64,000 bases of DNA, from assembly GCF_028368995.1 (NCBI RefSeq), contig NZ_JAQNDL010000001.1:3264001-3328000 (forward strand), in the 5' to 3' direction. This document shows, piece after piece, positions 1-64,000 of this stretch; position 1 is the first letter of the stretch; each line of letters begins with the position of its first letter. Made by a program: the position numbers and the translations under genes. The notes under the pieces were generated by a model. The model did no database searches. It worked only from the letters and a program-made list of their open reading frames with translations, and was not told the DNA's origin. The DNA comes from Nannocystis bainbridge (lineage in GTDB: Bacteria; Myxococcota_A; Polyangia; Nannocystales; Nannocystaceae).

Positions 1-2930
1 GGGGCCGGCAGCCCGGTCGGGCGGACCGGCGCGCCCCGGCCCTCCGGCGGCTCGAGCTCCGCCTTCTTGGCAGTCGCGCCCGCGCTCGCCTTGGGCCCGG
101 GCGCGGCCTTCTGCTCGGGCCGCGGCGCCGGCTTCCAGCCATCGGTGATGCCGCGGTCGCGGTACAGGTGCCAGATCGTGCGGACCACGAAGGCGACGAC
201 GTGGCGGTCGGGGCTCTCGCTCAGGCGGAACAGCTCCTCGGGGATCGCCAGGCGAGCGTCGCGGCGGACCAGGCCCATGCCGATCGCGCGCACCTCGGGG
301 ATCAGCGACTCGCAGAACGGGTAGACCGCGGCCGGCGTCAGCGTGGTCGGGTCGATGCGGAAGCGCTTGTTGTCGGCGTTGTCCTCGGCGAACAGCGCCT
401 TGGCGAGGAACTCGCGGACCTCCGAGTACGGCGACTCGACCACGCCGAGCAGCTCGGACAGCGGCGGCGACCAGCGGGCCAGCTCCCAGCGCGCGAGCTC
501 GAGGCCGAACTGGCGCACGGGCGCGCGGGTGTCGGTGAGCAGCGGCTTGACCCGCGCCCACGACAGGAACTCGGCCGGGATCTCGGCGCCCGGATCGACC
601 GGGCGATCGGTGGTGGCGAGGCTGATGTCGGGGTGATGGCGGCGGATGTACTGGCGGGCGAAGTCGGCCTGCGGCGCGTCGGCCGGGCCGGGGCCGGTGG
701 CCATCTCCCACAGCCGCTCGCAGCCGGCCTGCACCGAGTCGCCGCTGAAGCTGCGCTGCTCGCCGGCCAGCATCTGCAAGAACGCGGTCTCGGAGATGAT
801 CTTGATCGGCGCGCCCTTCTCGACCAGCTTCTCGGCGGCGACCTGCTTGCTGCCCTTGCGGCCCTGGCCGTACAGCGGCGAGCCGTCGTCGCCGATGACC
901 AGGTAGTCGAGCTTGGCGGTGACGCTGCCGGAGTTCTTGCCCTTGGCCGCGGTGACCTTCTCCTCGGCGTCGTCGCGCTTCATCGTCGCCAGCTTGCCGG
1001 TGAAGAGGAAGGTCTTGCCGCCGAGGTCGATGGTCTTGCTGCCCTTGGCCGCCTCGGCCTTCGGGGCCTCCTCGGACTTGGGCGCGAAGTCGGCGGGCAC
1101 CAGCGCCTTGGTCATGTATTCGAGGGCGAAGTTGCGGTACTGCGACTCGGGCCGCAGCGCCAGCAGCATCAACCAGTCGAACCCGAGCTGGCTCGGCCGG
1201 AACCGGCGCACGTCGCTGAGGAAGGCCAGCGCGGTGGCGGCCAGGCCCTCGTCGAAGCGGAGCTCGCGGGCCCACGGGCGGCCGCTGGCGATCAGCTCCG
1301 CGATCCACTTGTCCTCGGCCCAGGTCGGCTGGAACGCGACCGCGCGCCAGAACCCGGCGTCGATGTCCTCGGCCTTGATCTTGTCCTCGGAGATCCACTT
1401 CAACAGGGTCGGCCGCGCGTGCGGGTGCAGGACCATGCGGGCGAGGAAGTCCTTGCCGAGCTCCTCGCGCGGGAACTGCGACAGGGCGTCGAGGGCGAAG
1501 CTGGTGGCGCTCGCGGAGATCCGCGGGTCGTCGAGCAGGTCGCGGAAGAAGTCGGCGCCGAGCGTCTTGAAGCTGTGGACCTTGGTCAGCAGCTCCGAGG
1601 CGAACGCGAACACCTTCTGCCGGCTATCGAGCAGGCGGTCGGCGAACCACGCCGGGGTCAGCTCGCGCGCGCTGAAGTGCTTGCGCAGCGCGGCGACGGC
1701 GAGGTCGTGGCCGTGCTGGGTGCCGAGCAGGCGACCCCAGGCGTCGAGGCCGATGTCCTTGCGCGGGTCACGGTCGCCGAGCAGGGTCGCGACCAGCTTG
1801 CGCACCTCGGCGTTGCTGTTGTTGGCCAGCAAGATCAGGCGGTCGAGCGGCAGGTCGCGCGCGTGGGTGCGGGCGTAGTTGGCCGCGTAGGCGCGGGCCG
1901 CGTCGGCGCGCGAGTCGAGCAGCTGCAGCACCGGCTCGTGCAGGCCGAGCTCGCGGAAGCTGCCCTGGTCGAACTTCGGCACGTTGCCGAGCAGCCAGAT
2001 CACGAACTCGTCGACGGTGCCCGAGCCGACCGCGATCAGCCGCGCCGCCCACGGCGCCTCGACCTCGCGCAGGTTGGCGCGGAAGTCGGTCTTCAGCGCC
2101 TGCACCGTGAACTTGCGGACCTGCTCCGAGCGCGCCCGCTCGAGCAGCTGCAGCACCGGCCGCGGGGTCCGCCGCCACAGCTCGGCGAAGGCGCGCTCGC
2201 TCAGCTGCGGCTGGCCCGAGCGGTACAGCTTGAAGTTGCGGCGCGTGTACTTCTTGGTCTCGTGATGGAGGATGTGGTTGTAGACCCACGTGTTCTGCCA
2301 CGTGGTGCTGTCCTCGTAGTGGCGCAGCACCGCCACCGCGCCGTCGACGTAGGCCGGCGCGGCCGCCTCGCCGAGGCGCCGCAGGTACCGCCACGCGCGC
2401 CGCACCAGGTAGCCGAGCGTCGGCCGCGAAATCTCGCCGACCTTGCGCTGCTTGGTCGCGAACGCGTGGTCGAAGCGGACCGCCAGCGCGCCGAGGATCT
2501 CGACGTCGCCCTTGGCCTCGGCCTCCTTGAAGATCTGCTTGAGCCCGCGCCACGGGCCCCACCGCAGCGGGACCTTCTGGATCACGTCGAGCAGCGCGGC
2601 CCGCTCGTAGGCGCCGTCCGAGCGCTTCCACAGATCGAGCAGGACCTCGTGCAGCTGCAGCCGCGGCGGCAGCGGGGTCTCGGCCTCCTTGGCCTCGAGC
2701 GCGCGCATGCTGTCGATGCGGTAGCGGGCCCGCTCCTGCGGCTTGGAGCGCGTGAACTTCCAGCTCGTCAGGTGCTGGCTGAAGCTCGCGAAGGTGAGCG
2801 CGCCCTCCCGCGGCGGTTTGTCGGGCCGCGGGTCGGCGGCGCCGGCGAGGCTCACGATCAAGGTGGACAGTTCCGGGTCGCGGCTGTCCCACGCGCGGCG
2901 GATATCATCGAGGCTGAGTTCGAGGGCCAT
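1..2930 (-). CDS. Large alpha-helical (HEAT-like) protein with an internal BRCT domain; 3' end runs off the window
   Basis: Missing from the ORF track because it has no stop in the window. Translated by hand from ATG 2930 (GGAG upstream): MALELSLDDIRRAWDSRDP... The BRCT motif GKTFLFTGKLATMKRDDAEEKVTAAKGKNSGSVTAKLDYLVIG...SKQVAAEKL...IKIISETAF lies at about 780-1030. Codon usage is typical high-GC3. Confidence 0.8.
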   Translation of the reverse strand, partial: MALELSLDDIRRAWDSRDPELSTLIVSLAGAADPRPDKPPREGALTFASFSQHLTSWKFTRSKPQERARYRIDSMRALEAKEAETPLPPRLQLHEVLLDLWKRSDGAYERAALLDVIQKVPLRWGPWRGLKQIFKEAEAKGDVEILGALAVRFDHAFATKQRKVGEISRPTLGYLVRRAWRYLRRLGEAAAPAYVDGAVAVLRHYEDSTTWQNTWVYNHILHHETKKYTRRNFKLYRSGQPQLSERAFAELWRRTPRPVLQLLERARSEQVRKFTVQALKTDFRANLREVEAPWAARLIAVGSGTVDEFVIWLLGNVPKFDQGSFRELGLHEPVLQLLDSRADAARAYAANYARTHARDLPLDRLILLANNSNAEVRKLVATLLGDRDPRKDIGLDAWGRLLGTQHGHDLAVAALRKHFSARELTPAWFADRLLDSRQKVFAFASELLTKVHSFKTLGADFFRDLLDDPRISASATSFALDALSQFPREELGKDFLARMVLHPHARPTLLKWISEDKIKAEDIDAGFWRAVAFQPTWAEDKWIAELIASGRPWARELRFDEGLAATALAFLSDVRRFRPSQLGFDWLMLLALRPESQYRNFALEYMTKALVPADFAPKSEEAPKAEAAKGSKTIDLGGKTFLFTGKLATMKRDDAEEKVTAAKGKNSGSVTAKLDYLVIGDDGSPLYGQGRKGSKQVAAEKLVEKGAPIKIISETAFLQMLAGEQRSFSGDSVQAGCERLWEMATGPGPADAPQADFARQYIRRHHPDISLATTDRPVDPGAEIPAEFLSWARVKPLLTDTRAPVRQFGLELARWELARWSPPLSELLGVVESPYSEVREFLAKALFAEDNADNKRFRIDPTTLTPAAVYPFCESLIPEVRAIGMGLVRRDARLAIPEELFRLSESPDRHVVAFVVRTIWHLYRDRGITDGWKPAPRPEQKAAPGPKASAGATAKKAELEPPEGRGAPVRPTGLPA

Positions 2931-3148
2931 CGCCTGCTCCCGAGAAGGGGAGCCGGAGCATGCCGCGATACGTCGTAGGCTTTCAACTGTCGCGGTCGCG
3001 CCCAGGCTGTCCATTTGGACAGGTGATGCGCTCGATCCCGCGCCGCGATCGGGGCATCCCCCGGCATTTGGGTGGCGCTCGCGGGGCCATCCTTGCAGGT
3101 ACAGATCGCTCCGAGATCCTCCGCGCGGCCCGTGATAAAAGCTTCGGC

Positions 3149-3619
3149 ATGACGACCTCCCGGACCCCGTGGACCCTCGCGCTGTGCCTCGCCTCCCTCG
3201 TCGCCTTGCCGAGCTGCAAGAAGGAAGCGACGACGTCCCCCGACGGCGACGGCGGCAACGGTGACGCGGCGGCGGGCGACGGCGGGGGCAACGGCGGCGG
3301 CGGGGGCGGCTCCGGGGACGTGAACGAGGAGCCCCTCACCGCCGACTCGTTCGAGGAGGCGATGCAGGCCAAACAGGGCGATGTCGCCGACTGCTTCGCC
3401 CAGGCCAAGGCGGCCAAGCCCGAACTGGCCGGCAAGCTGGCGATCGACGTGACGGTGGCCGGCGACGGCACGGTGTCGGCGATCAAGTTCACCGACTCGA
3501 GCACGATCAAGGAGGCGAGCATCACCTCCTGCATCGAAGAGAAGGCCCGCGGCTGGAAGTTCGGCAAGACCAGCGACGGCAACCCGATGACGCTGGGCTA
3601 CTCGCTCAATCTTTCATGA
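3149..3619 (+). CDS. Lipoprotein with AgmX/PglI-type (TonB C-terminal-like) domain
   Basis: Signal peptide ending LPSC, a Gly-rich linker, then DVADCFAQAK...LAGKLAIDVTVAGDGTV...ITSCIEEKARGWKF. Confidence 0.75.
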   Translation: MTTSRTPWTLALCLASLVALPSCKKEATTSPDGDGGNGDAAAGDGGGNGGGGGGSGDVNEEPLTADSFEEAMQAKQGDVADCFAQAKAAKPELAGKLAIDVTVAGDGTVSAIKFTDSSTIKEASITSCIEEKARGWKFGKTSDGNPMTLGYSLNLS

Positions 3620-4128
3620 GGCCCGACGCGCGGGGGATCTCCTCGCCTGTCCTCGAGGACAGGCCGATACCGACCGCCCGCGCCGCGCTGCTCGCCTGCC
3701 TCCCCCTCGCCTGCAGCTCAAAGACCGAAGGCAGCGCGAGCGCGACCACCGACCCGGGCACCACCCAGCCGGAGTCGACGTCGACCACCGGCACCTCTGC
3801 CGCACCGACGTCGGCCACGGGCTCGTCGTCGACGGCGACCACTACCGCCGGCCCGAGCACCTCGACGACCTCGATGACGACCTCGACCTCGACGGGCGTA
3901 GAGACCGGCCCGCTCGGGGCCTGTGCCCTCGAGCCCGTCACGGTGCGCTGCGACAACTTCCTCGTCGGCTACTACTTCGATCCAGTGACGATGACCTGCA
4001 AGTCGTTCGACCACGGCGAGTGCGGCGGCGAGGTCGTCCCGTTCGAGACGCTCGCGGACTGCCTCGTCGCGTGCGAGGGCTGCGAGACCGACTGTGAGAC
4101 CTCGACAGGCTCTTCGAGCGGCGCTTGA
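3616..4128 (+). CDS. Lipoprotein with Thr/Ser linker and BPTI/Kunitz-like domain
   Basis: PLAC lipobox; CALEPVTVRC...YYFDPVTMTCKSFDHGECGGEVVPFETLADCLVAC has Kunitz six-Cys spacing; start uncertain. Confidence 0.75.
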   Translation: MRPDARGISSPVLEDRPIPTARAALLACLPLACSSKTEGSASATTDPGTTQPESTSTTGTSAAPTSATGSSSTATTTAGPSTSTTSMTTSTSTGVETGPLGACALEPVTVRCDNFLVGYYFDPVTMTCKSFDHGECGGEVVPFETLADCLVACEGCETDCETSTGSSSGA

Positions 4129-4234
4129 GCACGCGTCGGCACGATCGCGGCACCGAACGAGCGAGCGCCAGTCGCCGCCCTGGGGCGCGTTCGCGTGACA
4201 GATCCGAACCCCGGTGGCATGCTGTGCGGCGTTC

Positions 4235-5461
4235 ATGTCGATCGCCCGCCTCCAGCTCAAGGACTTCACGGTCTTCAAGCAGGTCAGCTTCGAGTTCTGC
4301 CCGGGGATCAACGTGCTCATGGGCGAGAACGGCACGGGGAAGTCGCACGTGCTCAAGGCGATGTACGCGGCGCTGCGTGGGACCGAAGAGGTCGCCGAGT
4401 CGAAGAATGGTCCACTGACCGACGAGACCCGCCCTGAGATCCTGTACTTCGTCAAACTCATGTGGGTCTTTCGCCCAGATTCGCTCTCTCCTCGTCGCCT
4501 GCTCCGCCGCGGAAGCGACAAACTCTGGGAGGTCCAGCTCGTCGATGCTCGCAGAAACAAGCTGAACATGCGCTGCGAGCCGCGGGGACGCGAATTCGCG
4601 TCGGTGGACTCCGACCTGCAACCTCAGCGCTCCCTGTTCGTCCCGCCGCGCGAAGTCCTGGCGATGTACAAGGGCTTCGTCGCCGCCTACGAGGGCCGCG
4701 AACTCGACTTCGACGAGACCTACTACGACATCTGCAAGGCCCTCGGAGCAGCCCCGCTCCGCGGTGCGCGTGCAGAAGCGATCCGAAACCTGCTCGCGCC
4801 CTTGGAAAAAATCCTGGGCGGGAAGGTGCTGCTGAAGGGCGATCGCTTCTACGTGCAGCAAGGCGACGCCGAGACCGAGGCCCATCTGCTCGCCGAAGGA
4901 TTGCGGAAGATCGCCGGCCTCGCCTACCTCGTGGCCAACGGTTCGCTGACGCGTGACACGGCGTTGTTCTGGGACGAACCCGAGGCCAGCCTGAACCCGC
5001 GGCTCGTCGTACAGGTGGTCGAATTCCTGCGCGCGCTGGCACGCGCCGGCGTGCAGGTGTTCCTCGCCAGCCACGACTTCTTGTTGTTGCACCGACTCTC
5101 GCAACCGACCGAGCATGCGCTCGATTCGGAGGTGCCGATCCGGTTCTTCTCGTTGCATCGGCCGAAGCCGGACGCGCCGGTCGAGGTCGAGACCGGGGCG
5201 ACCCTCGCGGACATCGAGCACAACGCGATCCTCGACGAGTTCGCTCGCTACTACGACGACGAGCGCGCGTACTCCTGGCGAGAGATGACGGCCGATGCGC
5301 CCCCGCCCCCGCCGTCGAGGCAGCCGGGCAAAAAGGTCCGCAGGGCCGCCGCGAAGACTCCTGCGCGATCCGTCACCGCCAAGGTCCGTACCCGGAAGGT
5401 CCCAGCGGGGCGATCGAAGAAGCAGCCTTCAGCGCGCAAGAAGGCTGCGAAGAAGTCATGA
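4235..5461 (+). CDS. ABC-type (AAA_15/AAA_21-like) ATPase with Lys-rich C-terminal tail
   Basis: Walker A GENGTGKS, degenerate signature LAEGLRK, Walker B/D-loop LFWDEPEASLNP, H-loop ASHD. Confidence 0.9.
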   Translation: MSIARLQLKDFTVFKQVSFEFCPGINVLMGENGTGKSHVLKAMYAALRGTEEVAESKNGPLTDETRPEILYFVKLMWVFRPDSLSPRRLLRRGSDKLWEVQLVDARRNKLNMRCEPRGREFASVDSDLQPQRSLFVPPREVLAMYKGFVAAYEGRELDFDETYYDICKALGAAPLRGARAEAIRNLLAPLEKILGGKVLLKGDRFYVQQGDAETEAHLLAEGLRKIAGLAYLVANGSLTRDTALFWDEPEASLNPRLVVQVVEFLRALARAGVQVFLASHDFLLLHRLSQPTEHALDSEVPIRFFSLHRPKPDAPVEVETGATLADIEHNAILDEFARYYDDERAYSWREMTADAPPPPPSRQPGKKVRRAAAKTPARSVTAKVRTRKVPAGRSKKQPSARKKAAKKS

Positions 5462-6060
5462 CCGATCCGAGCCGGACGTTTCGCGAGGAGGACCTCGACT
5501 TCAGCTTCGACGCGAGCTGGACGGTCGCTCGCCAGTGGGACAAGGAGTCGGTGTTCCTGGCCTTGCGCGATCGCGTGCCTGGGTCGCACGGGGTCGACTT
5601 CGTCGGTGTGCGGGCCGGCAAACCGAGCCTCTTCCTCATCGAAGTGAAGGACTACCGCACGAGCGAGGACCGCGGCTCGACCCGCGACAAAGTGGAGAAC
5701 AGCGGGGAGAGGCTGGCCGAGCTCGTCGGCGCGAAGGTCCGCGATACCGTCGCGGGGCTCATCGGTGCGGCCCGAGCGGCCCGAGACCCGGACTGGCGAT
5801 CGGCCCGGCTCGCGCTCGCCGGTGAGCAAGGCGATGTGTGGGTGGTGTTGTGGATCGAGCACGCCGGTCTGGCCAGCCCAGCAAAGGTCCGCCGTCAGCG
5901 CGAGAGCGTGGGAGCCGGGGTCCTGCAAGAGAGCATTCGCAGACGCTGCCGCTGGTTGCACGCTCGCGCTCTCGTATGCTCGCGCGACGGCGAGTGTTTG
6001 CCTGGCCTCACTGTGCGGAGCATCGCTCAAGCCGAGCGTGCCCCAGGCCGTCGACGCTGA
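5458..6060 (+). CDS. Putative PD-(D/E)XK-like nuclease, translationally coupled to the ATPase
   Basis: ATGA start/stop overlap with the ATPase; motif GVDFVG...LFLIEVKDYR. Confidence 0.6.
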   Translation: MTDPSRTFREEDLDFSFDASWTVARQWDKESVFLALRDRVPGSHGVDFVGVRAGKPSLFLIEVKDYRTSEDRGSTRDKVENSGERLAELVGAKVRDTVAGLIGAARAARDPDWRSARLALAGEQGDVWVVLWIEHAGLASPAKVRRQRESVGAGVLQESIRRRCRWLHARALVCSRDGECLPGLTVRSIAQAERAPGRRR

Positions 6061-6209
6061 CCGGCGCCCGTCCGACGAAAAACCCCGGCGCAAGTCTCTC
6101 GCAACCGACAGCGGGCAGGCCTGGCGATAGCCCGCGCTCGAAGCGCGCGACCCCTCTGCAGACGATGTCCTGTTGAAAGTCGAGGGCACGCGGGGTGTAC
6201 CGTGGCAGC

Positions 6210-8354
6210 ATGCCTCGCTCGCGGTCTCTCACCTTCCCTCGCATCCTGTCTGTCGCGTCGCTGCTCGCTCTCGCCTGTGGCGGCGACCCTGCGACCACGA
6301 CCGGCACGGACGGCGAGACCGGCGGCAGCGAGACCCAGGCGACGACCACCGCGGGGCCGACGGGCGGCGAGACCGAGACGCTGACCGGGCCGACCACCGG
6401 CACGCCGACCTCGAGCACGAGCACCGATTCGACCGCGAGCACCGGGCCGACCTCCACCTCGACCGACGCGACGACGACCGAGGGCACGACCACCGGGGGC
6501 GTGACCGAGGGCGGTCTGTCGCAGCGCGGCAGCGATCCGGTGGTGCTGGTCGGCGGGCAGGTGCCGGGCCTCGCGGGCGTGGCGGCCGGCGATGTCGTCG
6601 GCTTCGCGCGCAAGGACGGCGCCTGGCTGCAGATCCCGCTGCAAGTGGACGAGCGGGTGCTGGTCGATTTCTGCACGATCTACGCCGAGGAGCTGCTCGG
6701 CGAGAACGCGCCGTGCAAGACGGCGAAGACGATCCAGGCGCTGTTCTACGCCGACCCGAACACGTACACCGGCGCCGACACCGACCCCGCGCTCGACCTC
6801 GACGACGAGGTCGTGTTCATGGCCCGCGACGCCGGCGATCGCACCGCGCCCGGCGACGAGCCCGAGGGCGTGGTCGCGGGCTCGGGCGTGGAGGTCGAGC
6901 TGCTCGACGGCGACGAAAAGGCGTGGGTCTATCTGTTCGCGCGCGCCGGCGGCGAGCTCGAGCCGGGCGCGGGCGTCGACCTGATCGGCTACGAGCTCGT
7001 GTTCGCCGGCGACATCGACTACAAGACCGAGTACCCGTTCATCGGCAAGGGCAGCTGCGGCAACGCGACCTGCGACCCGCCGATCCTCGAGGACTCGACG
7101 GTCACGAGCCCGCACTACCAGCGTCACTTCTCGGCGCGGTGGGTGACCGACAGCCTGCGCATTACCTTGCCGGAGTCGACCGGCGAGGACATCCTCGACA
7201 TCGCCCAGGCCCGCTTCGCGCCCAGCTACTGCGGCCGCCACGTGCTGACGTTCTCGACGTCGGAGGGGGCGTTCGCGGCCAACATCGACGGACCGGTGCG
7301 GGCGATCCGCTCGTACTTCGGGGCCAACAGCGGGCCGCTGACGCAGCGCACGCACCTGTTCTACGACCGCGTCGAGGTGGTGCAGACGTTCCTGCGCGTG
7401 CACCCGATCCCCGCGATCATGGAGCTCATCGACTACGCGCCCGAGGCCGGCGGGATGACGTACTACAACGAGCACAACGAGGCGGGCCTGCCGATCGACG
7501 GCGAGCCCGACTTCGGCTTCGACGACACCCGGTTCTCGTGGGAGCTGGTCAGCGGGCCGCACGGCAGCGTGGTCAGCGTGCTCGACCCGCGGCTGTCGCA
7601 GCCGCTGACGGTGGTCGGTTACTTCGAGGACAACCTGAACACGCCGAACGACCAGTGCTCGGCCTCGAACACGCTCGACGCGCCCGACGACGCGGCGTTC
7701 GGGACGTCGGGGGTGTGGATCACTTCGGCGATCCCCGAGACCGACCCGCGCAACGGGGCGCAGGACCACGTGTTCATCCAGCGCACGAGCTTCTACGAGC
7801 CGCCGAACCTGTCGGTCGCGGACGCGAAGCTGCTGGCGGGGCGGATCCAGGCGCCGCTGCAGCCGCTGGCCCGCAGCTTCTCGGCGGCGCTCGGCGAGAC
7901 CTGCGGCGACGGGACGTGCGCAGCCGGGGAGGAGGCGAGCTGCCCGCTCGACTGCAATCCGTTCGCGGCGAGCTGCGGCGACGGGCTGTGCGACCCGTGG
8001 GAGACTTCGGTGAGCTGCGGCGAGGACTGCGGCGGCGGCGTCATGCCGGGGCCGGGCTGCGGCGACGCGACGTGCGACGCGGACGAGCACGAACTGAGCT
8101 GCGCGGCCGACTGCTGGATCGGGCCGTTCGAGCCGCTGGTGGGCTGCATGGAGCAGGCGTGCCCGGCGCAGAAGGGGGCGTGCAGCGACGAGCAGGCGTG
8201 CGTCGATCGCATCGTGTGCGTGGCGGAGTGCGTGGGCGGCGGGGGAGCGATCAACGCTTGCGCGGCGATGTGCGCGATGCAGGTGCCGGCGACGCCCGAG
8301 CAGGCAGGGTTCGCGAATGCGCTGATGATGTGCACGCAGCAGAACTGCTTGTAG
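6210..8354 (+). CDS. Large lipoprotein: Thr-rich linker, unknown central domain, Cys-rich CGDG repeats
   Basis: LALAC lipobox, T/S-rich tether, three CGDx(x)C repeats and a Cys-rich helical C-terminus; TACCGT 6 nt before ATG. Confidence 0.8.
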   Translation: MPRSRSLTFPRILSVASLLALACGGDPATTTGTDGETGGSETQATTTAGPTGGETETLTGPTTGTPTSSTSTDSTASTGPTSTSTDATTTEGTTTGGVTEGGLSQRGSDPVVLVGGQVPGLAGVAAGDVVGFARKDGAWLQIPLQVDERVLVDFCTIYAEELLGENAPCKTAKTIQALFYADPNTYTGADTDPALDLDDEVVFMARDAGDRTAPGDEPEGVVAGSGVEVELLDGDEKAWVYLFARAGGELEPGAGVDLIGYELVFAGDIDYKTEYPFIGKGSCGNATCDPPILEDSTVTSPHYQRHFSARWVTDSLRITLPESTGEDILDIAQARFAPSYCGRHVLTFSTSEGAFAANIDGPVRAIRSYFGANSGPLTQRTHLFYDRVEVVQTFLRVHPIPAIMELIDYAPEAGGMTYYNEHNEAGLPIDGEPDFGFDDTRFSWELVSGPHGSVVSVLDPRLSQPLTVVGYFEDNLNTPNDQCSASNTLDAPDDAAFGTSGVWITSAIPETDPRNGAQDHVFIQRTSFYEPPNLSVADAKLLAGRIQAPLQPLARSFSAALGETCGDGTCAAGEEASCPLDCNPFAASCGDGLCDPWETSVSCGEDCGGGVMPGPGCGDATCDADEHELSCAADCWIGPFEPLVGCMEQACPAQKGACSDEQACVDRIVCVAECVGGGGAINACAAMCAMQVPATPEQAGFANALMMCTQQNCL

Positions 8355-8421
8355 AGGTGGGGTTCGCTGGGGGGTCGCGGGGGGCCGGGGTGGTTCGCGA
8401 ATTGCCGACTGCGCCTCGCGG

Positions 8422-8523
8422 GGGGTCCGGGGAAGGGCCGGCCGCGAGTTAACCGGCTGCATGGACGCTCGTTCCTCGCACCCATGCCGCCTCTAATTCG
8501 CGGCCGGCCCTTCCCCGAACCCC
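8422..8523. repeat. Long inverted repeat (REP/MITE-like hairpin)
   Basis: 30-bp arms at 8422-8451 and 8494-8523 are complementary at 28/30 positions; inner GCATGG/CCATGC stem. Confidence 0.85.
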
Positions 8524-8666
8524 TGGCACGGCTGCAGCCGTGAGGGGCCGACTCGCCGTCGTCGGCTTCGATGGGGATTTGTGCTTGCGAGCAAGGCGTG
8601 GGGCGACTGTTCGACGGCCAGGGCTGGCCGCCGAACAGACGCCTCTTCGCGACCATAACGGCGTGT

Positions 8667-8915
8667 CCTCGGACCGCGACGATTCGCCGCTCGAAGTTCT
8701 GACGCGTCGGTGACGGGACGTCCTCGGGCCGCGGTGAGTCTCTGCTCGAAGTTCTCGATGCGTCAGTGACGGAGCGTCTTCGACCGCGACGAGTTACCGC
8801 TCGAAGTTCTCGGCGCGTCAGTGACGACGAGTTCTCGACCGCGACGAATCTCCGCCCGAAGTTCTCGGCGCCTCAGTGACGGCGAGGTCTCGACCTCGAT
8901 GAATCACCGTCTCGC
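8667..8915. repeat. Degenerate 55-bp tandem repeat, about 4.5 copies
   Basis: CGAAGTTCT recurs at 8692, 8747, 8802 and 8857. Confidence 0.9.
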
Positions 8916-8978
8916 GACAATGGCCGGCGAGTCATCGGACCGCGGCGACTCACCGCCGAAGTCTCGGGCTGCGGCGAG

Positions 8979-9491
8979 TCACCGCTCGACCATCGGCGCG
9001 CCTTGCTGCTGCATCCGCGCGAGCAGCTCCGGCTGCGAGGTGCCGCGGTCGGCCAGGTACTCTTGCGACCACTCGTTCGGCCGTGCCGTCACGCGGACGA
9101 CGTGGCGCAGGTTGTGGCCGAGGGCCTCGCGGAGCTCGGGGTGTCGCTCCACCATCGCCGGCGGATCGATGCCGAACAGCTTCGGCAAGAACCAGCTGTA
9201 GTGGTAGATCGCCAGGTCGTCGTGGCTCATCTCGATGAAGGCGTCGACGAGGTCGCGGTAGGTCAAGCGGCGCATCAGCGCCGGTAGTTGCACGATCACG
9301 CCCTCGGCGAGGCTGCCTTGAAAGACCGTGAAGGCGGCGGCGAGGACGGAGGCGCTGGGGAATCGCTCGACCTCGGCGCCGAAGACCGTCTCCATCGCGG
9401 GCAGGCTTTCGTCCCCGTACCGCGCCTGCTGATGCACGCGCATCCGCGCGAACATCTCTTGCACCCGGGTCGGGACGGTCGTCTGCGCCAT
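8979..9491 (-). CDS. Hypothetical protein
   Basis: Protein-like composition, high GC3, TATCAT 6 nt before ATG. Confidence 0.7.
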   Translation of the reverse strand: MAQTTVPTRVQEMFARMRVHQQARYGDESLPAMETVFGAEVERFPSASVLAAAFTVFQGSLAEGVIVQLPALMRRLTYRDLVDAFIEMSHDDLAIYHYSWFLPKLFGIDPPAMVERHPELREALGHNLRHVVRVTARPNEWSQEYLADRGTSQPELLARMQQQGAPMVER

Positions 9492-9600
9492 GCGGCCATG
9501 ATAGCCGCTCGGCTCCGGATCGCAGTCCAGGGAGAAGTCCGGGAAGCATCCGGGGCGCGCCGGCGACCTGTCCGATGAGACATCCTACGGGCGCAGGGCG

Positions 9601-11346
9601 TCACTCCGGAGCCGGCACCGCGAGCACGGCGATCTCGCCCTTCTCGGAGCCGACGGCCATGCGCGCGCCGGCCGGGTCGAAGGCGATCGCGGTGACGCGG
9701 CCCTTCTTTTCAAAGACCTTCTGGCTGGCCAGCAGCTCGCCGCCCGGGTAGGCGAGCAGCACCAGCTCGCCGTCGAGCTTGCCGATCGCCACTCGCTTGC
9801 CGTCGGGGTGGAAGGCGAAGGTCGTCACGCCCTGGCTGGCCTTCTGCAGGGCGGCGTGGGCGGGCTTGCCCTTGGCGAGGGCGTAGCTCTGCAACCACTG
9901 GGCGGTGGCGGACCAACCGCTGAGCCGGCACAGCACGACGAGGTGCTCGCCGGACGGATCGAAGCACAGTTGATCGAGCGCGCCGCCGTTGTGGGTCGGC
10001 TCCTGCTTCCAGACGGTGCGTCCGCCAGCGACAGCGACCCAGCGGATCTGGCTGCCGCCGTATTCACCCCACAGCACGTGCTGGCCGTCGGGAGACACCA
10101 GGGCGATCGGGTAGGTGCTCGGCGGGGGACCGCCGACGCGCGCGCGCTCGGGCCAGACAGCAGCGCCGGGCTTCGAGATCGTGCGCAGCGCGACGCCGGT
10201 CCCCGTCACCAGCGCGAGGATCTCGCCGGCGGCATCGATGCTCGAGAGCGAGACGCTCGTCAGGGGCGAGTACTCGTCGTAGGCGACCTCGCGCTCGACG
10301 TCGCGGTCCGGCTCCCACACCAGCACGCGCGCGCCGCTGTCTTGCAAGCTGAACACCATGCGGCCGTCGGGCAGAAAATCGATGCCGCCGCACTCCCACG
10401 CGTCGCACTTGGGCGCGAAGGTCCGCTGGCGCTCGCCGGTGGCGATATCGACGCGGCTCAGCAGATGATCGGGCCCGCCGCGATCGGGCGACTGCGCGAC
10501 CACCAGCCAGGTACCGGACGGATCGAAGCGCAGGCGATGAATCGGCTTGGTGCGATCGGGGCCGCGATAGCGGTGTAGCGCGGCGAACGGGCCGGCCGGG
10601 GCCTTCGCCTTGCGAGCAGGCTTGGCAGCGACGGGGGCCGGGTTGGCAGCCAGAGCGTCGGCGAAGCGCTCGATGTCCGGGGCCTCGCTGCCGGTCGGCC
10701 GGACGACGATCGACTGCTGGTCCGACTTCGGCCGATCGACGACGAAGCCGGCCTCGACCAGCGCATCGCACACGCGCCCGGCGTCGCCGCGCCAGTGGAG
10801 GTGGAGCTTCCCGGTGAGGCGCCCGAAGGCGTCGAAGGCGTCGTGCGACTGCTCGTGCCAGAACACGGCGGTCTGCTCCGGGCTGCGCTCGCGCTCGGCG
10901 ACGATCTCCCAGCCCGCGCTCTGGGTCGAACCGGCGCACGGGAAGGCGAGCACCTTGCGCTTGCCGAGCGCCGCGAACACTTCGATGAGCTCGATCAGAT
11001 CGGAGGTGGCGCCTTCGGAGGCCGGGCTGAGCACGAGGGTGCCGTGCTCGGCGTAGTCGTCGCGCTGCTTCTTGCTCTCCTCGATGCGCACGACCAAATT
11101 GCGCCGCGCAAAGGCCATCTGCAGCTCGGCCCGCGAGGCGCCCCACCACATCGGCAAGGGCCGCACGAGCGCGCCCTTGCTGTCGAAGGCCCCGTCGGCC
11201 GCCCGACCCCAGTAGACGAAGCCGTACCCCTCACCCTCGTCGCGCGGGGAGAACTCGGCGAGGGCGTCGTCGTCGACCGCGGCGAAGACGTCGATGCTCT
11301 CGACGTCGCGGAGGGTCCGCTTGAGGAGCGTCCGGGTGATCGTCAC
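9601..11346 (-). CDS. WD40 beta-propeller protein with two N-terminal DUF6891-like repeats
   Basis: WD40-like blades (LRFDPSGTWL, FAFHPDGKRVAIG, IAFDPAGARMAVG). The N-terminal motifs FVYW..AFD...LPMWWG and VFWHEQSHDAFD...LHLHWRG repeat. GTG 11346 is preferred over ATG 11358 because TATGCT lies 7 nt upstream. Confidence 0.75.
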   Translation of the reverse strand: MTITRTLLKRTLRDVESIDVFAAVDDDALAEFSPRDEGEGYGFVYWGRAADGAFDSKGALVRPLPMWWGASRAELQMAFARRNLVVRIEESKKQRDDYAEHGTLVLSPASEGATSDLIELIEVFAALGKRKVLAFPCAGSTQSAGWEIVAERERSPEQTAVFWHEQSHDAFDAFGRLTGKLHLHWRGDAGRVCDALVEAGFVVDRPKSDQQSIVVRPTGSEAPDIERFADALAANPAPVAAKPARKAKAPAGPFAALHRYRGPDRTKPIHRLRFDPSGTWLVVAQSPDRGGPDHLLSRVDIATGERQRTFAPKCDAWECGGIDFLPDGRMVFSLQDSGARVLVWEPDRDVEREVAYDEYSPLTSVSLSSIDAAGEILALVTGTGVALRTISKPGAAVWPERARVGGPPPSTYPIALVSPDGQHVLWGEYGGSQIRWVAVAGGRTVWKQEPTHNGGALDQLCFDPSGEHLVVLCRLSGWSATAQWLQSYALAKGKPAHAALQKASQGVTTFAFHPDGKRVAIGKLDGELVLLAYPGGELLASQKVFEKKGRVTAIAFDPAGARMAVGSEKGEIAVLAVPAPE

Positions 11347-11629
11347 GCGACGGAGCATACCCGCGCCTCACCGCCGATGTGTGGTGCAGTGAACGGCATC
11401 CGCGGATCCACAACGATGCACCCGGAGAGCGGCGGAGCACGAGGCCGTCCAAGGGCTGGACCTCGAACTGCGCTGACGGCCACGGCGACGACCCTTGCGA
11501 TTCCCGCCGCAGTGGCCGCCAGGGGAAGAGGCGCAGCGCGACGCTCGCGGCTGGGGCCCATGCGCGGCCGGTTCGTCGCCACCGTCTCGAACGCGTCGGC
11601 CTCGTGGGAAAGAGCGGTTCCTGAGCCAA

Positions 11630-11672
11630 TAAAAAAGGGCCCCGGTTCTGCCAGCTGCCCTGGGCCGGGGAC
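11630..11672 (-). terminator. Possible intrinsic terminator on the minus strand
   Basis: Minus strand reads CCCCGGCCC...GAACCGGGG then CCC and a T6 run; the loop is long. Confidence 0.4.
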
Positions 11673-11690
11673 TGCGCTATTGTGTGAGTC

Positions 11691-12779
11691 GTGGTGCGCC
11701 TCGTCACCCTCATCGCCGTCTCCCTGAGCGCTGCCGCGTGCAACAACGGCGACGGGCAGCAGACGGGCTTCAGCTCGAGCATCACCACCGTGCCGCAGGG
11801 GACCAGCTCGAGCGGCTCGGGCACTTCGAGCTCGACGTCGAGTTCGAACGGCTCGGAGGACTCGGCCGCGGGGAGCTCGGCGAGTTCCGACAGTTCGACC
11901 AGCACCACGAGCTCCAGCAGCGTCCCCGACCTCGGCACGATCCCCGACGCCGGCGACGGACCGCCCCCGGGTTGCAAGGGCAAGGTCGACTTCCTGTTCA
12001 CGATCAGCAGCGCGCCGACCATGGAGGTCAAGCAAGCGCGCCTGAAGGCGAGCTTCTCCAGCTTCATGGCGACGCTCGAGAGCGAATTCGCGGACTTCGA
12101 CTACCACATCCTGTCCTCGAACACGTCCGGGTTCTGGGGCTATCCGAGCTGCGTCGGCTGTCAAGACGTGTGCGAAGACCTGCCCGAGTACCCGTGCGGC
12201 GTATCGCCGGAGCCCTGCGACTCCATCCGCGGCGCCGGCGTCACCTACCCGATCGGCAAGCACGCCAGCAACGAGCGCTGCGAGCTCGCCAGCGGCCTCC
12301 GCTACATCAACGCTGGCCAGCCCATGCTCGAGGACGCGTTCACCTGCATCGCCTCGATGGGGATCAACGGCGCTGACGGCGTCGCCGAGACCACCGTCCT
12401 CGCGCTCGCCGACGACCTCGACGGGCCCGGCGGGTGCAACGAGGGCTTCCTCCGCGCGGACGCCCTGCTCGTCGTCGTCGCCATCCAGGACACCTACGAC
12501 AACTTCAGCGACGGCACCCCGGAGGACTGGGCCGCCACATTGGTGGAGGCAAAGGGCGGCGACGCGGACGCGGTCGTGCTCCTCGTCATCTCGACCGACA
12601 TCGATCTCCCGGGCGCCCTGTGCGGCAACACCATCGGGGTCGAACACAACCTTCGAACCTGGACCACACTCATGCCGCACTCCGTGTTCGGCTCGATCTG
12701 CGCCGAGGGCTACGGCGACTACTTCGCCGCCGCCGCCGCGAAAATCACGGAGCAGTGCGAAGTGTTCGCGCCGCAGTAG
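11691..12779 (+). CDS. Myxobacterial lipoprotein with vWA-like domain (CxxKVDFLF family)
   Basis: AAAC lipobox, Ser/Thr linker, CKGKVDFLFTISSAPTM and GFLRADALLVVVAIQD motifs. Confidence 0.75.
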   Translation: MVRLVTLIAVSLSAAACNNGDGQQTGFSSSITTVPQGTSSSGSGTSSSTSSSNGSEDSAAGSSASSDSSTSTTSSSSVPDLGTIPDAGDGPPPGCKGKVDFLFTISSAPTMEVKQARLKASFSSFMATLESEFADFDYHILSSNTSGFWGYPSCVGCQDVCEDLPEYPCGVSPEPCDSIRGAGVTYPIGKHASNERCELASGLRYINAGQPMLEDAFTCIASMGINGADGVAETTVLALADDLDGPGGCNEGFLRADALLVVVAIQDTYDNFSDGTPEDWAATLVEAKGGDADAVVLLVISTDIDLPGALCGNTIGVEHNLRTWTTLMPHSVFGSICAEGYGDYFAAAAAKITEQCEVFAPQ

Positions 12780-14474
12780 CTACGGGTACAGGCGCAGCGC
12801 GAACGCCTGCGGCTGGAGCCCGCCGAACTCGCTGCCGGCGACATACACGTAACCCCAGCTGTCGATCGCAAGGCCCGCGGCCTCGTCGGGTCCCTGGCCT
12901 GGCCCGCTGCGGACCACCTCCCATGCGGGCGCGCCCGCCGGGCCAGGGATGGCGAGGATCCACGAGTCGGCGTCTTGCAGGGGCTTCACCGCCGCGCCGG
13001 CGACGATGATCTTGCCCTCGCGATCCTCGCCGACAGCGTAGCCGACCGAGTCACTCGACGACGGCTCGATGCGCACGGGCCCGGGCGCGCCCGCGGCCGT
13101 GAACCAGCGCGTCAGCAAGAGCCGGTTTTTGAAACCGAGGTCACGACCCCAGCCCGTGACCACGAACCCCCCCTCGCGCAGCGGCGCCACGGCCATTGCC
13201 ACGTCCTCGTCCATCAGCTCGCCGGGCGAGGTCCACGCGCCGAGCGACGCGCCGTCCAGGCCGTAGCGCAACACCACGGTCCGTTGGACCTCGACGTCGT
13301 CCTCGTTCTTGGTCATTCGTTCACCGACCACGACGATCTCGTCGCCGACGAGCGCCACGCCGCGAGCGACCTCGTCCCAATCGTTGAGCTTGTCCTCCGC
13401 GGGTGAGGCTGCGAACGTCCGTTCGTCCTGCTGTTCGCCGCCCGTGGCCGAGACCCACCAGACCTTGAGGTCGTGCGTGCCCGGCTTGACCTCGTCCGCG
13501 CCGACGAGGACCAGCGAGTCATCCACCACGATCAGGGCATTTACCGAAGTCCCGAGCAGACCGATCCACGTCTGCTCCTTCGGCTCGCCGAACTTCACCC
13601 GCGACACCGCCCAGCGCGTCGAGCCCTTGTCGGGGAACGTCCACGCCACGAACGCCGCGTCGTCGTCGCCGACCGCGATCGCCGGCCCACGCCCGCCGCC
13701 GGACACCGCGACCGGGCCGAGGTGGATCGGGCTGCCCTCCGGCTGGCCCTTCGTGCCGTCGACGCGCACCGCCACGGCCTCGAGGTCGTCGTTCGTCTCG
13801 AAGAAGCCCGCCACCGCGATCCCGTTGCCGAGCATCGCCGCGCTGGTAAAACCGTTGATCGGCCCGGCCTTGACGTAGGGCGGCCAGACGTCGCTGCCGC
13901 CGGGCTGGACGTCGATCATCAACTCCTCCATGCCCTCGCCGCTGACGCCGTCGGCCGCGTGGGCGACGGCGCGGAGCGTATGCGTGCCGTCGCCGGGGAC
14001 GACGTCCGAGGTCACCTCGAACACGTGCACGGGATTCGCCGGCGCTGCGCCGAGCACCAGCGGCACATCACCATCGAAGACATCGATGGACGCGACCGGC
14101 CGCGACGTCCACACCGAGACCTGCACCTCACCGACGTGGAGCATCGGCGACGGGGAATTTAGAATGACCTCGACCTCGACCGGTACCGCCTTGCCGTCGT
14201 CGTCGCCGGTGGTTCCGGTCGCGCCGTCGCTCGCACTCCCGCCGCTCGTCGCCGTGCTGACCGTCGTCGCCGCGCCGGATGTGGTGCCGTCGTCGGCCGT
14301 GCTCGCGTCGGCGCTCGTGCTCGCGTCCGGCGTCGTGGCCCCGTCGCCGGTCGAGCCGGTCGTCAGGGACGGCAGATCGTGGCCTTGCTGCGAGACCCGA
14401 TCCCAGTCGAGCGTACAACCGGCGAGGGCGATCAGCGGACCCAGGCCGAGGACGACAGGCGCGAGGCGCAACAT
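12780..14474 (-). CDS. Lipoprotein with Ig-like domain and beta-propeller repeats
   Basis: LAGC lipobox, Thr-rich linker, GTHTLRAVAHAADG (Ig-like), DEAAGLAIDSWGYVYVAG-type propeller repeats. Confidence 0.75.
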   Translation of the reverse strand: MLRLAPVVLGLGPLIALAGCTLDWDRVSQQGHDLPSLTTGSTGDGATTPDASTSADASTADDGTTSGAATTVSTATSGGSASDGATGTTGDDDGKAVPVEVEVILNSPSPMLHVGEVQVSVWTSRPVASIDVFDGDVPLVLGAAPANPVHVFEVTSDVVPGDGTHTLRAVAHAADGVSGEGMEELMIDVQPGGSDVWPPYVKAGPINGFTSAAMLGNGIAVAGFFETNDDLEAVAVRVDGTKGQPEGSPIHLGPVAVSGGGRGPAIAVGDDDAAFVAWTFPDKGSTRWAVSRVKFGEPKEQTWIGLLGTSVNALIVVDDSLVLVGADEVKPGTHDLKVWWVSATGGEQQDERTFAASPAEDKLNDWDEVARGVALVGDEIVVVGERMTKNEDDVEVQRTVVLRYGLDGASLGAWTSPGELMDEDVAMAVAPLREGGFVVTGWGRDLGFKNRLLLTRWFTAAGAPGPVRIEPSSSDSVGYAVGEDREGKIIVAGAAVKPLQDADSWILAIPGPAGAPAWEVVRSGPGQGPDEAAGLAIDSWGYVYVAGSEFGGLQPQAFALRLYP

Positions 14475-14611
14475 CCCCGCCAGGGTACCATGCGCGATTT
14501 CGATCGGCGAACGAAAAGCCCAGGGACGGCCGCCTCGCGCCCGCCCGGGCCGAACCGACAGCAGGCGCTCGTCCCCTCCTGCGACGGCCCCACCTGAACA
14601 TTCTCGCATGT

Positions 14612-14950
14612 GCGATCAGGCAGGTCGGCCGGGTCTTCGCAGCAAGGGAATCGACCGCGGCGACCTGGTGGAAAGGCCAGGTTGATTCGGCGCCCGCCGG
14701 CGCCGAGGCATCGGGCGCTCGGTCGCTTCCTGGCGAAGTCAATCCTGCGCGATCGGCAGGTCCGCCGGTGCTCGCAGCAAGGGAATAGAAGGCTGCGACC
14801 TGGCGGCAAGGCCAGGTCGATTCGCCACCCGCCGACGCGCCGAGGCATCGGCGCGCTCGGTGGTGCGATCGGGCAGGTCCGCCCGCGCGGAGGATCTCGC
14901 AGCAAGGAAATCGAACGCTGCGACCTGGAAATCAGGTCAATTCGTCACGC
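14612..14950. repeat. Three copies of a structured ~100-135 bp intergenic element
   Basis: GCGATC..GGCAGGTC..TCGCAGCAAGG.AAT..GCGACCTGG..CAGGT..ATTCG starts at 14612, 14749 and 14865. Confidence 0.85.
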
Positions 14951-14951
14951 C

Positions 14952-16310
14952 TCACACGCCGGTGACGTAGACGATGCCGAGGCACATCTCGTCGCCGGTG
15001 CCCTCGCCCCATAGGATGTCCTTGGGCTGCATCTGCACGCCGTTTTCGACCGGCTGGTTGGCGGCCGTGTTGTCCCACTCGCACTCGAGGCGCAGCTGAT
15101 CGCCGGGACGGACGGTCACGGGGGCGGTGAGCTGGTAGCTGCCCTGCCAGTTGAAGTCCCAGCGCGGGATGTCCAGCAAACAACTGTTTTGCCCGCCGGT
15201 GACGGCCAGCGAGCCGCGCACGCCGCGGGTGTGCATGTGCAGCGCGGCGGCGTGGACGACGAAGGGATCGCCCGCCTGCAGCCCGCCGTCGGGGAACAGC
15301 AGCGGGAGGTAGTTGCTGACGTCGGCGGTGAAGCTGTGGACGACGCCGGCCTCGCCGGCGGGGATCAGCATCGGCTCGCTGCCCTGGACCCACGCAGGGT
15401 TGGTGAACGGCATCATCACCGCGACCTTGTCGACGCTCGCGGCGGTGCGGATCTGGATCCGCGACTGATCGGGCTTGGCGCCCGGGTAGGTGTGGTAGTG
15501 CATCTGCACCGCGACGAGCGAACCCGGCTGCACTTTGATTCCTGTCCCTTCGGGCATGTCCCCGGGGTCACCTCCGGGCACCCAGGCGCCGAGCCAGGGG
15601 ATCCGTCCGCCGACCTGATCGCCGCCCGGGCCGCCGTAGCAGAGATAGCCGGGATCGGGGTCGGCGTCGTCGAGCGCGCGATAGGTCTCAGCCTGCTCGG
15701 GCGGGACGGCGAAGGCGATCACGTGATGCACGATCTGCCGCTCGCCCGGAGTCACGCTGAGCGCGGTGATGAAGGTCTCCTCGTCTTCGGGCCAGGGCAG
15801 CAGGAAGCAGCGGTACTCATCGGGCGCGATCGTCGGGGTGTAGGGCTCGGGCAACTGGAGGTCGATGTCGAACTCGATCGGCTCGGGCGCCTGCGCGGGC
15901 GCGGGAGCGTCGGCTGGGTCGCCCTCGGGTGCGCCGAGCTCGACCCAGTCGAGCAGGGTCTGGCGCGCTTCGTCGTCGATCGAGCGGTCGTGGAGATAGG
16001 TGCCGCAGGCGGCGTCGGGCGGCCACGGCGGCATGGTCCCGGTCATGAGCGAGGCCGGCAGCGCGCTGGCGACGGCGCTGGCTTCGGCGTACGACGCGAG
16101 CGAGAACGGGGCGAGGTTGCCGGGGCTGTGACAGCCGACGCACTTGGCGTCGAGGATCGCCTTGACGTCGCGCCAGTAGGTGACGGCCGCGGCCTCGCCG
16201 GTGGTCGAGGTGCTCGCGGCGTCGACGGCAGTGTCGGAGCCGTCGCCCGGGGCGTCGCCGCAAGCGACGAGGAGGAGGCCGAGCGGGAGGATGGCGGTGA
16301 TGCGCTGCAT
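14952..16310 (-). CDS. Copper type II ascorbate-dependent monooxygenase-like lipoprotein with N-terminal CxxCH
   Basis: LVAC lipobox; KCVGCH; Cu-ligand motifs VHHVI, QMHYH, LHMHTRG and DEMC; WDFNWQ. Confidence 0.85.
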   Translation of the reverse strand: MQRITAILPLGLLLVACGDAPGDGSDTAVDAASTSTTGEAAAVTYWRDVKAILDAKCVGCHSPGNLAPFSLASYAEASAVASALPASLMTGTMPPWPPDAACGTYLHDRSIDDEARQTLLDWVELGAPEGDPADAPAPAQAPEPIEFDIDLQLPEPYTPTIAPDEYRCFLLPWPEDEETFITALSVTPGERQIVHHVIAFAVPPEQAETYRALDDADPDPGYLCYGGPGGDQVGGRIPWLGAWVPGGDPGDMPEGTGIKVQPGSLVAVQMHYHTYPGAKPDQSRIQIRTAASVDKVAVMMPFTNPAWVQGSEPMLIPAGEAGVVHSFTADVSNYLPLLFPDGGLQAGDPFVVHAAALHMHTRGVRGSLAVTGGQNSCLLDIPRWDFNWQGSYQLTAPVTVRPGDQLRLECEWDNTAANQPVENGVQMQPKDILWGEGTGDEMCLGIVYVTGV

Positions 16311-16359
16311 GACCTCGAGTTCAGCACGCGAGGTATGGAGAGTGTGTGGAGGCGCCGCG

Positions 16360-17754
16360 CTACGACGACTGCGGCGGGCCGCTGATGGGGCCGCGGAGCG
16401 TCGCTCGCAGGCCGCGGGGCAGCTCACCCGCGAGCGTCAGCGTGAAGCCGGCGCGGCTGCACACCTCTTGCGAGATCGCCAGGCCGAGGCCGCCGCCCTT
16501 CGGGTCGCGGCGGCGGGCCTCGTCGGTGCGGAAGGTGCGGTCGCCGATCTTCGGCAGGTCGGCCGGGGGCACGCCGGGGCCGTCGTCGACGACCGTGAGC
16601 GTGAACTCGGCCCCGGAATCACCCGTCTCTTCGAGCAGGATCGCCACGTGGCCGCCGGGCTCGCCGTGGGCGACCGCGTTGTGCACGAGGTTGGCCAGCG
16701 CTTGCTCGGCCATCGCCGGGTTGCAGCGGGCCCACAGCGCGGCGTCGGGGCGGGCGTCGTGGACCTCGATGCCGCGGGTGCGTCCGAGCGCGGCGAAGCG
16801 GCGGGCGACGCGGTCGACGAGGGCGCAAAGGTCCACGCGGAGGTCGCCGTGGAGCGGGTCGGCGCCCTCTTGCAGGCGGCACGCCAGGTAGAGGTTGTCG
16901 ATGAGCGAGCCCATGTAAACGACATCGCCGATCGCCCCGCGGACGAGGCCCTGATCCTCGGCCGGGCGCGCGTCGGCGGCCACCTGCTCGAGCGCGATCT
17001 GCAGCGAGGCCAGCGGGGTGCGCAGGTCGTGGGCGATGTTGGCGAGGTGCTGCTCGAGCGCGCGGTGGCGGGCCTCCATGCGGGCGGCGTCGGCGGCGAT
17101 GCGCGCGTGGGCCTGGTCGAGCAGGGCCGACAATTGGCCGAGGTCGTCGCGCGCGGGGTCGCCGGCGGACGCGTAGCCGGCGGCCTGCCCGACCTGCTCG
17201 GTGGCGCGGCGCAGCTTCTCGAGCCGCAGGGCCATCGGCCGCACGGCGAAGAAGCTGGCGAGGCCGACCGCCGCGGCGACGCTGAAGGCGAGCAGGCCGA
17301 AGATGATGAGCAGGGCGAACCGCCGCTCGGACGGGCTGAGCCGCCAGCGCAGCTGGACCAGAGCGCACGGGCCGTGGTCGGCGGCGCGGCGCAGACTGGC
17401 GCCGCCCCACGGCTGGAAGAAATACATGCGCGCCGGCGCGGTCTCGCCGGCTTGCAGGCGCGCGAACAGCTGCAGATCGATCGGTTCGGTGCCGGCGACC
17501 GCGGGCCGCAGGTCTTCGTCGTAGACGACGAGGTCGAGCTCCGGACCGTGCTGCGCGATGAAGCGGCCCGGGTCGCGCTCGCACTGCGCCAGCGAGATCG
17601 CGTCGAGCTGCGGCGTCAGCACGCCGATGCGCCGGATCGCCTGCTCGATGAACAGCGACGGCATCACCACCGCGACCACGGCGACGCTGAGGCCGGCGCA
17701 GATCGCCGCGGCCAGGAACACCCGCCCGGACAGGCCGCGGAGGATCCGGCTCAC
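16360..17754 (-). CDS. Membrane HAMP sensor histidine kinase
   Basis: Two TM segments, H-box AHDLRTPLASL, N-box NLVHNA, DDGPG and GGGLGLAI; GTG overlaps the regulator stop. Confidence 0.93.
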   Translation of the reverse strand: MSRILRGLSGRVFLAAAICAGLSVAVVAVVMPSLFIEQAIRRIGVLTPQLDAISLAQCERDPGRFIAQHGPELDLVVYDEDLRPAVAGTEPIDLQLFARLQAGETAPARMYFFQPWGGASLRRAADHGPCALVQLRWRLSPSERRFALLIIFGLLAFSVAAAVGLASFFAVRPMALRLEKLRRATEQVGQAAGYASAGDPARDDLGQLSALLDQAHARIAADAARMEARHRALEQHLANIAHDLRTPLASLQIALEQVAADARPAEDQGLVRGAIGDVVYMGSLIDNLYLACRLQEGADPLHGDLRVDLCALVDRVARRFAALGRTRGIEVHDARPDAALWARCNPAMAEQALANLVHNAVAHGEPGGHVAILLEETGDSGAEFTLTVVDDGPGVPPADLPKIGDRTFRTDEARRRDPKGGGLGLAISQEVCSRAGFTLTLAGELPRGLRATLRGPISGPPQSS

Positions 17755-18449
17755 TTCGCCTCCGGGGCGTCGAAGCGGTAGCCGATGCCCCACACCGTGG
17801 CGATCCGCCCGCCGGCGGCGCCGAGCTTGCGACGGATGCGGGCGACGTGCGAGTCGACGGTGCGCTCGCTGCGGTCGCCCCCGGCCGGCAGCGCGGCCTC
17901 GGCCAGCTGTCGCCGGGTGATCGCGCGAGATGGCCTTTCGACCAGGTACGCGAGGACGTTGAACTCGTGGGCGGTGAGGCCGAGCGGCTCGCCGGCGAGG
18001 GTGACGCTGCGAGCGTCGAGGTCGAGGACGGCGTCGTCCCAGGCCAGGCGGCGGGTCGGCCCGCCCGCGTCGGGCAGGCGCAGGCGGGCGCGCACGCGGG
18101 CCAGCAGCTCCTCGAACCAGAACGGCTTGGGCAGGTAGTCGACGGCGCCGCCGGCGAAGGCCTGCAGGCGGGCCTCGAGCTCGGTGCGGGCGCTGAGGAC
18201 GATCACCGGGGTCGACAGCCGGCCGCGCCACAGCTCGAGCACCTCGAAGCCGCCGAGCTCGGGCAGCATGAGGTCGAGGATGACGAGGTCGAACGGGCGC
18301 GCCAGCGCCTGCTCGGCCCCGCGGCTGCCGTCGTGGGCGAGCTCGACTTCGAAGCCGGCGCCCTTGAGCCCCCGCACGACGCCCGCCGCGATCGCGGGGT
18401 CGTCTTCGATGACGAGGATCGCCGGGCTGGTGCGTTCACGAGGCGACAT
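17751..18449 (-). CDS. OmpR-family response regulator
   Basis: IEDD, LDLMLP and KPF receiver motifs; winged helix RTVDSHVARIRRKL..TVWGIGYRF. Confidence 0.95.
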   Translation of the reverse strand: MSPRERTSPAILVIEDDPAIAAGVVRGLKGAGFEVELAHDGSRGAEQALARPFDLVILDLMLPELGGFEVLELWRGRLSTPVIVLSARTELEARLQAFAGGAVDYLPKPFWFEELLARVRARLRLPDAGGPTRRLAWDDAVLDLDARSVTLAGEPLGLTAHEFNVLAYLVERPSRAITRRQLAEAALPAGGDRSERTVDSHVARIRRKLGAAGGRIATVWGIGYRFDAPEAK

Positions 18450-18531
18450 ACGCGGGCTCTCGTTCGACGGTAGCAGCGCGCTCGCGGCGAAGTGTGGAGG
18501 ATTTGTCGAGCCCGTGCGAAGCTCGTCGGCG

Positions 18532-18954
18532 ATGACCTCAGGCGGCCCGGAGCATGCGCGCTCGATCCTCCCCGACGGCTGGCAGCGGCCGCGCGGCTAC
18601 AGCAACGGCATGGCGGCGCGCGGCGAGCTGCTGGCGATCGCCGGCATGATCGCCTGGGACGCGCGCGAGCAGCTCGTGTCGGACGAGTTCGCGGCGCAAT
18701 TCCGCCAGGCGCTGGCCAACGTGGTGGCGGTGGTGACCGCGGCGGGCGGGCGGCCGGAGCACGTGATCTCGCTGACGGTCTACGTCACCGACAAGCGCGA
18801 GTACATCGCCGAGCTGGCCGCGGTGGGCGCCGCGTACCGCGAGCTGATGGGGCGCCACTATCCGGCGATGGCGCTGGTCGAGGTGGCGGGGCTGCTCGAG
18901 CCGCGGGCGAAGGTGGAGATCCAGGGGCTCGCCGTGCTACCAGATCGGGCGTGA
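18532..18954 (+). CDS. RidA/YjgF family protein
   Basis: PRGYSNG..IAGMI..YPAMALVEVAGLLEPRAKVEIQG. Confidence 0.9.
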   Translation: MTSGGPEHARSILPDGWQRPRGYSNGMAARGELLAIAGMIAWDAREQLVSDEFAAQFRQALANVVAVVTAAGGRPEHVISLTVYVTDKREYIAELAAVGAAYRELMGRHYPAMALVEVAGLLEPRAKVEIQGLAVLPDRA

Positions 18955-19796
18955 CCGACCCCGACCTGCGTGCCCTGCCGCTGCCGCGCCCCGAGAGCTT
19001 TTCGTACGAGGAGCGCGAGCGCGTCGGGGTCATCACCCTGACGCGGCCCGATCGCTTCAACGCGCTGACGTTCCAGGTCTACCGCGAGCTGACCGACCTG
19101 TTCACGGTGATCGACCGCCGGGCCCACGCCGAGGGCGGGGCGCGGGCGCTGGTGCTGCAGGGCGCGGGGCGGGCGTTCTGCGGCGGCGGCGACGTCGACG
19201 ACATCATCACCCGGCTGTTCGAGCGCGACGCCGAGGCGCTGCTGCGGTTCACGCGGATGACGGGGGAGCTGATCCACGCGATGCGCCGCTGCAAGCTGCC
19301 GATCGTCGCCAGCGTCAAGCGCGTGGCCGCCGGCGCCGGCGCGGTGATGGCCCTGGCGAGCGACCTGCGGGTGATGGGCAAGGGCTCCTTCTTCTCGTTC
19401 CTGTTCCCGCAGGTCGGGCTGTCGGGCGCCGACATGGGCGCGAGCTGGCTGCTGCCGCGGGTGGTCGGCCTCGGCCACGCGAGCGAGATCCTGCTGCTCG
19501 GCGACCGGGTGACGGCCGACCGCTGCGCGCAGATCGGGCTGGCCACCCAGGTGGTCGAGGACGAGCCCGACCGCGACGCGGTCGACCGGGCCGCGTTCGC
19601 GCTGGCCAAGCGGGTGGCCGACGGGCCCCACTTCGCCGCCCGCATGACCAAGACGATGCTGCAGCAGGAGCTCGACATGGACTTCACCGCGGCGATCGAG
19701 GCCGAGGCCCAGGCCCAGACCCTGTGCATGCAACACCCCGACTTCGCCGAGGCCGACCAGGCCCGCCAGGCCAAGCGCCCGCCGACCTGGCGCTGA
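18951..19796 (+). CDS. Enoyl-CoA hydratase family protein
   Basis: ITLTRPDRFNALT, RAFCGGGD, AAGAGAVMALASDLR, VGLSGADMG. Confidence 0.92.
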   Translation: MTDPDLRALPLPRPESFSYEERERVGVITLTRPDRFNALTFQVYRELTDLFTVIDRRAHAEGGARALVLQGAGRAFCGGGDVDDIITRLFERDAEALLRFTRMTGELIHAMRRCKLPIVASVKRVAAGAGAVMALASDLRVMGKGSFFSFLFPQVGLSGADMGASWLLPRVVGLGHASEILLLGDRVTADRCAQIGLATQVVEDEPDRDAVDRAAFALAKRVADGPHFAARMTKTMLQQELDMDFTAAIEAEAQAQTLCMQHPDFAEADQARQAKRPPTWR

Positions 19797-19857
19797 GAGC
19801 ATGTCTTCGAGAGCATGTCTTCGAGAGCATGTCCCCGAGAGCATGTCCCGAGAGACG
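19795..19857. repeat. 14-bp period tandem array (TGTC-N6-GACA family, degenerate)
   Basis: CATGTC at 19800, 19814, 19828 and 19842. Confidence 0.9.
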
Positions 19858-19961
19858 AGCCCACCCCGCGCCGACGCCCGATGTCCTGAGGAGCCCGCCC
19901 CGATGAACCGCCTTCACCCGCACGCCGGCATCATCCTGTCCGCCTCGAGGAGCCTGTCCCG

Positions 19962-21164
19962 ATGAACATGTTGCACACGCCCTACGTGACCGAGCGGGCG
20001 CTCGGGCTGCTGGACGCGGCGCGCTGGCGGCCGCTCGAGGACGCGCTGGCGGTCTTCGTAACCGACCTGCGGGCCCGGCCGGTCGACGAGGAGGCCGGCG
20101 AGGACGCCGCCGCGCGCGTGTACCTCAAGCGGCTGGCGACGGCCGGGCTGCTCGAGTGGGTGGTGCCGGCGGCCTGGGGCGGCGCCGAGCTCGGCGAGGG
20201 CGAGGCCCGGGCGTCGGCGCTGTCGTCGACCGCCATCTGCCTGATCCGCCAGTGGCTCGCGCGCGAGAGCGGGGCGCTCGACACCGCCTTCGTCATGCAG
20301 GGCCTGGGCTCGTTCCCGCTGGCGCTGGCCGCCGACGAGTCGCTGCGCCGCTACGTGCTGCCGCGCGTGGCCAGCGGCGCGACGATCTGCGCGTTCGCCC
20401 TGACCGAGCCGGAGGCCGGGTCCGACGTCAAGAACCTGCGCACGCTGGCGACCACGGTCGACGGCGGGGTGGTGCTCGACGGCAGCAAGTGCTTCATCAG
20501 CAACGCCGGGCTGGCCGACAGCTACGTGGTGTTCGCCCGCGAGGCCGGCGAGGGCAAGCCGCGCTTCTCGGCGTTCTTCGTGGCCGGCGACGCACCTGGC
20601 CTTTCGGTCATCCGCACGCGCGTGCTGGCGCCGCACCCGATCGGCACGGTCAAGCTCGAGCGGGTGTTCGTGCCCGCGGCCCACCGCGTCGGCGAGCCCG
20701 GCGCGGGCCTCAAGCTGGCGCTCGGCAACCTCGACGTGTTCCGCGTCAGCGTCGGCGCGGCGGCCCTCGGCCTGGCCGACCGCGCGCTGGCCGAGACGGT
20801 GGCCCACCTCAAGCGCCGGGTCCAGTTCGGCAAGCCGCTGGCGGAGCAGCAGGGCCTGCAGTTCGCGCTCGCCGACCTGGCGACCGATCAGCTGGCGGCG
20901 CAGCTGCTGGTGTACCGCGCGGCCGGAGCCCGCGACGCCGGACACGCGACGTCCGACATGGCGGCGATGGCGAAGATGCACGCGACGGAGTCGGCGCAGC
21001 GAGCGATCGATCGCGCGGTGCAGAGCTTCGGCGGCCTCGGCGTGACGGTGGGCGAGGTGCCGGAGCGGCTCTACCGGGAGATCCGCGCCCTGCGGATCTA
21101 CGAGGGCGCGACCGAGGTGCAGAAGCTGGTGATCGCCCGCGCGCTGCTGGACGAGCGCGGCTGA
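19962..21164 (+). CDS. Acyl-CoA dehydrogenase
   Basis: [42 protein letters not shown]. Confidence 0.95.
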
Positions 21165-21390
21165 GGCCGTTCGGCGATCGTGGCCGTCGCGGCAGCCGAG
21201 GTCGGCTCCGCCAGTGCGGCCTGGGCTGCTGCGCATCGGCCGAGCTCGACGCCATGCGACAGCGAGGCCGCGGCAGCCGTGTGCCAGGCGGGCTGCCGCA
21301 GCGCGTCGCGCCGTCGGGCGGCCGGGCGGCCGCGTGAGCGCGCGACAAAGCGCTTGCCGGCCGGCGCGCGGCCTCGCTACGCTTCGCGGC

Positions 21391-22155
21391 ATGACCAGGC
21401 CCCGAAGCGCCGCGCGCCGCGTCGTCCTGCTCGGGGCGCTGACGCTGGGCGGCTGCTCGGGCGCGCCCGCCGAGCGCGTGGTGCATGTCGCCGCGGCCAT
21501 GTCCCTGAAGGAGGCCTTCACCGACCTCGAGGCCGGCTTCGAGGCGCAGCACCCGGGCGTCGACGTGGTCTTCAACTTCGCCGGCTCGCAGACCCTGGCC
21601 GCGCAGATCGTCGCCGGCGCGCCGGCGGACGTGTTCGCCTCGGCCGACCGGGCGCAGATGGAGCGCGCGGCCGCGTCGAGCCGGATGCAGCCGGCGCGGG
21701 TGTTCGCCAGGAACAAGCTGGTGATCGTCACGCCGGCGAACGATCCGTCGATCCAGGGGCCGGCCGACCTGTCGCGCGCCGGCCTGCGGCTGATCCTCGC
21801 CGGCGAGACCGTGCCGGTCGGCGCCTACGCGCGCGAGGCCCTGAACCGCCTCGGGGTGCGCGAAGCGGCCCTCGCCAACGTCGTGTCCAACGAGGAGAAC
21901 GTGCGCGGGGTGGTCGGCAAGGTCGCCACCGGCGAGGCCGACGCGGGCATCGTCTACGCCACCGACGTCACCGCGGAGCTGGCGGACAAGCTGCGCACCG
22001 TGACCCTGGCCGGCGCCGACGACGTCGTGCCGGCGTACGAGATCGCGGCCCTCGCCGACAGCCGGCAGCCCGAGCTCGCCGCCGCGTTCGTCGACCTGGT
22101 CGCCGGCCCGGCCGGGGCCGCGGCGCTCGGCAAGCGCGGCTTCCTCCCGCCGTGA
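21391..22155 (+). CDS. modA: Molybdate ABC transporter substrate-binding lipoprotein
   Basis: AAMSL, FAGSQTLAAQI..GAPADVFASA, VPVGAYA, ADAGIVYATD. Confidence 0.95.
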   Translation: MTRPRSAARRVVLLGALTLGGCSGAPAERVVHVAAAMSLKEAFTDLEAGFEAQHPGVDVVFNFAGSQTLAAQIVAGAPADVFASADRAQMERAAASSRMQPARVFARNKLVIVTPANDPSIQGPADLSRAGLRLILAGETVPVGAYAREALNRLGVREAALANVVSNEENVRGVVGKVATGEADAGIVYATDVTAELADKLRTVTLAGADDVVPAYEIAALADSRQPELAAAFVDLVAGPAGAAALGKRGFLPP

Positions 22156-22188
22156 TCGGGCTGTCCCGAGGTACCTGTCTTGGACGAC

Positions 22189-22989
22189 ATGTCCTTGAAG
22201 CCCGGTCGCCCCGGGCACGCGAACCTGGCGATCGGCCTGCTCGCCGGCGCGGCGGTGGTGTTCTTCGCGCTGCCGCTGGTCGGCCTGCTGGTCCGGGTCG
22301 CGCCCGCCGAGGTGTGGCGGCAGCTGACGGCGCCGGCGGTGCAGACGGCGCTGCGGCTGTCGCTGACGGTGTCGCTGACCGCGGCCGGGCTGTCGCTGCT
22401 GCTCGGGCTGCCGCTGGCGTACGCGCTGGCGCGGCTGCCGTTCCCGGGCCGCGGGCTGGCGCGGGCGCTGGTGACGCTGCCGATGGTGCTGCCGCCGGTG
22501 GTCGGCGGCACGGCGCTGCTGGCGGCGTTCGGCCGCCGCGGCCTGCTCGGCGGTCCGCTGGAACATGGCCTCGGGGTCATCTTGCCGTACACGACCGGCG
22601 CGGCGGTGCTGGCGGCCACGTTCGTGGCGGCGCCGTTTTTGGTGATCACCGTCGAGGGCGCGCTGCGAGGGCTCGACCCACGGCTCGAGCAAGCGGCGGC
22701 GACGCTGGGCGCGAGCCGGCTGCGCATCGTCGCCACGGTGGTGCTGCCGGCGATCCGCCCGAGCCTGGTCGCCGGCCTGGCGCTGTGCTGGGCCCGCGCG
22801 CTCGGCGAGTTCGGGGCGACGATCACGTTCGCCGGCAACCTGCAGGGCCGCACGCAGACGATGCCGCTCGCGGTCTACGAGGCCCTGCATACCAGCCCCG
22901 ACGGCGCGGTCGCCCTCAGCCTGATCCTGCTGGCGGTGTCGCTGGCCCTCCTCGCGGCCCTGCGCGGCCATTTTTTTAAAGGGGGGTGA
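22189..22989 (+). CDS. modB: Molybdate ABC transporter permease
   Basis: LPMVLPPVVGG, ARALGEFGATITFAGNL..TQTMPLAVY. Confidence 0.95.
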   Translation: MSLKPGRPGHANLAIGLLAGAAVVFFALPLVGLLVRVAPAEVWRQLTAPAVQTALRLSLTVSLTAAGLSLLLGLPLAYALARLPFPGRGLARALVTLPMVLPPVVGGTALLAAFGRRGLLGGPLEHGLGVILPYTTGAAVLAATFVAAPFLVITVEGALRGLDPRLEQAAATLGASRLRIVATVVLPAIRPSLVAGLALCWARALGEFGATITFAGNLQGRTQTMPLAVYEALHTSPDGAVALSLILLAVSLALLAALRGHFFKGG

Positions 22990-23055
22990 GCGATGCGGGA
23001 CTCGGAACACAGCGATCGCGCTCGACCCGACCGCGCATCACGAAGCACCTCGGCG

Positions 23056-23781
23056 ATGACAGCAGGCCTGGTCGCCGACATCGCGGTGCGGCGCGGCGGG
23101 TTCGCGCTCGAGCTGCAGTTCGCGCTGGCGCCGGGCGCCACGGTCGCGGTGCTCGGGCCCAACGGGGCCGGCAAGTCGACCCTCGTCGAAGCGCTCGCCG
23201 GGCTGGTGCCGCTCGCGCGCGGCGAGGTCGTGCTCGCAGGGCGCACGCTCGAGCGGCCGGCGGCGCGCGTGCGCCTGTCGCCGCAGGAACGTGGCCTCGG
23301 GGTCATGTTCCAAGGGTACTGTCTGTTCGGACATCTGAGCGCGCGCGACAACGTCGCCTACGGACCGCGAGCGCGTGGGGTCGCGCGGGCGCGGGCGCGG
23401 GCCGAGGCGCAGGCGTGGCTCGAGCGGCTCGGCGTCGGCGAGGTCGGCGACCTGCGGCCGGCCGCGCTGTCGGGCGGGCAGGCCCAGCGGGTCGCGTTGG
23501 CGCGGGCGATGATCTGCCGCCCTGCCCTGCTCCTGCTCGACGAGCCGCTGGCCGCGCTCGACGTCTCGGCGCGCGCGCAGGCCCGCAGGCTGCTGGCCGG
23601 CTGGCTGGCCGAGGCCGCTGCTATCTGCGTGATCGTCAGCCACGACGTGCGCGACGCGATCGCCCTCGCCGACGAGCTGCTGGTGGTCGAGGCCGGCCGC
23701 CTCACGGCCCGCGGCACCGCGGACGAGCTGCGCGCGCGGCCGCCGACGGACTACGTCGCGGCGGTGCTCGGCGAAGGTTGA
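23056..23781 (+). CDS. modC: Molybdate ABC transporter ATPase (no TOBE tail)
   Basis: GPNGAGKST, LSGGQAQR, LLLDEP; follows modAB; alternative start at 22993. Confidence 0.88.
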   Translation: MTAGLVADIAVRRGGFALELQFALAPGATVAVLGPNGAGKSTLVEALAGLVPLARGEVVLAGRTLERPAARVRLSPQERGLGVMFQGYCLFGHLSARDNVAYGPRARGVARARARAEAQAWLERLGVGEVGDLRPAALSGGQAQRVALARAMICRPALLLLDEPLAALDVSARAQARRLLAGWLAEAAAICVIVSHDVRDAIALADELLVVEAGRLTARGTADELRARPPTDYVAAVLGEG

Positions 23782-23794
23782 TGCGTGCGTCGCG

Positions 23795-24082
23795 GCGATC
23801 GCGTGGCGCGTGCCGGCGGACCGCTGCGATCAACCTGGCAGCGAGACCTCGAACCATCCCACAACATGTCCCCGAGGACATGTCCATACGTGCCTAGCGA
23901 TGATCGCGTGGCGCGAGTGAGCACCGGCGACCCGTGGCGAGGAACCTGCCCGCGGGACCTCGAACCAGACCTGTCCCCGAGGACATGTCCATAAGCACAA
24001 CGCAGCGACCGCGTGGCGCATCGATGAGATGCTCGCGGGGCATCGACCGGGCCGAATCAGCCTGTCCCCGGGGACATGTTCA
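23795..24082. repeat. ~105-bp intergenic direct repeats carrying TGTC-N6-GACA palindromes
   Basis: GATCGCGTGGCGCG..AACCTG..GACCTCGAACCA..TGTCCCCGAGGACATGTCCATA occurs twice (cores at 23867 and 23972), plus a partial third copy. Confidence 0.85.
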
Positions 24083-24154
24083 TGATACCGGCGTGATTCA
24101 AGAAGGCGCGGATCCCCGCGAGCACTCGGGCCGCCGTGCCTCGCTATCACCGGC

Positions 24155-25258
24155 TCACTTGCGGCGCTTCTGCTCGAGATCGCTGTAGAGCGCGTCGTAG
24201 CGGCTCGCCATCTGTGTCAGCGAGAACTCGCGGGCCGCCAGGGTCGCGGCGGCTTCGGACCACGAGGCGACGTGGTCGCCGTGGACCACCTCCGCGATCG
24301 CGCGGGCGAACGCGTCGGGCTCGGCCGGCGCGGCCAGGCCCGCGCGCAGGCCCGCGCCGTGGCCCACGTGCAGCAGCTCCGCCGCCGGCGAGACATCGAC
24401 GATCGCGGCCGGCACCCCGCGGGCCAGGCCCTCGAGCAGCGCCAGCGGCAGATCGACCTTCTTGCGCGTGTGCGTGGCCGCGAACAGCTGCAGCGCGCTG
24501 CGGCGGTACAGCGCGTCCATGTCGGCCACCTCGGCCAGCAGCTCCACCCGGCCCGACGCCAGCTCGCCGGCCAGGTCGCGCTGGATCCCTGCGCGCGCCT
24601 CCGCGTCGCCCTCTGCTTTCGGTCGGCACGCGATCGTCAGCGACCAGCCGCTCGCCGCGGTCGCGCGGGCCAGCGCCACCAGGCGCGCGGCGATGTCGCG
24701 ATCGAGGTCACCGGCGTAGAGCAGGCGCTTGCGGCCGGCGACCTCGGTCGGGTGGTCGGCCGCGGTGGCGGCCACGGCCGGGCGGATCGTGGCGATCTTG
24801 TTCTCGGGCACGCCGGCGTCGCGCAGGCGCCGGGCTGTCCCGTGGGACAGGGCGACCACCGCGTCGAGCGGGCGCAGCAGCGGGGTCCAGGCCTCGGCCT
24901 CGTGCGACGACATCAAGCTCTGCACGAACAGCCGCCGCGGCTGCAGCCGGCGCAGCAGCGACACCACCGCCGCCGTCGCCTTGCCTGGCGTAAAGGACAG
25001 GTGCACCGGCATGCCCGGGTGGCGCAGCATCGCCGCCAGCGCCCGCAGCTTGTCGGTCATCGTCGGCGCGTAGCCGGCCGGCGGCGCGCCGATCACCCGG
25101 TCGCCTGTGGGCCGCAGCGGCGCCGCCGGGTCGCCGAGATAGGCCAGCTGCCGGCTCTCCGGCATGTGCTGCACCAGGTCGCGCAGCAGCACGGTGCTGC
25201 CGTCGCGGAACGGCGTCCGCAGCGGCTTGGAGATGATGAGCCAGGGCTTTTGGGACAT
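24155..25258 (-). CDS. Glycosyltransferase family 4
   Basis: GT-B features: DAVVALS, LLYAGDL, PLALLEGLARGVP, FSLTQMASRYDALY. Confidence 0.85.
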   Translation of the reverse strand: MSQKPWLIISKPLRTPFRDGSTVLLRDLVQHMPESRQLAYLGDPAAPLRPTGDRVIGAPPAGYAPTMTDKLRALAAMLRHPGMPVHLSFTPGKATAAVVSLLRRLQPRRLFVQSLMSSHEAEAWTPLLRPLDAVVALSHGTARRLRDAGVPENKIATIRPAVAATAADHPTEVAGRKRLLYAGDLDRDIAARLVALARATAASGWSLTIACRPKAEGDAEARAGIQRDLAGELASGRVELLAEVADMDALYRRSALQLFAATHTRKKVDLPLALLEGLARGVPAAIVDVSPAAELLHVGHGAGLRAGLAAPAEPDAFARAIAEVVHGDHVASWSEAAATLAAREFSLTQMASRYDALYSDLEQKRRK

Positions 25259-25261
25259 GTC

Positions 25262-26734
25262 CTAAGGAGCACGCTTCTTGCGGAGCTCGCGGAGCTCCGC
25301 CGGCGTGACGGCGCGGGTGACGGCGACGGCGCCGAGGAACACGGCGGCGAGCAGCGCCAGCTTGACGATGATGAGGAGCTTGCTGGTCGGCGCCCACGCC
25401 CGCGACGCGGCCTCGACCAGGGCGACGGCCGCCAGCAGCTTGAGCAGGTAGACCGGCGAGAGCGCCGCCCCGAGGCTGCGGGCCAGCGCGATCAGGCTGA
25501 CGACCGCGCCGGCGGCCCCGCCGATCGCCACCGCCGTGGCCGCGCCCGAGGTGAAGCTCTGCGGCACCAGCACGAGGCCGGCCGCGCCGACGACCAGCAG
25601 CGGCACCGCGATCAGCAGCAGCGCCAGCCGCGAGCGGCGGGTGCTGTTGAAGATCCACGCCGCCGTGACCGTGAGCGAGTAGCCCGACATGCCCCACACC
25701 AGGAGCCGCAGCTCGCCCGCGGCCTCGCCGTAGGCGGCCGGGAACAGCAGCCGCTGGACCTCGGGCGCCGCGCCGGCGCCGACGCTGCTCATGAAGCACA
25801 GCAGGAACACGCTGATCTTGGCGGTCGCGGTGACGTAGCGCTCGATCTGGGCCCGGTCGCTCTGCGCCTGCAGCGTCGCGATCAGCGGGAACATCACCAG
25901 GCTGACCGCGTTCATCATGCTGTAGGGCACGCGCGCGACCAGGTTGGCGCTCGAGTAGAAGCCGACGGCGTCCTTCTGCGCCTGCGAGGTGGTGAACTGC
26001 TTGAGCAGCACCAGGTCGAGCGCCTGCAGCAGGTTGACGCCGGCGGTGAACACCAGCAGGAGGCCGGTGAACTCGGCCATCGCCGGCAGCGGGCCGGCGG
26101 CGCCGCCGGCGGCGCGCGGGCGGCTGCGGCTGACGAACACGATCGACAGGCCGAAGGCCAGCAGCGACGCGAAGGTGAAGCCGCCGAGGATCTCGGCCAG
26201 CCCGAAGCCCATGGCCGCGGCGCCGACGATCAGCGTCGTCTTCGTCATCGCCATGAAGATGTCGAGGCCGGCCTGGAACTGGAATTTGCGGACGGCGTTG
26301 AGCGTGCCGACGTTGACCGCGTAGGCGGCGTAGATCAGCGGGATGATGCCGACCACACGCAGCGCGCCGGCCAGCGACGGGTCGCGCAGCGCGTGGGTGG
26401 CGAGCAGGTCGGCGCCGAGGATGAAGACGAGGGCGACCAGACCGCCGAGCACGCCGGCCAGGCGGAAGCCCCGCCGCCGGAGCTCGTCGTAGGACGGCAG
26501 GCCGGCGTCGAACTCGGCCGACATCGGACGACTGACCGCGAACAGCAGCGTCTGGATCAGCACCATGTTCGGGATGGCGATGATCTGGCTGACGACCGTG
26601 TAATCGCCGAACGTGCCTGGAGGCACGAGGCGCGTCAGGGCGATCGAAACGGCGTAGCCGGCGAGCAGGAAGAAGAGCTTGGCAAAGCCGAGAGAAAGGC
26701 CGCCCTTGCTGAGTTCGCTGGCGTCTGTGGCCAC
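25262..26734 (-). CDS. Oligosaccharide flippase (Wzx/MOP family)
   Basis: 12-14 TM segments; LTRLVPPGTFGDY, LDLVLLK..VGFYSSA. Confidence 0.85.
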   Translation of the reverse strand: MATDASELSKGGLSLGFAKLFFLLAGYAVSIALTRLVPPGTFGDYTVVSQIIAIPNMVLIQTLLFAVSRPMSAEFDAGLPSYDELRRRGFRLAGVLGGLVALVFILGADLLATHALRDPSLAGALRVVGIIPLIYAAYAVNVGTLNAVRKFQFQAGLDIFMAMTKTTLIVGAAAMGFGLAEILGGFTFASLLAFGLSIVFVSRSRPRAAGGAAGPLPAMAEFTGLLLVFTAGVNLLQALDLVLLKQFTTSQAQKDAVGFYSSANLVARVPYSMMNAVSLVMFPLIATLQAQSDRAQIERYVTATAKISVFLLCFMSSVGAGAAPEVQRLLFPAAYGEAAGELRLLVWGMSGYSLTVTAAWIFNSTRRSRLALLLIAVPLLVVGAAGLVLVPQSFTSGAATAVAIGGAAGAVVSLIALARSLGAALSPVYLLKLLAAVALVEAASRAWAPTSKLLIIVKLALLAAVFLGAVAVTRAVTPAELRELRKKRAP

Positions 26735-26846
26735 GGGTCGCGCACACTATCACGATGCACACCGAGCAACGGCAGCGCGGGCCACCTGGGCGGCCGCGAC
26801 GAGCAGCGGAAGGCGCGCCCGCGGCGAATGCGCAATGGCGTCGAGT

Positions 26847-26876
26847 TTGACGTCCACGCCCTCCGTTACCTACTCT
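26847..26876 (+). promoter_or_regulatory. Sigma70-like promoter for tRNA-Ile2
   Basis: TTGACG-18 nt-TACTCT about 30 nt upstream of the tRNA. Confidence 0.55.
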
Positions 26877-26904
26877 GGCGATGACGATCCCCCCAGCGTC
26901 GCAC

Positions 26905-26982
<78 letters not shown>

Positions 26983-26994
26983 CAGGCGTCCCCC

Positions 26995-27807
26995 ATGACA
27001 GATATCCACCCGCAAATCCCCGCCCTTCGTACGCTGCAACGTCAGGACCGTCGCCTCACCCTGATGGAGCGGCGCCTGAGCGAGATCCCCAGCCGGATCG
27101 TCACCCTCGACACCGACCTGCACAAGCTCGAGCAGATGCTCTCCAGCGAGCGCAGCAAGCTCGACGACACGCGCTCGTTCCAGCAGCGGCAGGAGATGCA
27201 GCTCCACGACGAAGAGGACCTGATCCGCAGCAGCAAGGCCAAGCTCGGCGCGATCAAGACCGCCCGCGAGCTCAACGCCCAGCAGCGCGAGCTCGAGACG
27301 ACCCGCCGCATGGTCCAGACCCGCACCGGCGAGATCGGCAAGCTGCAGGAGGCGGTCCACAAGACCGAGGCCCAGATCGCCAAGATGGACGCCGCGCTGC
27401 AGGCGCTGCGCCAGACCGCCGATGCCGAGAAGACCAAGCTCGGCGAGGAGCAGGGCCGCCTGAACGAGTCGATCGACAAGGCCAAGAAGGTCCGCACCCG
27501 CCTGGTCAAGGACATCGACCGCGAGACGCTGGCCTCCTACGAGCGGATCCGCAGGCGCCTCGGCGGCGTGGCGTTCGTCGCCGCCCACCGCGAGCGCTGC
27601 ACCGCCTGCAAGATGGTCATCCCGCACATCATGTACACCCGCCTGCTCAAGGGCCGGGAGATCCCCGCCTGCGAGTCCTGCGGCCGCCTGCTCTACTGGT
27701 CAGGCCACTTCCCCGAGGACCACAACACCTTCGAGGCGAAGAAAGAAGAAGACACCAGCAAGCCGAAGCCCGCCGCGGACGTGATCCCCGGCGTGCGCGA
27801 GTTCTGA
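26995..27807 (+). CDS. Coiled-coil C4-type zinc-ribbon protein (DUF164/CT398-like)
   Basis: Long coiled coil, YERIRR, CTACKM..CESCGRLLY. Confidence 0.92.
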   Translation: MTDIHPQIPALRTLQRQDRRLTLMERRLSEIPSRIVTLDTDLHKLEQMLSSERSKLDDTRSFQQRQEMQLHDEEDLIRSSKAKLGAIKTARELNAQQRELETTRRMVQTRTGEIGKLQEAVHKTEAQIAKMDAALQALRQTADAEKTKLGEEQGRLNESIDKAKKVRTRLVKDIDRETLASYERIRRRLGGVAFVAAHRERCTACKMVIPHIMYTRLLKGREIPACESCGRLLYWSGHFPEDHNTFEAKKEEDTSKPKPAADVIPGVREF

Positions 27808-27904
27808 TCGCCGCCGGCGCGGCCGGGAGCCCGGCCGCGCGAGCGCTCGGTCGAAGCCCGCGGCCGCATGAGCCGGTCCGCGTGGGCTGAGCGACTCGCT
27901 CGGC

Positions 27905-28115
27905 GGCCTGTCCGTCGGGACAGGCTGAGACGGGCAGGCAGGTCCGCGAGGACGGCTCGAGTCGTTCCGGCGGGGCGACCGACCTGTCTGTCGTAACAGG
28001 CTGAGACGTGCGAACCTGTCCATGCGGACAGGTCGGCTCGCTGCGAGCGAGCGACACGTCTTTCGGGACAGGCTGATACGGTGGCGCGAAGGGACCTGTC
28101 CGTGCGGACAGATCG
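27905..28115. repeat. Intergenic cluster of TGTC-N6-GACA palindromes within ~72-76 bp repeats
   Basis: Cores at 27909, 27985, 28017, 28057 and 28097; ACAGGCTGA(G/T)ACG occurs three times. Confidence 0.85.
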
Positions 28116-28117
28116 CC

Positions 28118-28825
28118 TCACACGTAGCGCGTCGGGTCTTCCACGCCGGCGGCGACGAAGCCGTCGCGGCGCAGGCGGCAGCTTTCGCAGCGGCCGCAGG
28201 CGCGCGGGCGGTCGTCTTCGACCCGCGGGTCGTAGCAGGACACCGTGTCGGCGTAGTCGACCCCGGCGGCCTGGCCCGCTTCGATGATCTGGCGCTTGGA
28301 CCAGTCGATCAGCGGCGCGCGCACGCGCAGCGGCTTGCCCTCGACCCCGGCGCGGGTGGCCTCGGCGGCGAGGCGCTCGAACGCGGCCAGGAACTCGGGG
28401 CGGCAGTCGGGGTAGCCGGAGTAGTCGACCGCGTTGACGCCGACCCAGATCTCGCCAGCGCCGAGGACCTCGGCCCAGCCGAGCGCGTAGGCGAGGAAGA
28501 GGGTGTTGCGGGCGGGGACGTAGGTGCTGGGGATCTCGCCGGCGACGGGCTGGCTGTCCTTGGGGACAGCTGCGCTGCTGGCCTGCAGCAGCGAGGTGCC
28601 GGCGGCGACGAGGCGGCCGAGGTGGGCCAGGTCGACGACCTCGTGGGCGCGCGCGCCGAAGCGGGCCGCCTGGCGCGCGGCGCTCTCGAGCTCGACCTCG
28701 TGGCGCTGGCCGTAGCGGAAGCTGAGCGCGTAGGTCTCGCGCCCCTCGCTGGCGGCGAGCGCCAGCACGGTCGTCGAGTCGAGGCCGCCGCTGAGGAGGA
28801 CGACGGCGCGCACTGGTTCGGTCAT
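28118..28825 (-). CDS. queC: 7-cyano-7-deazaguanine synthase
   Basis: [40 protein letters not shown]. Confidence 0.97.
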
Positions 28826-28856
28826 GGCGACCTCGAGGGGCGGAGGACCGCCGACC

Positions 28857-29768
28857 TCACGCGGGCGTGAAGGTCGAGTCGATGGAGTTGACGATCTCGA
28901 CGTTCATCTGCCCGGCCGAGATGTTGGTGGTCGACGACGAGGTGCGGCGGACCGGCAGCTGCTCGTCGAGGTTGAACAGGACGGTGCCCTCGGCGGCGAC
29001 GTCGAGGGTGATCATCTGCTTGCCCTGCTCGACCGCGCCGGACGACTCGGACTCGTACTTGACCTCGGCGATGCGCTTGCCCGAGGAGCTGTCGATCTTG
29101 ACCAGCGTGAACTTGCTGGTGGTGTCGACCGGGATCACCAGACCCTGCAGGTTCTCGTCCTTGCGCTCGGTGGTCTCCACCGTCTTGCCCTCGACCAGCG
29201 CGGCCTTCGGCAGCTCCGGCAGGCCGAGCACGCCGGTGGCGAAGCCGCCGACCGCGGCCTCGACGCCCTTCTTCTCCTTGGCGGCCGCCGTCTCCGGCAG
29301 CGCCTTGGTCCCGGCCTCGTCGAGCTCGCCGCGGTTGTCGGCGACGAAGGCGCCGGTGAAGCTCTGGACCGCGGCCTTGGGGTCGACCGGCGTCTCACCC
29401 TCCTTGGGCGGCGGCAACATGTCCTTGCCGAGCACGAACTCGCGGACCTCGGCCACGGTCAGGCCGACCTTGAGCTTGCCGCCGCCGGCGTCGCTCACGT
29501 CGAGCAGGCCGGACAGGTCGCCCGAGGCCTCGTTGACGCCCTGGGGCGAGGTCGCCTTGAAGCTGAACTTGACGTCGGCCCGCAGCTTGACCGGGCCGGC
29601 CTTGTAGCGCAGCTCGGTGCCCCCCTTGGCCACTTCGCCGGAGCCGCCCGCCCCGTCCGGACCGGCCGAGTCGGCGCCCTTCTTGCAGGCGAGCGGGGAC
29701 GAGGCGAGCGCGACGAACAGGGCGAAGACCGCAGGACGGCGGCCGAGGAGGGTGCGTGAGGTCGACAT
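28857..29768 (-). CDS. Lipoprotein, beta-rich (DUF6263-like)
   Basis: PLAC lipobox, ELRYK, beta-strand-rich body; domain label tentative. Confidence 0.7.
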
Positions 29769-29865
29769 CGGCGGCAACGCTAACCGCGCGAGCCAGGCCG
29801 TGCAACCGGGCCGCAGGCGCACGCCCGTGAAAAAGCTCTGCCCCTCTGCTAAGAAGTCGCCGCCC

Positions 29866-30810
29866 ATGGTCCTGGCTCTCTTCAAGCGCCTCCTCGGCCG
29901 CCGGCCGACAATGCCGCGCGACCAGATCACCCGCATCCCACGGGCAGTCCGCAAGGCCACCGAGCCGCAGGTCGCCGCCATCCAGGCCGCCCTCGACGAG
30001 CTCGCCGCGCTGCCGGGGCTCGCCGACATCGCCCTGAACAAGCGCGCCCCCAAGGGCTTCTACGCGGCCGCCGCCCGCTTCGTCGCCGCCTACGACGCCT
30101 ACGTCGAGGCTGTCTCGAAGCACATGAACCTCGGGTCAGCCGCCCGCCCCGGCACGCCGGAGGGGTTCCGCTGCTGCCACGAGCAGCCGGTCGGCGTCAG
30201 CGGGGTCGAGGCGCTGCTGATCTACCGCACGATCCGCCCGTGGCGTGACTTCGCTGAGGTGGCCAAGCGCCTGGCCGAGCTCGGTGAGGCGCAGTTCAAG
30301 GAGATCCAGCAGCGTCACACCGGCAAGGACCCGGAGAAGATCGCGATGACGGACACGGCGGTCGAGCAGGGCCGGCTGGCGTTCGCCCAGCGCGGCGACC
30401 TGTGCCCGCTGCTCGACCCGCAGACCCACCGCTGCCGCGTCTGGGACGTGCGACCCAACGTGTGCCGCATGCACTTCGTGGTCGGCGACCCCGAAGCCGC
30501 GGACCCGCGCAGCCCGGGGTTCGCCAAGGTGCAAGCCCGCAACATCCGCCTGCCGGTGCGCCAGCAGGTGGCGTTGATGCAGATCGAGAAGCGGATGATG
30601 CTCGGCGTGGCGCCGTTCCTCAACGCGGGCCTGCTGCAGATGCTGCAGTTCTGCGAGGGGCAGACGATCCCCGAAGTCGGCGAGACGGCGCCGCGGTTCG
30701 CCCCCGACGGCCAGCCCGCGCCGAAGGCCAACCGCAACAATCCGGCCGCCAAGAAATTTCAGAAGGAGCGCGCGCGAGAGCAGCGGCGCGCGCCCAGCAA
30801 GAAGAAGTGA
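29866..30810 (+). CDS. YkgJ-family cysteine-cluster protein
   Basis: RCCHE..VSGVEA, CPLLD...CRVWDVRPNVCR. Confidence 0.85.
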   Translation: MVLALFKRLLGRRPTMPRDQITRIPRAVRKATEPQVAAIQAALDELAALPGLADIALNKRAPKGFYAAAARFVAAYDAYVEAVSKHMNLGSAARPGTPEGFRCCHEQPVGVSGVEALLIYRTIRPWRDFAEVAKRLAELGEAQFKEIQQRHTGKDPEKIAMTDTAVEQGRLAFAQRGDLCPLLDPQTHRCRVWDVRPNVCRMHFVVGDPEAADPRSPGFAKVQARNIRLPVRQQVALMQIEKRMMLGVAPFLNAGLLQMLQFCEGQTIPEVGETAPRFAPDGQPAPKANRNNPAAKKFQKERAREQRRAPSKKK

Positions 30811-30848
30811 GGGCCCGCAGGCGGGCGCTCGGTCGCGCGGGTGCGTCA

Positions 30849-31130
30849 CGGCTGCGAAGTCGATGCGAGGCCCGCGGCCTCGCGCGAGCGCGGCGCGCCG
30901 AAGTTGCGAAGCCCCGCGGTCTCGCGTGGTGCGACGCGGCTGCGAAGTCGATGCGAAGACCGCGTCGCTCGCTCGCGTGAGCGCGGCGCGGCTGCGAAGT
31001 CGACGCGAGGCCCGCGTCCCTCGCTCGCGTGAGCGCGGCGCGGCTGCGAAGTCGATGCGAGGCCCTCGGTCCTTGCTCGCGTGAGAGCGCGCGACCTCGA
31101 AGATGATGCGAGGCCCGCGGGCCCGCGAGT
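30849..31130. repeat. ~52-bp tandem repeat, about 6 copies, between convergent genes
   Basis: GCTGCGAAGTCGA at 30851, 30939, 30991 and 31043; degenerate copies near 30897 and 31095. Confidence 0.9.
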
Positions 31131-31240
31131 GCTCGCCCGCGCGAGGCGCCAGCCAACTGCTGGAAGAAGGATGCGGGCCCCGCACCGGGGCACGTCGACC
31201 CCGCGCTCGCGGGCTCTCGACCTCCGCCGACGATGCGGCC

Positions 31241-31762
31241 CTAGGGCGCGGCCGGCGGAGGTTGCGTCCAGCGGTAGCTGACGAAGGACGTGAGCGTGCC
31301 GTTGGCGTCGCCGCACATGAACATGACGTGCTGCTCGGCGGTGTCGCCGGTCAGCGTCACGCGGCCGTCCTTCTCCTCGCGCTGCACGGTGGGCACGATC
31401 TTCGCCAGCGCCGCGGCCAGTGGGTCGACGCAGTCTTTCAAGGTGGCGCCGGCCGGAAAGGCGAACAGAATTTGCGACGTGAAGCGGCCCTGGTCATCGG
31501 TGGGCGAGCGCCCCTTCTTCGTCACGCTCGCGCCCGGCAGCAACGCCGGCGAGAACCATGACGGGTCGGCCACGGACGAGGCCGGTGCATTGGTCGAGAG
31601 CTGCACCCCCCCCGCCGGGGCCGGCGTCGGCGCTGCCGCGGGTGTCGTCGACTTCACGGGCTCGGCGGTCGGCTTCGCCGGCGCTGCTTCGGGCGAGGGA
31701 CCACAAGCGACGAGCGCGAGGGTCAAGACGGACAGGGCGCGTGGCACGGACCGAAGGGGCAT
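31241..31762 (-). CDS. Lipoprotein, hypothetical
   Basis: LVAC lipobox, Pro/Ala linker; TACACT 7 nt before ATG. Confidence 0.75.
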   Translation of the reverse strand: MPLRSVPRALSVLTLALVACGPSPEAAPAKPTAEPVKSTTPAAAPTPAPAGGVQLSTNAPASSVADPSWFSPALLPGASVTKKGRSPTDDQGRFTSQILFAFPAGATLKDCVDPLAAALAKIVPTVQREEKDGRVTLTGDTAEQHVMFMCGDANGTLTSFVSYRWTQPPPAAP

Positions 31763-31801
31763 GCGCGAAAGTGTAGCGGAAACTGTCAGGAGGGAGCCGG
31801 T

Positions 31802-32371
31802 ATGAGGAGCGGGCCGTCGGTCACTGCCACTTCGCCGTCGTCGTCGCCCCGCGAGCAGGCGCAGCCGGTGCGCCACGGGGTCGTCGTCTGTTACAACCAT
31901 CGCGAGCGCGATCTGCTCGGCGAGCTGCAGGTGCACCTGAAGCCGCTGCAAAAGCAGTGGATGCTCGACCTCTGGGACGACGTGCGCGTCGCCGGGGCGG
32001 CCCCCGAGCTGCGGCGGGCCCTCGCGACCGCGCGCGTGACGGTGCTGCTGATCTCGCCGGGCTTCCTGGCCTCGGAGTTCATCACCGAGCACCGCCTGCC
32101 GATGCTGCTGGCCGCGCAGCCGCACCCGCGCGCCGCGGTCCAGTGCCTCTACATGCGCCCGGCGATGGACGCGTTCGTCGAGTTCACGTTCGCCGACCCG
32201 CGGACCCACCAGGCCCGCAGCGTCCGGATCTCGAGCTTCTACGGCCTCAACGACCCGATGAAGCCGGTGGCCGCGTTCGACCGCCGCGGCCGCGCCGAGA
32301 TCCTCGCCAACGCGGCCGAAGAGATCATCCGCGCCGCCCACCGCGCGCCGGTGACGAGCCTCGAGGCCTGA
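31802..32371 (+). CDS. Stand-alone TIR-domain protein (degenerate)
   Basis: VVCYNHRERDLLGELQVHL..LWDD..VLLISPGFLASEFI resembles bacterial TIR_2. Confidence 0.75.
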   Translation: MRSGPSVTATSPSSSPREQAQPVRHGVVVCYNHRERDLLGELQVHLKPLQKQWMLDLWDDVRVAGAAPELRRALATARVTVLLISPGFLASEFITEHRLPMLLAAQPHPRAAVQCLYMRPAMDAFVEFTFADPRTHQARSVRISSFYGLNDPMKPVAAFDRRGRAEILANAAEEIIRAAHRAPVTSLEA

Positions 32372-32545
32372 CCCGAATCACATGTCCCCAGGGACAGGAT
32401 CGGGGGCGGCCCCGGGGCGGCATTGCCCGGGCGGCGCCGGCGAACCGGGCGACGGTCGGCTCGCCGGCGGTGCGGCCCGGCTTGTGTCGCCTGCGGGCGA
32501 CGATCTATCCTCGCCTCGCCGCGTCCGTCCGGGCGTTTCCGCTCC

Positions 32546-33490
32546 ATGCTGAACTCGCTGGCGACCTCGTGTTCGCGCGCCCGCTGGTGCGGGGTGGTCG
32601 TCGCCGCGGCGCTGGCGGGGCCGACGAAGGTCGCAGCGGCCCCCGAGCCGGCGCCGATCTCCGAGGCCGCCCAGAGCGCCTACGACCGCGGCCTGGCCGA
32701 GCGCGACGCCGGCCGGTTCCCCACGGCCGCGCGCGAGTTCGCGGCCGCCTACGCGCAGATCTCCGTCAGCCAGCGCGAGCTGCGGGCCGCCGTGCTGTTC
32801 GACCTCGTCGACGCCCACCGCGGCGCCTACACGGCCGGCGGCGAGCGCCGCGGCAACGAGCACCCGGCCGCGCACCTGTGCGCCGCCGACCGGGCCCTGG
32901 CCGACTTCATCGAGACCGAGCAGGAGCGCAAGCGCGGCCGCAAGTCGCCCGACATGGTCAAGGCGACCGGGCTGCGTGAGGAGGTCCGGAAGGACTTCAT
33001 GACCGCCAAGGCCCGCGAGGCCGACCTCGACTGCGCCGCGCTCGAGCTGCCGCGGGTGGTCGAGAAGCAGGAGGCCCTGCCCCCGCCGCCGAGCGAGGCG
33101 CCCCGCCAGCCGCGCGACCCCGACAAGCTGCTGATCGCCGGCGGGGTGACGGCCGGGGTCGGGCTGGCGCTGCTCGGGCTGATGGTCGGTGGCCTGGTCC
33201 GCGGCCAGCGCACCGAGGCCCGCGGCGCGGCGCTGGTGCAGGGGATGCCGGGGCTTTCGCCTGACGACCCGCAGCTGGCCGAGCTCGAGCGGCGCGGTCA
33301 CGGCGACAACGCGATGGCGGTGATCGGCGGGGTGTTCGGCTCGCTGGCGCTCGGCGCCGGGGTGGCCCTGCTGGTGATCGGCGCGCGGGCCAAGAAGGCG
33401 TCCGGACGGGCGGCCGAGCCGGCGCCGGTCGCCGTGTGGCCGGTGGCCTCGCCCGCGGGCGGCGGCGCGGCCCTGCGCTGGCGGTTCTGA
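32546..33490 (+). CDS. Secreted TPR-like protein with C-terminal hydrophobic hairpins
   Basis: Signal peptide, AYDRG..F.AAY TPR-like helix, hydrophobic segments, C-terminal LRWRF; immediately upstream of a kinase. Confidence 0.7.
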   Translation: MLNSLATSCSRARWCGVVVAAALAGPTKVAAAPEPAPISEAAQSAYDRGLAERDAGRFPTAAREFAAAYAQISVSQRELRAAVLFDLVDAHRGAYTAGGERRGNEHPAAHLCAADRALADFIETEQERKRGRKSPDMVKATGLREEVRKDFMTAKAREADLDCAALELPRVVEKQEALPPPPSEAPRQPRDPDKLLIAGGVTAGVGLALLGLMVGGLVRGQRTEARGAALVQGMPGLSPDDPQLAELERRGHGDNAMAVIGGVFGSLALGAGVALLVIGARAKKASGRAAEPAPVAVWPVASPAGGGAALRWRF

Positions 33491-33634
33491 CGCGCCCGGC
33501 TGTCTCTCGGGACAGATGATCCTCGCTTCATGCGCCGGCCGCGAGGATCGGGGCAGCGACTTCCGCTATGCTGGGGCGGCCCGATGCGTTCGCGTTCTTC
33601 CGGCCCGCGCAGGTCGAGCGGCCCCGGGGCCGGG

Positions 33635-35224
33635 ATGTGGCCCGCCGAAGCGGACCCGTTGCTCGGCCACACCCTGGCCGACCGCTACAAGCTCGAGCGG
33701 GCGATCGGCCACGGCGGGATGGGCACGGTCTACCGCGCCGAGCACGTCGTGATCCGCAAGCCGGTCGCGGTCAAGGTGCTCGACGCGGCCCACAGCGAGC
33801 GCCGCCGCGAGGTCGAACGCTTCCTCAACGAGGCGCGCGCGGCCTCGAAGATCCGCCACGAGCACGTGGTCGACATCACCGACTTCGGCTCGACCGACGA
33901 CGGCCTGGTGTTCCTGGTGATGGAGTACCTCGAAGGCGAGGACCTGGCGAGCACCGGCGATCGCGAGGGGGCGCTGCCGTGGCGGCGGGCGGCGGCGATC
34001 GTGCTGCAGATCGCCGCGGCGCTGGAGGCCGCACACGCGCAGGGGATCGTGCACCGCGACATGAAGCCGGAGAACTGCTTCCGGATCCGCCGCGGCAACG
34101 ACCCGGACTTCATCAAGGTGCTCGACTTCGGGATCGCCAAGATGCTCGAAGACAGCGACGTCGAGCACCCGTCGAGCGCGAGCAGCGGGCTGCTCGGCAC
34201 GCCGGAGTACCTGGCGCCGGAGCTGATCCGCGGGCTCAAGCCGGACGCACGCGTCGACATCTACGCGGTCGGGGTGATGTTCTACGACCTGATGGTCGGC
34301 CGGCTGCCGTTCGCCGGCGAGAGCTTCATGTCGACGCTCACCGCCCATCTGATGCAGCTGCCGCAGCCGCCGTCGCAGGCCCGACCGGCGGCGGAGATCC
34401 CAGAGGCGGTCGACACCGTGGTCCTGCGCGCGCTGGCCAAGGACCGCGACCAGCGCTACGCGACGATCGGCGAGTTCTCGACGGCCCTGCGCGCCGCGAT
34501 CGCCGAGGCCGACGCCGCCCTGGCGCCGCCGCCCCCGCCGCTGCCGCCCCCGCCCGTGCCCGAGAAGCGCGGGATCCACCCGCGCGTGGCGATCGCGGCC
34601 GGCGTGGCGCTCCTGGTCGTGTTCTCGGCTGTCCTTTGGACCATGGCCAAGAGGTTCTATACGAAGGACCAGGTCGAGGCCGCCGCGGTCGTCTCGGCGC
34701 CGAACGTCGCGGCGCCGGCGTTCAACCCCGCACCAGTGATCAACGAGGCGCCGCTGCCCGTCGCGCCGGCCGTCGCGCCGGCGAAGCTCGAGGCCCCCGC
34801 GCCCGAGGCTCCCACGCCCGCGGCCGTGGAGGTCGCAGTGCCCGACGTCGAGGCGGTCGAGCCGGTCGATTCGGTCGCCGCTGCCGAGAGCGACACCGAC
34901 GCCGCGCCCGAGCCGCCGCGAGGTCCGACCGCCGCGCCGAAGGGTCCGCGCAGCGGGCCGGGGCCGCTGACGGCCGGCGAGTTCACGGCGGCGATGACCA
35001 AGGTGGGCGCGCGGGTCAAGCTCGAGTGCTCGCGGTTCTCGCTGCGCAAGATGGAGGTGACGGTGCAGGTGATCGTCGGGGCCGACGGCACCGTCAAGAG
35101 CGCGGCGCCGACCGGTTCGCAGGCGGGCAGCACGCTCGGCAACTGCGTGGCGCGGGTGGTCAAGACGGCGCTGCTGCGGGCGACGCGGGCCAAGTCGACG
35201 CATCGGCACACGTTCACGATGTGA
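33635..35224 (+). CDS. Transmembrane Ser/Thr protein kinase with TonB-C/AgmX-like C-terminus
   Basis: GHGGMG, VAVK, HRDMKPEN, DFG, GTPEYLAPE; TM helix; C-terminal VIVGADGTV..LGNCVARVV; start could be 33584. Confidence 0.93.
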   Translation: MWPAEADPLLGHTLADRYKLERAIGHGGMGTVYRAEHVVIRKPVAVKVLDAAHSERRREVERFLNEARAASKIRHEHVVDITDFGSTDDGLVFLVMEYLEGEDLASTGDREGALPWRRAAAIVLQIAAALEAAHAQGIVHRDMKPENCFRIRRGNDPDFIKVLDFGIAKMLEDSDVEHPSSASSGLLGTPEYLAPELIRGLKPDARVDIYAVGVMFYDLMVGRLPFAGESFMSTLTAHLMQLPQPPSQARPAAEIPEAVDTVVLRALAKDRDQRYATIGEFSTALRAAIAEADAALAPPPPPLPPPPVPEKRGIHPRVAIAAGVALLVVFSAVLWTMAKRFYTKDQVEAAAVVSAPNVAAPAFNPAPVINEAPLPVAPAVAPAKLEAPAPEAPTPAAVEVAVPDVEAVEPVDSVAAAESDTDAAPEPPRGPTAAPKGPRSGPGPLTAGEFTAAMTKVGARVKLECSRFSLRKMEVTVQVIVGADGTVKSAAPTGSQAGSTLGNCVARVVKTALLRATRAKSTHRHTFTM

Positions 35225-35237
35225 TAGCGTCGCGGCG

Positions 35238-36011
35238 ATGAAGCGACTCACGGGCAAGCGGGCGCTGGTCACCGGCGCGACCAGCGGGATCGGTCGGGCC
35301 ATCGCGCTGCGGTTCGCGGAGGAGGGCGCGAGCCTGGCGATCACCGGGCGGCGGCTCGAGCGGCTGACCGAGACCGCCGAGCGGGCGCGGGCGGCCGGCG
35401 CCGAGGTGGTGGCGATCGCCGCCGAGCACACCCGCGGCGAGGACAACGAGCGCGTCGTCGACGAGGCGCTGCGGGGCCTCGGCGGCCTCGACGTGCTGGT
35501 CAACGCCGCCGGGGTGATCGGCAACGACTCGCTGCTCGACAGCCCGAAGCCCGACGAGTGGCGGCGGATCATGGACTGCAACCTCGAGGCGGTCTACGAC
35601 CTGACCCGAAGGGCAGCCCCGTCGCTGGCCCTTGGCCGCAATCCTTCGATCATCAACCTGTCGAGCATCGCCGGCCTGCGCCCCTACCCGACGATCCTGG
35701 CCTACTGCGTCAGCAAGGCCGCGCTCGACATGCTGACCCAGTGCCTCGCGCTCGAGCTGGCGCCGCGCGGGGTCCGGGTCAACGCGATCTGCCCGGGCGT
35801 GGTCGTCAGCGAGCTGCACACCGCCACCGGCGCGGTCGCCGACTACGCGGCGTTCCTCGAGCGCGCCAAGTCGACCCACCCGCTCGGCCGCCCCGGCCAG
35901 CCGGACGAGATCGCCGCCCTGGCGGCGTTCCTCGTCAGCGACGAGGCCGGCTGGATCACCGGCGGCCTGCACACGATCGACGGCGGCCGCACCCTGACCT
36001 CGCTGCGCTGA
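35238..36011 (+). CDS. SDR family oxidoreductase
   Basis: TGATSGIG, NAAG, YCVSK, VNAICPG. Confidence 0.95.
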   Translation: MKRLTGKRALVTGATSGIGRAIALRFAEEGASLAITGRRLERLTETAERARAAGAEVVAIAAEHTRGEDNERVVDEALRGLGGLDVLVNAAGVIGNDSLLDSPKPDEWRRIMDCNLEAVYDLTRRAAPSLALGRNPSIINLSSIAGLRPYPTILAYCVSKAALDMLTQCLALELAPRGVRVNAICPGVVVSELHTATGAVADYAAFLERAKSTHPLGRPGQPDEIAALAAFLVSDEAGWITGGLHTIDGGRTLTSLR

Positions 36012-36055
36012 GCGCTGAGCCGCGAGCCGGGCCCATCAGCTATGACGCCTCGCTA

Positions 36056-36118
36056 ATGTCCCTCGGGACATGTCTCACTGAACATGCCCGCGAAGACATG
36101 TCCTTCGGGACATGTCCT
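36056..36118. repeat. 14-bp period array of TGTC-N6-GACA
   Basis: TG(T/C)C at 36057, 36071, 36085, 36099 and 36113. Confidence 0.92.
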
Positions 36119-36759
36119 CAGGGCTTGTCGATGCCGAGCCTGGCTGCGACCGCCGGGTCCTCGACCGGATAGACCTCTTCGCGCGGGGTGACCAGCGCCT
36201 CGCGGTCGCCCTCGAACCACTCCCGGCGCTGCCTGGCCACGAACGCCGAGATGTCTTCGATCTCGACCAGCCACTCGTGCGCGTAGGCGGCGAGCGTAGG
36301 GCCGCGCAGGCCGAGCTGGATCGCCCGCCGCTCCTGCTTGTCGCCCGAGGGCCCGTGGTCCGGGTCCCACTGCAGGCGCACGTCGGAGCTCTTGCCGAGC
36401 CGCTCCCACGCCTGCCGATCGGCGTAGACCCCGGGCTCGTGGGACGAGTGGATCGCCTGCGCGAGAATTTTATTAAAGGCTTCGCGGCGGATGCGGACGG
36501 CCAGCGTCACCTCCTGGCCCTCCTTCGTGCCCCAGCCCGATCTGTACATCATCCACAAAAAATTGGGCTTCACCCACGACATGCGCTCGAGGCTGAAGGG
36601 CCCGCCGAAGCGCTGGTGCTGGGCCGCCCAGTGCCCGATCTCCGGGCGGTACGCCTGGTACACCACGATCGTCTCGGCGTCGAACTGGGCCAGGATGTGG
36701 CGGCCCGATCGTGGCCAGCGGTCGCGTTGCAAGTTGTAAGGTTCAGTGATCAGCTTCAT
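36118..36759 (-). CDS. DUF4291 family protein
   Basis: IVVYQAY, RMSWVKPNFLWMMYRSGWGTKEGQE, VRLQWDPDH, RRAIQLGL. Confidence 0.92.
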   Translation of the reverse strand: MKLITEPYNLQRDRWPRSGRHILAQFDAETIVVYQAYRPEIGHWAAQHQRFGGPFSLERMSWVKPNFLWMMYRSGWGTKEGQEVTLAVRIRREAFNKILAQAIHSSHEPGVYADRQAWERLGKSSDVRLQWDPDHGPSGDKQERRAIQLGLRGPTLAAYAHEWLVEIEDISAFVARQRREWFEGDREALVTPREEVYPVEDPAVAARLGIDKP

Positions 36760-36785
36760 GGTCATATTCTTATTAAAAAAGTCTT

Positions 36786-37607
36786 TCAGGACATGTCGTC
36801 GGGGACAGGTCCCTTGAAGTGGCAAAATTCGAGGTGGATGGTCGCGCCGATCGCCAGCATGTGCGCGGTGAGGTTCGGGTCGGCCTCGGCGACGATGCCC
36901 ATGCCTGGCAGATCTGGCCGCGCGTGCGGGCGCAGGCCGGCGAGCAGCGGCGCCGCGAAGGCCGGCTCGGCGACGCGGAACGGAAAGGCGCCGGGGAAGT
37001 CGGGGTTGAACGACGCGAACCCGAGGTGCACCGCCGCCGGCTCGGCGGGGTCGACGAGGCGCATCAAGACGCGTCCGGCCTCGCGGCCCCCGGCGAGTTG
37101 CCCGCCCGGCAGCGCGAACGCGGCCTCGATCACCGGCTCCTCGAGCGGCTCGATCGCCCGCGTGGTGAGCAGCTTGCGCGGAGCCGGCAGCGCCTCGGTC
37201 TGGGCCCACGTGAAGCGCAGCGCGGTCGAGCGATAGGCCTCGCGCATGCCGAGGCGCTGATAGAGACCGACGGCGGGCAGGTTGCCGGGCTTGACGTTGA
37301 GGCACCAGGTCGCGCAGCCGGTCGCGCGCAGCTCGGCGGCGACGGCCCGCAACATGGCGAGGCCGAGGCCGCGGCCGCGGTGCCCGGCCGCGACGATGAC
37401 GTGGCGGATGTAGCCGACGCCGGCCAGGCGCTCGAAGAACAGGTAACCGACCGCGACGCCGTGCTGGTCGAAGAACCAGGTGTTGGGGGCGATCTCGGCG
37501 GCCCAGTGCGCGGGCGAGGGGACCGGGTCGCCGGTGTCGAGTTCGGGGAAGAGGCGGGCGAACGCGGGGTAGTCGTCGCCGCCCGCGAGACGGTGCGCGA
37601 GGACCAT
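36786..37607 (-). CDS. GNAT family N-acetyltransferase
   Basis: HRGRGLG, LNVKPGNLPAVGLYQRLG. Confidence 0.88.
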   Translation of the reverse strand: MVLAHRLAGGDDYPAFARLFPELDTGDPVPSPAHWAAEIAPNTWFFDQHGVAVGYLFFERLAGVGYIRHVIVAAGHRGRGLGLAMLRAVAAELRATGCATWCLNVKPGNLPAVGLYQRLGMREAYRSTALRFTWAQTEALPAPRKLLTTRAIEPLEEPVIEAAFALPGGQLAGGREAGRVLMRLVDPAEPAAVHLGFASFNPDFPGAFPFRVAEPAFAAPLLAGLRPHARPDLPGMGIVAEADPNLTAHMLAIGATIHLEFCHFKGPVPDDMS

Positions 37608-37844
37608 GACCGCGAGGGTAGCAGGTCGCGCGCCCGCGGACGCGACCGCCGGGCGACGCGCCAGCGTGGCCGTCGCTCGCGCTCGAAAGCACTCGAGGCG
37701 CTCGTCGGTGCGTCCGCCGGGAAGGCTCGCGGGAGAGCGTGCTCGCGACGCGGGGATGCCTCCTGCGCTCGGCCTCGGCGAAGTCTTGCTGCGCCGCTCC
37801 GGAGCGGTTGAATTTCACCGCCCGCGGCACTACGGTCCCGCGTC

Positions 37845-40800
37845 GTGTCGGCGCGCGCTCTCCTGCTGGCGATCGGTCTGGTCGCGGGCGCGGCCGGCGA
37901 GGCGCGGGCGGCCCCGGCGTGGCGCCTCGACGGGGCCGCGACCCCGAAGGCGCTCGCGCCCGGGCAGCGGGTCACCGTGCGCGTGGCGGTGACGAACCTG
38001 AGCCGAGAGACATGGTCCGAAGGCCAGCAGGACCACCTCTCCTATCACTGGGAGGACCCGGCCGGCGCGATTCTCGAGCGCGACGGGGCGCGCACGCGGC
38101 TGCCCTTCGCCGTCGGACCGGGCGAGACCGTCGCGCTGGCGGCGACTCTGGCCGCGCCGGCGAGCGCCGGCCGCTACGTGCTGCGCTGGGCGCTCGTGCG
38201 CGAGAACGCGTTCTGGTACGACCCGCCGGTCGGGGGCGGCGACGCGGTCGCGGTCGACGTCGGGCCCGCGCCCGGGACCTGGTCGATCGAGCCGATGGAG
38301 GCGCCGGCGGAGGTCGCCGCCGGGGCGCGGGCGACTGCGCGGGTCCGGCTGTGCAACACCGGCGCGAACGCGTGGCGAGCCGAGCTCGGCGACGCGCTCG
38401 GCTACCACTGGCTCGGCGCCGAGGGTCAGCGGCTCGAGGGCGTGCGCACCGCCCTGCCGGCCGCGGTGGAGCCGGGCGGCTGCGTGGTCCTGCCCGCCGA
38501 GCTGCGCGCGCCGGCGCTGCCGGGCCCGTACACGCTGGTGTGGCAGCCCGTCCGCGAGGGCGTGGCCTGGTACGGACCCGGCGCCGGCGAGGCCGCGGCG
38601 GCGGTGCGGGTCGGCGCCCCGCGCGACGCGTTCGCGGCGCTGTCGCTGAGCCTGCCGCCGCTGCAGGCCGGGCTGCCGGCGCTCGGCCAGCTGACGCTCG
38701 AGAACCGCGGCGAGGACACCTGGCTCCCGGGACATGCCCTCAAGGTCAGTTATGTTTGGACAGGTCCCGAAGGACATGTCCTCGAGGGCATCCGCACCGA
38801 GCTGGCCGAAGCGGTCGAGCCGGGCGAGGTCGTCGAGCTCGAGCTGCGGGTGCGCCCGCCCGACGCCCCCGGCGCCCACGTGCTGGCGCCGCGGCTGGTC
38901 CGCGAGGGCGAGGGGTGGATCGCGCCCGAGCGCGAGCTGGCGGCCGCGGCGGTCATCGGTCCGCCGGCGCTGGCGTGGCAGGTGGTCGAGGCCGCGTGGC
39001 CGGCCCGGCTGGCGGCGACCGGCACCGACGCGTTCGCGGTCACGGTCCGCAACACCGGCGCCGAGCCGTGGTCGCCGGCCGCGGGCGATCGCCTGTCGTA
39101 CCGCTGGCGCACCGAGGACGGCGCGCCGCTGCAGCACGAGGGCATGCGCACCGAGCTGCCGCACCCGGTCGCGCCGGGCGAGACGGCGACCGTGCAGGTC
39201 CGCGTGGCCGGGCCGCCGCGCGCGGGCAGCTACACCCTGGCGCTGGCGATGGTGCGCGAGCAGGTGCGGTGGTTCCCGCCGCCGACCGGCGGTCCTTCGG
39301 AACATGTCCTGAAGGTCACGTTGCGCGCGGCCTGGTGGCAGTCGGCGCTGGTGCTGGTGACGTTGGTGATGGTGCTGGCGGCCCGGCGCCGGCGGCCGCA
39401 GCCGGGGTCGTGGCGGTGGGCGGCGCTCGAGCTGGTGCCGGCGCTGTGGCTGTGGGCGGCCATGGCGAGCCTCGGGGCGACGTTCCACGAGCTGGCGGCG
39501 ATCGAGCTGTGGCAGGGCGGCCGCGCGGCGGCGATCGGGGCGGCGGCGGTGCCGGGGCTCATCGTGCTGCTGGCGCCGGGCCGGCTGCGGCCGTGGCTGG
39601 CGTTCTTGCTGGCTCTCGGGACAGCCGTGCTGCTGCTGGCCGACCTGCTTTACATGCACGTGCTCGGGGCGATCGTGCCGGTGCAGGCGCTGGCCGGGGC
39701 GCACCTGGTCGGGGACATCGGCGCCAGCGTCAAGGCGCTGCTGCGGCCCGAGTACGCCTGGCTGGCCGCGGCGCCGCTGGCCGGGCTGATCCTCGCGGGC
39801 GCGTGGCCGCGGGCGCGCGGACCAGAGCGAGCGAGCGCGCGGGCCCGCAGGCGAGCGACGCTCGCGGGCCTGCTGACGATGTCGCTGGCGTCGCTGCCGA
39901 TCGCGGTGAGCCTCGGCGGGGCGATGCGCAGCGGCCTCGGCTCGCGCGTGTTCTCCGAGCAACACAACGCCGGCCGCTTCGGCGTGCTCGGGGCGCACCT
40001 GTTCGACGTGGTCCGCACGCTCGCCGGCGCCGTCGGCCAGCGCGCATTGACGGCCGAGGAGCAGGCCGAGATCGCGGCGTTCTTCGCCGCCCGCGAGCCG
40101 TCGCGCGCCCCGGGCTTCGGCGCGGCGCGCGGGGCCAACTTGCTGGTGATCCAGGCCGAGGCGCTGCAGGGCTGGACGATCGGCGCCAGCGTGGCGGGCC
40201 AGGAGATCACGCCGTTTTTGAACCGCCTGCGCCGGCGTGCGCTCTACTACGCGGCGGTGGTCGACATCACCGGCCAGGGCATGACCTCGGACGCGGAGTA
40301 TGCGATCCTCAATTCGCAGTACCCGCTGGGCCAGGGCGCCGTGGCGTTCCTGCGCGCCGGCAACCGGTTCGAGACGGTCGCCCACGCGCTCCAGGCGGCC
40401 GGCTACGCGACGCTGTCGGCCCACCCGTTCAAGCGCGGGTTCTGGAACCGGGCCACGCTGCACCCGCGCTACGGCTTCGAGCGCTCGCTGTTCGACCGCG
40501 AGCTCGGCCCGGGGCCGACGATCGGCTGGGGCCTGGCCGACGAGGCGTTCTTCGCCCGCATGCTGCCGGAGCTGGCGGCCGCGCCGAAGCCGTTCTTCGC
40601 GTTCCTGGTGACGCTGAGCCTGCACCACCCGTACGACGAGTTCCCGCCGGGCCTGCGCCGGCTACAGCTGGGCCCGCTCGAGGGCACGAACCTCGGCAAC
40701 TACCTCCACGGGATCCACCACCTCGACGCGGCCCTGGCCGAGCTGTTCGCCGGGCTCGAGGCGGCTGGCCTCGCGGACAGCACGGCGGTGGCGATCTACG

Positions 40801-41288
40801 GCGACCACGACGCGCGGCTCGGGGTGACGCCGGAGATCGCGGCGCTCGCCGGCGAGCCGGCCGGGTCGCCGTCGCTGCCGCTCCGGCTCGAGCGGGTGCC
40901 CGGGTTCCTGGTCTTGCCCAAGGGACAGGTCCTCGGCGAGGTCGACGCCGTCGGCAGCCACGTCGACCTGGCGCCGACCTGGCTGCACTACCTCGGCGTG
41001 CCGGCGCCGCCCGCCTTTGTCGGCCGACCGCTGGTCCCGGCTCGGGCCGGCCCGGGGGTGGCCGCCCTCCCCGACGGCTCGGCCGTGGCCGACGATCGCC
41101 TGTTCGCGGTCGCCGGGCGCGACATCCCACCCGGCGGGGCCTGTTTCACGGCCGCGGGCGCCCGGACCGAGCGGGAGGCCTGCGCCGACCTGGTGCAGCG
41201 GGCCCGCCGCGCGCTGGCGGTGTCGCGGGCGATCGCCGATCACGACCTCGCGCGGGCGCTCCCTTCGAGGACGGAGCCGGGTCCGTGA
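37845..41288 (+). CDS. LTA synthase (LtaS)-like sulfatase-family protein with four N-terminal Ig-like repeats
   Basis: Four W...LSYHW...G.RT.LP..V.PG repeats; about 5 TM segments; IQAEALQ, EITPFLN, GMTSDAE, FWNR, TLSLHHPY, YGDH. Confidence 0.88.
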   Translation: MSARALLLAIGLVAGAAGEARAAPAWRLDGAATPKALAPGQRVTVRVAVTNLSRETWSEGQQDHLSYHWEDPAGAILERDGARTRLPFAVGPGETVALAATLAAPASAGRYVLRWALVRENAFWYDPPVGGGDAVAVDVGPAPGTWSIEPMEAPAEVAAGARATARVRLCNTGANAWRAELGDALGYHWLGAEGQRLEGVRTALPAAVEPGGCVVLPAELRAPALPGPYTLVWQPVREGVAWYGPGAGEAAAAVRVGAPRDAFAALSLSLPPLQAGLPALGQLTLENRGEDTWLPGHALKVSYVWTGPEGHVLEGIRTELAEAVEPGEVVELELRVRPPDAPGAHVLAPRLVREGEGWIAPERELAAAAVIGPPALAWQVVEAAWPARLAATGTDAFAVTVRNTGAEPWSPAAGDRLSYRWRTEDGAPLQHEGMRTELPHPVAPGETATVQVRVAGPPRAGSYTLALAMVREQVRWFPPPTGGPSEHVLKVTLRAAWWQSALVLVTLVMVLAARRRRPQPGSWRWAALELVPALWLWAAMASLGATFHELAAIELWQGGRAAAIGAAAVPGLIVLLAPGRLRPWLAFLLALGTAVLLLADLLYMHVLGAIVPVQALAGAHLVGDIGASVKALLRPEYAWLAAAPLAGLILAGAWPRARGPERASARARRRATLAGLLTMSLASLPIAVSLGGAMRSGLGSRVFSEQHNAGRFGVLGAHLFDVVRTLAGAVGQRALTAEEQAEIAAFFAAREPSRAPGFGAARGANLLVIQAEALQGWTIGASVAGQEITPFLNRLRRRALYYAAVVDITGQGMTSDAEYAILNSQYPLGQGAVAFLRAGNRFETVAHALQAAGYATLSAHPFKRGFWNRATLHPRYGFERSLFDRELGPGPTIGWGLADEAFFARMLPELAAAPKPFFAFLVTLSLHHPYDEFPPGLRRLQLGPLEGTNLGNYLHGIHHLDAALAELFAGLEAAGLADSTAVAIYGDHDARLGVTPEIAALAGEPAGSPSLPLRLERVPGFLVLPKGQVLGEVDAVGSHVDLAPTWLHYLGVPAPPAFVGRPLVPARAGPGVAALPDGSAVADDRLFAVAGRDIPPGGACFTAAGARTEREACADLVQRARRALAVSRAIADHDLARALPSRTEPGP

Positions 41289-41307
41289 TAGCCTGAGGCG
41301 CAGCGCC

Positions 41308-42918
<1,611 letters not shown>

Positions 42919-42923
42919 GCCTC

Positions 42924-43763
42924 GTGTGCGCCCTGTTCGTCGCCGCGGTCCCGGCCGCGCCGGCCCTCGCCGCACCCGCGGATCCACCCGCCGCGAGCCC
43001 GACGCCCGCGCCTTCGCCCGCGAAGAGCCCGACCGGGCCATCCTTCAACGGCGAGACGATCGCCCGCGCGAGCCTGGCGATCGACACCAACGGGGCCGGA
43101 CCCGCAGGGCCGGTGATCCACGAGCGCCTCGACGAGGTCGGCAACCGTCAGCTGCGCCGCGCCGAGGTGCTGCCCGGCCGCGGCCCGCGGGACCCGTGGA
43201 TCCGCCTGACGGTGCGCGCCGTGCCAGGCGAAGAGCCGGGCTACGTGATCCTCTCGGGCCTCTACGTCGGCAACGACCCGGTCGGCGACAGCGTGCACGA
43301 GACGGAGTGCCGGCTGTGCACGGAGGGCGAGGCGGTCGAGCGCGGGACCTCGGAGATCGAGCGCCTGGTCCCGTTCGTCCGCGATTTCGCGGAGGCCGAG
43401 CGCGAGGCCCGGGCCAAGGCCGCGACGCCGCCGCCCGAGCCGCCGAAGCCGGTCGAGCCGCCGCCCCCGAAGGGCCTCGGCGGCCGCGGCAAGGCCGGGG
43501 TGGCGCTGCTCGCCGTCGGCGGCGTCGGCTTCTTCGTCGGCCTCGGCCTCGCGGTCCGCCAGCCGCGCCCCGACCCCGACATGCCGCTCTACGAGATCTC
43601 CACCCGCCCCGCCGGCATCGCCACCCTCGGCATCGGCCTCGCCGCCGTCGTCACCGGCGCGGTCCTGCTCGCGCTCGACCGCAAGGCCGCCAAGCGCCGG
43701 GTGTCGTGGCAGCCCAGCGTCGGCCGCGGCAGCGCCGGGCTGCTGCTGAGCGGGTCGTTCTGA
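42924..43763 (+). CDS. Secreted/membrane hypothetical protein (kinase-associated type)
   Basis: Signal peptide, CRLC motif, hydrophobic hairpin, C-terminal LSGSF; start uncertain. Confidence 0.7.
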   Translation: MCALFVAAVPAAPALAAPADPPAASPTPAPSPAKSPTGPSFNGETIARASLAIDTNGAGPAGPVIHERLDEVGNRQLRRAEVLPGRGPRDPWIRLTVRAVPGEEPGYVILSGLYVGNDPVGDSVHETECRLCTEGEAVERGTSEIERLVPFVRDFAEAEREARAKAATPPPEPPKPVEPPPPKGLGGRGKAGVALLAVGGVGFFVGLGLAVRQPRPDPDMPLYEISTRPAGIATLGIGLAAVVTGAVLLALDRKAAKRRVSWQPSVGRGSAGLLLSGSF

Positions 43764-43802
43764 TCGATTTTCACTAGATCTAAGAGACAGGTTATTCGGA
43801 AC

Positions 43803-44531
43803 ATGTCCTGGAGAACATTCGCAGTCGGGCTCGCCTTCTTCGCCGGGTGCTCGGTCCCCAACGTGAGCCACTGCGGCAACCAGTCGGGCGACTCCACGTG
43901 CGCCCAGCGCGACGCGACCCGCCCGTTCTGCAACCTGTGCGAGGCGAGCAACGACGGCTGCGTGGCCGAGCCGGTGACGATCGATGCCTGCCGGCGCGAG
44001 TCCGACAGCGGCCCGGCGACCACCTCGGAGGCGACGACGACGACGCAGCCGACGACCGGCACGCCGACGACCACGACCTCGACCTCGACGACGGTCGACC
44101 CGACCACCGAGACGACGACGACGACGAGCACGAGCACGTCGACCAGCACCAGCACGTCGACCAGCACCAGCACGACCGACGACACGACGACGACCACGAG
44201 CACGACGACGCTCGACACGCTGCCCGACACGCTGACCGACACGCTGACCGACACGCTGACCGAGGCGACCAGCGAGACGACGACCGACACGACGACGATG
44301 CCCGGGCCGACCTGCGGCGACGGCGTCGCCGAGCCCGGCGAGACCTGCGACGGCGCCGACCTCAAGGGCAAGGACTGCACCGACTTCCCCAGCAACTACG
44401 GCGGCGGCGACCTGAAGTGCCTCGGCACCTGCAAGGCCTACGACTTCAGCAAATGCTGCAAGCTGGACGGCAAGAGCTGCGGCGGCGGCGGCGAGTGCTG
44501 CAGCGGCAACTGCCTGTTCACCTGCTACTGA
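43803..44531 (+). CDS. Cys-rich lipoprotein with Thr tether and C-terminal knottin-like motif
   Basis: FAGC lipobox, poly-Thr, CGDGVAEPGETCDG, ends CKLDGKSCGGGGECCSGNCLFTCY. Confidence 0.82.
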   Translation: MSWRTFAVGLAFFAGCSVPNVSHCGNQSGDSTCAQRDATRPFCNLCEASNDGCVAEPVTIDACRRESDSGPATTSEATTTTQPTTGTPTTTTSTSTTVDPTTETTTTTSTSTSTSTSTSTSTSTTDDTTTTTSTTTLDTLPDTLTDTLTDTLTEATSETTTDTTTMPGPTCGDGVAEPGETCDGADLKGKDCTDFPSNYGGGDLKCLGTCKAYDFSKCCKLDGKSCGGGGECCSGNCLFTCY

Positions 44532-44538
44532 GCGATGG

Positions 44539-44585
44539 ATGTCCCCGAAGACATGCCCGTGAGGACATGTCCTTCGAGACATGAT
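44539..44585. repeat. 14-bp period array of TGTC-N6-GACA
   Basis: GACATG at 44550, 44564 and 44578. Confidence 0.9.
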
Positions 44586-44605
44586 CGTCAGACGGTCAGA
44601 CTCCC

Positions 44606-45820
44606 TCAGGCCGCGACGATGTCGCGCTCCGTCAGGCCACCGGGCCGGAGCAGCCGCTGCAGGACCGGCGCGAGCGGGCTGCTGCTCAGGCGGACGAAGG
44701 CGGCGCGGAGCAGCCGCGGCAGCTCTCCGCTCGGCGTGAAGAACTGCCGCATCGTCGTCGCCGACCGCTGCAGGCTGACGACGAACGGGCGCAGCTTCGC
44801 CTCCCACGCGGCCAACGCCCGCGGTAGGTCGTCGGGGTGACGCGCCAGCATGTCACCCAGCAGCTCGCCGCCGGCCATCCCGGTCGAGGCGCCCATCCCC
44901 GAGTAGAGCGTCAAGCACCACGCCGCGTCGCCGAGCAGCACCACCCGCCCCCGGTGCCAGCGATCCATGCAGACCTGCTCGACCGAGTCGAACAGGCGTT
45001 CGTCCGCCGCCGCGTAGTCGGCGAACAGCCGGCTCAGGATCGGCCCCGCGGGCGCCGGCCCGAACGCCGCGCGCACCGACTCGATCGCCGGACGCCGGAG
45101 CTGCGCCGCCACGTCTTCGACGCGGTACGAGAACAGCACCGTGGGGGCGTGATCGACGAACGGGAACACCCAGGCCGAGCGCCCGGCCTCGGCCATGACG
45201 AGCCCGTCGCTGGTCGCGTGGCCGTCGAGGGCGCCGCGCAGCACGCAGGCGCCGATCATGTAGTGCATCGGCCGCAAGAACGCCGCGTGCGGGCCGAAGA
45301 CCAGCCGCCGCACGGTCGAGCGCAGGCCGTCGGCGCCGATGACCAGGTCGAAGCGCTCCCGCGCGGTCGCGCCGGTGGCCGCGTCGAGCATCGTCACGTC
45401 GACCCCGTGTTCGTCCTGGTCGATCGCCACGGGGCTGGTCGCGAAGCGGATCTCCACCGCCGGCGGGAGCGCGGAGAACAGCGCGTTCTCGATGTCGCCG
45501 CGCAGCACCAGGCGCGGACCGCCAGGCAGATCCGGCACGCCCATGCCCTCGCGCCGACGACCGCTGCGATCGACCTCGAAGGTCCGGATCGGCGGGCCGA
45601 GGCGGTTGCCCACCGCATCGAGCACGCCGAGTCGGGTCGCGGACGCGACCCCGGTGCCGAACAGGGCGACCGCATAACCGCCGCGGCGCCGGCCCGCGGC
45701 GCGCTCGAGGATCACGGGCTCCCAGCCGAGCCGTTGCAGGCGCAGGGCGGTGGTGATGCCGCTGATCCCGAGGCCGACCACCAGGACGCGGCGCCGTCCC
45801 GTCGTTGCATGCTTCATCAT
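44606..45820 (-). CDS. FAD-dependent monooxygenase/oxidoreductase
   Basis: VVGLGISG, GADGLRSTVR, LLGDAAW..SGMGA. Confidence 0.92.
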   Translation of the reverse strand: MMKHATTGRRRVLVVGLGISGITTALRLQRLGWEPVILERAAGRRRGGYAVALFGTGVASATRLGVLDAVGNRLGPPIRTFEVDRSGRRREGMGVPDLPGGPRLVLRGDIENALFSALPPAVEIRFATSPVAIDQDEHGVDVTMLDAATGATARERFDLVIGADGLRSTVRRLVFGPHAAFLRPMHYMIGACVLRGALDGHATSDGLVMAEAGRSAWVFPFVDHAPTVLFSYRVEDVAAQLRRPAIESVRAAFGPAPAGPILSRLFADYAAADERLFDSVEQVCMDRWHRGRVVLLGDAAWCLTLYSGMGASTGMAGGELLGDMLARHPDDLPRALAAWEAKLRPFVVSLQRSATTMRQFFTPSGELPRLLRAAFVRLSSSPLAPVLQRLLRPGGLTERDIVAA

Positions 45821-45907
45821 GCCCCGAGCCTAGTGATCGACCACGCCGCCGGTAGAGCGTGGATTGAGGCGATGATCGGCGCGGATTGGGGGCGATGAGG
45901 CCGGGGC

Positions 45908-46759
45908 TCACGACGCGGCGCGGTGCCGCTCTCGCCAGTCGCGCGGCGTCATCCCGTGGGCGCGGCGGAAGGTGCGGATGAAGTGGGTGGTATCGGCGTA
46001 GCCGACCTGATCGGCGACGCTCTCGACGCTCTCGTCGGTCTCGCGCAGGCGCCGTCGCGCCTCGGACATTCGATGCTCCCGCAGCCAGTCGCCGACGGTC
46101 AGGCCGGTCTCCTGGCGGATCGCGTTGGCCAGGTGCGACGGCGTGCGGCCGACCGCCACGGCCACGTCCTTGAGCGACAGCGGCCCCAGGCAACGCGCCT
46201 CGATGAAGCTCAGCGCGTCACGCACGAGCCCGCCGAGCAGCGGCGACGTCGTGGGCGCGTGCTCCTGCAGCTCGCGCATCAGCTCCGTCAGCAGCAGGGC
46301 GAGCAGCGCGTGCGCGGCGGTCTCCGCCCCCCATTGGCGCCCGCGCAGCTCCGCGTCCATCTCGCCCACCAGCTGATCGATCCGCCGCAGCCGCGCCGGC
46401 CCCGGTCGCAGCCGCAGCAGCCCGCGCACCAGCAGGCTGCGCGCCGGCGTCAGCCCCGGCTCCCCGTGGATCCGCGACTGCCCCGGCAGCCGCGGCGGCC
46501 CGAGGGCGCGCAGCAGCAGCGGATCGACGCCCACGATCCACCCCTGAAGATCGCCGATGTCGAGCGGTTGGTGCTCCACGCCTGCCGGGACGAGGTGGAT
46601 GTCGCCGGCGCGCAGGTCGACCGGCTCGAGGTGTCGTCCCCGCCCGCTGCCCGCGGTGAAGCCGAAGATCGTAAAGAAGGTCGATACCAGCGGCCGGGGC
46701 GGCAGCGGCCCCTGCTCCGGGACGTACGCGACGTGCAGGCGCATGCCGCCGGCCCCCAT
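45908..46759 (-). CDS. AraC family transcriptional regulator
   Basis: Cupin VPAGVEH; HTH ARRRLRET..VADQVGYADTTHFIRTFRRAHGMTP; start uncertain. Confidence 0.9.
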   Translation of the reverse strand: MGAGGMRLHVAYVPEQGPLPPRPLVSTFFTIFGFTAGSGRGRHLEPVDLRAGDIHLVPAGVEHQPLDIGDLQGWIVGVDPLLLRALGPPRLPGQSRIHGEPGLTPARSLLVRGLLRLRPGPARLRRIDQLVGEMDAELRGRQWGAETAAHALLALLLTELMRELQEHAPTTSPLLGGLVRDALSFIEARCLGPLSLKDVAVAVGRTPSHLANAIRQETGLTVGDWLREHRMSEARRRLRETDESVESVADQVGYADTTHFIRTFRRAHGMTPRDWRERHRAAS

Positions 46760-47036
46760 CTCGTCGAGGGTGACCACCTGCGGCGGAGCACGCCCGGGGG
46801 CCCGCGTCACGGGGCGACACCGCCGCGCGAGCACGACGGAGCCCGGCGGGTCGGCCGAACCGGCAGGTCCGCCTGCGGCTCGTCTGCTCCGGTCGGGCCC
46901 GACACACTCTTGGTTGTCGCTGACCCGCGGCGCGCTGTCCACCGCGCCGCCAAGCGGCCGCGCGCCACGGCTCGGGAGTCCGCGCGTCGACGAGCGCCCG
47001 GGTCGCCTGGCCGCGTGCGCAGCCGCGCGATGCCTT

Positions 47037-47125
47037 CATGTCCCGAGCGACATGTCCAGAGAGACATATCCAGAGCGACATGCCCAATTCGACATGCCCG
47101 CGAGGACATGCCCCACGCGACGTCC
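47037..47125. repeat. 14-bp period array of TGTC-N6-GACA, 6 units
   Basis: GACA at 47049, 47063, 47077, 47091 and 47105; GACG at 47119. Confidence 0.93.
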
Positions 47126-47130
47126 AAAAA

Positions 47131-47539
47131 GCGGGAGGAGGAGCGGACGAGCGGGGTCGTAAGCCGGGTTTTGTCCCTGGGTTCGTCGCCTTGCCCAGGT
47201 GGCGGTCATTCTTCTACGCGGCACTACCCGGGACGGGACGGGCAGCCCCTGGTGACTTCCTTGCGGAAGCCAGCCGTGCCCCTGTTTGGCCTTGCTCCGG
47301 GTGGGGTTTACCGTGCGGTCCCTGTCGCCAGGTCCCCGGTGCGCTCTTACCGCACCTTTTCACCCTTACCCGCGCGGACGCGGGCGGTTTTATTTTCTGT
47401 GGCACTTTCCTTCGGGTCGCCCCGACTGGCCTGCGCCAGCACCCTGCCCTGCGGAGCCCGGACTTTCCTCGAGTGCTTCAGCCCGTGAGGGCCTGTCACC
47501 CGCGAACGCCTTGTCCCCCTCGGCCGCTCCTCTTCCCGC
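47131..47539 (-). ncRNA. rnpB: RNase P RNA (type A)
   Basis: Minus strand contains GAGGAAAGTCCGGGCTC, GAAAGTGCCACAGAAA, GGTGCGGTAAGAGCGCACC, GGTAAACCCCACCCGGAGCAAG and ACAAAACCCGGCTTA; the ends given include the extended P1 stem. Confidence 0.97.
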
Positions 47540-47601
47540 GGGCGGTGTAGCACGCGGGGCCGCCCCGGCCAAGCGGGCGCGGCGCGCGGAGCGGCGCGGG
47601 T

Positions 47602-48420
47602 TCAGGGCAGCGACGGCAGCGTATCGGTCGCGGTCTTGCTGAGCTGACGGACCGCGTGGCGCTCGTCGTGGTCGTTGCAGGCGAGCACCACCACCACCGT
47701 GATGTTGTCGTCGCCGCCGCGCTCGAGCGCCAGCTCGGTACAGACCTGCGGCAGATCCGAGTACAGGTGGTCGCGGGCCAGCGCCGCCAGCTCGTCGAGC
47801 GACACGTAGTTGGCGAACCCGTCCGAACACAGCAGGTACACGTCGCCGAGGTTGACGTTGACCGGCACGATGTCGGCCTCGACCAGCCGCTCGAAGCCGA
47901 CCGAGCGGGTGATGATGTGCTTGAGGTCGGACTCCTGCGCCTCTTCTTCGGTGATGAGGCCGGCCAGCACCTGCTCGTTGAGCCACGAGTGGTCGGTCGT
48001 CAGCTGACAGGCCATCGCCGAGCGCAGCAGATAGGCCCGGCTGTCGCCGACGTGGACCACGTAGCCGCGGTCGCCGTGGAACAGTATCCCGGTGAGCGTG
48101 GTACCCATCCCGTGGAGCGAGCGGTCCTGCTGCGCCTGGTCGTAGATCCGGGCGCTCGCCTCCGACGCCGAGGCTTGCAGGATCTCCGCGATCGCCTCCG
48201 ACCACGCCTGTTGCGGCATGCCGTGGAGACGCGCCATCCCCCGCCGTACGACCTTGTTGACGACGTCGGCGCACATCGCACTGGCATGCGCCCCGCCGGC
48301 GTGGCCACCCATGCCGTCGGCGACGAGGTACAGCCCGAGCGAGCTGTCGACGAGGAAGCTATCCTCGTTCGCCATGCGGACGCGGCCGACGTCGGTGGAT
48401 GCCCACGCGATCAAGCGCAC
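47602..48420 (-). CDS. PP2C-family Ser/Thr phosphatase
   Basis: GRVRMANED, VADGMGG, GMGTT, HVGDSR, LCSDG, GGDDNIT. Confidence 0.95.
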   Translation of the reverse strand: MRLIAWASTDVGRVRMANEDSFLVDSSLGLYLVADGMGGHAGGAHASAMCADVVNKVVRRGMARLHGMPQQAWSEAIAEILQASASEASARIYDQAQQDRSLHGMGTTLTGILFHGDRGYVVHVGDSRAYLLRSAMACQLTTDHSWLNEQVLAGLITEEEAQESDLKHIITRSVGFERLVEADIVPVNVNLGDVYLLCSDGFANYVSLDELAALARDHLYSDLPQVCTELALERGGDDNITVVVVLACNDHDERHAVRQLSKTATDTLPSLP

Positions 48421-48621
48421 AGCCTGGACGATACCATGTACGGCCGCGAATCGAGACCCTTCCGTGCGACGGCCCGGGCCCGCGAAGGGGGCCGGCGGCG
48501 CAGATGCGGCGGCGCTGGCGATGCGTGAGTAAACCGACGGCTCCGGGCCGCTCCGGCGGGCGGTGCGGCAACGGAGCCAGTCCTCGGGGCCAGGTGCGGC
48601 TGGGGCCCGCTCGGGCCCGGG

Positions 48622-50169
<1,548 letters not shown>

Positions 50170-50171
50170 GG

Positions 50172-51284
50172 CTAGCGGCCCCCCTTCAGGAATTCGCGGA
50201 TCGAGTCCATGATGTCGTCCTTGCTCTTGATCTCGGAGGTCACGAGGGCGATGTTCTTGGCGAACGCGGACCGCAGGTCCTTGATGAACTGGCCCGAGCC
50301 GTAGGGCGACTCGACCTGGCCGTAGCCGAACTGGTTGCACTTGGGCAGCAGCTGCTGCTTGACCAGCTGGATGCAGGTCGCGGTGTCGTCGACCGACCAG
50401 TTGTCGCCGTCGCTGAAGTGGAACGCGTAGATGTTCCACTGCTCGGGGCTGAACTCGGCGTCGATCAGCTCGGCGCACAGCTTGTAGGCCGAGCTGATCA
50501 TCGTCCCGCCCGACTCGCGGGTGCGGAAGAAGACGTCGCGCTCGACCACCCGCGCGGTCGCGTCGTGGATGATGTAGCGCGACTCCAGCCCCTTGTACTG
50601 GCTGCGCAGCCACGTATCGATCCAGAACGACTCGATGCGGACGATCTCTTTCTGCTCGTCGCCCATCGAGCCCGACACGTCCATCATGTAGATGATCACC
50701 GCATTGGTCTGCGGGCGCGGGTCGGTGCGCCACGAGCGATAGCGGCGGTCCTCGCGGATCGGCACGATCACCGGGCGCGCCGGGTCGTACGAGCCCATCG
50801 CCACCTGGCGGCGGAGCGCGCGCTTGTAGGTCGCCTTGAAGTTGCGCAGCGACTCGGGGCCGGTGTTGCGCAGGCCGACATAGCGGTCTTTGCGGGTCTC
50901 TAACGAATGCGTGCCCTTGGGCTGGATGTTGGGCAGACCGAGCTCTTCTCCCATGATTTGAGCGAGCTCTTCGAGCGTGACCTCGACCTCGAGCGACTTG
51001 CCGCCCTCCTGCTCGCCGGCCTTGCCCGCGCCGCCCGGGCCGTCCTTGCCCGAGCCGCCGACCGGGTCGCAGGGCTCGCCGTCGCCCTGGCCGACGCCCT
51101 GGCCGCTGTTGTCGCCGTGCACGAACCGCGGGATGTTGATCTGCGGCATCGGGATGGCGACGGTGCCCTGGCCCTTTGGCGCCACCATGTCGCCGCGAGA
51201 GATGTATTTGCGCAAGTTCTGCCGAATTTTGCCGCGAATGATCTCTCGGAAGCGGCTGTGGTCCTGCTCGATGCGCGAAATCAT
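50172..51284 (-). CDS. DUF444 (YeaH/YhbH) family protein
   Basis: [29 protein letters not shown]. Confidence 0.95.
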
Positions 51285-51451
51285 GGACAACCAGAGTATG
51301 CGAGGTGTGCGGCAGAAGCGAGGCGGATGCGAGGCTACGCGCGCGCAGCGGCGTAAACGCGAATCTGGCCGCGGTGCGCGCCGACGTGCCTGCCCGCGCG
51401 TCGCTTCCGCGGTGGCCGCTTCCGCGACCCTCGTGTACAGTCTCGGTTACG

Positions 51452-53503
<2,052 letters not shown>

Positions 53504-53528
53504 GCCCGCCGAACGGGTGATGCGCGCG

Positions 53529-53552
53529 AGCGGGGGCCTTCGCGCCCCCGCT
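53529..53552. terminator. GC-rich hairpin between convergent prkA and the histidine kinase
   Basis: AGCGGGGGC-cttcgc-GCCCCCGCT; no U tract. Confidence 0.5.
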
Positions 53553-55398
53553 ACGACGTCGCGGGTCCGAGCGGCAGGTCGACGCGGAAGGTCGAGCCGA
53601 CGTTCGGCTCGGAGTCGAGGGTGATCGTCCCGTGGTGGGCCTGGACGATCTCGCGGGCGATGTAGAGGCCGAGCCCGAGCCCGCTGAACGAGCCGACGCG
53701 GTGGGCCCGCTCGAACGGCTGGAACAGCTTGGCGCGGGCCTCGGGGTCGATGCCGATGCCGTGGTCCTCGACCTCGATGCGGGCGGTGTCCGGGGACGGC
53801 GACGTCAGCCGCACCGTGACCGGCCGGTTCGCGCCGTACTTGAACGCGTTGCTGACCAGGTTGTCGAGCACCTGCTCGACGCGCCGCCGGTCCCACGTGG
53901 CCACGAGCGGCGGCGAGCCCGGCGGCGGCAGCTCGAGGGACAGGTCGGCGCGCGCGCGGGCGTCGTGCTCGCACAGCTGGGTGCAGAAGGTCGTCAGCAG
54001 CTCGGCGACTTCGAGCTCCTGCGGCTCGAGGAACAGCTTCTTGTGCGACAGCCGGGTGGCGTCGAGCATGTCGGCGACCAGCGAGTCGATCTTGCGGGCC
54101 TGGCGGATGATGAGCTGCAGCGCGGCGACCAGCGGCTCCTTGAGGGTCGGGTCGGAGCTCGGCGGCAGCCGGCGCAGCAAGGATTCGGCGCGCAGCAGGA
54201 TCGAGGTGATAGGGGTGCGGAGCTCGTGGCTGGCGACGGAGAGGAATTCGTCGCGCACGCCGATCGCGTCGCGCAGCACCTGCTCGGCCTGCTTGCGCGC
54301 CGAGATGTCGACCAGCGTGCCCGACATCCGCACGCCCTCGCCGGCGTAGTCGCAGAACACGCCGCCCTGGGAGAACAGCCAGCGTTCGGGCACCTGGGGA
54401 TCGCGCAGGCGGAAATCGGAGCGGAAGGTCGAGCGGGCGGCCATCGCGTCGGCGAGCGCCTTGCCGACGCGATCGCGGTCCTCGCGGTGGATGAGCCGCA
54501 GGAAATCCTCGACGCCGTGCGGCTGATCGTCGGGCGACATGCCGAGCAGGGCCTTGGTGGTGTCCGACCAGATGACCTGCCCGGTGAGCAGGTCCCAGTC
54601 CCAGATGCCCGTCTCGGCCGCGCGCATGGCCTCGTTGATGCGGCTGTACTCGCGCAGCCGGGTGCTGAGGTCGACGACGTAGCCGATGAACTGGTTCTGC
54701 CGCGGCCGCACCAGCGCGTAGCCGATCAACACCGGCACGCGGCTGCCGTCCTTGCGCACGTAGTCCTTCTCGTACGGGCGGCACCGGCCGGTGCGCAGCG
54801 CCTCCTCCATGCCCTGGTGGTCGCGCATGAGGTGCTCGGGCGCGGTGCAGCGGTCCCAGCGGAATACCCTCAGGTCGATCTCGTCGTGGGTGTAGCCGAG
54901 GATCCGCAGGTACTCGTCGGTGGCCTCGACCAGCTGCCCGTGCATGTCGCTGACGAACATGCCGACCAGCTGCGCCAGCCCGCCCGCCTTGGCCGCCTCG
55001 TAGACCGCCGTCTCGCGCAGGTTCTCGACCACGCACACGGCCCCGAGCAAGCGGCCGTCGGGCGTCAGCACCGGCCGCGCGCTCTCCCGCACGCGCAGCT
55101 GCCGGCCGTCGCGCCAGCCGAGCGCGTAGCTGTGGCCCGAGGCCCTCGCGCGCGTGCGCAGGGCGACCGCGACCGCCGTGTCCTCGCGCCCCAGCGGCGC
55201 GCCCGCCAGGGTGGCCAGCTCGTCCGCAGGGCAGTACGGCGGCGAGGCGTCCGGCGTCAGCCGCAGCAGCGCCGCGGCGTCGGCGTTGAAGGCGACGACC
55301 TGACCGTGCGCGTCGCAGACGTAGGCCGCCTGCGGCAGCGCCTCCAACAGGTCGCGGGCGCCGATCATCTCCAGGGCGGTGGCGTCGGTCGCGGTCAT
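53551..55398 (-). CDS. Cytoplasmic PAS (x3) sensor histidine kinase
   Basis: Three PAS/PAC domains, [27 protein letters not shown]. Confidence 0.93.
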
Positions 55399-55579
55399 GG
55401 CGGCGCGACGACTAGAGTACCGCGGCGCGCCGCGGCGCGGCTGACTGCCGGGACGCCCCGACGCCCTCTGCCGCAGCCACCGGCGCGCCCTCGCGGCGGA
55501 GTCATGCGCCGGGGCGGCCGCGCGCGGACGGCCTCATCGGCAGGCGGGCGATGCCGGCGTCCGCACGCCTGCTCCGCCG

Positions 55580-56233
55580 TCACTGCCAGCAACGGGCCAC
55601 GCCGGGCAGCGTCGCCTTGACGTAGGCGCGGCGCGTGACGTCGAGGTAGTCGAGCAGCACCTCGAAGCGCCCGCACTGCAGCTCGACCCACTCCGGGCTC
55701 GGCTCGCCGACCGCCACGCAGCCCCACCGCTCGAGCTGGGCCCGCCAGTCGGCCACCCGCGCGGTCCCGGCGGCCCCATCGGCGGCCGCGATGCTGGCCT
55801 CCGCCGCCGCCACGCTGCCGGAGATCGGCTTCGGCTCGATGATCGCGTTCAGCGGCGGTGGCTCGCCCTCCGTCGCCGTCTGCAGCAAGACCACCGTCGC
55901 CGGCAGCTCCTGCAGCGGGAAGCTGCAGCCCCACTTGGTGTAGCCCGGCCGGGTCGCCGAGCACCACATCATCCGCTCGGGCTCGGCGCAGCCGATCGCC
56001 ACGTCGGCGGCCGGCCGCGACAGCGCGCAGATCGCCGCGAGCGGCTCCGCGATCATGTCCTTGCCGCACACCGGCAGCGCCGCCGGGTCGACCTCCGGCG
56101 GCGGCGACTCGGGCGGCGAGGCCGGCGGCGGCGTCTGGACCGGCGGCGGCGAGGGTCGCTCACAACCTGTCTCGAGAGACAGCATCACTACCCACCAGGC
56201 GGAGCGGCCGATCGACACGAGCCCCAAGTTCAC
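55580..56233 (-). CDS. Hypothetical exported protein
   Basis: Hydrophobic N-terminus with TGC, Pro-rich linker, several Cys. Confidence 0.6.
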   Translation of the reverse strand: MNLGLVSIGRSAWWVVMLSLETGCERPSPPPVQTPPPASPPESPPPEVDPAALPVCGKDMIAEPLAAICALSRPAADVAIGCAEPERMMWCSATRPGYTKWGCSFPLQELPATVVLLQTATEGEPPPLNAIIEPKPISGSVAAAEASIAAADGAAGTARVADWRAQLERWGCVAVGEPSPEWVELQCGRFEVLLDYLDVTRRAYVKATLPGVARCWQ

Positions 56234-56257
56234 CGCGCGGCGCGCCGGCCGTCAAGC

Positions 56258-57043
56258 TCATGGCCCGCCGAAGCTCGCGATCACCGGGATGTGGTCGGAC
56301 GGCGCGTCCCAGCCGCGCGGGGTCTTGTCGTGGACCACCGACTCGCAGCGGGCGTACAGCGGCGCGCTGGCGTAGACGTGGTCGATGCGCATGCCGCGGT
56401 TGCGGTCGAAGTCGGCGCGGCGGTAGTCCCACCAGGTGTACTGGCCGGGGCGGTCGTCGTGCTTGCGGAAGCAGTCCTGCAGGCCGAAAGCCAGCAGCTC
56501 GCGCAGGGCCGCGTGCTCCTCCGGCGAGAAGTGGGTGGAGCCGACGAGCGCGCGCGGGTCGACCACGTCGCGCTCGTCGGGGGCGATGTTGAAGTCGCCG
56601 CACAGGATCACCGGCGCCGCGGGCGAGCAGTGCTCGGCGAGCTCGGCCTTGAGCCTGGCCAGCCACGCCAGCTTGTAGGTGAAGGCCTCGGTGCCGAGCG
56701 CGGTGCCGTTGGGGACGTAGAGGTTGTAGAGGCGGAGGCCGTCGATCTCGGTGTTCAAGATCCGGCAGGCGGAGTCGGCGTCGCCGCCGCGGAAGCCGAG
56801 CACGACCTCGGTCGGCTTGACCTTCGAGAGCGTGGCCACGCCGGCGTAGCCCTTGGCCCCGTGGATGTGGACGGTGTAACCGAGCTCCGCGAACGGTACC
56901 CGCGGGAACACCTTGTCCTCGCATTTGGTCTCCTGCAGGCAGGCGACGTCGGGGCTCTTCTCGGCGAGGAAGCTGAGCACGTCGTCGAGGCGCGCGCGGA
57001 TCCCGTTGACGTTCCACGTCAGCAGCGTGAAGGGCCGGTTCAT
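56258..57043 (-). CDS. xth: Exodeoxyribonuclease III
   Basis: TWNVNGIRAR, LQETK, YVPNG, GDFN, YTWWDYR, RIDH, SDHIP. Confidence 0.96.
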   Translation of the reverse strand: MNRPFTLLTWNVNGIRARLDDVLSFLAEKSPDVACLQETKCEDKVFPRVPFAELGYTVHIHGAKGYAGVATLSKVKPTEVVLGFRGGDADSACRILNTEIDGLRLYNLYVPNGTALGTEAFTYKLAWLARLKAELAEHCSPAAPVILCGDFNIAPDERDVVDPRALVGSTHFSPEEHAALRELLAFGLQDCFRKHDDRPGQYTWWDYRRADFDRNRGMRIDHVYASAPLYARCESVVHDKTPRGWDAPSDHIPVIASFGGP

Positions 57044-57053
57044 GGCGCGAACC

Positions 57054-58403
57054 TTAGCGCAAGCGCAGCCGCGGCGCGACGACGAGGGCGTGCAGCAGCA
57101 GCGCCAGCGCGAACCACCCCGCCGCCATCAACACCGAGAGGTCGCCCTTGGCCGCCAGCGCGACCAGCACGAACACGCTCGAGCCTACGTAGATGATCGG
57201 CGCCCACGGGTAGAAGCCGACGCGATACGGCCGCGGGTGGTCTGGATCCTTGCGCCGCAAGGAGACCACGCTGGCGACCGCGAGCGAGCCCGAGATGAGC
57301 ATCGCCGCCGCCGCGTAGTCCATCAGCTGCTCGAAGCGATGGCTGAGGATCAGCGCGATCGCCAGGACCGCCTGCAACCACAGCGCGACCATCGGGGTGC
57401 CGAAGCGGGCGGACAGCCGGCCCGCCGCGGGGAAGCAGTGGCCTTCCTCGGCCATCGCGTAGGCGATCCGTGAGCCGGTCATGACGGTGCCGTTGATCGA
57501 GCCGAGCATCGCCAGCAGGATCATCAGCGTCACCACGATCACGCCCGCGTGGCCGAACAGCGCCCCGGCGGCCGCGGTGCCGGCCTCGCCGACCCCGGCC
57601 AGCTTGTCGATCTCGAACACCGAGAGGTAGCCGGCGCACAGCACGAAGTAGAGGATCGCGACCATGAGCGTCCCGCCGACCACCGCGCGCGGCAGGTTGC
57701 GCCCGGGGTCGGCGATCTCCCCGCCGATGTAGATCGCCGCGTTCCACCCGGAATAAGCGAAGTAGATCGACAGGTATGCCTGGGCCACGGCGGAGGCCGA
57801 AGGGCTGGGGTCGAGCCCCGACCGCAGCGCCTCGGCCGAGACCTCGACGGTGCCGATGTCGCCGACCACGAACAGACTGACCGCCAGCAGCACCGCCAGC
57901 GGCACCATCGTCAGCACCAGCTGCACGCGCCCGGACAGCACGATGCCGATGTGATTGAGCCCCGTGAGCGCGACCACCAGCGCGATCGCCCAGAACGTCG
58001 GGCCGGCCAGCGTCACCAGCCCGAGGTCGACCGGCGCGGCGAAGCTCGGCCCGAGCAGCACCGGCAGCTGGAACGCGGCTGTCCCGACGGCCATGGTCGC
58101 GAGCGAGCCCGGGAACGTCGCCAGCAGCTGCAGCCAACCCGTGGCGAACGCGATGCCCGGCCCGTAGGCCGCGCGCAGGTACGGGTACTCGCCGCCCGCC
58201 CGCGGCATCATCGCTCCGAGCTCGGCCACGCACAGCGCCCCGCACAGCGCCGCCAGCCCGCCGGCGACCCACATCAGCAGGAACCACAACGGGCTCTGCA
58301 CGTGGCTGGCGACCACCGGCGGGGCGATGAAGATGCCGATGCCGAGCATCGAGCCCGCGACCAGCGCTTGCGCCGCCCAGGGGCCGAGGTGTCGCGTCTC
58401 CAT
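57054..58403 (-). CDS. APC family amino acid permease
   Basis: GSMLGIGIF, AELGAMMPRAGGEY, FAYSGWN..GEIADPGRNLPR. Confidence 0.93.
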   Translation of the reverse strand: METRHLGPWAAQALVAGSMLGIGIFIAPPVVASHVQSPLWFLLMWVAGGLAALCGALCVAELGAMMPRAGGEYPYLRAAYGPGIAFATGWLQLLATFPGSLATMAVGTAAFQLPVLLGPSFAAPVDLGLVTLAGPTFWAIALVVALTGLNHIGIVLSGRVQLVLTMVPLAVLLAVSLFVVGDIGTVEVSAEALRSGLDPSPSASAVAQAYLSIYFAYSGWNAAIYIGGEIADPGRNLPRAVVGGTLMVAILYFVLCAGYLSVFEIDKLAGVGEAGTAAAGALFGHAGVIVVTLMILLAMLGSINGTVMTGSRIAYAMAEEGHCFPAAGRLSARFGTPMVALWLQAVLAIALILSHRFEQLMDYAAAAMLISGSLAVASVVSLRRKDPDHPRPYRVGFYPWAPIIYVGSSVFVLVALAAKGDLSVLMAAGWFALALLLHALVVAPRLRLR

Positions 58404-58509
58404 CCGGCGCAGCCTAACCGATGATGGGGGTCCGGTCGTCCGGAGGCAAAAAACCCGGCCCGTCGCGCGAGCCGCCCGCAGATAACCGGCGCAGCCCGAA
58501 CTTTGGCCT

Positions 58510-58538
58510 TTGACAGCGGGCCGGGCCGCGGCTAGCTT
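58510..58538 (+). promoter_or_regulatory. Sigma70 promoter of bamD
   Basis: TTGACA (58510-58515), 17-nt spacer, TAGCTT (58533-58538); ATG at 58550. Confidence 0.75.
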
Positions 58539-58549
58539 CGCGCCTCGGC

Positions 58550-59479
58550 ATGCGGCGGCTCTGCAGCGCGGCGCTGGCGGTGGGGCTCTGCCTTGCGGCC
58601 TGCAAGACGGGTCCCAACCTCAGTACGGACTACGGTCAAACTGCGCGCGAGAACTACGAGCTCGCGATCGGTGAGTTCACCGACAAGGACTACGAAGAGG
58701 CGATCCAGTACGCCGACTTCGTCCGGATTCGCTTCCCGTTCAGCCGCTACGCCGTCGAGGCCGAGCTGCTGATCGCCCGCGCCGAGTTCGCCCAGGGCAA
58801 CTACACGACCTCGCAGGACCAGTTCAAGCAGTTCTACAAGCTGCACCCGACGCACAAGCACGTGCTCAACGGCTGGTGCGCGTACATGGCGGCGGTCTCG
58901 GCCTACATGAACGCGCCCGAGGGCTTCTTCCTGATGCCCCCGCACTACCAGCGCGACCAGGACCAGCTGCAGGACGCTCTGGTCGAGCTGGCCTACTTCT
59001 TCGACCACTACCCGAGCAGCCCGATGCACCCGCTGGCGCTCAAGCTGCAGGACGAGGTCCGCCGCCGCCTGCTCGAGCACGAGCTCTACGTCGCCAAGTT
59101 CTACCTCGACCGCGACCGCCCCGAGGCCGCGATCGGCCGGCTCGAGACGGCCCACAAGTCGTACTCGGGCATCGGCCTCGACGCCGAGGTGCTGTTCCTG
59201 CTGGCGCTGACGTACCTGAAGATGGACGAGATCGAGCTGTCGCGGACGACCTTCGCCGAGCTGCAGTCGCAGCACCCGAAGCACCACCACGGCCGCCAGG
59301 CCCGCCTCTACCTCAAGTACATCCAGGACACCTACGGCCCGGCCGACGCCAGCCGCAAGCGCCCCGACCGCAGCCCGCCGCGCCCGGTCGCCCCGCCGCG
59401 GCCCAAGCAGGTCGACGACACCGAGGCCAAGGGCGGCAAGCCGAAGGCGGCCCTCGAGGGCCGCACGGGTTCGCTGTGA
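58550..59479 (+). CDS. bamD: Outer membrane protein assembly factor BamD
   Basis: LAAC lipobox, TPRs, FPFSRYA..AEL, RDQ, YPSS, HELYVAKFY. Confidence 0.92.
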   Translation: MRRLCSAALAVGLCLAACKTGPNLSTDYGQTARENYELAIGEFTDKDYEEAIQYADFVRIRFPFSRYAVEAELLIARAEFAQGNYTTSQDQFKQFYKLHPTHKHVLNGWCAYMAAVSAYMNAPEGFFLMPPHYQRDQDQLQDALVELAYFFDHYPSSPMHPLALKLQDEVRRRLLEHELYVAKFYLDRDRPEAAIGRLETAHKSYSGIGLDAEVLFLLALTYLKMDEIELSRTTFAELQSQHPKHHHGRQARLYLKYIQDTYGPADASRKRPDRSPPRPVAPPRPKQVDDTEAKGGKPKAALEGRTGSL

Positions 59480-60705
59480 GCCGCGAGCCCGACGACGCAC
59501 CTGTCCCCGCGGACAGCCACGAGCCGGCTGTCTCGAAGGACAGCTCATCTGTCTCCGAGGACAGCGGGGAGTCTCCTGTCTCCGAGGACAGCCGACCCGA
59601 GCGGGCCGACCGGCGCCGCGAAGGCGAAGCCCCGGCCCGCCGCGGCCTGTCCGAGGCCGACCTCGAGCTCCTGCGCGAACCCCCGCTGCAGACCGCCGAC
59701 CTGCCCGGCGTCGGCGGCGCCATCCGCTCGCGGCCCGAGGACTTTCACGTCCGCGAGGTCCCGGCCTACGACCCCGACGGCCGGCCGAACGCGCACGTGC
59801 TGCTGCTGCTGACCAAGCGCGGCGTCGGCAGCGAGGACGCGATCGCCGAGGTCGCGCGCCAGCTGGCGATCCCCCGCGCCGAGCTCGGGCTCGCCGGGCT
59901 CAAGGACAAGGACGCGGTCACCGAGCAGTGGATCTCCCTGCCGGCCGCCGCCGCCGCGCGCCTCGAGCAATTCGTCCATTCGGACATATCCCTCGGGACA
60001 GCTCACCCGCACGGCAACAAGCTGCGCCGCGGCCACCTGCGCGGCAATCGCTTCACCATCGTCGTGCGCGACCTGGCCGTACCCGTCGACGAGGCGCTGG
60101 CCCGCTGCCAGGCCAAGGTCGAGCGCCTGCGCGCGCTCGGCGGGCTCGACAATCTCTACGGCGAGCAGCGGTTCGGCAGTGACAATTTGGCGCGAGGCCT
60201 CGCCGCTCTGGCGCGCGGGCGCCGGCGCGGTCGCGCCGACTTCCTGCTCAGCGCCGGCCAGTCGGCGCTGTTCAACCTCTACCTGCTCGAGCGGCGCGCC
60301 CGCGGCCTCATGCGCGAGGTCCTGCGCGGCGACATCCTGAAGAAGACCGCCACCGGCGGCCTGTTCGAGTGCACCGACCCGGCCACCGACAAGGCCCGGC
60401 TCGATGCCGGAGAACTCGGCATCACCGGGCCGATGTTCGGCAGCAAGATGCGCGCGCCGGGCCCGGACACCCCCTCCGGCGCCCTGGAGGCGGAGATCCT
60501 GGCGCGCGCGGAGATCGACCTGACGACGCTGCAAGCCTTGGGTCACACGCTCGAGGGGACGCGGCGGCCGCTGCAGATCGCGCCGCTCGCGGTCGACATC
60601 GAGGTCGCGCGCGACGACTTCGGCCCCGGGATCTCCCTCAGCTTCGAGCTGCCCTCCGGGAGCTACGCGACGGCCCTCCTGCGCGAGCTTCAGCGCCCGG
60701 TCTGA
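59476..60705 (+). CDS. truD: tRNA pseudouridine(13) synthase TruD
   Basis: PEDFHVRE, AGLKDKDAVTEQW, GHLRGNRF, YGEQRFG, QSALFN, ELPSGSYAT; the true start may be about 150 nt further in. Confidence 0.93.
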   Translation: MSREPDDAPVPADSHEPAVSKDSSSVSEDSGESPVSEDSRPERADRRREGEAPARRGLSEADLELLREPPLQTADLPGVGGAIRSRPEDFHVREVPAYDPDGRPNAHVLLLLTKRGVGSEDAIAEVARQLAIPRAELGLAGLKDKDAVTEQWISLPAAAAARLEQFVHSDISLGTAHPHGNKLRRGHLRGNRFTIVVRDLAVPVDEALARCQAKVERLRALGGLDNLYGEQRFGSDNLARGLAALARGRRRGRADFLLSAGQSALFNLYLLERRARGLMREVLRGDILKKTATGGLFECTDPATDKARLDAGELGITGPMFGSKMRAPGPDTPSGALEAEILARAEIDLTTLQALGHTLEGTRRPLQIAPLAVDIEVARDDFGPGISLSFELPSGSYATALLRELQRPV

Positions 60706-60779
60706 GCACGCGTGCGCCCGCGTCGCCGGTGAACACTGGCCGTTTCGCGCCGGCTGGGCTACGGTTCGCCGGCCCACCA

Positions 60780-61436
60780 ATGAAGCTCTCGGAAAAATTC
60801 CTCGAGCTCTCGGCTGTCGGCTCCGAGTGGATCCTCTGGATCCTCGTCGGGCTCTCCGTCGTGAGCGTGGCCGTGATGATCGAGCGCCTGATCTTTTACT
60901 CGGGCGTCCAGGGGCGCGACTCGGCGCTGGTCCGGGCGCTCCACGCCGCGCTGGCCGACCGCGACCTCGCCAAGGCGCAGGAGCTGCTGCGCGGCGCCAA
61001 CGGCCCGGGGGCCCGGATCGCCGCGCAGATGCTCGAGACCAGCCAGCGCGGCACCGGCTCGATGGCCGCGATCATGGCCGCGCTGCGCCCCGGCGAGAAG
61101 CTCCGGCTCGAGCGCAACCTCAACTTCCTCGGCACCGTCGGCTCGAACTCGCCGTTCATCGGCCTGCTCGGCACGGTGCTCGGCATCATCGAGACCTTCC
61201 GCGCCATCGAGCGCTCGGGCGTGATGGGCAGCGCCGAGTACTCGAACGCGGTCATGGCCGGCATCTACGAGGCGCTGGTCGCCACCGCCGTCGGCCTCAT
61301 CGTCGCCATCCCGGCCGTCATCGCCTTCAACTTCTTCCAGCGCCGCGTCAAGGCGCTGCTGGGCGAGGCCGACGCGCTCACCAACATGGTGCTGTCGCTG
61401 TCGGGCTCGGGCGACGACACCAAGCGCGCCCACTGA
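60780..61436 (+). CDS. MotA/TolQ/ExbB proton channel protein
   Basis: LGTVGSNSPFIGLLGTVLGI, GIYEALVATAVGL..AIPA. Confidence 0.95.
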   Translation: MKLSEKFLELSAVGSEWILWILVGLSVVSVAVMIERLIFYSGVQGRDSALVRALHAALADRDLAKAQELLRGANGPGARIAAQMLETSQRGTGSMAAIMAALRPGEKLRLERNLNFLGTVGSNSPFIGLLGTVLGIIETFRAIERSGVMGSAEYSNAVMAGIYEALVATAVGLIVAIPAVIAFNFFQRRVKALLGEADALTNMVLSLSGSGDDTKRAH

Positions 61437-61464
61437 GCCGGGCTTCGCAGGGGGACTCCACGCC

Positions 61465-61905
61465 GTGGCCGCCGACACCAATCAGGACGACGAAGAGGGC
61501 ATCAACAGCATCAACGTCACCCCGCTGGTCGACGTCATGCTCGTGCTGCTGATCATCTTCATGGTCACCACCACGAAGATCCAGGAGTCCGAGGCGCTGT
61601 CGATCGACAAGCCCGACGCGCAGACCGGGCAGAAGCTCGAGCCCAAGCAGCACCACATCCTGCTGACCTGCGCGAAGGACGGCCGGCTCGAGGTCGACCA
61701 CAAGCCGGTCGACGGCGACGCCGCGATCAAGGAAGCGATCACGCGCAAGCTGGCCGAGGGCCGCGACCTCCAGGGCGTCATCCAGTGCGACGAGGAGGCC
61801 CAAGTCAAGTCGATGATCCACCTCGTCGACCTGCTGCGCGACGCCGGCGTCAAGAAGTACGCCATCGCCACGGAGAAGCCCAAGGCCGCTCCCGCCCCGT
61901 CCTGA
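61465..61905 (+). CDS. ExbD/TolR biopolymer transport protein
   Basis: INVTPLVDVMLVLLIIFMV. Confidence 0.95.
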   Translation: MAADTNQDDEEGINSINVTPLVDVMLVLLIIFMVTTTKIQESEALSIDKPDAQTGQKLEPKQHHILLTCAKDGRLEVDHKPVDGDAAIKEAITRKLAEGRDLQGVIQCDEEAQVKSMIHLVDLLRDAGVKKYAIATEKPKAAPAPS

Positions 61906-61917
61906 GCGAGCACTGCG

Positions 61918-62718
61918 ATGCGCCTCGGCGGCAGCCTCCTGTCTCGGTCCGGCTCCGGTGCGTTCGGCTCGCTCGGGCTCCACGCCGTGCTGGCGCTGCT
62001 GCTGTCGTATCTGTCGGTCGAGCCGCCGCTGCCCGAGGAGCCGCGCATCGACATCGTCGAGTTCGAGATCCCCGAGCCCGAGCCCGAACCGGAGCCCGAG
62101 CCCGAGCCTGAGCCCGAGCCCGAGAAGCCGCAGGAGACCCCGCCCGAGCCGCAGCCGGTGCCCGAGGTCCGCAAGGACGAGCCCCCGCCCAAGCCGCGGC
62201 CCAAGGCCAAGGCCGACCCGCAGCCGCAGGCCGAGGCCGACGAGGCCCCGCCGCCGCTGCGCATGGACGCCAGCCAGACCACCACCACCGGCAACAGCGG
62301 CGTGAAGATCGGCGTCGGCACCCCCGGCGGCACCCCCGGCGGCACCGGCAGCCCCGACTCCAAGGGCAAGGGCGGCAGCCCCAAGGGCACCCCCGGCGGC
62401 ACCGGCGACGGCGGCCCGACCTGGGAGCCGCGCGGCGAGCTCTACATCCGCGAGCTGCCGGCCGTCATCAACGTGCCGCAGGAGCAGTGCCCGGCCGTCC
62501 AGGAGCTCGGCATCGAGGGCGTCGTCATCCTCACCGTCCAGGTCCGCCGCGACGGCTCGGTCAAGGACGTCAAGGTCGCCAAGGACATCGGCCACGGCTG
62601 CGGCAAGATCGCCGCCAAGGCCCTGCGCAAGGCCAAATTCCGGCCCGCGCTCGCCACCAACGGCCAGCCCGCCGACTTCGAGCTGCGCTACGAATACGAG
62701 TTCCAGCTCGGCGACTGA
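61918..62718 (+). CDS. TonB-family energy transducer
   Basis: SLGLH TM segment, (EP)n repeat, C-terminal GIEGVVIL..DGSV..FRPA. Confidence 0.92.
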   Translation: MRLGGSLLSRSGSGAFGSLGLHAVLALLLSYLSVEPPLPEEPRIDIVEFEIPEPEPEPEPEPEPEPEPEKPQETPPEPQPVPEVRKDEPPPKPRPKAKADPQPQAEADEAPPPLRMDASQTTTTGNSGVKIGVGTPGGTPGGTGSPDSKGKGGSPKGTPGGTGDGGPTWEPRGELYIRELPAVINVPQEQCPAVQELGIEGVVILTVQVRRDGSVKDVKVAKDIGHGCGKIAAKALRKAKFRPALATNGQPADFELRYEYEFQLGD

Positions 62719-62960
62719 GCCGCCGGCGACTCGCGCATCCCCGCGGCGCGAGTGATTCGGCCGCATCGACCTGGGGACCCGCGCCCGCCGGCGATCGCAC
62801 GTCCTCGCAGCCGCGTCCTGGACCCGGCCATGCGCGCGCTCGCGGCCGCCGATTGCTCCTCGCCGGCGATCGGCGCTATCGTCCGGGCCGCCGTGCCGCG
62901 CGCGCTCCGTCCTCACGACCTCGGTCCGTCCGCTGCGGCCCGCCGCGCCCGGCTCTCCCG

Positions 62961-63110
62961 CCTGTCCCTCGGGACATGTCTCTCCGGCCCGCCCGCCGCT
63001 GCCGGGCACGCCCCGGTCTCTCACATGTCCCTCCGGACATGTCCCTCCGGCGCGTCCGCTCGGGCCCGGCTCCCCTTTATCCTGGCTCTCGGGACATGTC
63101 TCTTCGGACT
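62961..63110. repeat. Cluster of TGTC-N6-GACA doublets overlapping the start of the last gene
   Basis: Cores at 62963, 63026 and 63097. Confidence 0.85.
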
Positions 63111-64000
63111 GGCCTGCGCCTCCGACCTGCCCGTCGGCCAGCGGGTCGCCGGCCCGCGCATCCTCGCCCTGCGCAGCGAGGTCGTCACCCCGCTGTTCCC
63201 TGACGACGAGCCCGCCGACGCGGGCGCCCGCTGCGAGGCCCTGCCGTTCGAGAAGGTGCGCGTCACCCCCTTCATGGTCGAGCCGACCGGCGTCCTCGAC
63301 ATCGCCGGCCCGGACTTCGACCCGATCTGGATCGCCTGCCAGCTCGGTCCGGCCCAGGGTCTGTTCGCCTGCCTGCGCGCCGCCGTCCCGCTCGACCTCG
63401 ACGACCTCGAGGAGTGCCCCGTCCCCAGCTTCGCCGACCTCGACCCGAACGCCACCGAGCTGCCGCAGTACCCGAGCCCGTGTCGCCTCCCCGACGACGG
63501 CGGCGCCCCCGGCAGCATCGAGTTCGTCGCCCCGTTCGCCGCCAACCTCCTGCTCGGCGGCGACCTCGAGCTGACCATGATCAGCCGCGCCCCTGGATCG
63601 CCGAGCACCCGCGAGTGCGCCGTGGCCATGCTGAGCAAGGCCGCGGACCTGCCGAACGCGTGCATCTACGCCGTCACCCGCGTCTCGGTCGGCCCGATCG
63701 AGAAGCTGCTCGCGTTCGCCGGCATGTTCGGCTTCGACCTCCCGCCCGAGCTCGGCGAGGTCCCTGACCCGAAGGACATCCCCGACGGCGACCGCAACCC
63801 GCGGATCGCCAGCTTCCGCGTCACCGTCCTCGACCCCGACACCGACGAGGCCACCGATCTCGGCGAGCTCCCGCGCGGCGCCACCGTCCCGATAAGGCGC
63901 GGCCAGACCATCCAGGTCGACACCGAGACCCCGGCCCACGACCTCCAGACCTATACTGTCCCGATCAACGCCGGCGTCGGCGGCACCGGCAGCGAGATCC
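63025..64000 (+). CDS. Lipoprotein, hypothetical; truncated at the window end
   Basis: Missing from the ORF track because it has no stop. Reads MSLRTCPSGASARARLPFILALGTCLFGLAC-ASDLP..PRILALRSE..NPRI.., open to 64000. Confidence 0.75.
   Translation, partial: MSLRTCPSGASARARLPFILALGTCLFGLACASDLPVGQRVAGPRILALRSEVVTPLFPDDEPADAGARCEALPFEKVRVTPFMVEPTGVLDIAGPDFDPIWIACQLGPAQGLFACLRAAVPLDLDDLEECPVPSFADLDPNATELPQYPSPCRLPDDGGAPGSIEFVAPFAANLLLGGDLELTMISRAPGSPSTRECAVAMLSKAADLPNACIYAVTRVSVGPIEKLLAFAGMFGFDLPPELGEVPDPKDIPDGDRNPRIASFRVTVLDPDTDEATDLGELPRGATVPIRRGQTIQVDTETPAHDLQTYTVPINAGVGGTGSEI

Follow-up and report, generated by a model that had tools for sequence, protein, structure and literature searches.

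The 64,000-nt stretch analysed here (the window), from the genome of the soil myxobacterium Nannocystis, is dotted with a 14-bp split palindrome, hereafter the unit, which lies inside genes as well as past their stop codons. Single exact TGTCC-N4-GGACA units stand at 3008..3021 and 3648..3661 (motif scan, no strand), followed by a single one-mismatch unit at 9569..9582, 19 nt past the stop of a minus-strand WD40 gene (9601-11358), two abutting one-mismatch units at 15543..15570 within ORF 14952-16427, and a 14-bp tandem array at 19795..19854 (4.4 copies of GAGAGCATGTCYYC, Tandem Repeats Finder). In an ABC transporter locus, two to three abutting units (22162..22199) fill the space that separates the solute-binding-protein gene, which stops at 22155, from the permease gene, a one-mismatch unit (23320..23333) lies within the ATPase gene (ABC_tran domain), three unit sites (23867, 23972 with an abutting 23986, and 24063; 23867..24076) occupy the gap between the ATPase gene and a glycosyltransferase gene, and an exact unit within the latter (24836..24849) is identical in four of four related species. 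The convergent gap before queC holds three CCTGTCC-N4-GGACAGG units (27909, 28017 and 28097; 27909..28110), the first two retained in all four related species with a different N4 and unalignable flanks; the exact unit within queC itself (28555..28568) is conserved in five close species and is CGTCC..GGACG-like in more distant ones, the queC alignment showing no insertion at this in-gene unit. An exact unit in a tandem gap (32383..32396) adjoins a conserved block downstream; it is present at the aligned place in three of four species and replaced in the fourth by a copy two bases shorter, while the gap ranges from ~50 to ~320 nt between species. The unit at 33501..33514, 11 nt past a stop codon, is retained in four of four species with a variable N4.

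Further along, ~4 units form an array in the convergent gap after an SDR gene (36057..36117), and a GGACATGTC-N-GGGACAGGTCC double junction (36784..36813) is retained with single changes in four species. ORF 37845-41288 contains a degenerate array (38731..38795), whose units 38763 and 38777 are retained in all four species, and a one-mismatch unit (39305..39318) whose aligned place is without a unit in the other four; a one-mismatch unit in a sulfatase domain region (40766..40779) is identical in four of four species, an exact unit at 42510..42523 is retained in as many, and so is, unchanged, unit 43804 of a degenerate array of two to three units (43786..43825). Three abutting units (44540..44581) directly follow the stop of a minus-strand FAD-monooxygenase gene, and ~6 units (47037..47125; 5.6 copies at 47037-47114 by Tandem Repeats Finder) begin 19 nt past the 3' end of the gene for RNase P RNA (47144-47522, minus). 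The remainder comprises a single exact TGTC-N6-GACA at 56168..56181 (motif scan), a one-mismatch unit within an amino-acid permease gene (58080..58093), four non-abutting CTGTC-N6-GACAG units spaced by 27, 21 and 27 bp after a BamD-like gene (59502..59590), two abutting one-mismatch units (59973..60000, motif scan), unit 62963 with an array of 2.0 copies at 63023-63050 (62963..63050), and a one-mismatch unit at 63765..63778 (motif scan). At period 14, Tandem Repeats Finder reports 19795-19854, 47037-47114 and 63023-63050 in the window: among the arrays named by the first-pass annotation it recovers those at 19800 and 47039 and not those at 22162, 36057, 38731, 43786 and 44540, which are visible in the sequence printout as two to four abutting, more degenerate units.

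The 30 TGTC-N6-GACA starts of that annotation were all found again at their coordinates (30/30), against 0.64 expected (sd 0.81, largest 4) in 100 dinucleotide-preserving shuffles of the window, where TGTCC-N4-GGACA with at most one mismatch gives 43 units against 1.75 expected. Genome-wide (11.05 Mb), the predicted spike of TGTC-Nx-GACA at x=6 is sharp, with 3663 sites, whereas each of the remaining spacings between 0 and 19 has 29-175; those that match the codon phase, x=3, 9 and 12, have 66, 48 and 63 sites, and N8 is the rarest (29). The 984 sites at x=20 are a harmonic of the 14-bp lattice, and GACA-N0-TGTC and GACA-N14-TGTC occur 2237 and 1305 times. Counted by its core, TGnC(C/T)-N4-(G/A)GnCA with at most one mismatch, the unit has ~6,200 copies versus 164 in a reversed-sequence control; copies make up ~1.1% of the 11-Mb genome, at about one per 1-2 kb, with units in genes as well as in intergenic gaps. 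They are spread evenly over each of the five contigs, and the suggested map relative to ori/ter shows no pattern on these contigs. These counts support a chromosome-wide fixed-spacing dyad, as dense as the first-pass annotation had held when it judged an ordinary regulon too small an explanation. As identities for the dyad, a regulon, one recently spread mobile element (the flanks are unshared) and a codon artefact were all rejected.

The extended consensus first proposed, GAC(A/C)TGTC-N6-GACA(T/G)GTC, agrees with the position table, as does its refined form gAC(A/C)TGTCC-YYRR-GGACA(T/G)GTc. T1, G2 and C4 are almost invariant, and position 3, the middle of a would-be 5-bp stem, tolerates all four bases while remaining 8-12-fold enriched, with no covariation of positions 3 and 12 in coding sequence; intergenic mismatches at pairs 0-4 (33, 6, 208, 81 and 217) follow the same order of tolerance as in coding sequence. 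The centre is free: the 3663 N6 sites hold 605 different symmetrised sequences, the commonest at 5% of sites, no flanks or N4 are common to the copies, and the position table contains no T-tract. T1>C stands out as low among the variants (0.35), and near-cognate sites are depleted, both CGTCC-N4-GGACG (41 observed versus 155 expected) and the one-C forms (31 versus 98).

Units within genes were compared with a null made by shuffling synonymous codons in ORF interiors (4708 crude ORFs, 5.72 Mb); these GC3-based calls cover 74% of the genome with over-extended starts, making all figures on gene context approximate. This codon-aware check, which the first-pass annotation had called for, upholds the excess: ORF interiors hold 845 TGTC-N6-GACA sites versus 56.8 +/- 8.0 under the null and 517 TGTCC-N4-GGACA sites versus 14.5, an enrichment of 15-36-fold, while other spacings reach ~0.4-2.1-fold, all on small counts, single TGTCC or GGACA words stay at 1.00 and GTCC-N4-GGAC at 1.16. 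Hundreds of in-gene units are maintained through rare codons. In a 20-kb syntenic block, the unit is retained at the aligned place in 52 of 64 comparisons of window unit and species, in some cases with unalignable flanks on both sides and a different N4; where a specified unit base falls on the third position of a codon, it is identical in every comparison with four related species (96 of 96), as against 0.839 for the remaining third positions and 0.468 for third positions occupied by A or T. The number of units in a given gap differs between species, and a comparison of five species revealed no compensatory change in the arms.

Units show a strong association with the 3' ends of genes, a feature absent from the first-pass annotation. 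A unit is present in 55% of convergent gaps (5.9 per kb), 25% of tandem gaps (2.2 per kb) and 12% of divergent gaps (0.75 per kb), and lies within 150 b downstream of 1786 of 6246 genes and upstream of 671; arrays often occupy an entire convergent gap, reaching both stop codons. A scan for a hairpin plus T-run terminator was positive in 72 of 2588 tandem 3' regions and in 59 of 2302 convergent ones, leaving most genes without one; where such a terminator exists, the unit stands after the T-run in 48 cases, inside the hairpin in 23 and before it in 18, and units are no scarcer (odds ratios 1.12 and 1.73). The tRNA genes use ordinary terminators, and a unit follows within 120 nt in 8 of 102, several beyond the terminator.

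The gene-end arrays, of the form (CATG-N10)n, have properties of their own. Arm pairs of array neighbours covary as hairpin partners (odds ratios 1.77 and 1.84 at level 1, 1.95 and 1.98 at level 2; z 6.2 to 7.5), with no covariation as direct repeats (0.98-1.23) or between the halves of a junction as a self-palindrome (0.55, 0.92). Arrays fold at -29 to -33 kcal/mol (z -4.2 to -5.8), as at 36057..36117 (plus -28.9, z -4.2; minus -33.3, z -5.4) and on the minus strand of 44540..44581 (-30.4, z -5.8), and a single unit at just -8.1 kcal/mol (z -1.1); the array after the RNase P RNA gene reaches -42.4 kcal/mol on the transcribed strand versus -22.2 on the other. Some arrays are near-identical tandem copies (94% matches at 19795-19847). 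Several features give no indication of selection on the sense transcript: loop words show no sense-strand bias (CCGAAG 16 versus CTTCGG 17), the inner pair shows no sense asymmetry (C.A 143 versus T.G 128), the excess of G.T over A.C tracks the replication strand (2.69 where the sense strand is G-rich, 0.66 where C-rich), and erosion of unit arms likewise follows the replication strand. With the replication effect removed, G.U still exceeds A.C on the sense strand (product of odds 1.76, z ~4.6; GG/CC control 1.2, z 0.8).

We tentatively propose that the unit is a duplex site for a putative symmetric DNA-binding factor and that slippage expands such sites into hairpin-prone arrays at gene ends. 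The putative factor, homodimeric or multimeric and shared by Nannocystis with some members of a single sister genus, would read TGnC(C/T)-N4-(G/A)GnCA as double-stranded DNA, and its sites would be maintained chromosome-wide, in genes and between them. Units would accumulate where promoters and reading frames stay undisturbed, past stop codons and chiefly in convergent gaps, and 14-bp slippage after gene ends would multiply them into head-to-tail arrays. There, each unit's right arm would meet the left arm of the unit that follows in a GGACATGTCC-like junction, and two adjacent junctions could pair as a stem of 10 bp closed by a 4-nt loop, rendering arrays hairpin- or cruciform-prone, which would account for their pairing signature. 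The reader of the code may be a dimeric protein with an architectural role, either in organising nucleoid or topology or as a marker of where transcription units end; no candidate for it was found in these data, which counts against this reading.

For single units, recognition of duplex DNA is the best fit because paired arms are enriched 36-fold in coding sequence and single half-sites are not, because the geometry is fixed while the centre is free, because the middle stem position varies without compensation, as in a per-position code rather than a stem, because near-cognate sites are depleted, because units are constrained across species and do not arise in genes by insertion, because loop words, inner pair and replication-linked wobble betray no selection on the sense transcript, because units, where a true terminator is present, follow it more often than they overlap or precede it, as at several tRNA genes, and because density is even along contigs. 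The preference of the first-pass annotation for a protein over a hairpin or slippage stands for single units and not for arrays, which covary as hairpins and include near-identical tandem copies; its observation is confirmed, its interpretation partly supported. The covariation counts against a duplex site, since a dimer reading half-sites separately predicts none; it may reflect template-switch correction or selection for cruciforms. Abutting 14-bp sites, moreover, would set successive dimers ~120 degrees apart on B-DNA, an unusual geometry for cooperative binding.

A rival reading is an RNA-level role, namely transcribed 3'-end hairpins that would end transcripts or shield them from 3' exonucleases, like enterobacterial REP sequences, and would replace rare T-tract terminators in a very GC-rich genome. 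The 3'-end bias, equally expected of RNA hairpins, the arrays spanning convergent gaps from stop to stop, their covariation and strong folding, the few canonical terminators, the array after the RNase P RNA gene and the residual G.U excess all lean this way, as does the array between binding-protein and permease genes, whose place resembles the classical malE-malF REP position. The 3'-end bias, the covariation, the G.U excess and the better folding of the RNase P RNA array on its transcribed strand also weigh against a duplex site. We nevertheless consider an RNA-level role possible but doubtful, given the in-gene units kept through rare codons, a middle stem pair that mismatches freely, the weak folding of a single unit, the lack of sense asymmetry in loop words and inner pair with a wobble asymmetry that is mostly replication-linked, the lack of a T-tract, the tRNA genes with their ordinary terminators, units no scarcer beside canonical terminators, and five species without compensatory arm changes. 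A selfish or neutral hairpin repeat (REP/REPIN- or minisatellite-like), spreading via single-stranded hairpins or slippage and surviving where harm is least, would suit the near-identical tandem copies, unit counts that vary between species, accumulation in convergent gaps (the usual safe-harbour pattern) and an arm erosion that fits DNA sometimes single-stranded; CGTC-tagged REPs, some with TGTC, are likewise described as lacking a dedicated transposase and occurring in genes (PMC3733652). This is unlikely here: a Y1/RAYT search (positive in 6 of 14 known genomes as control) had 0 matches in the Nannocystis genome (90.5% complete), no gene family is enriched for bracketing by units (best p 3.6e-3, n=3), flanks and N4 differ between copies, so that pasting from a master copy does not apply, single units persist at orthologous sites, their arms conserved and their centres free, and units in genes originate through substitution rather than insertion and are under constraint.

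Very-short-patch repair acts at Dcm sites, and an analogous mutational drive without function, in which sequence-specific repair or modification converts near-matches into the full palindrome, as once proposed for HIP1, would deplete near-cognates and the T1>C variant, enrich the full form and leave the GTCC-N4-GGAC total nearly unchanged, all as observed; a patchy phyletic pattern would suit a mobile modification gene. A continuing drive would yield equal conservation and near-cognate depletion, which counts against a duplex site. We still regard it as quite improbable: we know of no such system for a split 5+4+5 palindrome, and 14-bp arrays, 3'-end bias and hairpin covariation are left unexplained. 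For HIP1 itself, moreover, selection is favoured and biased repair argued against (PMC5861425). Least probable, we think, is recognition of the units by an already described nucleoid protein or global regulator of myxobacteria (CdbA, or MrpC, which is CRP-like). The MrpC half-sites, TGTY and RACA, resemble TGTC and GACA but are spaced by N8, the rarest spacing here. CdbA binds >500 sites in and between genes (47% of its top 100 peaks are intergenic), but its motif is, by text description, a GC-rich direct repeat with halves 4 bp apart, and an orthologue is reported in every sequenced Myxococcales genome (PMC7156744), whereas the unit is an inverted repeat, contains A/T in its core and is restricted to Nannocystis and some members of a single sister genus.

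The analogues offered by the first-pass annotation are not supported, CdbA for these differences in motif and range, and Noc, SlmA and MatP on number and distribution: their sites number tens and are regional, while Nannocystis has thousands of units in an even spread. The motif occurs in number in 11 of 11 Nannocystis genomes and in just 2 of 6 from the sister genus, and the closest known kinds are the cyanobacterial HIP1 and the REP/BIME elements.

The recurrent unit in this stretch is a 14-bp dyad, TGnC(C/T)-N4-(G/A)GnCA, scored here as TGTCC-N4-GGACA, and all 30 of the exact TGTC-N6-GACA sites that the first-pass annotation had listed from the sequence are present at their coordinates, where 100 dinucleotide-preserving shuffles of the window give a mean of 0.64 and a maximum of 4. 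With up to one mismatch the window holds 43 units against 1.75 expected. One window gene has orthologues at 92-94% identity in named Nannocystis species, which sets the genus. Across the host assembly (11.05 Mb, 71.5% G+C, five contigs), TGTC-Nx-GACA occurs 3663 times at x=6 and 29-175 times at every remaining spacing between x=0 and x=19, the codon-phase-matched spacings x=3, 9 and 12 included, which is the single spike that had been anticipated. Further peaks, at x=20 (984), GACA-N0-TGTC (2237), GACA-N14-TGTC (1305) and direct-repeat distance 14 (3246), belong to a 14-bp lattice as its harmonics, so that the anticipated 14-bp periodicity is also present genome-wide; CATG-to-CATG distances peak at 14 (3736), 28 (2065) and 42 (1458). 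Compared with a control in which the genome is read backwards, TGTCC-N4-GGACA matches 1987 versus 3 times with no mismatch, 4258 versus 161 times with one and 7530 versus 3152 times with two, and arrays of 2-8 units abutting in register, (CATG-N10)n, number 1982 versus 1. Units take up 124,152 bases, or 1.12% of the genome, and GGACATGTCC alone has 956 copies genome-wide, ~100x the mononucleotide expectation. The position table gives the consensus gAC(A/C)-TGTCC-YYRR-GGACA-(T/G)GTc and holds no information beyond it. Tandem Repeats Finder reports period 14 at 19795-19854, 47037-47114 and 63023-63050; the first two are among the arrays picked out by eye in the first pass, and the others picked out there are visible and more degenerate.

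The element is neither a codon artefact nor only extragenic. ORF interiors (4708 ORFs, 5.72 Mb) contain 845 of the genome's 3663 exact sites, against 56.8 +/- 8.0 when synonymous codons are shuffled within each gene, and the excess proposed at x=6 thus survives a codon-aware null; five other spacings come to ~0.4-2.1-fold of that null, all on small counts. When strong GC3 periodicity is required on both flanks, 329 sites are found at x=6 versus 2-49 at nine other spacings, distributed over the three frames as 30, 132 and 167, each needing rare A- or T-ending codons. Only the correctly spaced pair is favoured: within ORF interiors TGTCC-N4-GGACA is observed 517 times for 14.5 expected (36-fold), single TGTCC or GGACA has a ratio of 1.00, the single words CATGTCC or GGACATG 1.50 and GTCC-N4-GGAC 1.16, while CGTCC-N4-GGACG (41 observed, 155 expected) and the one-C forms (31 observed, 98 expected) are low. 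Ratios of 1.00 and 1.50 for single words against 36 for the pair also remove a DNA uptake sequence (DUS/USS) from consideration. The code is position-specific: in ORF interiors any base at position 3 leaves an 8-12-fold excess and C5>T a 28-fold one, T1>C drops the ratio to 0.35, G2 is nearly invariant, and the outer T and A are present in two thirds of GTCC-N4-GGAC sites. Tandem gaps show the same order of tolerance, with 33, 6, 208, 81 and 217 mismatches at pairs 0-4.

Conservation was followed in a 20-kb syntenic block of the window aligned with four genomes of the same genus. In 52 of the 64 comparisons (16 window units, four species) the aligned place also holds a unit, and intergenic units persist while their flanks are unalignable and the gap length shifts about six-fold; the N4 differs between species, as does the number of units in an array, and some arrays are near-identical tandem copies. 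The unit in queC is not an insertion: more distant species have CGTCC..GGACG-like sequence at the same codons. Where a specified unit base falls on a codon third position, it is identical in 96/96 comparisons, against 0.839 at other third positions and 0.468 at background third positions that are A or T, a figure that may be taken as indicative and not as a probability, because the species are related and a single block is compared. Two non-coding blocks just downstream of the units at 32383 and 33501 (32470-32520 and 33515-33600) are almost invariant in the five species; they may serve the genes that follow as promoters or leaders, and a consensus promoter scan of 27700-47600 returned no promoter-like site there or in the rest of that interval. 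The pattern TGTCC-N4-GGACATGTCC was also surveyed in 61 genomes of the order, with 0 matches for the reversed pattern in all 61. It is present in 11/11 Nannocystis genomes, with 1-311 matches scaling with assembly size, and in 6/6 genomes of the sister genus, where it is numerous in two only (82 and 17 matches); in the 44 genomes from 14 further genera the count is 0-3. One IMG/VR contig alone carries the double-junction pattern, a junction being the right arm joined to the next left arm; its match, at 1001-1024, lies near the contig end, and the contig could stem from host DNA or from a Nannocystis phage.

All gene-context figures are approximate, because genes were called with a crude GC3-based ORF filter (6246 ORFs, 74% of the genome, starts over-extended). 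Among intergenic gaps of 20-600 bp, a unit is found in 55% of convergent gaps (5.9 units per kb), 25% of tandem gaps (2.2 per kb) and 12% of divergent gaps (0.75 per kb). A unit lies within 150 b past the stop in 1786 of the 6246 genes and at the 5' side in 671, many convergent gaps are filled by an array from stop codon to stop codon, and unit density is an estimated ~18x higher between genes than inside them. Density is even on all contigs (~6,000 units, 58-201 per full 250-kb bin); ori/ter mapping is flat, with no change at the GC-skew switches of contigs C1 and C3 of the assembly. No gene family stands out as bracketed by units: 219 of 6246 crude genes are flanked on both sides, and the best family has p = 3.6e-3 (n=3, uncorrected). 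In the window, units separate a solute-binding-protein gene from its permease gene, follow SDR, BamD-like and FAD-monooxygenase genes, and lie inside queC and glycosyltransferase, ABC ATPase, sulfatase-domain and amino-acid permease genes. The longest 14-bp array of the window starts 19 nt past the 3' end of the bacterial class A RNase P RNA (47144-47522, minus strand, Rfam 205 bits, full length), and its transcribed strand folds at -42.4 kcal/mol, the other strand at -22.2. At Rfam gathering scores the window yields the RNase P RNA and one tRNA only, with no match on units or arrays; this tRNA gene (26905-26978, plus strand, 70 bits, tRNA-Met according to aragorn) is directly upstream of a zinc-ribbon/coiled-coil gene (26995-27807).

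Neither flanks nor loops are generally conserved between copies in the position table or among N6 words, which speaks against the possibility, raised in the first-pass annotation, that all copies are pieces of one mobile element with conserved flanks. At 27909-28075 three units have a longer right flank in common (GGACAGGCTGAGACG-like, seen three times), suggesting at least one sub-family with a conserved ~12-nt flank that is not general in the position table. The units at 23867 and 23972 lie within two copies of a ~105-bp direct repeat (23830-24000) with the common context GACCTCGAACCA...TGTCCCCGAGGACATGTCCATA. Other tandem repeats are unrelated (8665-8914, period 55, 4.5 copies; 14612-14861, period 135, 1.8 copies; 30921-31120, period 52, 3.9 copies), and an AAA_21 (AbiEii-like) ATPase gene, a TIR-domain gene beside a Ser/Thr kinase gene and a PrkA and DUF444 pair (4214-5461; 31802-32371; 50172-53503) are ordinary annotations without link to the motif.

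Where units stand singly, the evidence speaks against a hairpin. Mismatches are common at the middle pair (positions 3 and 12), which does not covary in coding sequence and covaries only modestly outside it (C-G 162 versus 104 expected); N6 complementarity equals the marginal prediction (0.99-1.04), the folding energy of one unit on its own is -8.1 kcal/mol (z -1.1), and no compensated arm change is seen among the five species in the 20-kb block. Extended outer stems around CTGTCC..GGACAG units, prompted by long stems in two species, were dropped: genome-wide, 36% continue per step past the first flanking pair against ~30% expected, which is near chance. Arrays behave otherwise. Over 3736 CATG-N10-CATG pairs, the bases adjacent to CATG covary as partners in a 10-bp stem (first-level odds ratios 1.77 and 1.84, second-level 1.95 and 1.98, z 6.2-7.5), there is no covariation as direct repeats (0.98-1.23), and within one junction it is negative or absent (0.55, 0.92); this pattern excludes both an origin of arrays by tandem duplication of a palindromic 10-mer and a mixture artefact. 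Folding energies of arrays in the window lie between -29 and -33 kcal/mol, with z from -4.2 to -5.8. The initial preference for a protein site over a hairpin fits single units better than arrays, which will form hairpins in any transcript crossing them, whatever maintains the units.

Could a hairpin at RNA 3' ends, chiefly one formed by arrays, be what is maintained? Such a role gives the best account of the 3' bias and of the covariation, but it fails on in-gene units and on mismatch tolerance, and we regard it as rather unlikely. No sense-strand bias is seen in the loop words or at the inner pair. By eye, 9/9 wobble-type units of the window have G.U on the sense strand, a preference that is gone genome-wide (143 versus 128); in tandem gaps G.U outnumbers A.C by 756 to 529. 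The G.T/A.C ratio is 2.69 for a G-rich sense strand and 0.66 for a C-rich one, erosion read on the G-rich strand is heavier in the C-containing arm, and the wobble asymmetry mostly tracks the replication strand. At CATG-N10-CATG sites, mismatches scored on the G-rich strand run ~4:1 for GG over CC and 2.7:1 for G.T over A.C, biases far above the genome-wide G/C ratio of ~1.15. A residual sense-strand effect (product of odds 1.76, z about 4.6; GG/CC control 1.2) could also be produced by transcription-linked mutation bias. Nor are the units intrinsic (Rho-independent) terminators: the position table has no T enrichment after the unit, as a T-tract would require, and where unit and terminator occur together the unit follows the T-run in 48 cases, lies inside the hairpin in only 23 and precedes it in 18. 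In a consensus scan of 27700-47600, none of seven terminator-like sites (3.5 expected) is on a unit. That units substitute for terminators is not borne out either, since the two show no negative association (odds ratios 1.12 and 1.73), a weak test given the rarity of hairpin plus T-run terminators (131 of 4890 protein-gene 3' regions, ~3%, in a simple scan). Most stand-alone tRNA genes end in a GC hairpin and then a T-run, ordinary terminators without units; a unit lies within 120 nt downstream in 8 of 102 tRNA genes, in several of them past the terminator. Outside the window, ~25 tRNA genes with AT-richer spacers occupy 2.6 kb of contig C2 (~2556665-2559233), which may be a tRNA gene island.

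The reading that we tentatively prefer, while holding it to be somewhat short of probable, is that the unit is a duplex site for a putative symmetric factor, expanded by slippage into arrays, whose covariation would come from their hairpin potential. It is favoured because of the paired-only enrichment, the per-position code, the free middle base and centre, the wobble constraint and the absence of selection linked to the transcript. Units would survive where they are least harmful, slippage would expand them there, and the hairpin potential of the arrays would leave the covariation signature via template-switch correction or selection on cruciforms. A selfish or neutral hairpin repeat is improbable, in our estimate. 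The REP-type location is indeed found, downstream of genes (convergent 55%, tandem 25%, divergent 12%; 1982 arrays). A gene for a RAYT, or REP-associated Y1 transposase, is usually flanked by its REP repeats, and the host genome (90.5% complete) has 0 matches to Y1/RAYT (PF01797) in a search whose control was positive in 6/14 genomes. A REP/REPIN with RAYT is accordingly rejected, the unit being 14 bp, with TGTC pairing with GACA, no tag or tail and no RAYT. We give still less credence to mutational drive without function. That the unit is the site of a known myxobacterial protein seems to us very hard to credit. CdbA, a Myxococcus xanthus ribbon-helix-helix nucleoid protein named as an analogue in the first pass, likewise has hundreds of sites within and between genes and an orthologue in all sequenced Myxococcales, according to the available part of its description (PMC7156744). 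The motif given there is a GC-rich direct repeat with 4-bp separation (Kd 0.4-4 uM), whereas the Nannocystis unit is an inverted repeat whose direct-repeat peak is merely a lattice harmonic and which is limited to Nannocystis and part of the sister genus, so that by this description the analogy falls away. The preferred duplex-site reading and its rivals are not fully exclusive.

Carried further, the duplex site could be part of a chromosome-wide architectural code, in which an abundant, lineage-specific candidate dimeric protein would read ~6,000-10,000 copies of the one split palindrome, kept by selection even through rare codons, and would polymerise on the 14-bp arrays of convergent gaps; prone to form cruciforms, these arrays would be anchors that control topology, bound loops or mark self DNA. 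We put this forward as a speculation with limited odds of being right. If true, it would be a second, independent HIP1-like system, and the bipartite dyad would make its binder directly fishable. Hyper-abundant palindromes kept by selection inside genes are known mainly from cyanobacteria (HIP1), where their function has been a standing question for three decades, and Nannocystis offers a comparable case in an unrelated phylum with a more informative anatomy: two 5-bp arms, a fixed 4-bp gap, a per-position code, enrichment of the pair and never of the single arm, and a second state as 14-bp arrays at over half of convergent gene ends. This anatomy points to a symmetric binder and supplies clean probes and mutant controls, and the purpose of such a palindrome thus becomes testable in a culturable genus. 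In practical terms, ~1% of the genome is a repeat that marks gene ends where ordinary terminators were found at only ~3% of protein-coding genes, and gene prediction, genome assembly and expression-construct design for these natural-product producers will all be affected by it.

No earlier description of this motif was found in the literature searched. Ribbon-helix-helix operator arrays (MetJ met-boxes, omega heptads, ParG sites) are made of short units that abut head to tail or inverted at a fixed period with a dyad axis each half unit, each unit binding one dimer and the protein polymerising along the array, a layout that the Nannocystis arrays fit. Arrays of that kind occur locally, as operators or plasmid centromeres, and have only a handful of copies at promoters, whereas the Nannocystis units number thousands chromosome-wide, mostly at gene 3' ends and also in genes. 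Noc NBS, SlmA SBS and MatP matS, also proposed as analogues in the first pass, are dimer-read, chromosome-organising palindromes of 12-16 bp in tens of copies that either avoid the terminus region or are limited to it; regional organising sites of this kind do not match ~6,000 units of even density on all contigs with no ori/ter-related distribution.

The nearest known kinds are the cyanobacterial HIP1 and the REP/BIME elements. As far as the accessible text of a REP survey goes (PMC3733652), in which myxobacteria have 0 occurrences, REPs are extragenic imperfect palindromes of 20-40 bp with stems of 8-9 bp (CGTC) or 5-13 bp (GTAG), an unpaired tag, a CCA-like tail and loops mostly of a few types; CGTC REPs, some of which begin with TGTC, are without a dedicated transposase, and in-gene copies are insertions encoding 20-30 residues. 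The likeness, again within that text, is that of high-copy small palindromes, sited mostly past gene ends, between ORFs that run in one direction or converge, commonly in clusters of alternating orientation and with some copies inside genes. The Nannocystis unit nevertheless fails the features that define REPs, namely size, unpaired tag, tail, RAYT and insertion-type in-gene copies: it is 14 bp long with TGTC as a paired arm, no tail and a free N4, its copies abut at an exact 14-bp period, and those inside genes arise by synonymous substitution. HIP1, in the portion of its description available (PMC5861425), is a highly iterated palindrome, GCGATCGC, 15-300-fold over-represented and conserved within and between ORFs, for which selection is inferred; the authors report no evidence for a peptide, RNA or gene-regulation role and propose one in chromosome or nucleoid structure. 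The Nannocystis unit is likewise a hyper-abundant short palindrome, over-represented (1987 versus 3 reversed; 517 versus 14.5, or 36-fold, in ORF interiors) and conserved, wobble bases included (52/64 places; 96/96 versus 0.839 and 0.468, in one 20-kb block and four related, non-independent species), so that selection is inferred here too. Yet HIP1 is a contiguous 8-mer overlapping methyltransferase targets, as far as its description extends, whereas the unit is a dyad split 5+4+5 around a free centre, from another phylum, ~18x denser between genes than inside them, strongly biased to 3' ends and built there into 14-bp arrays.
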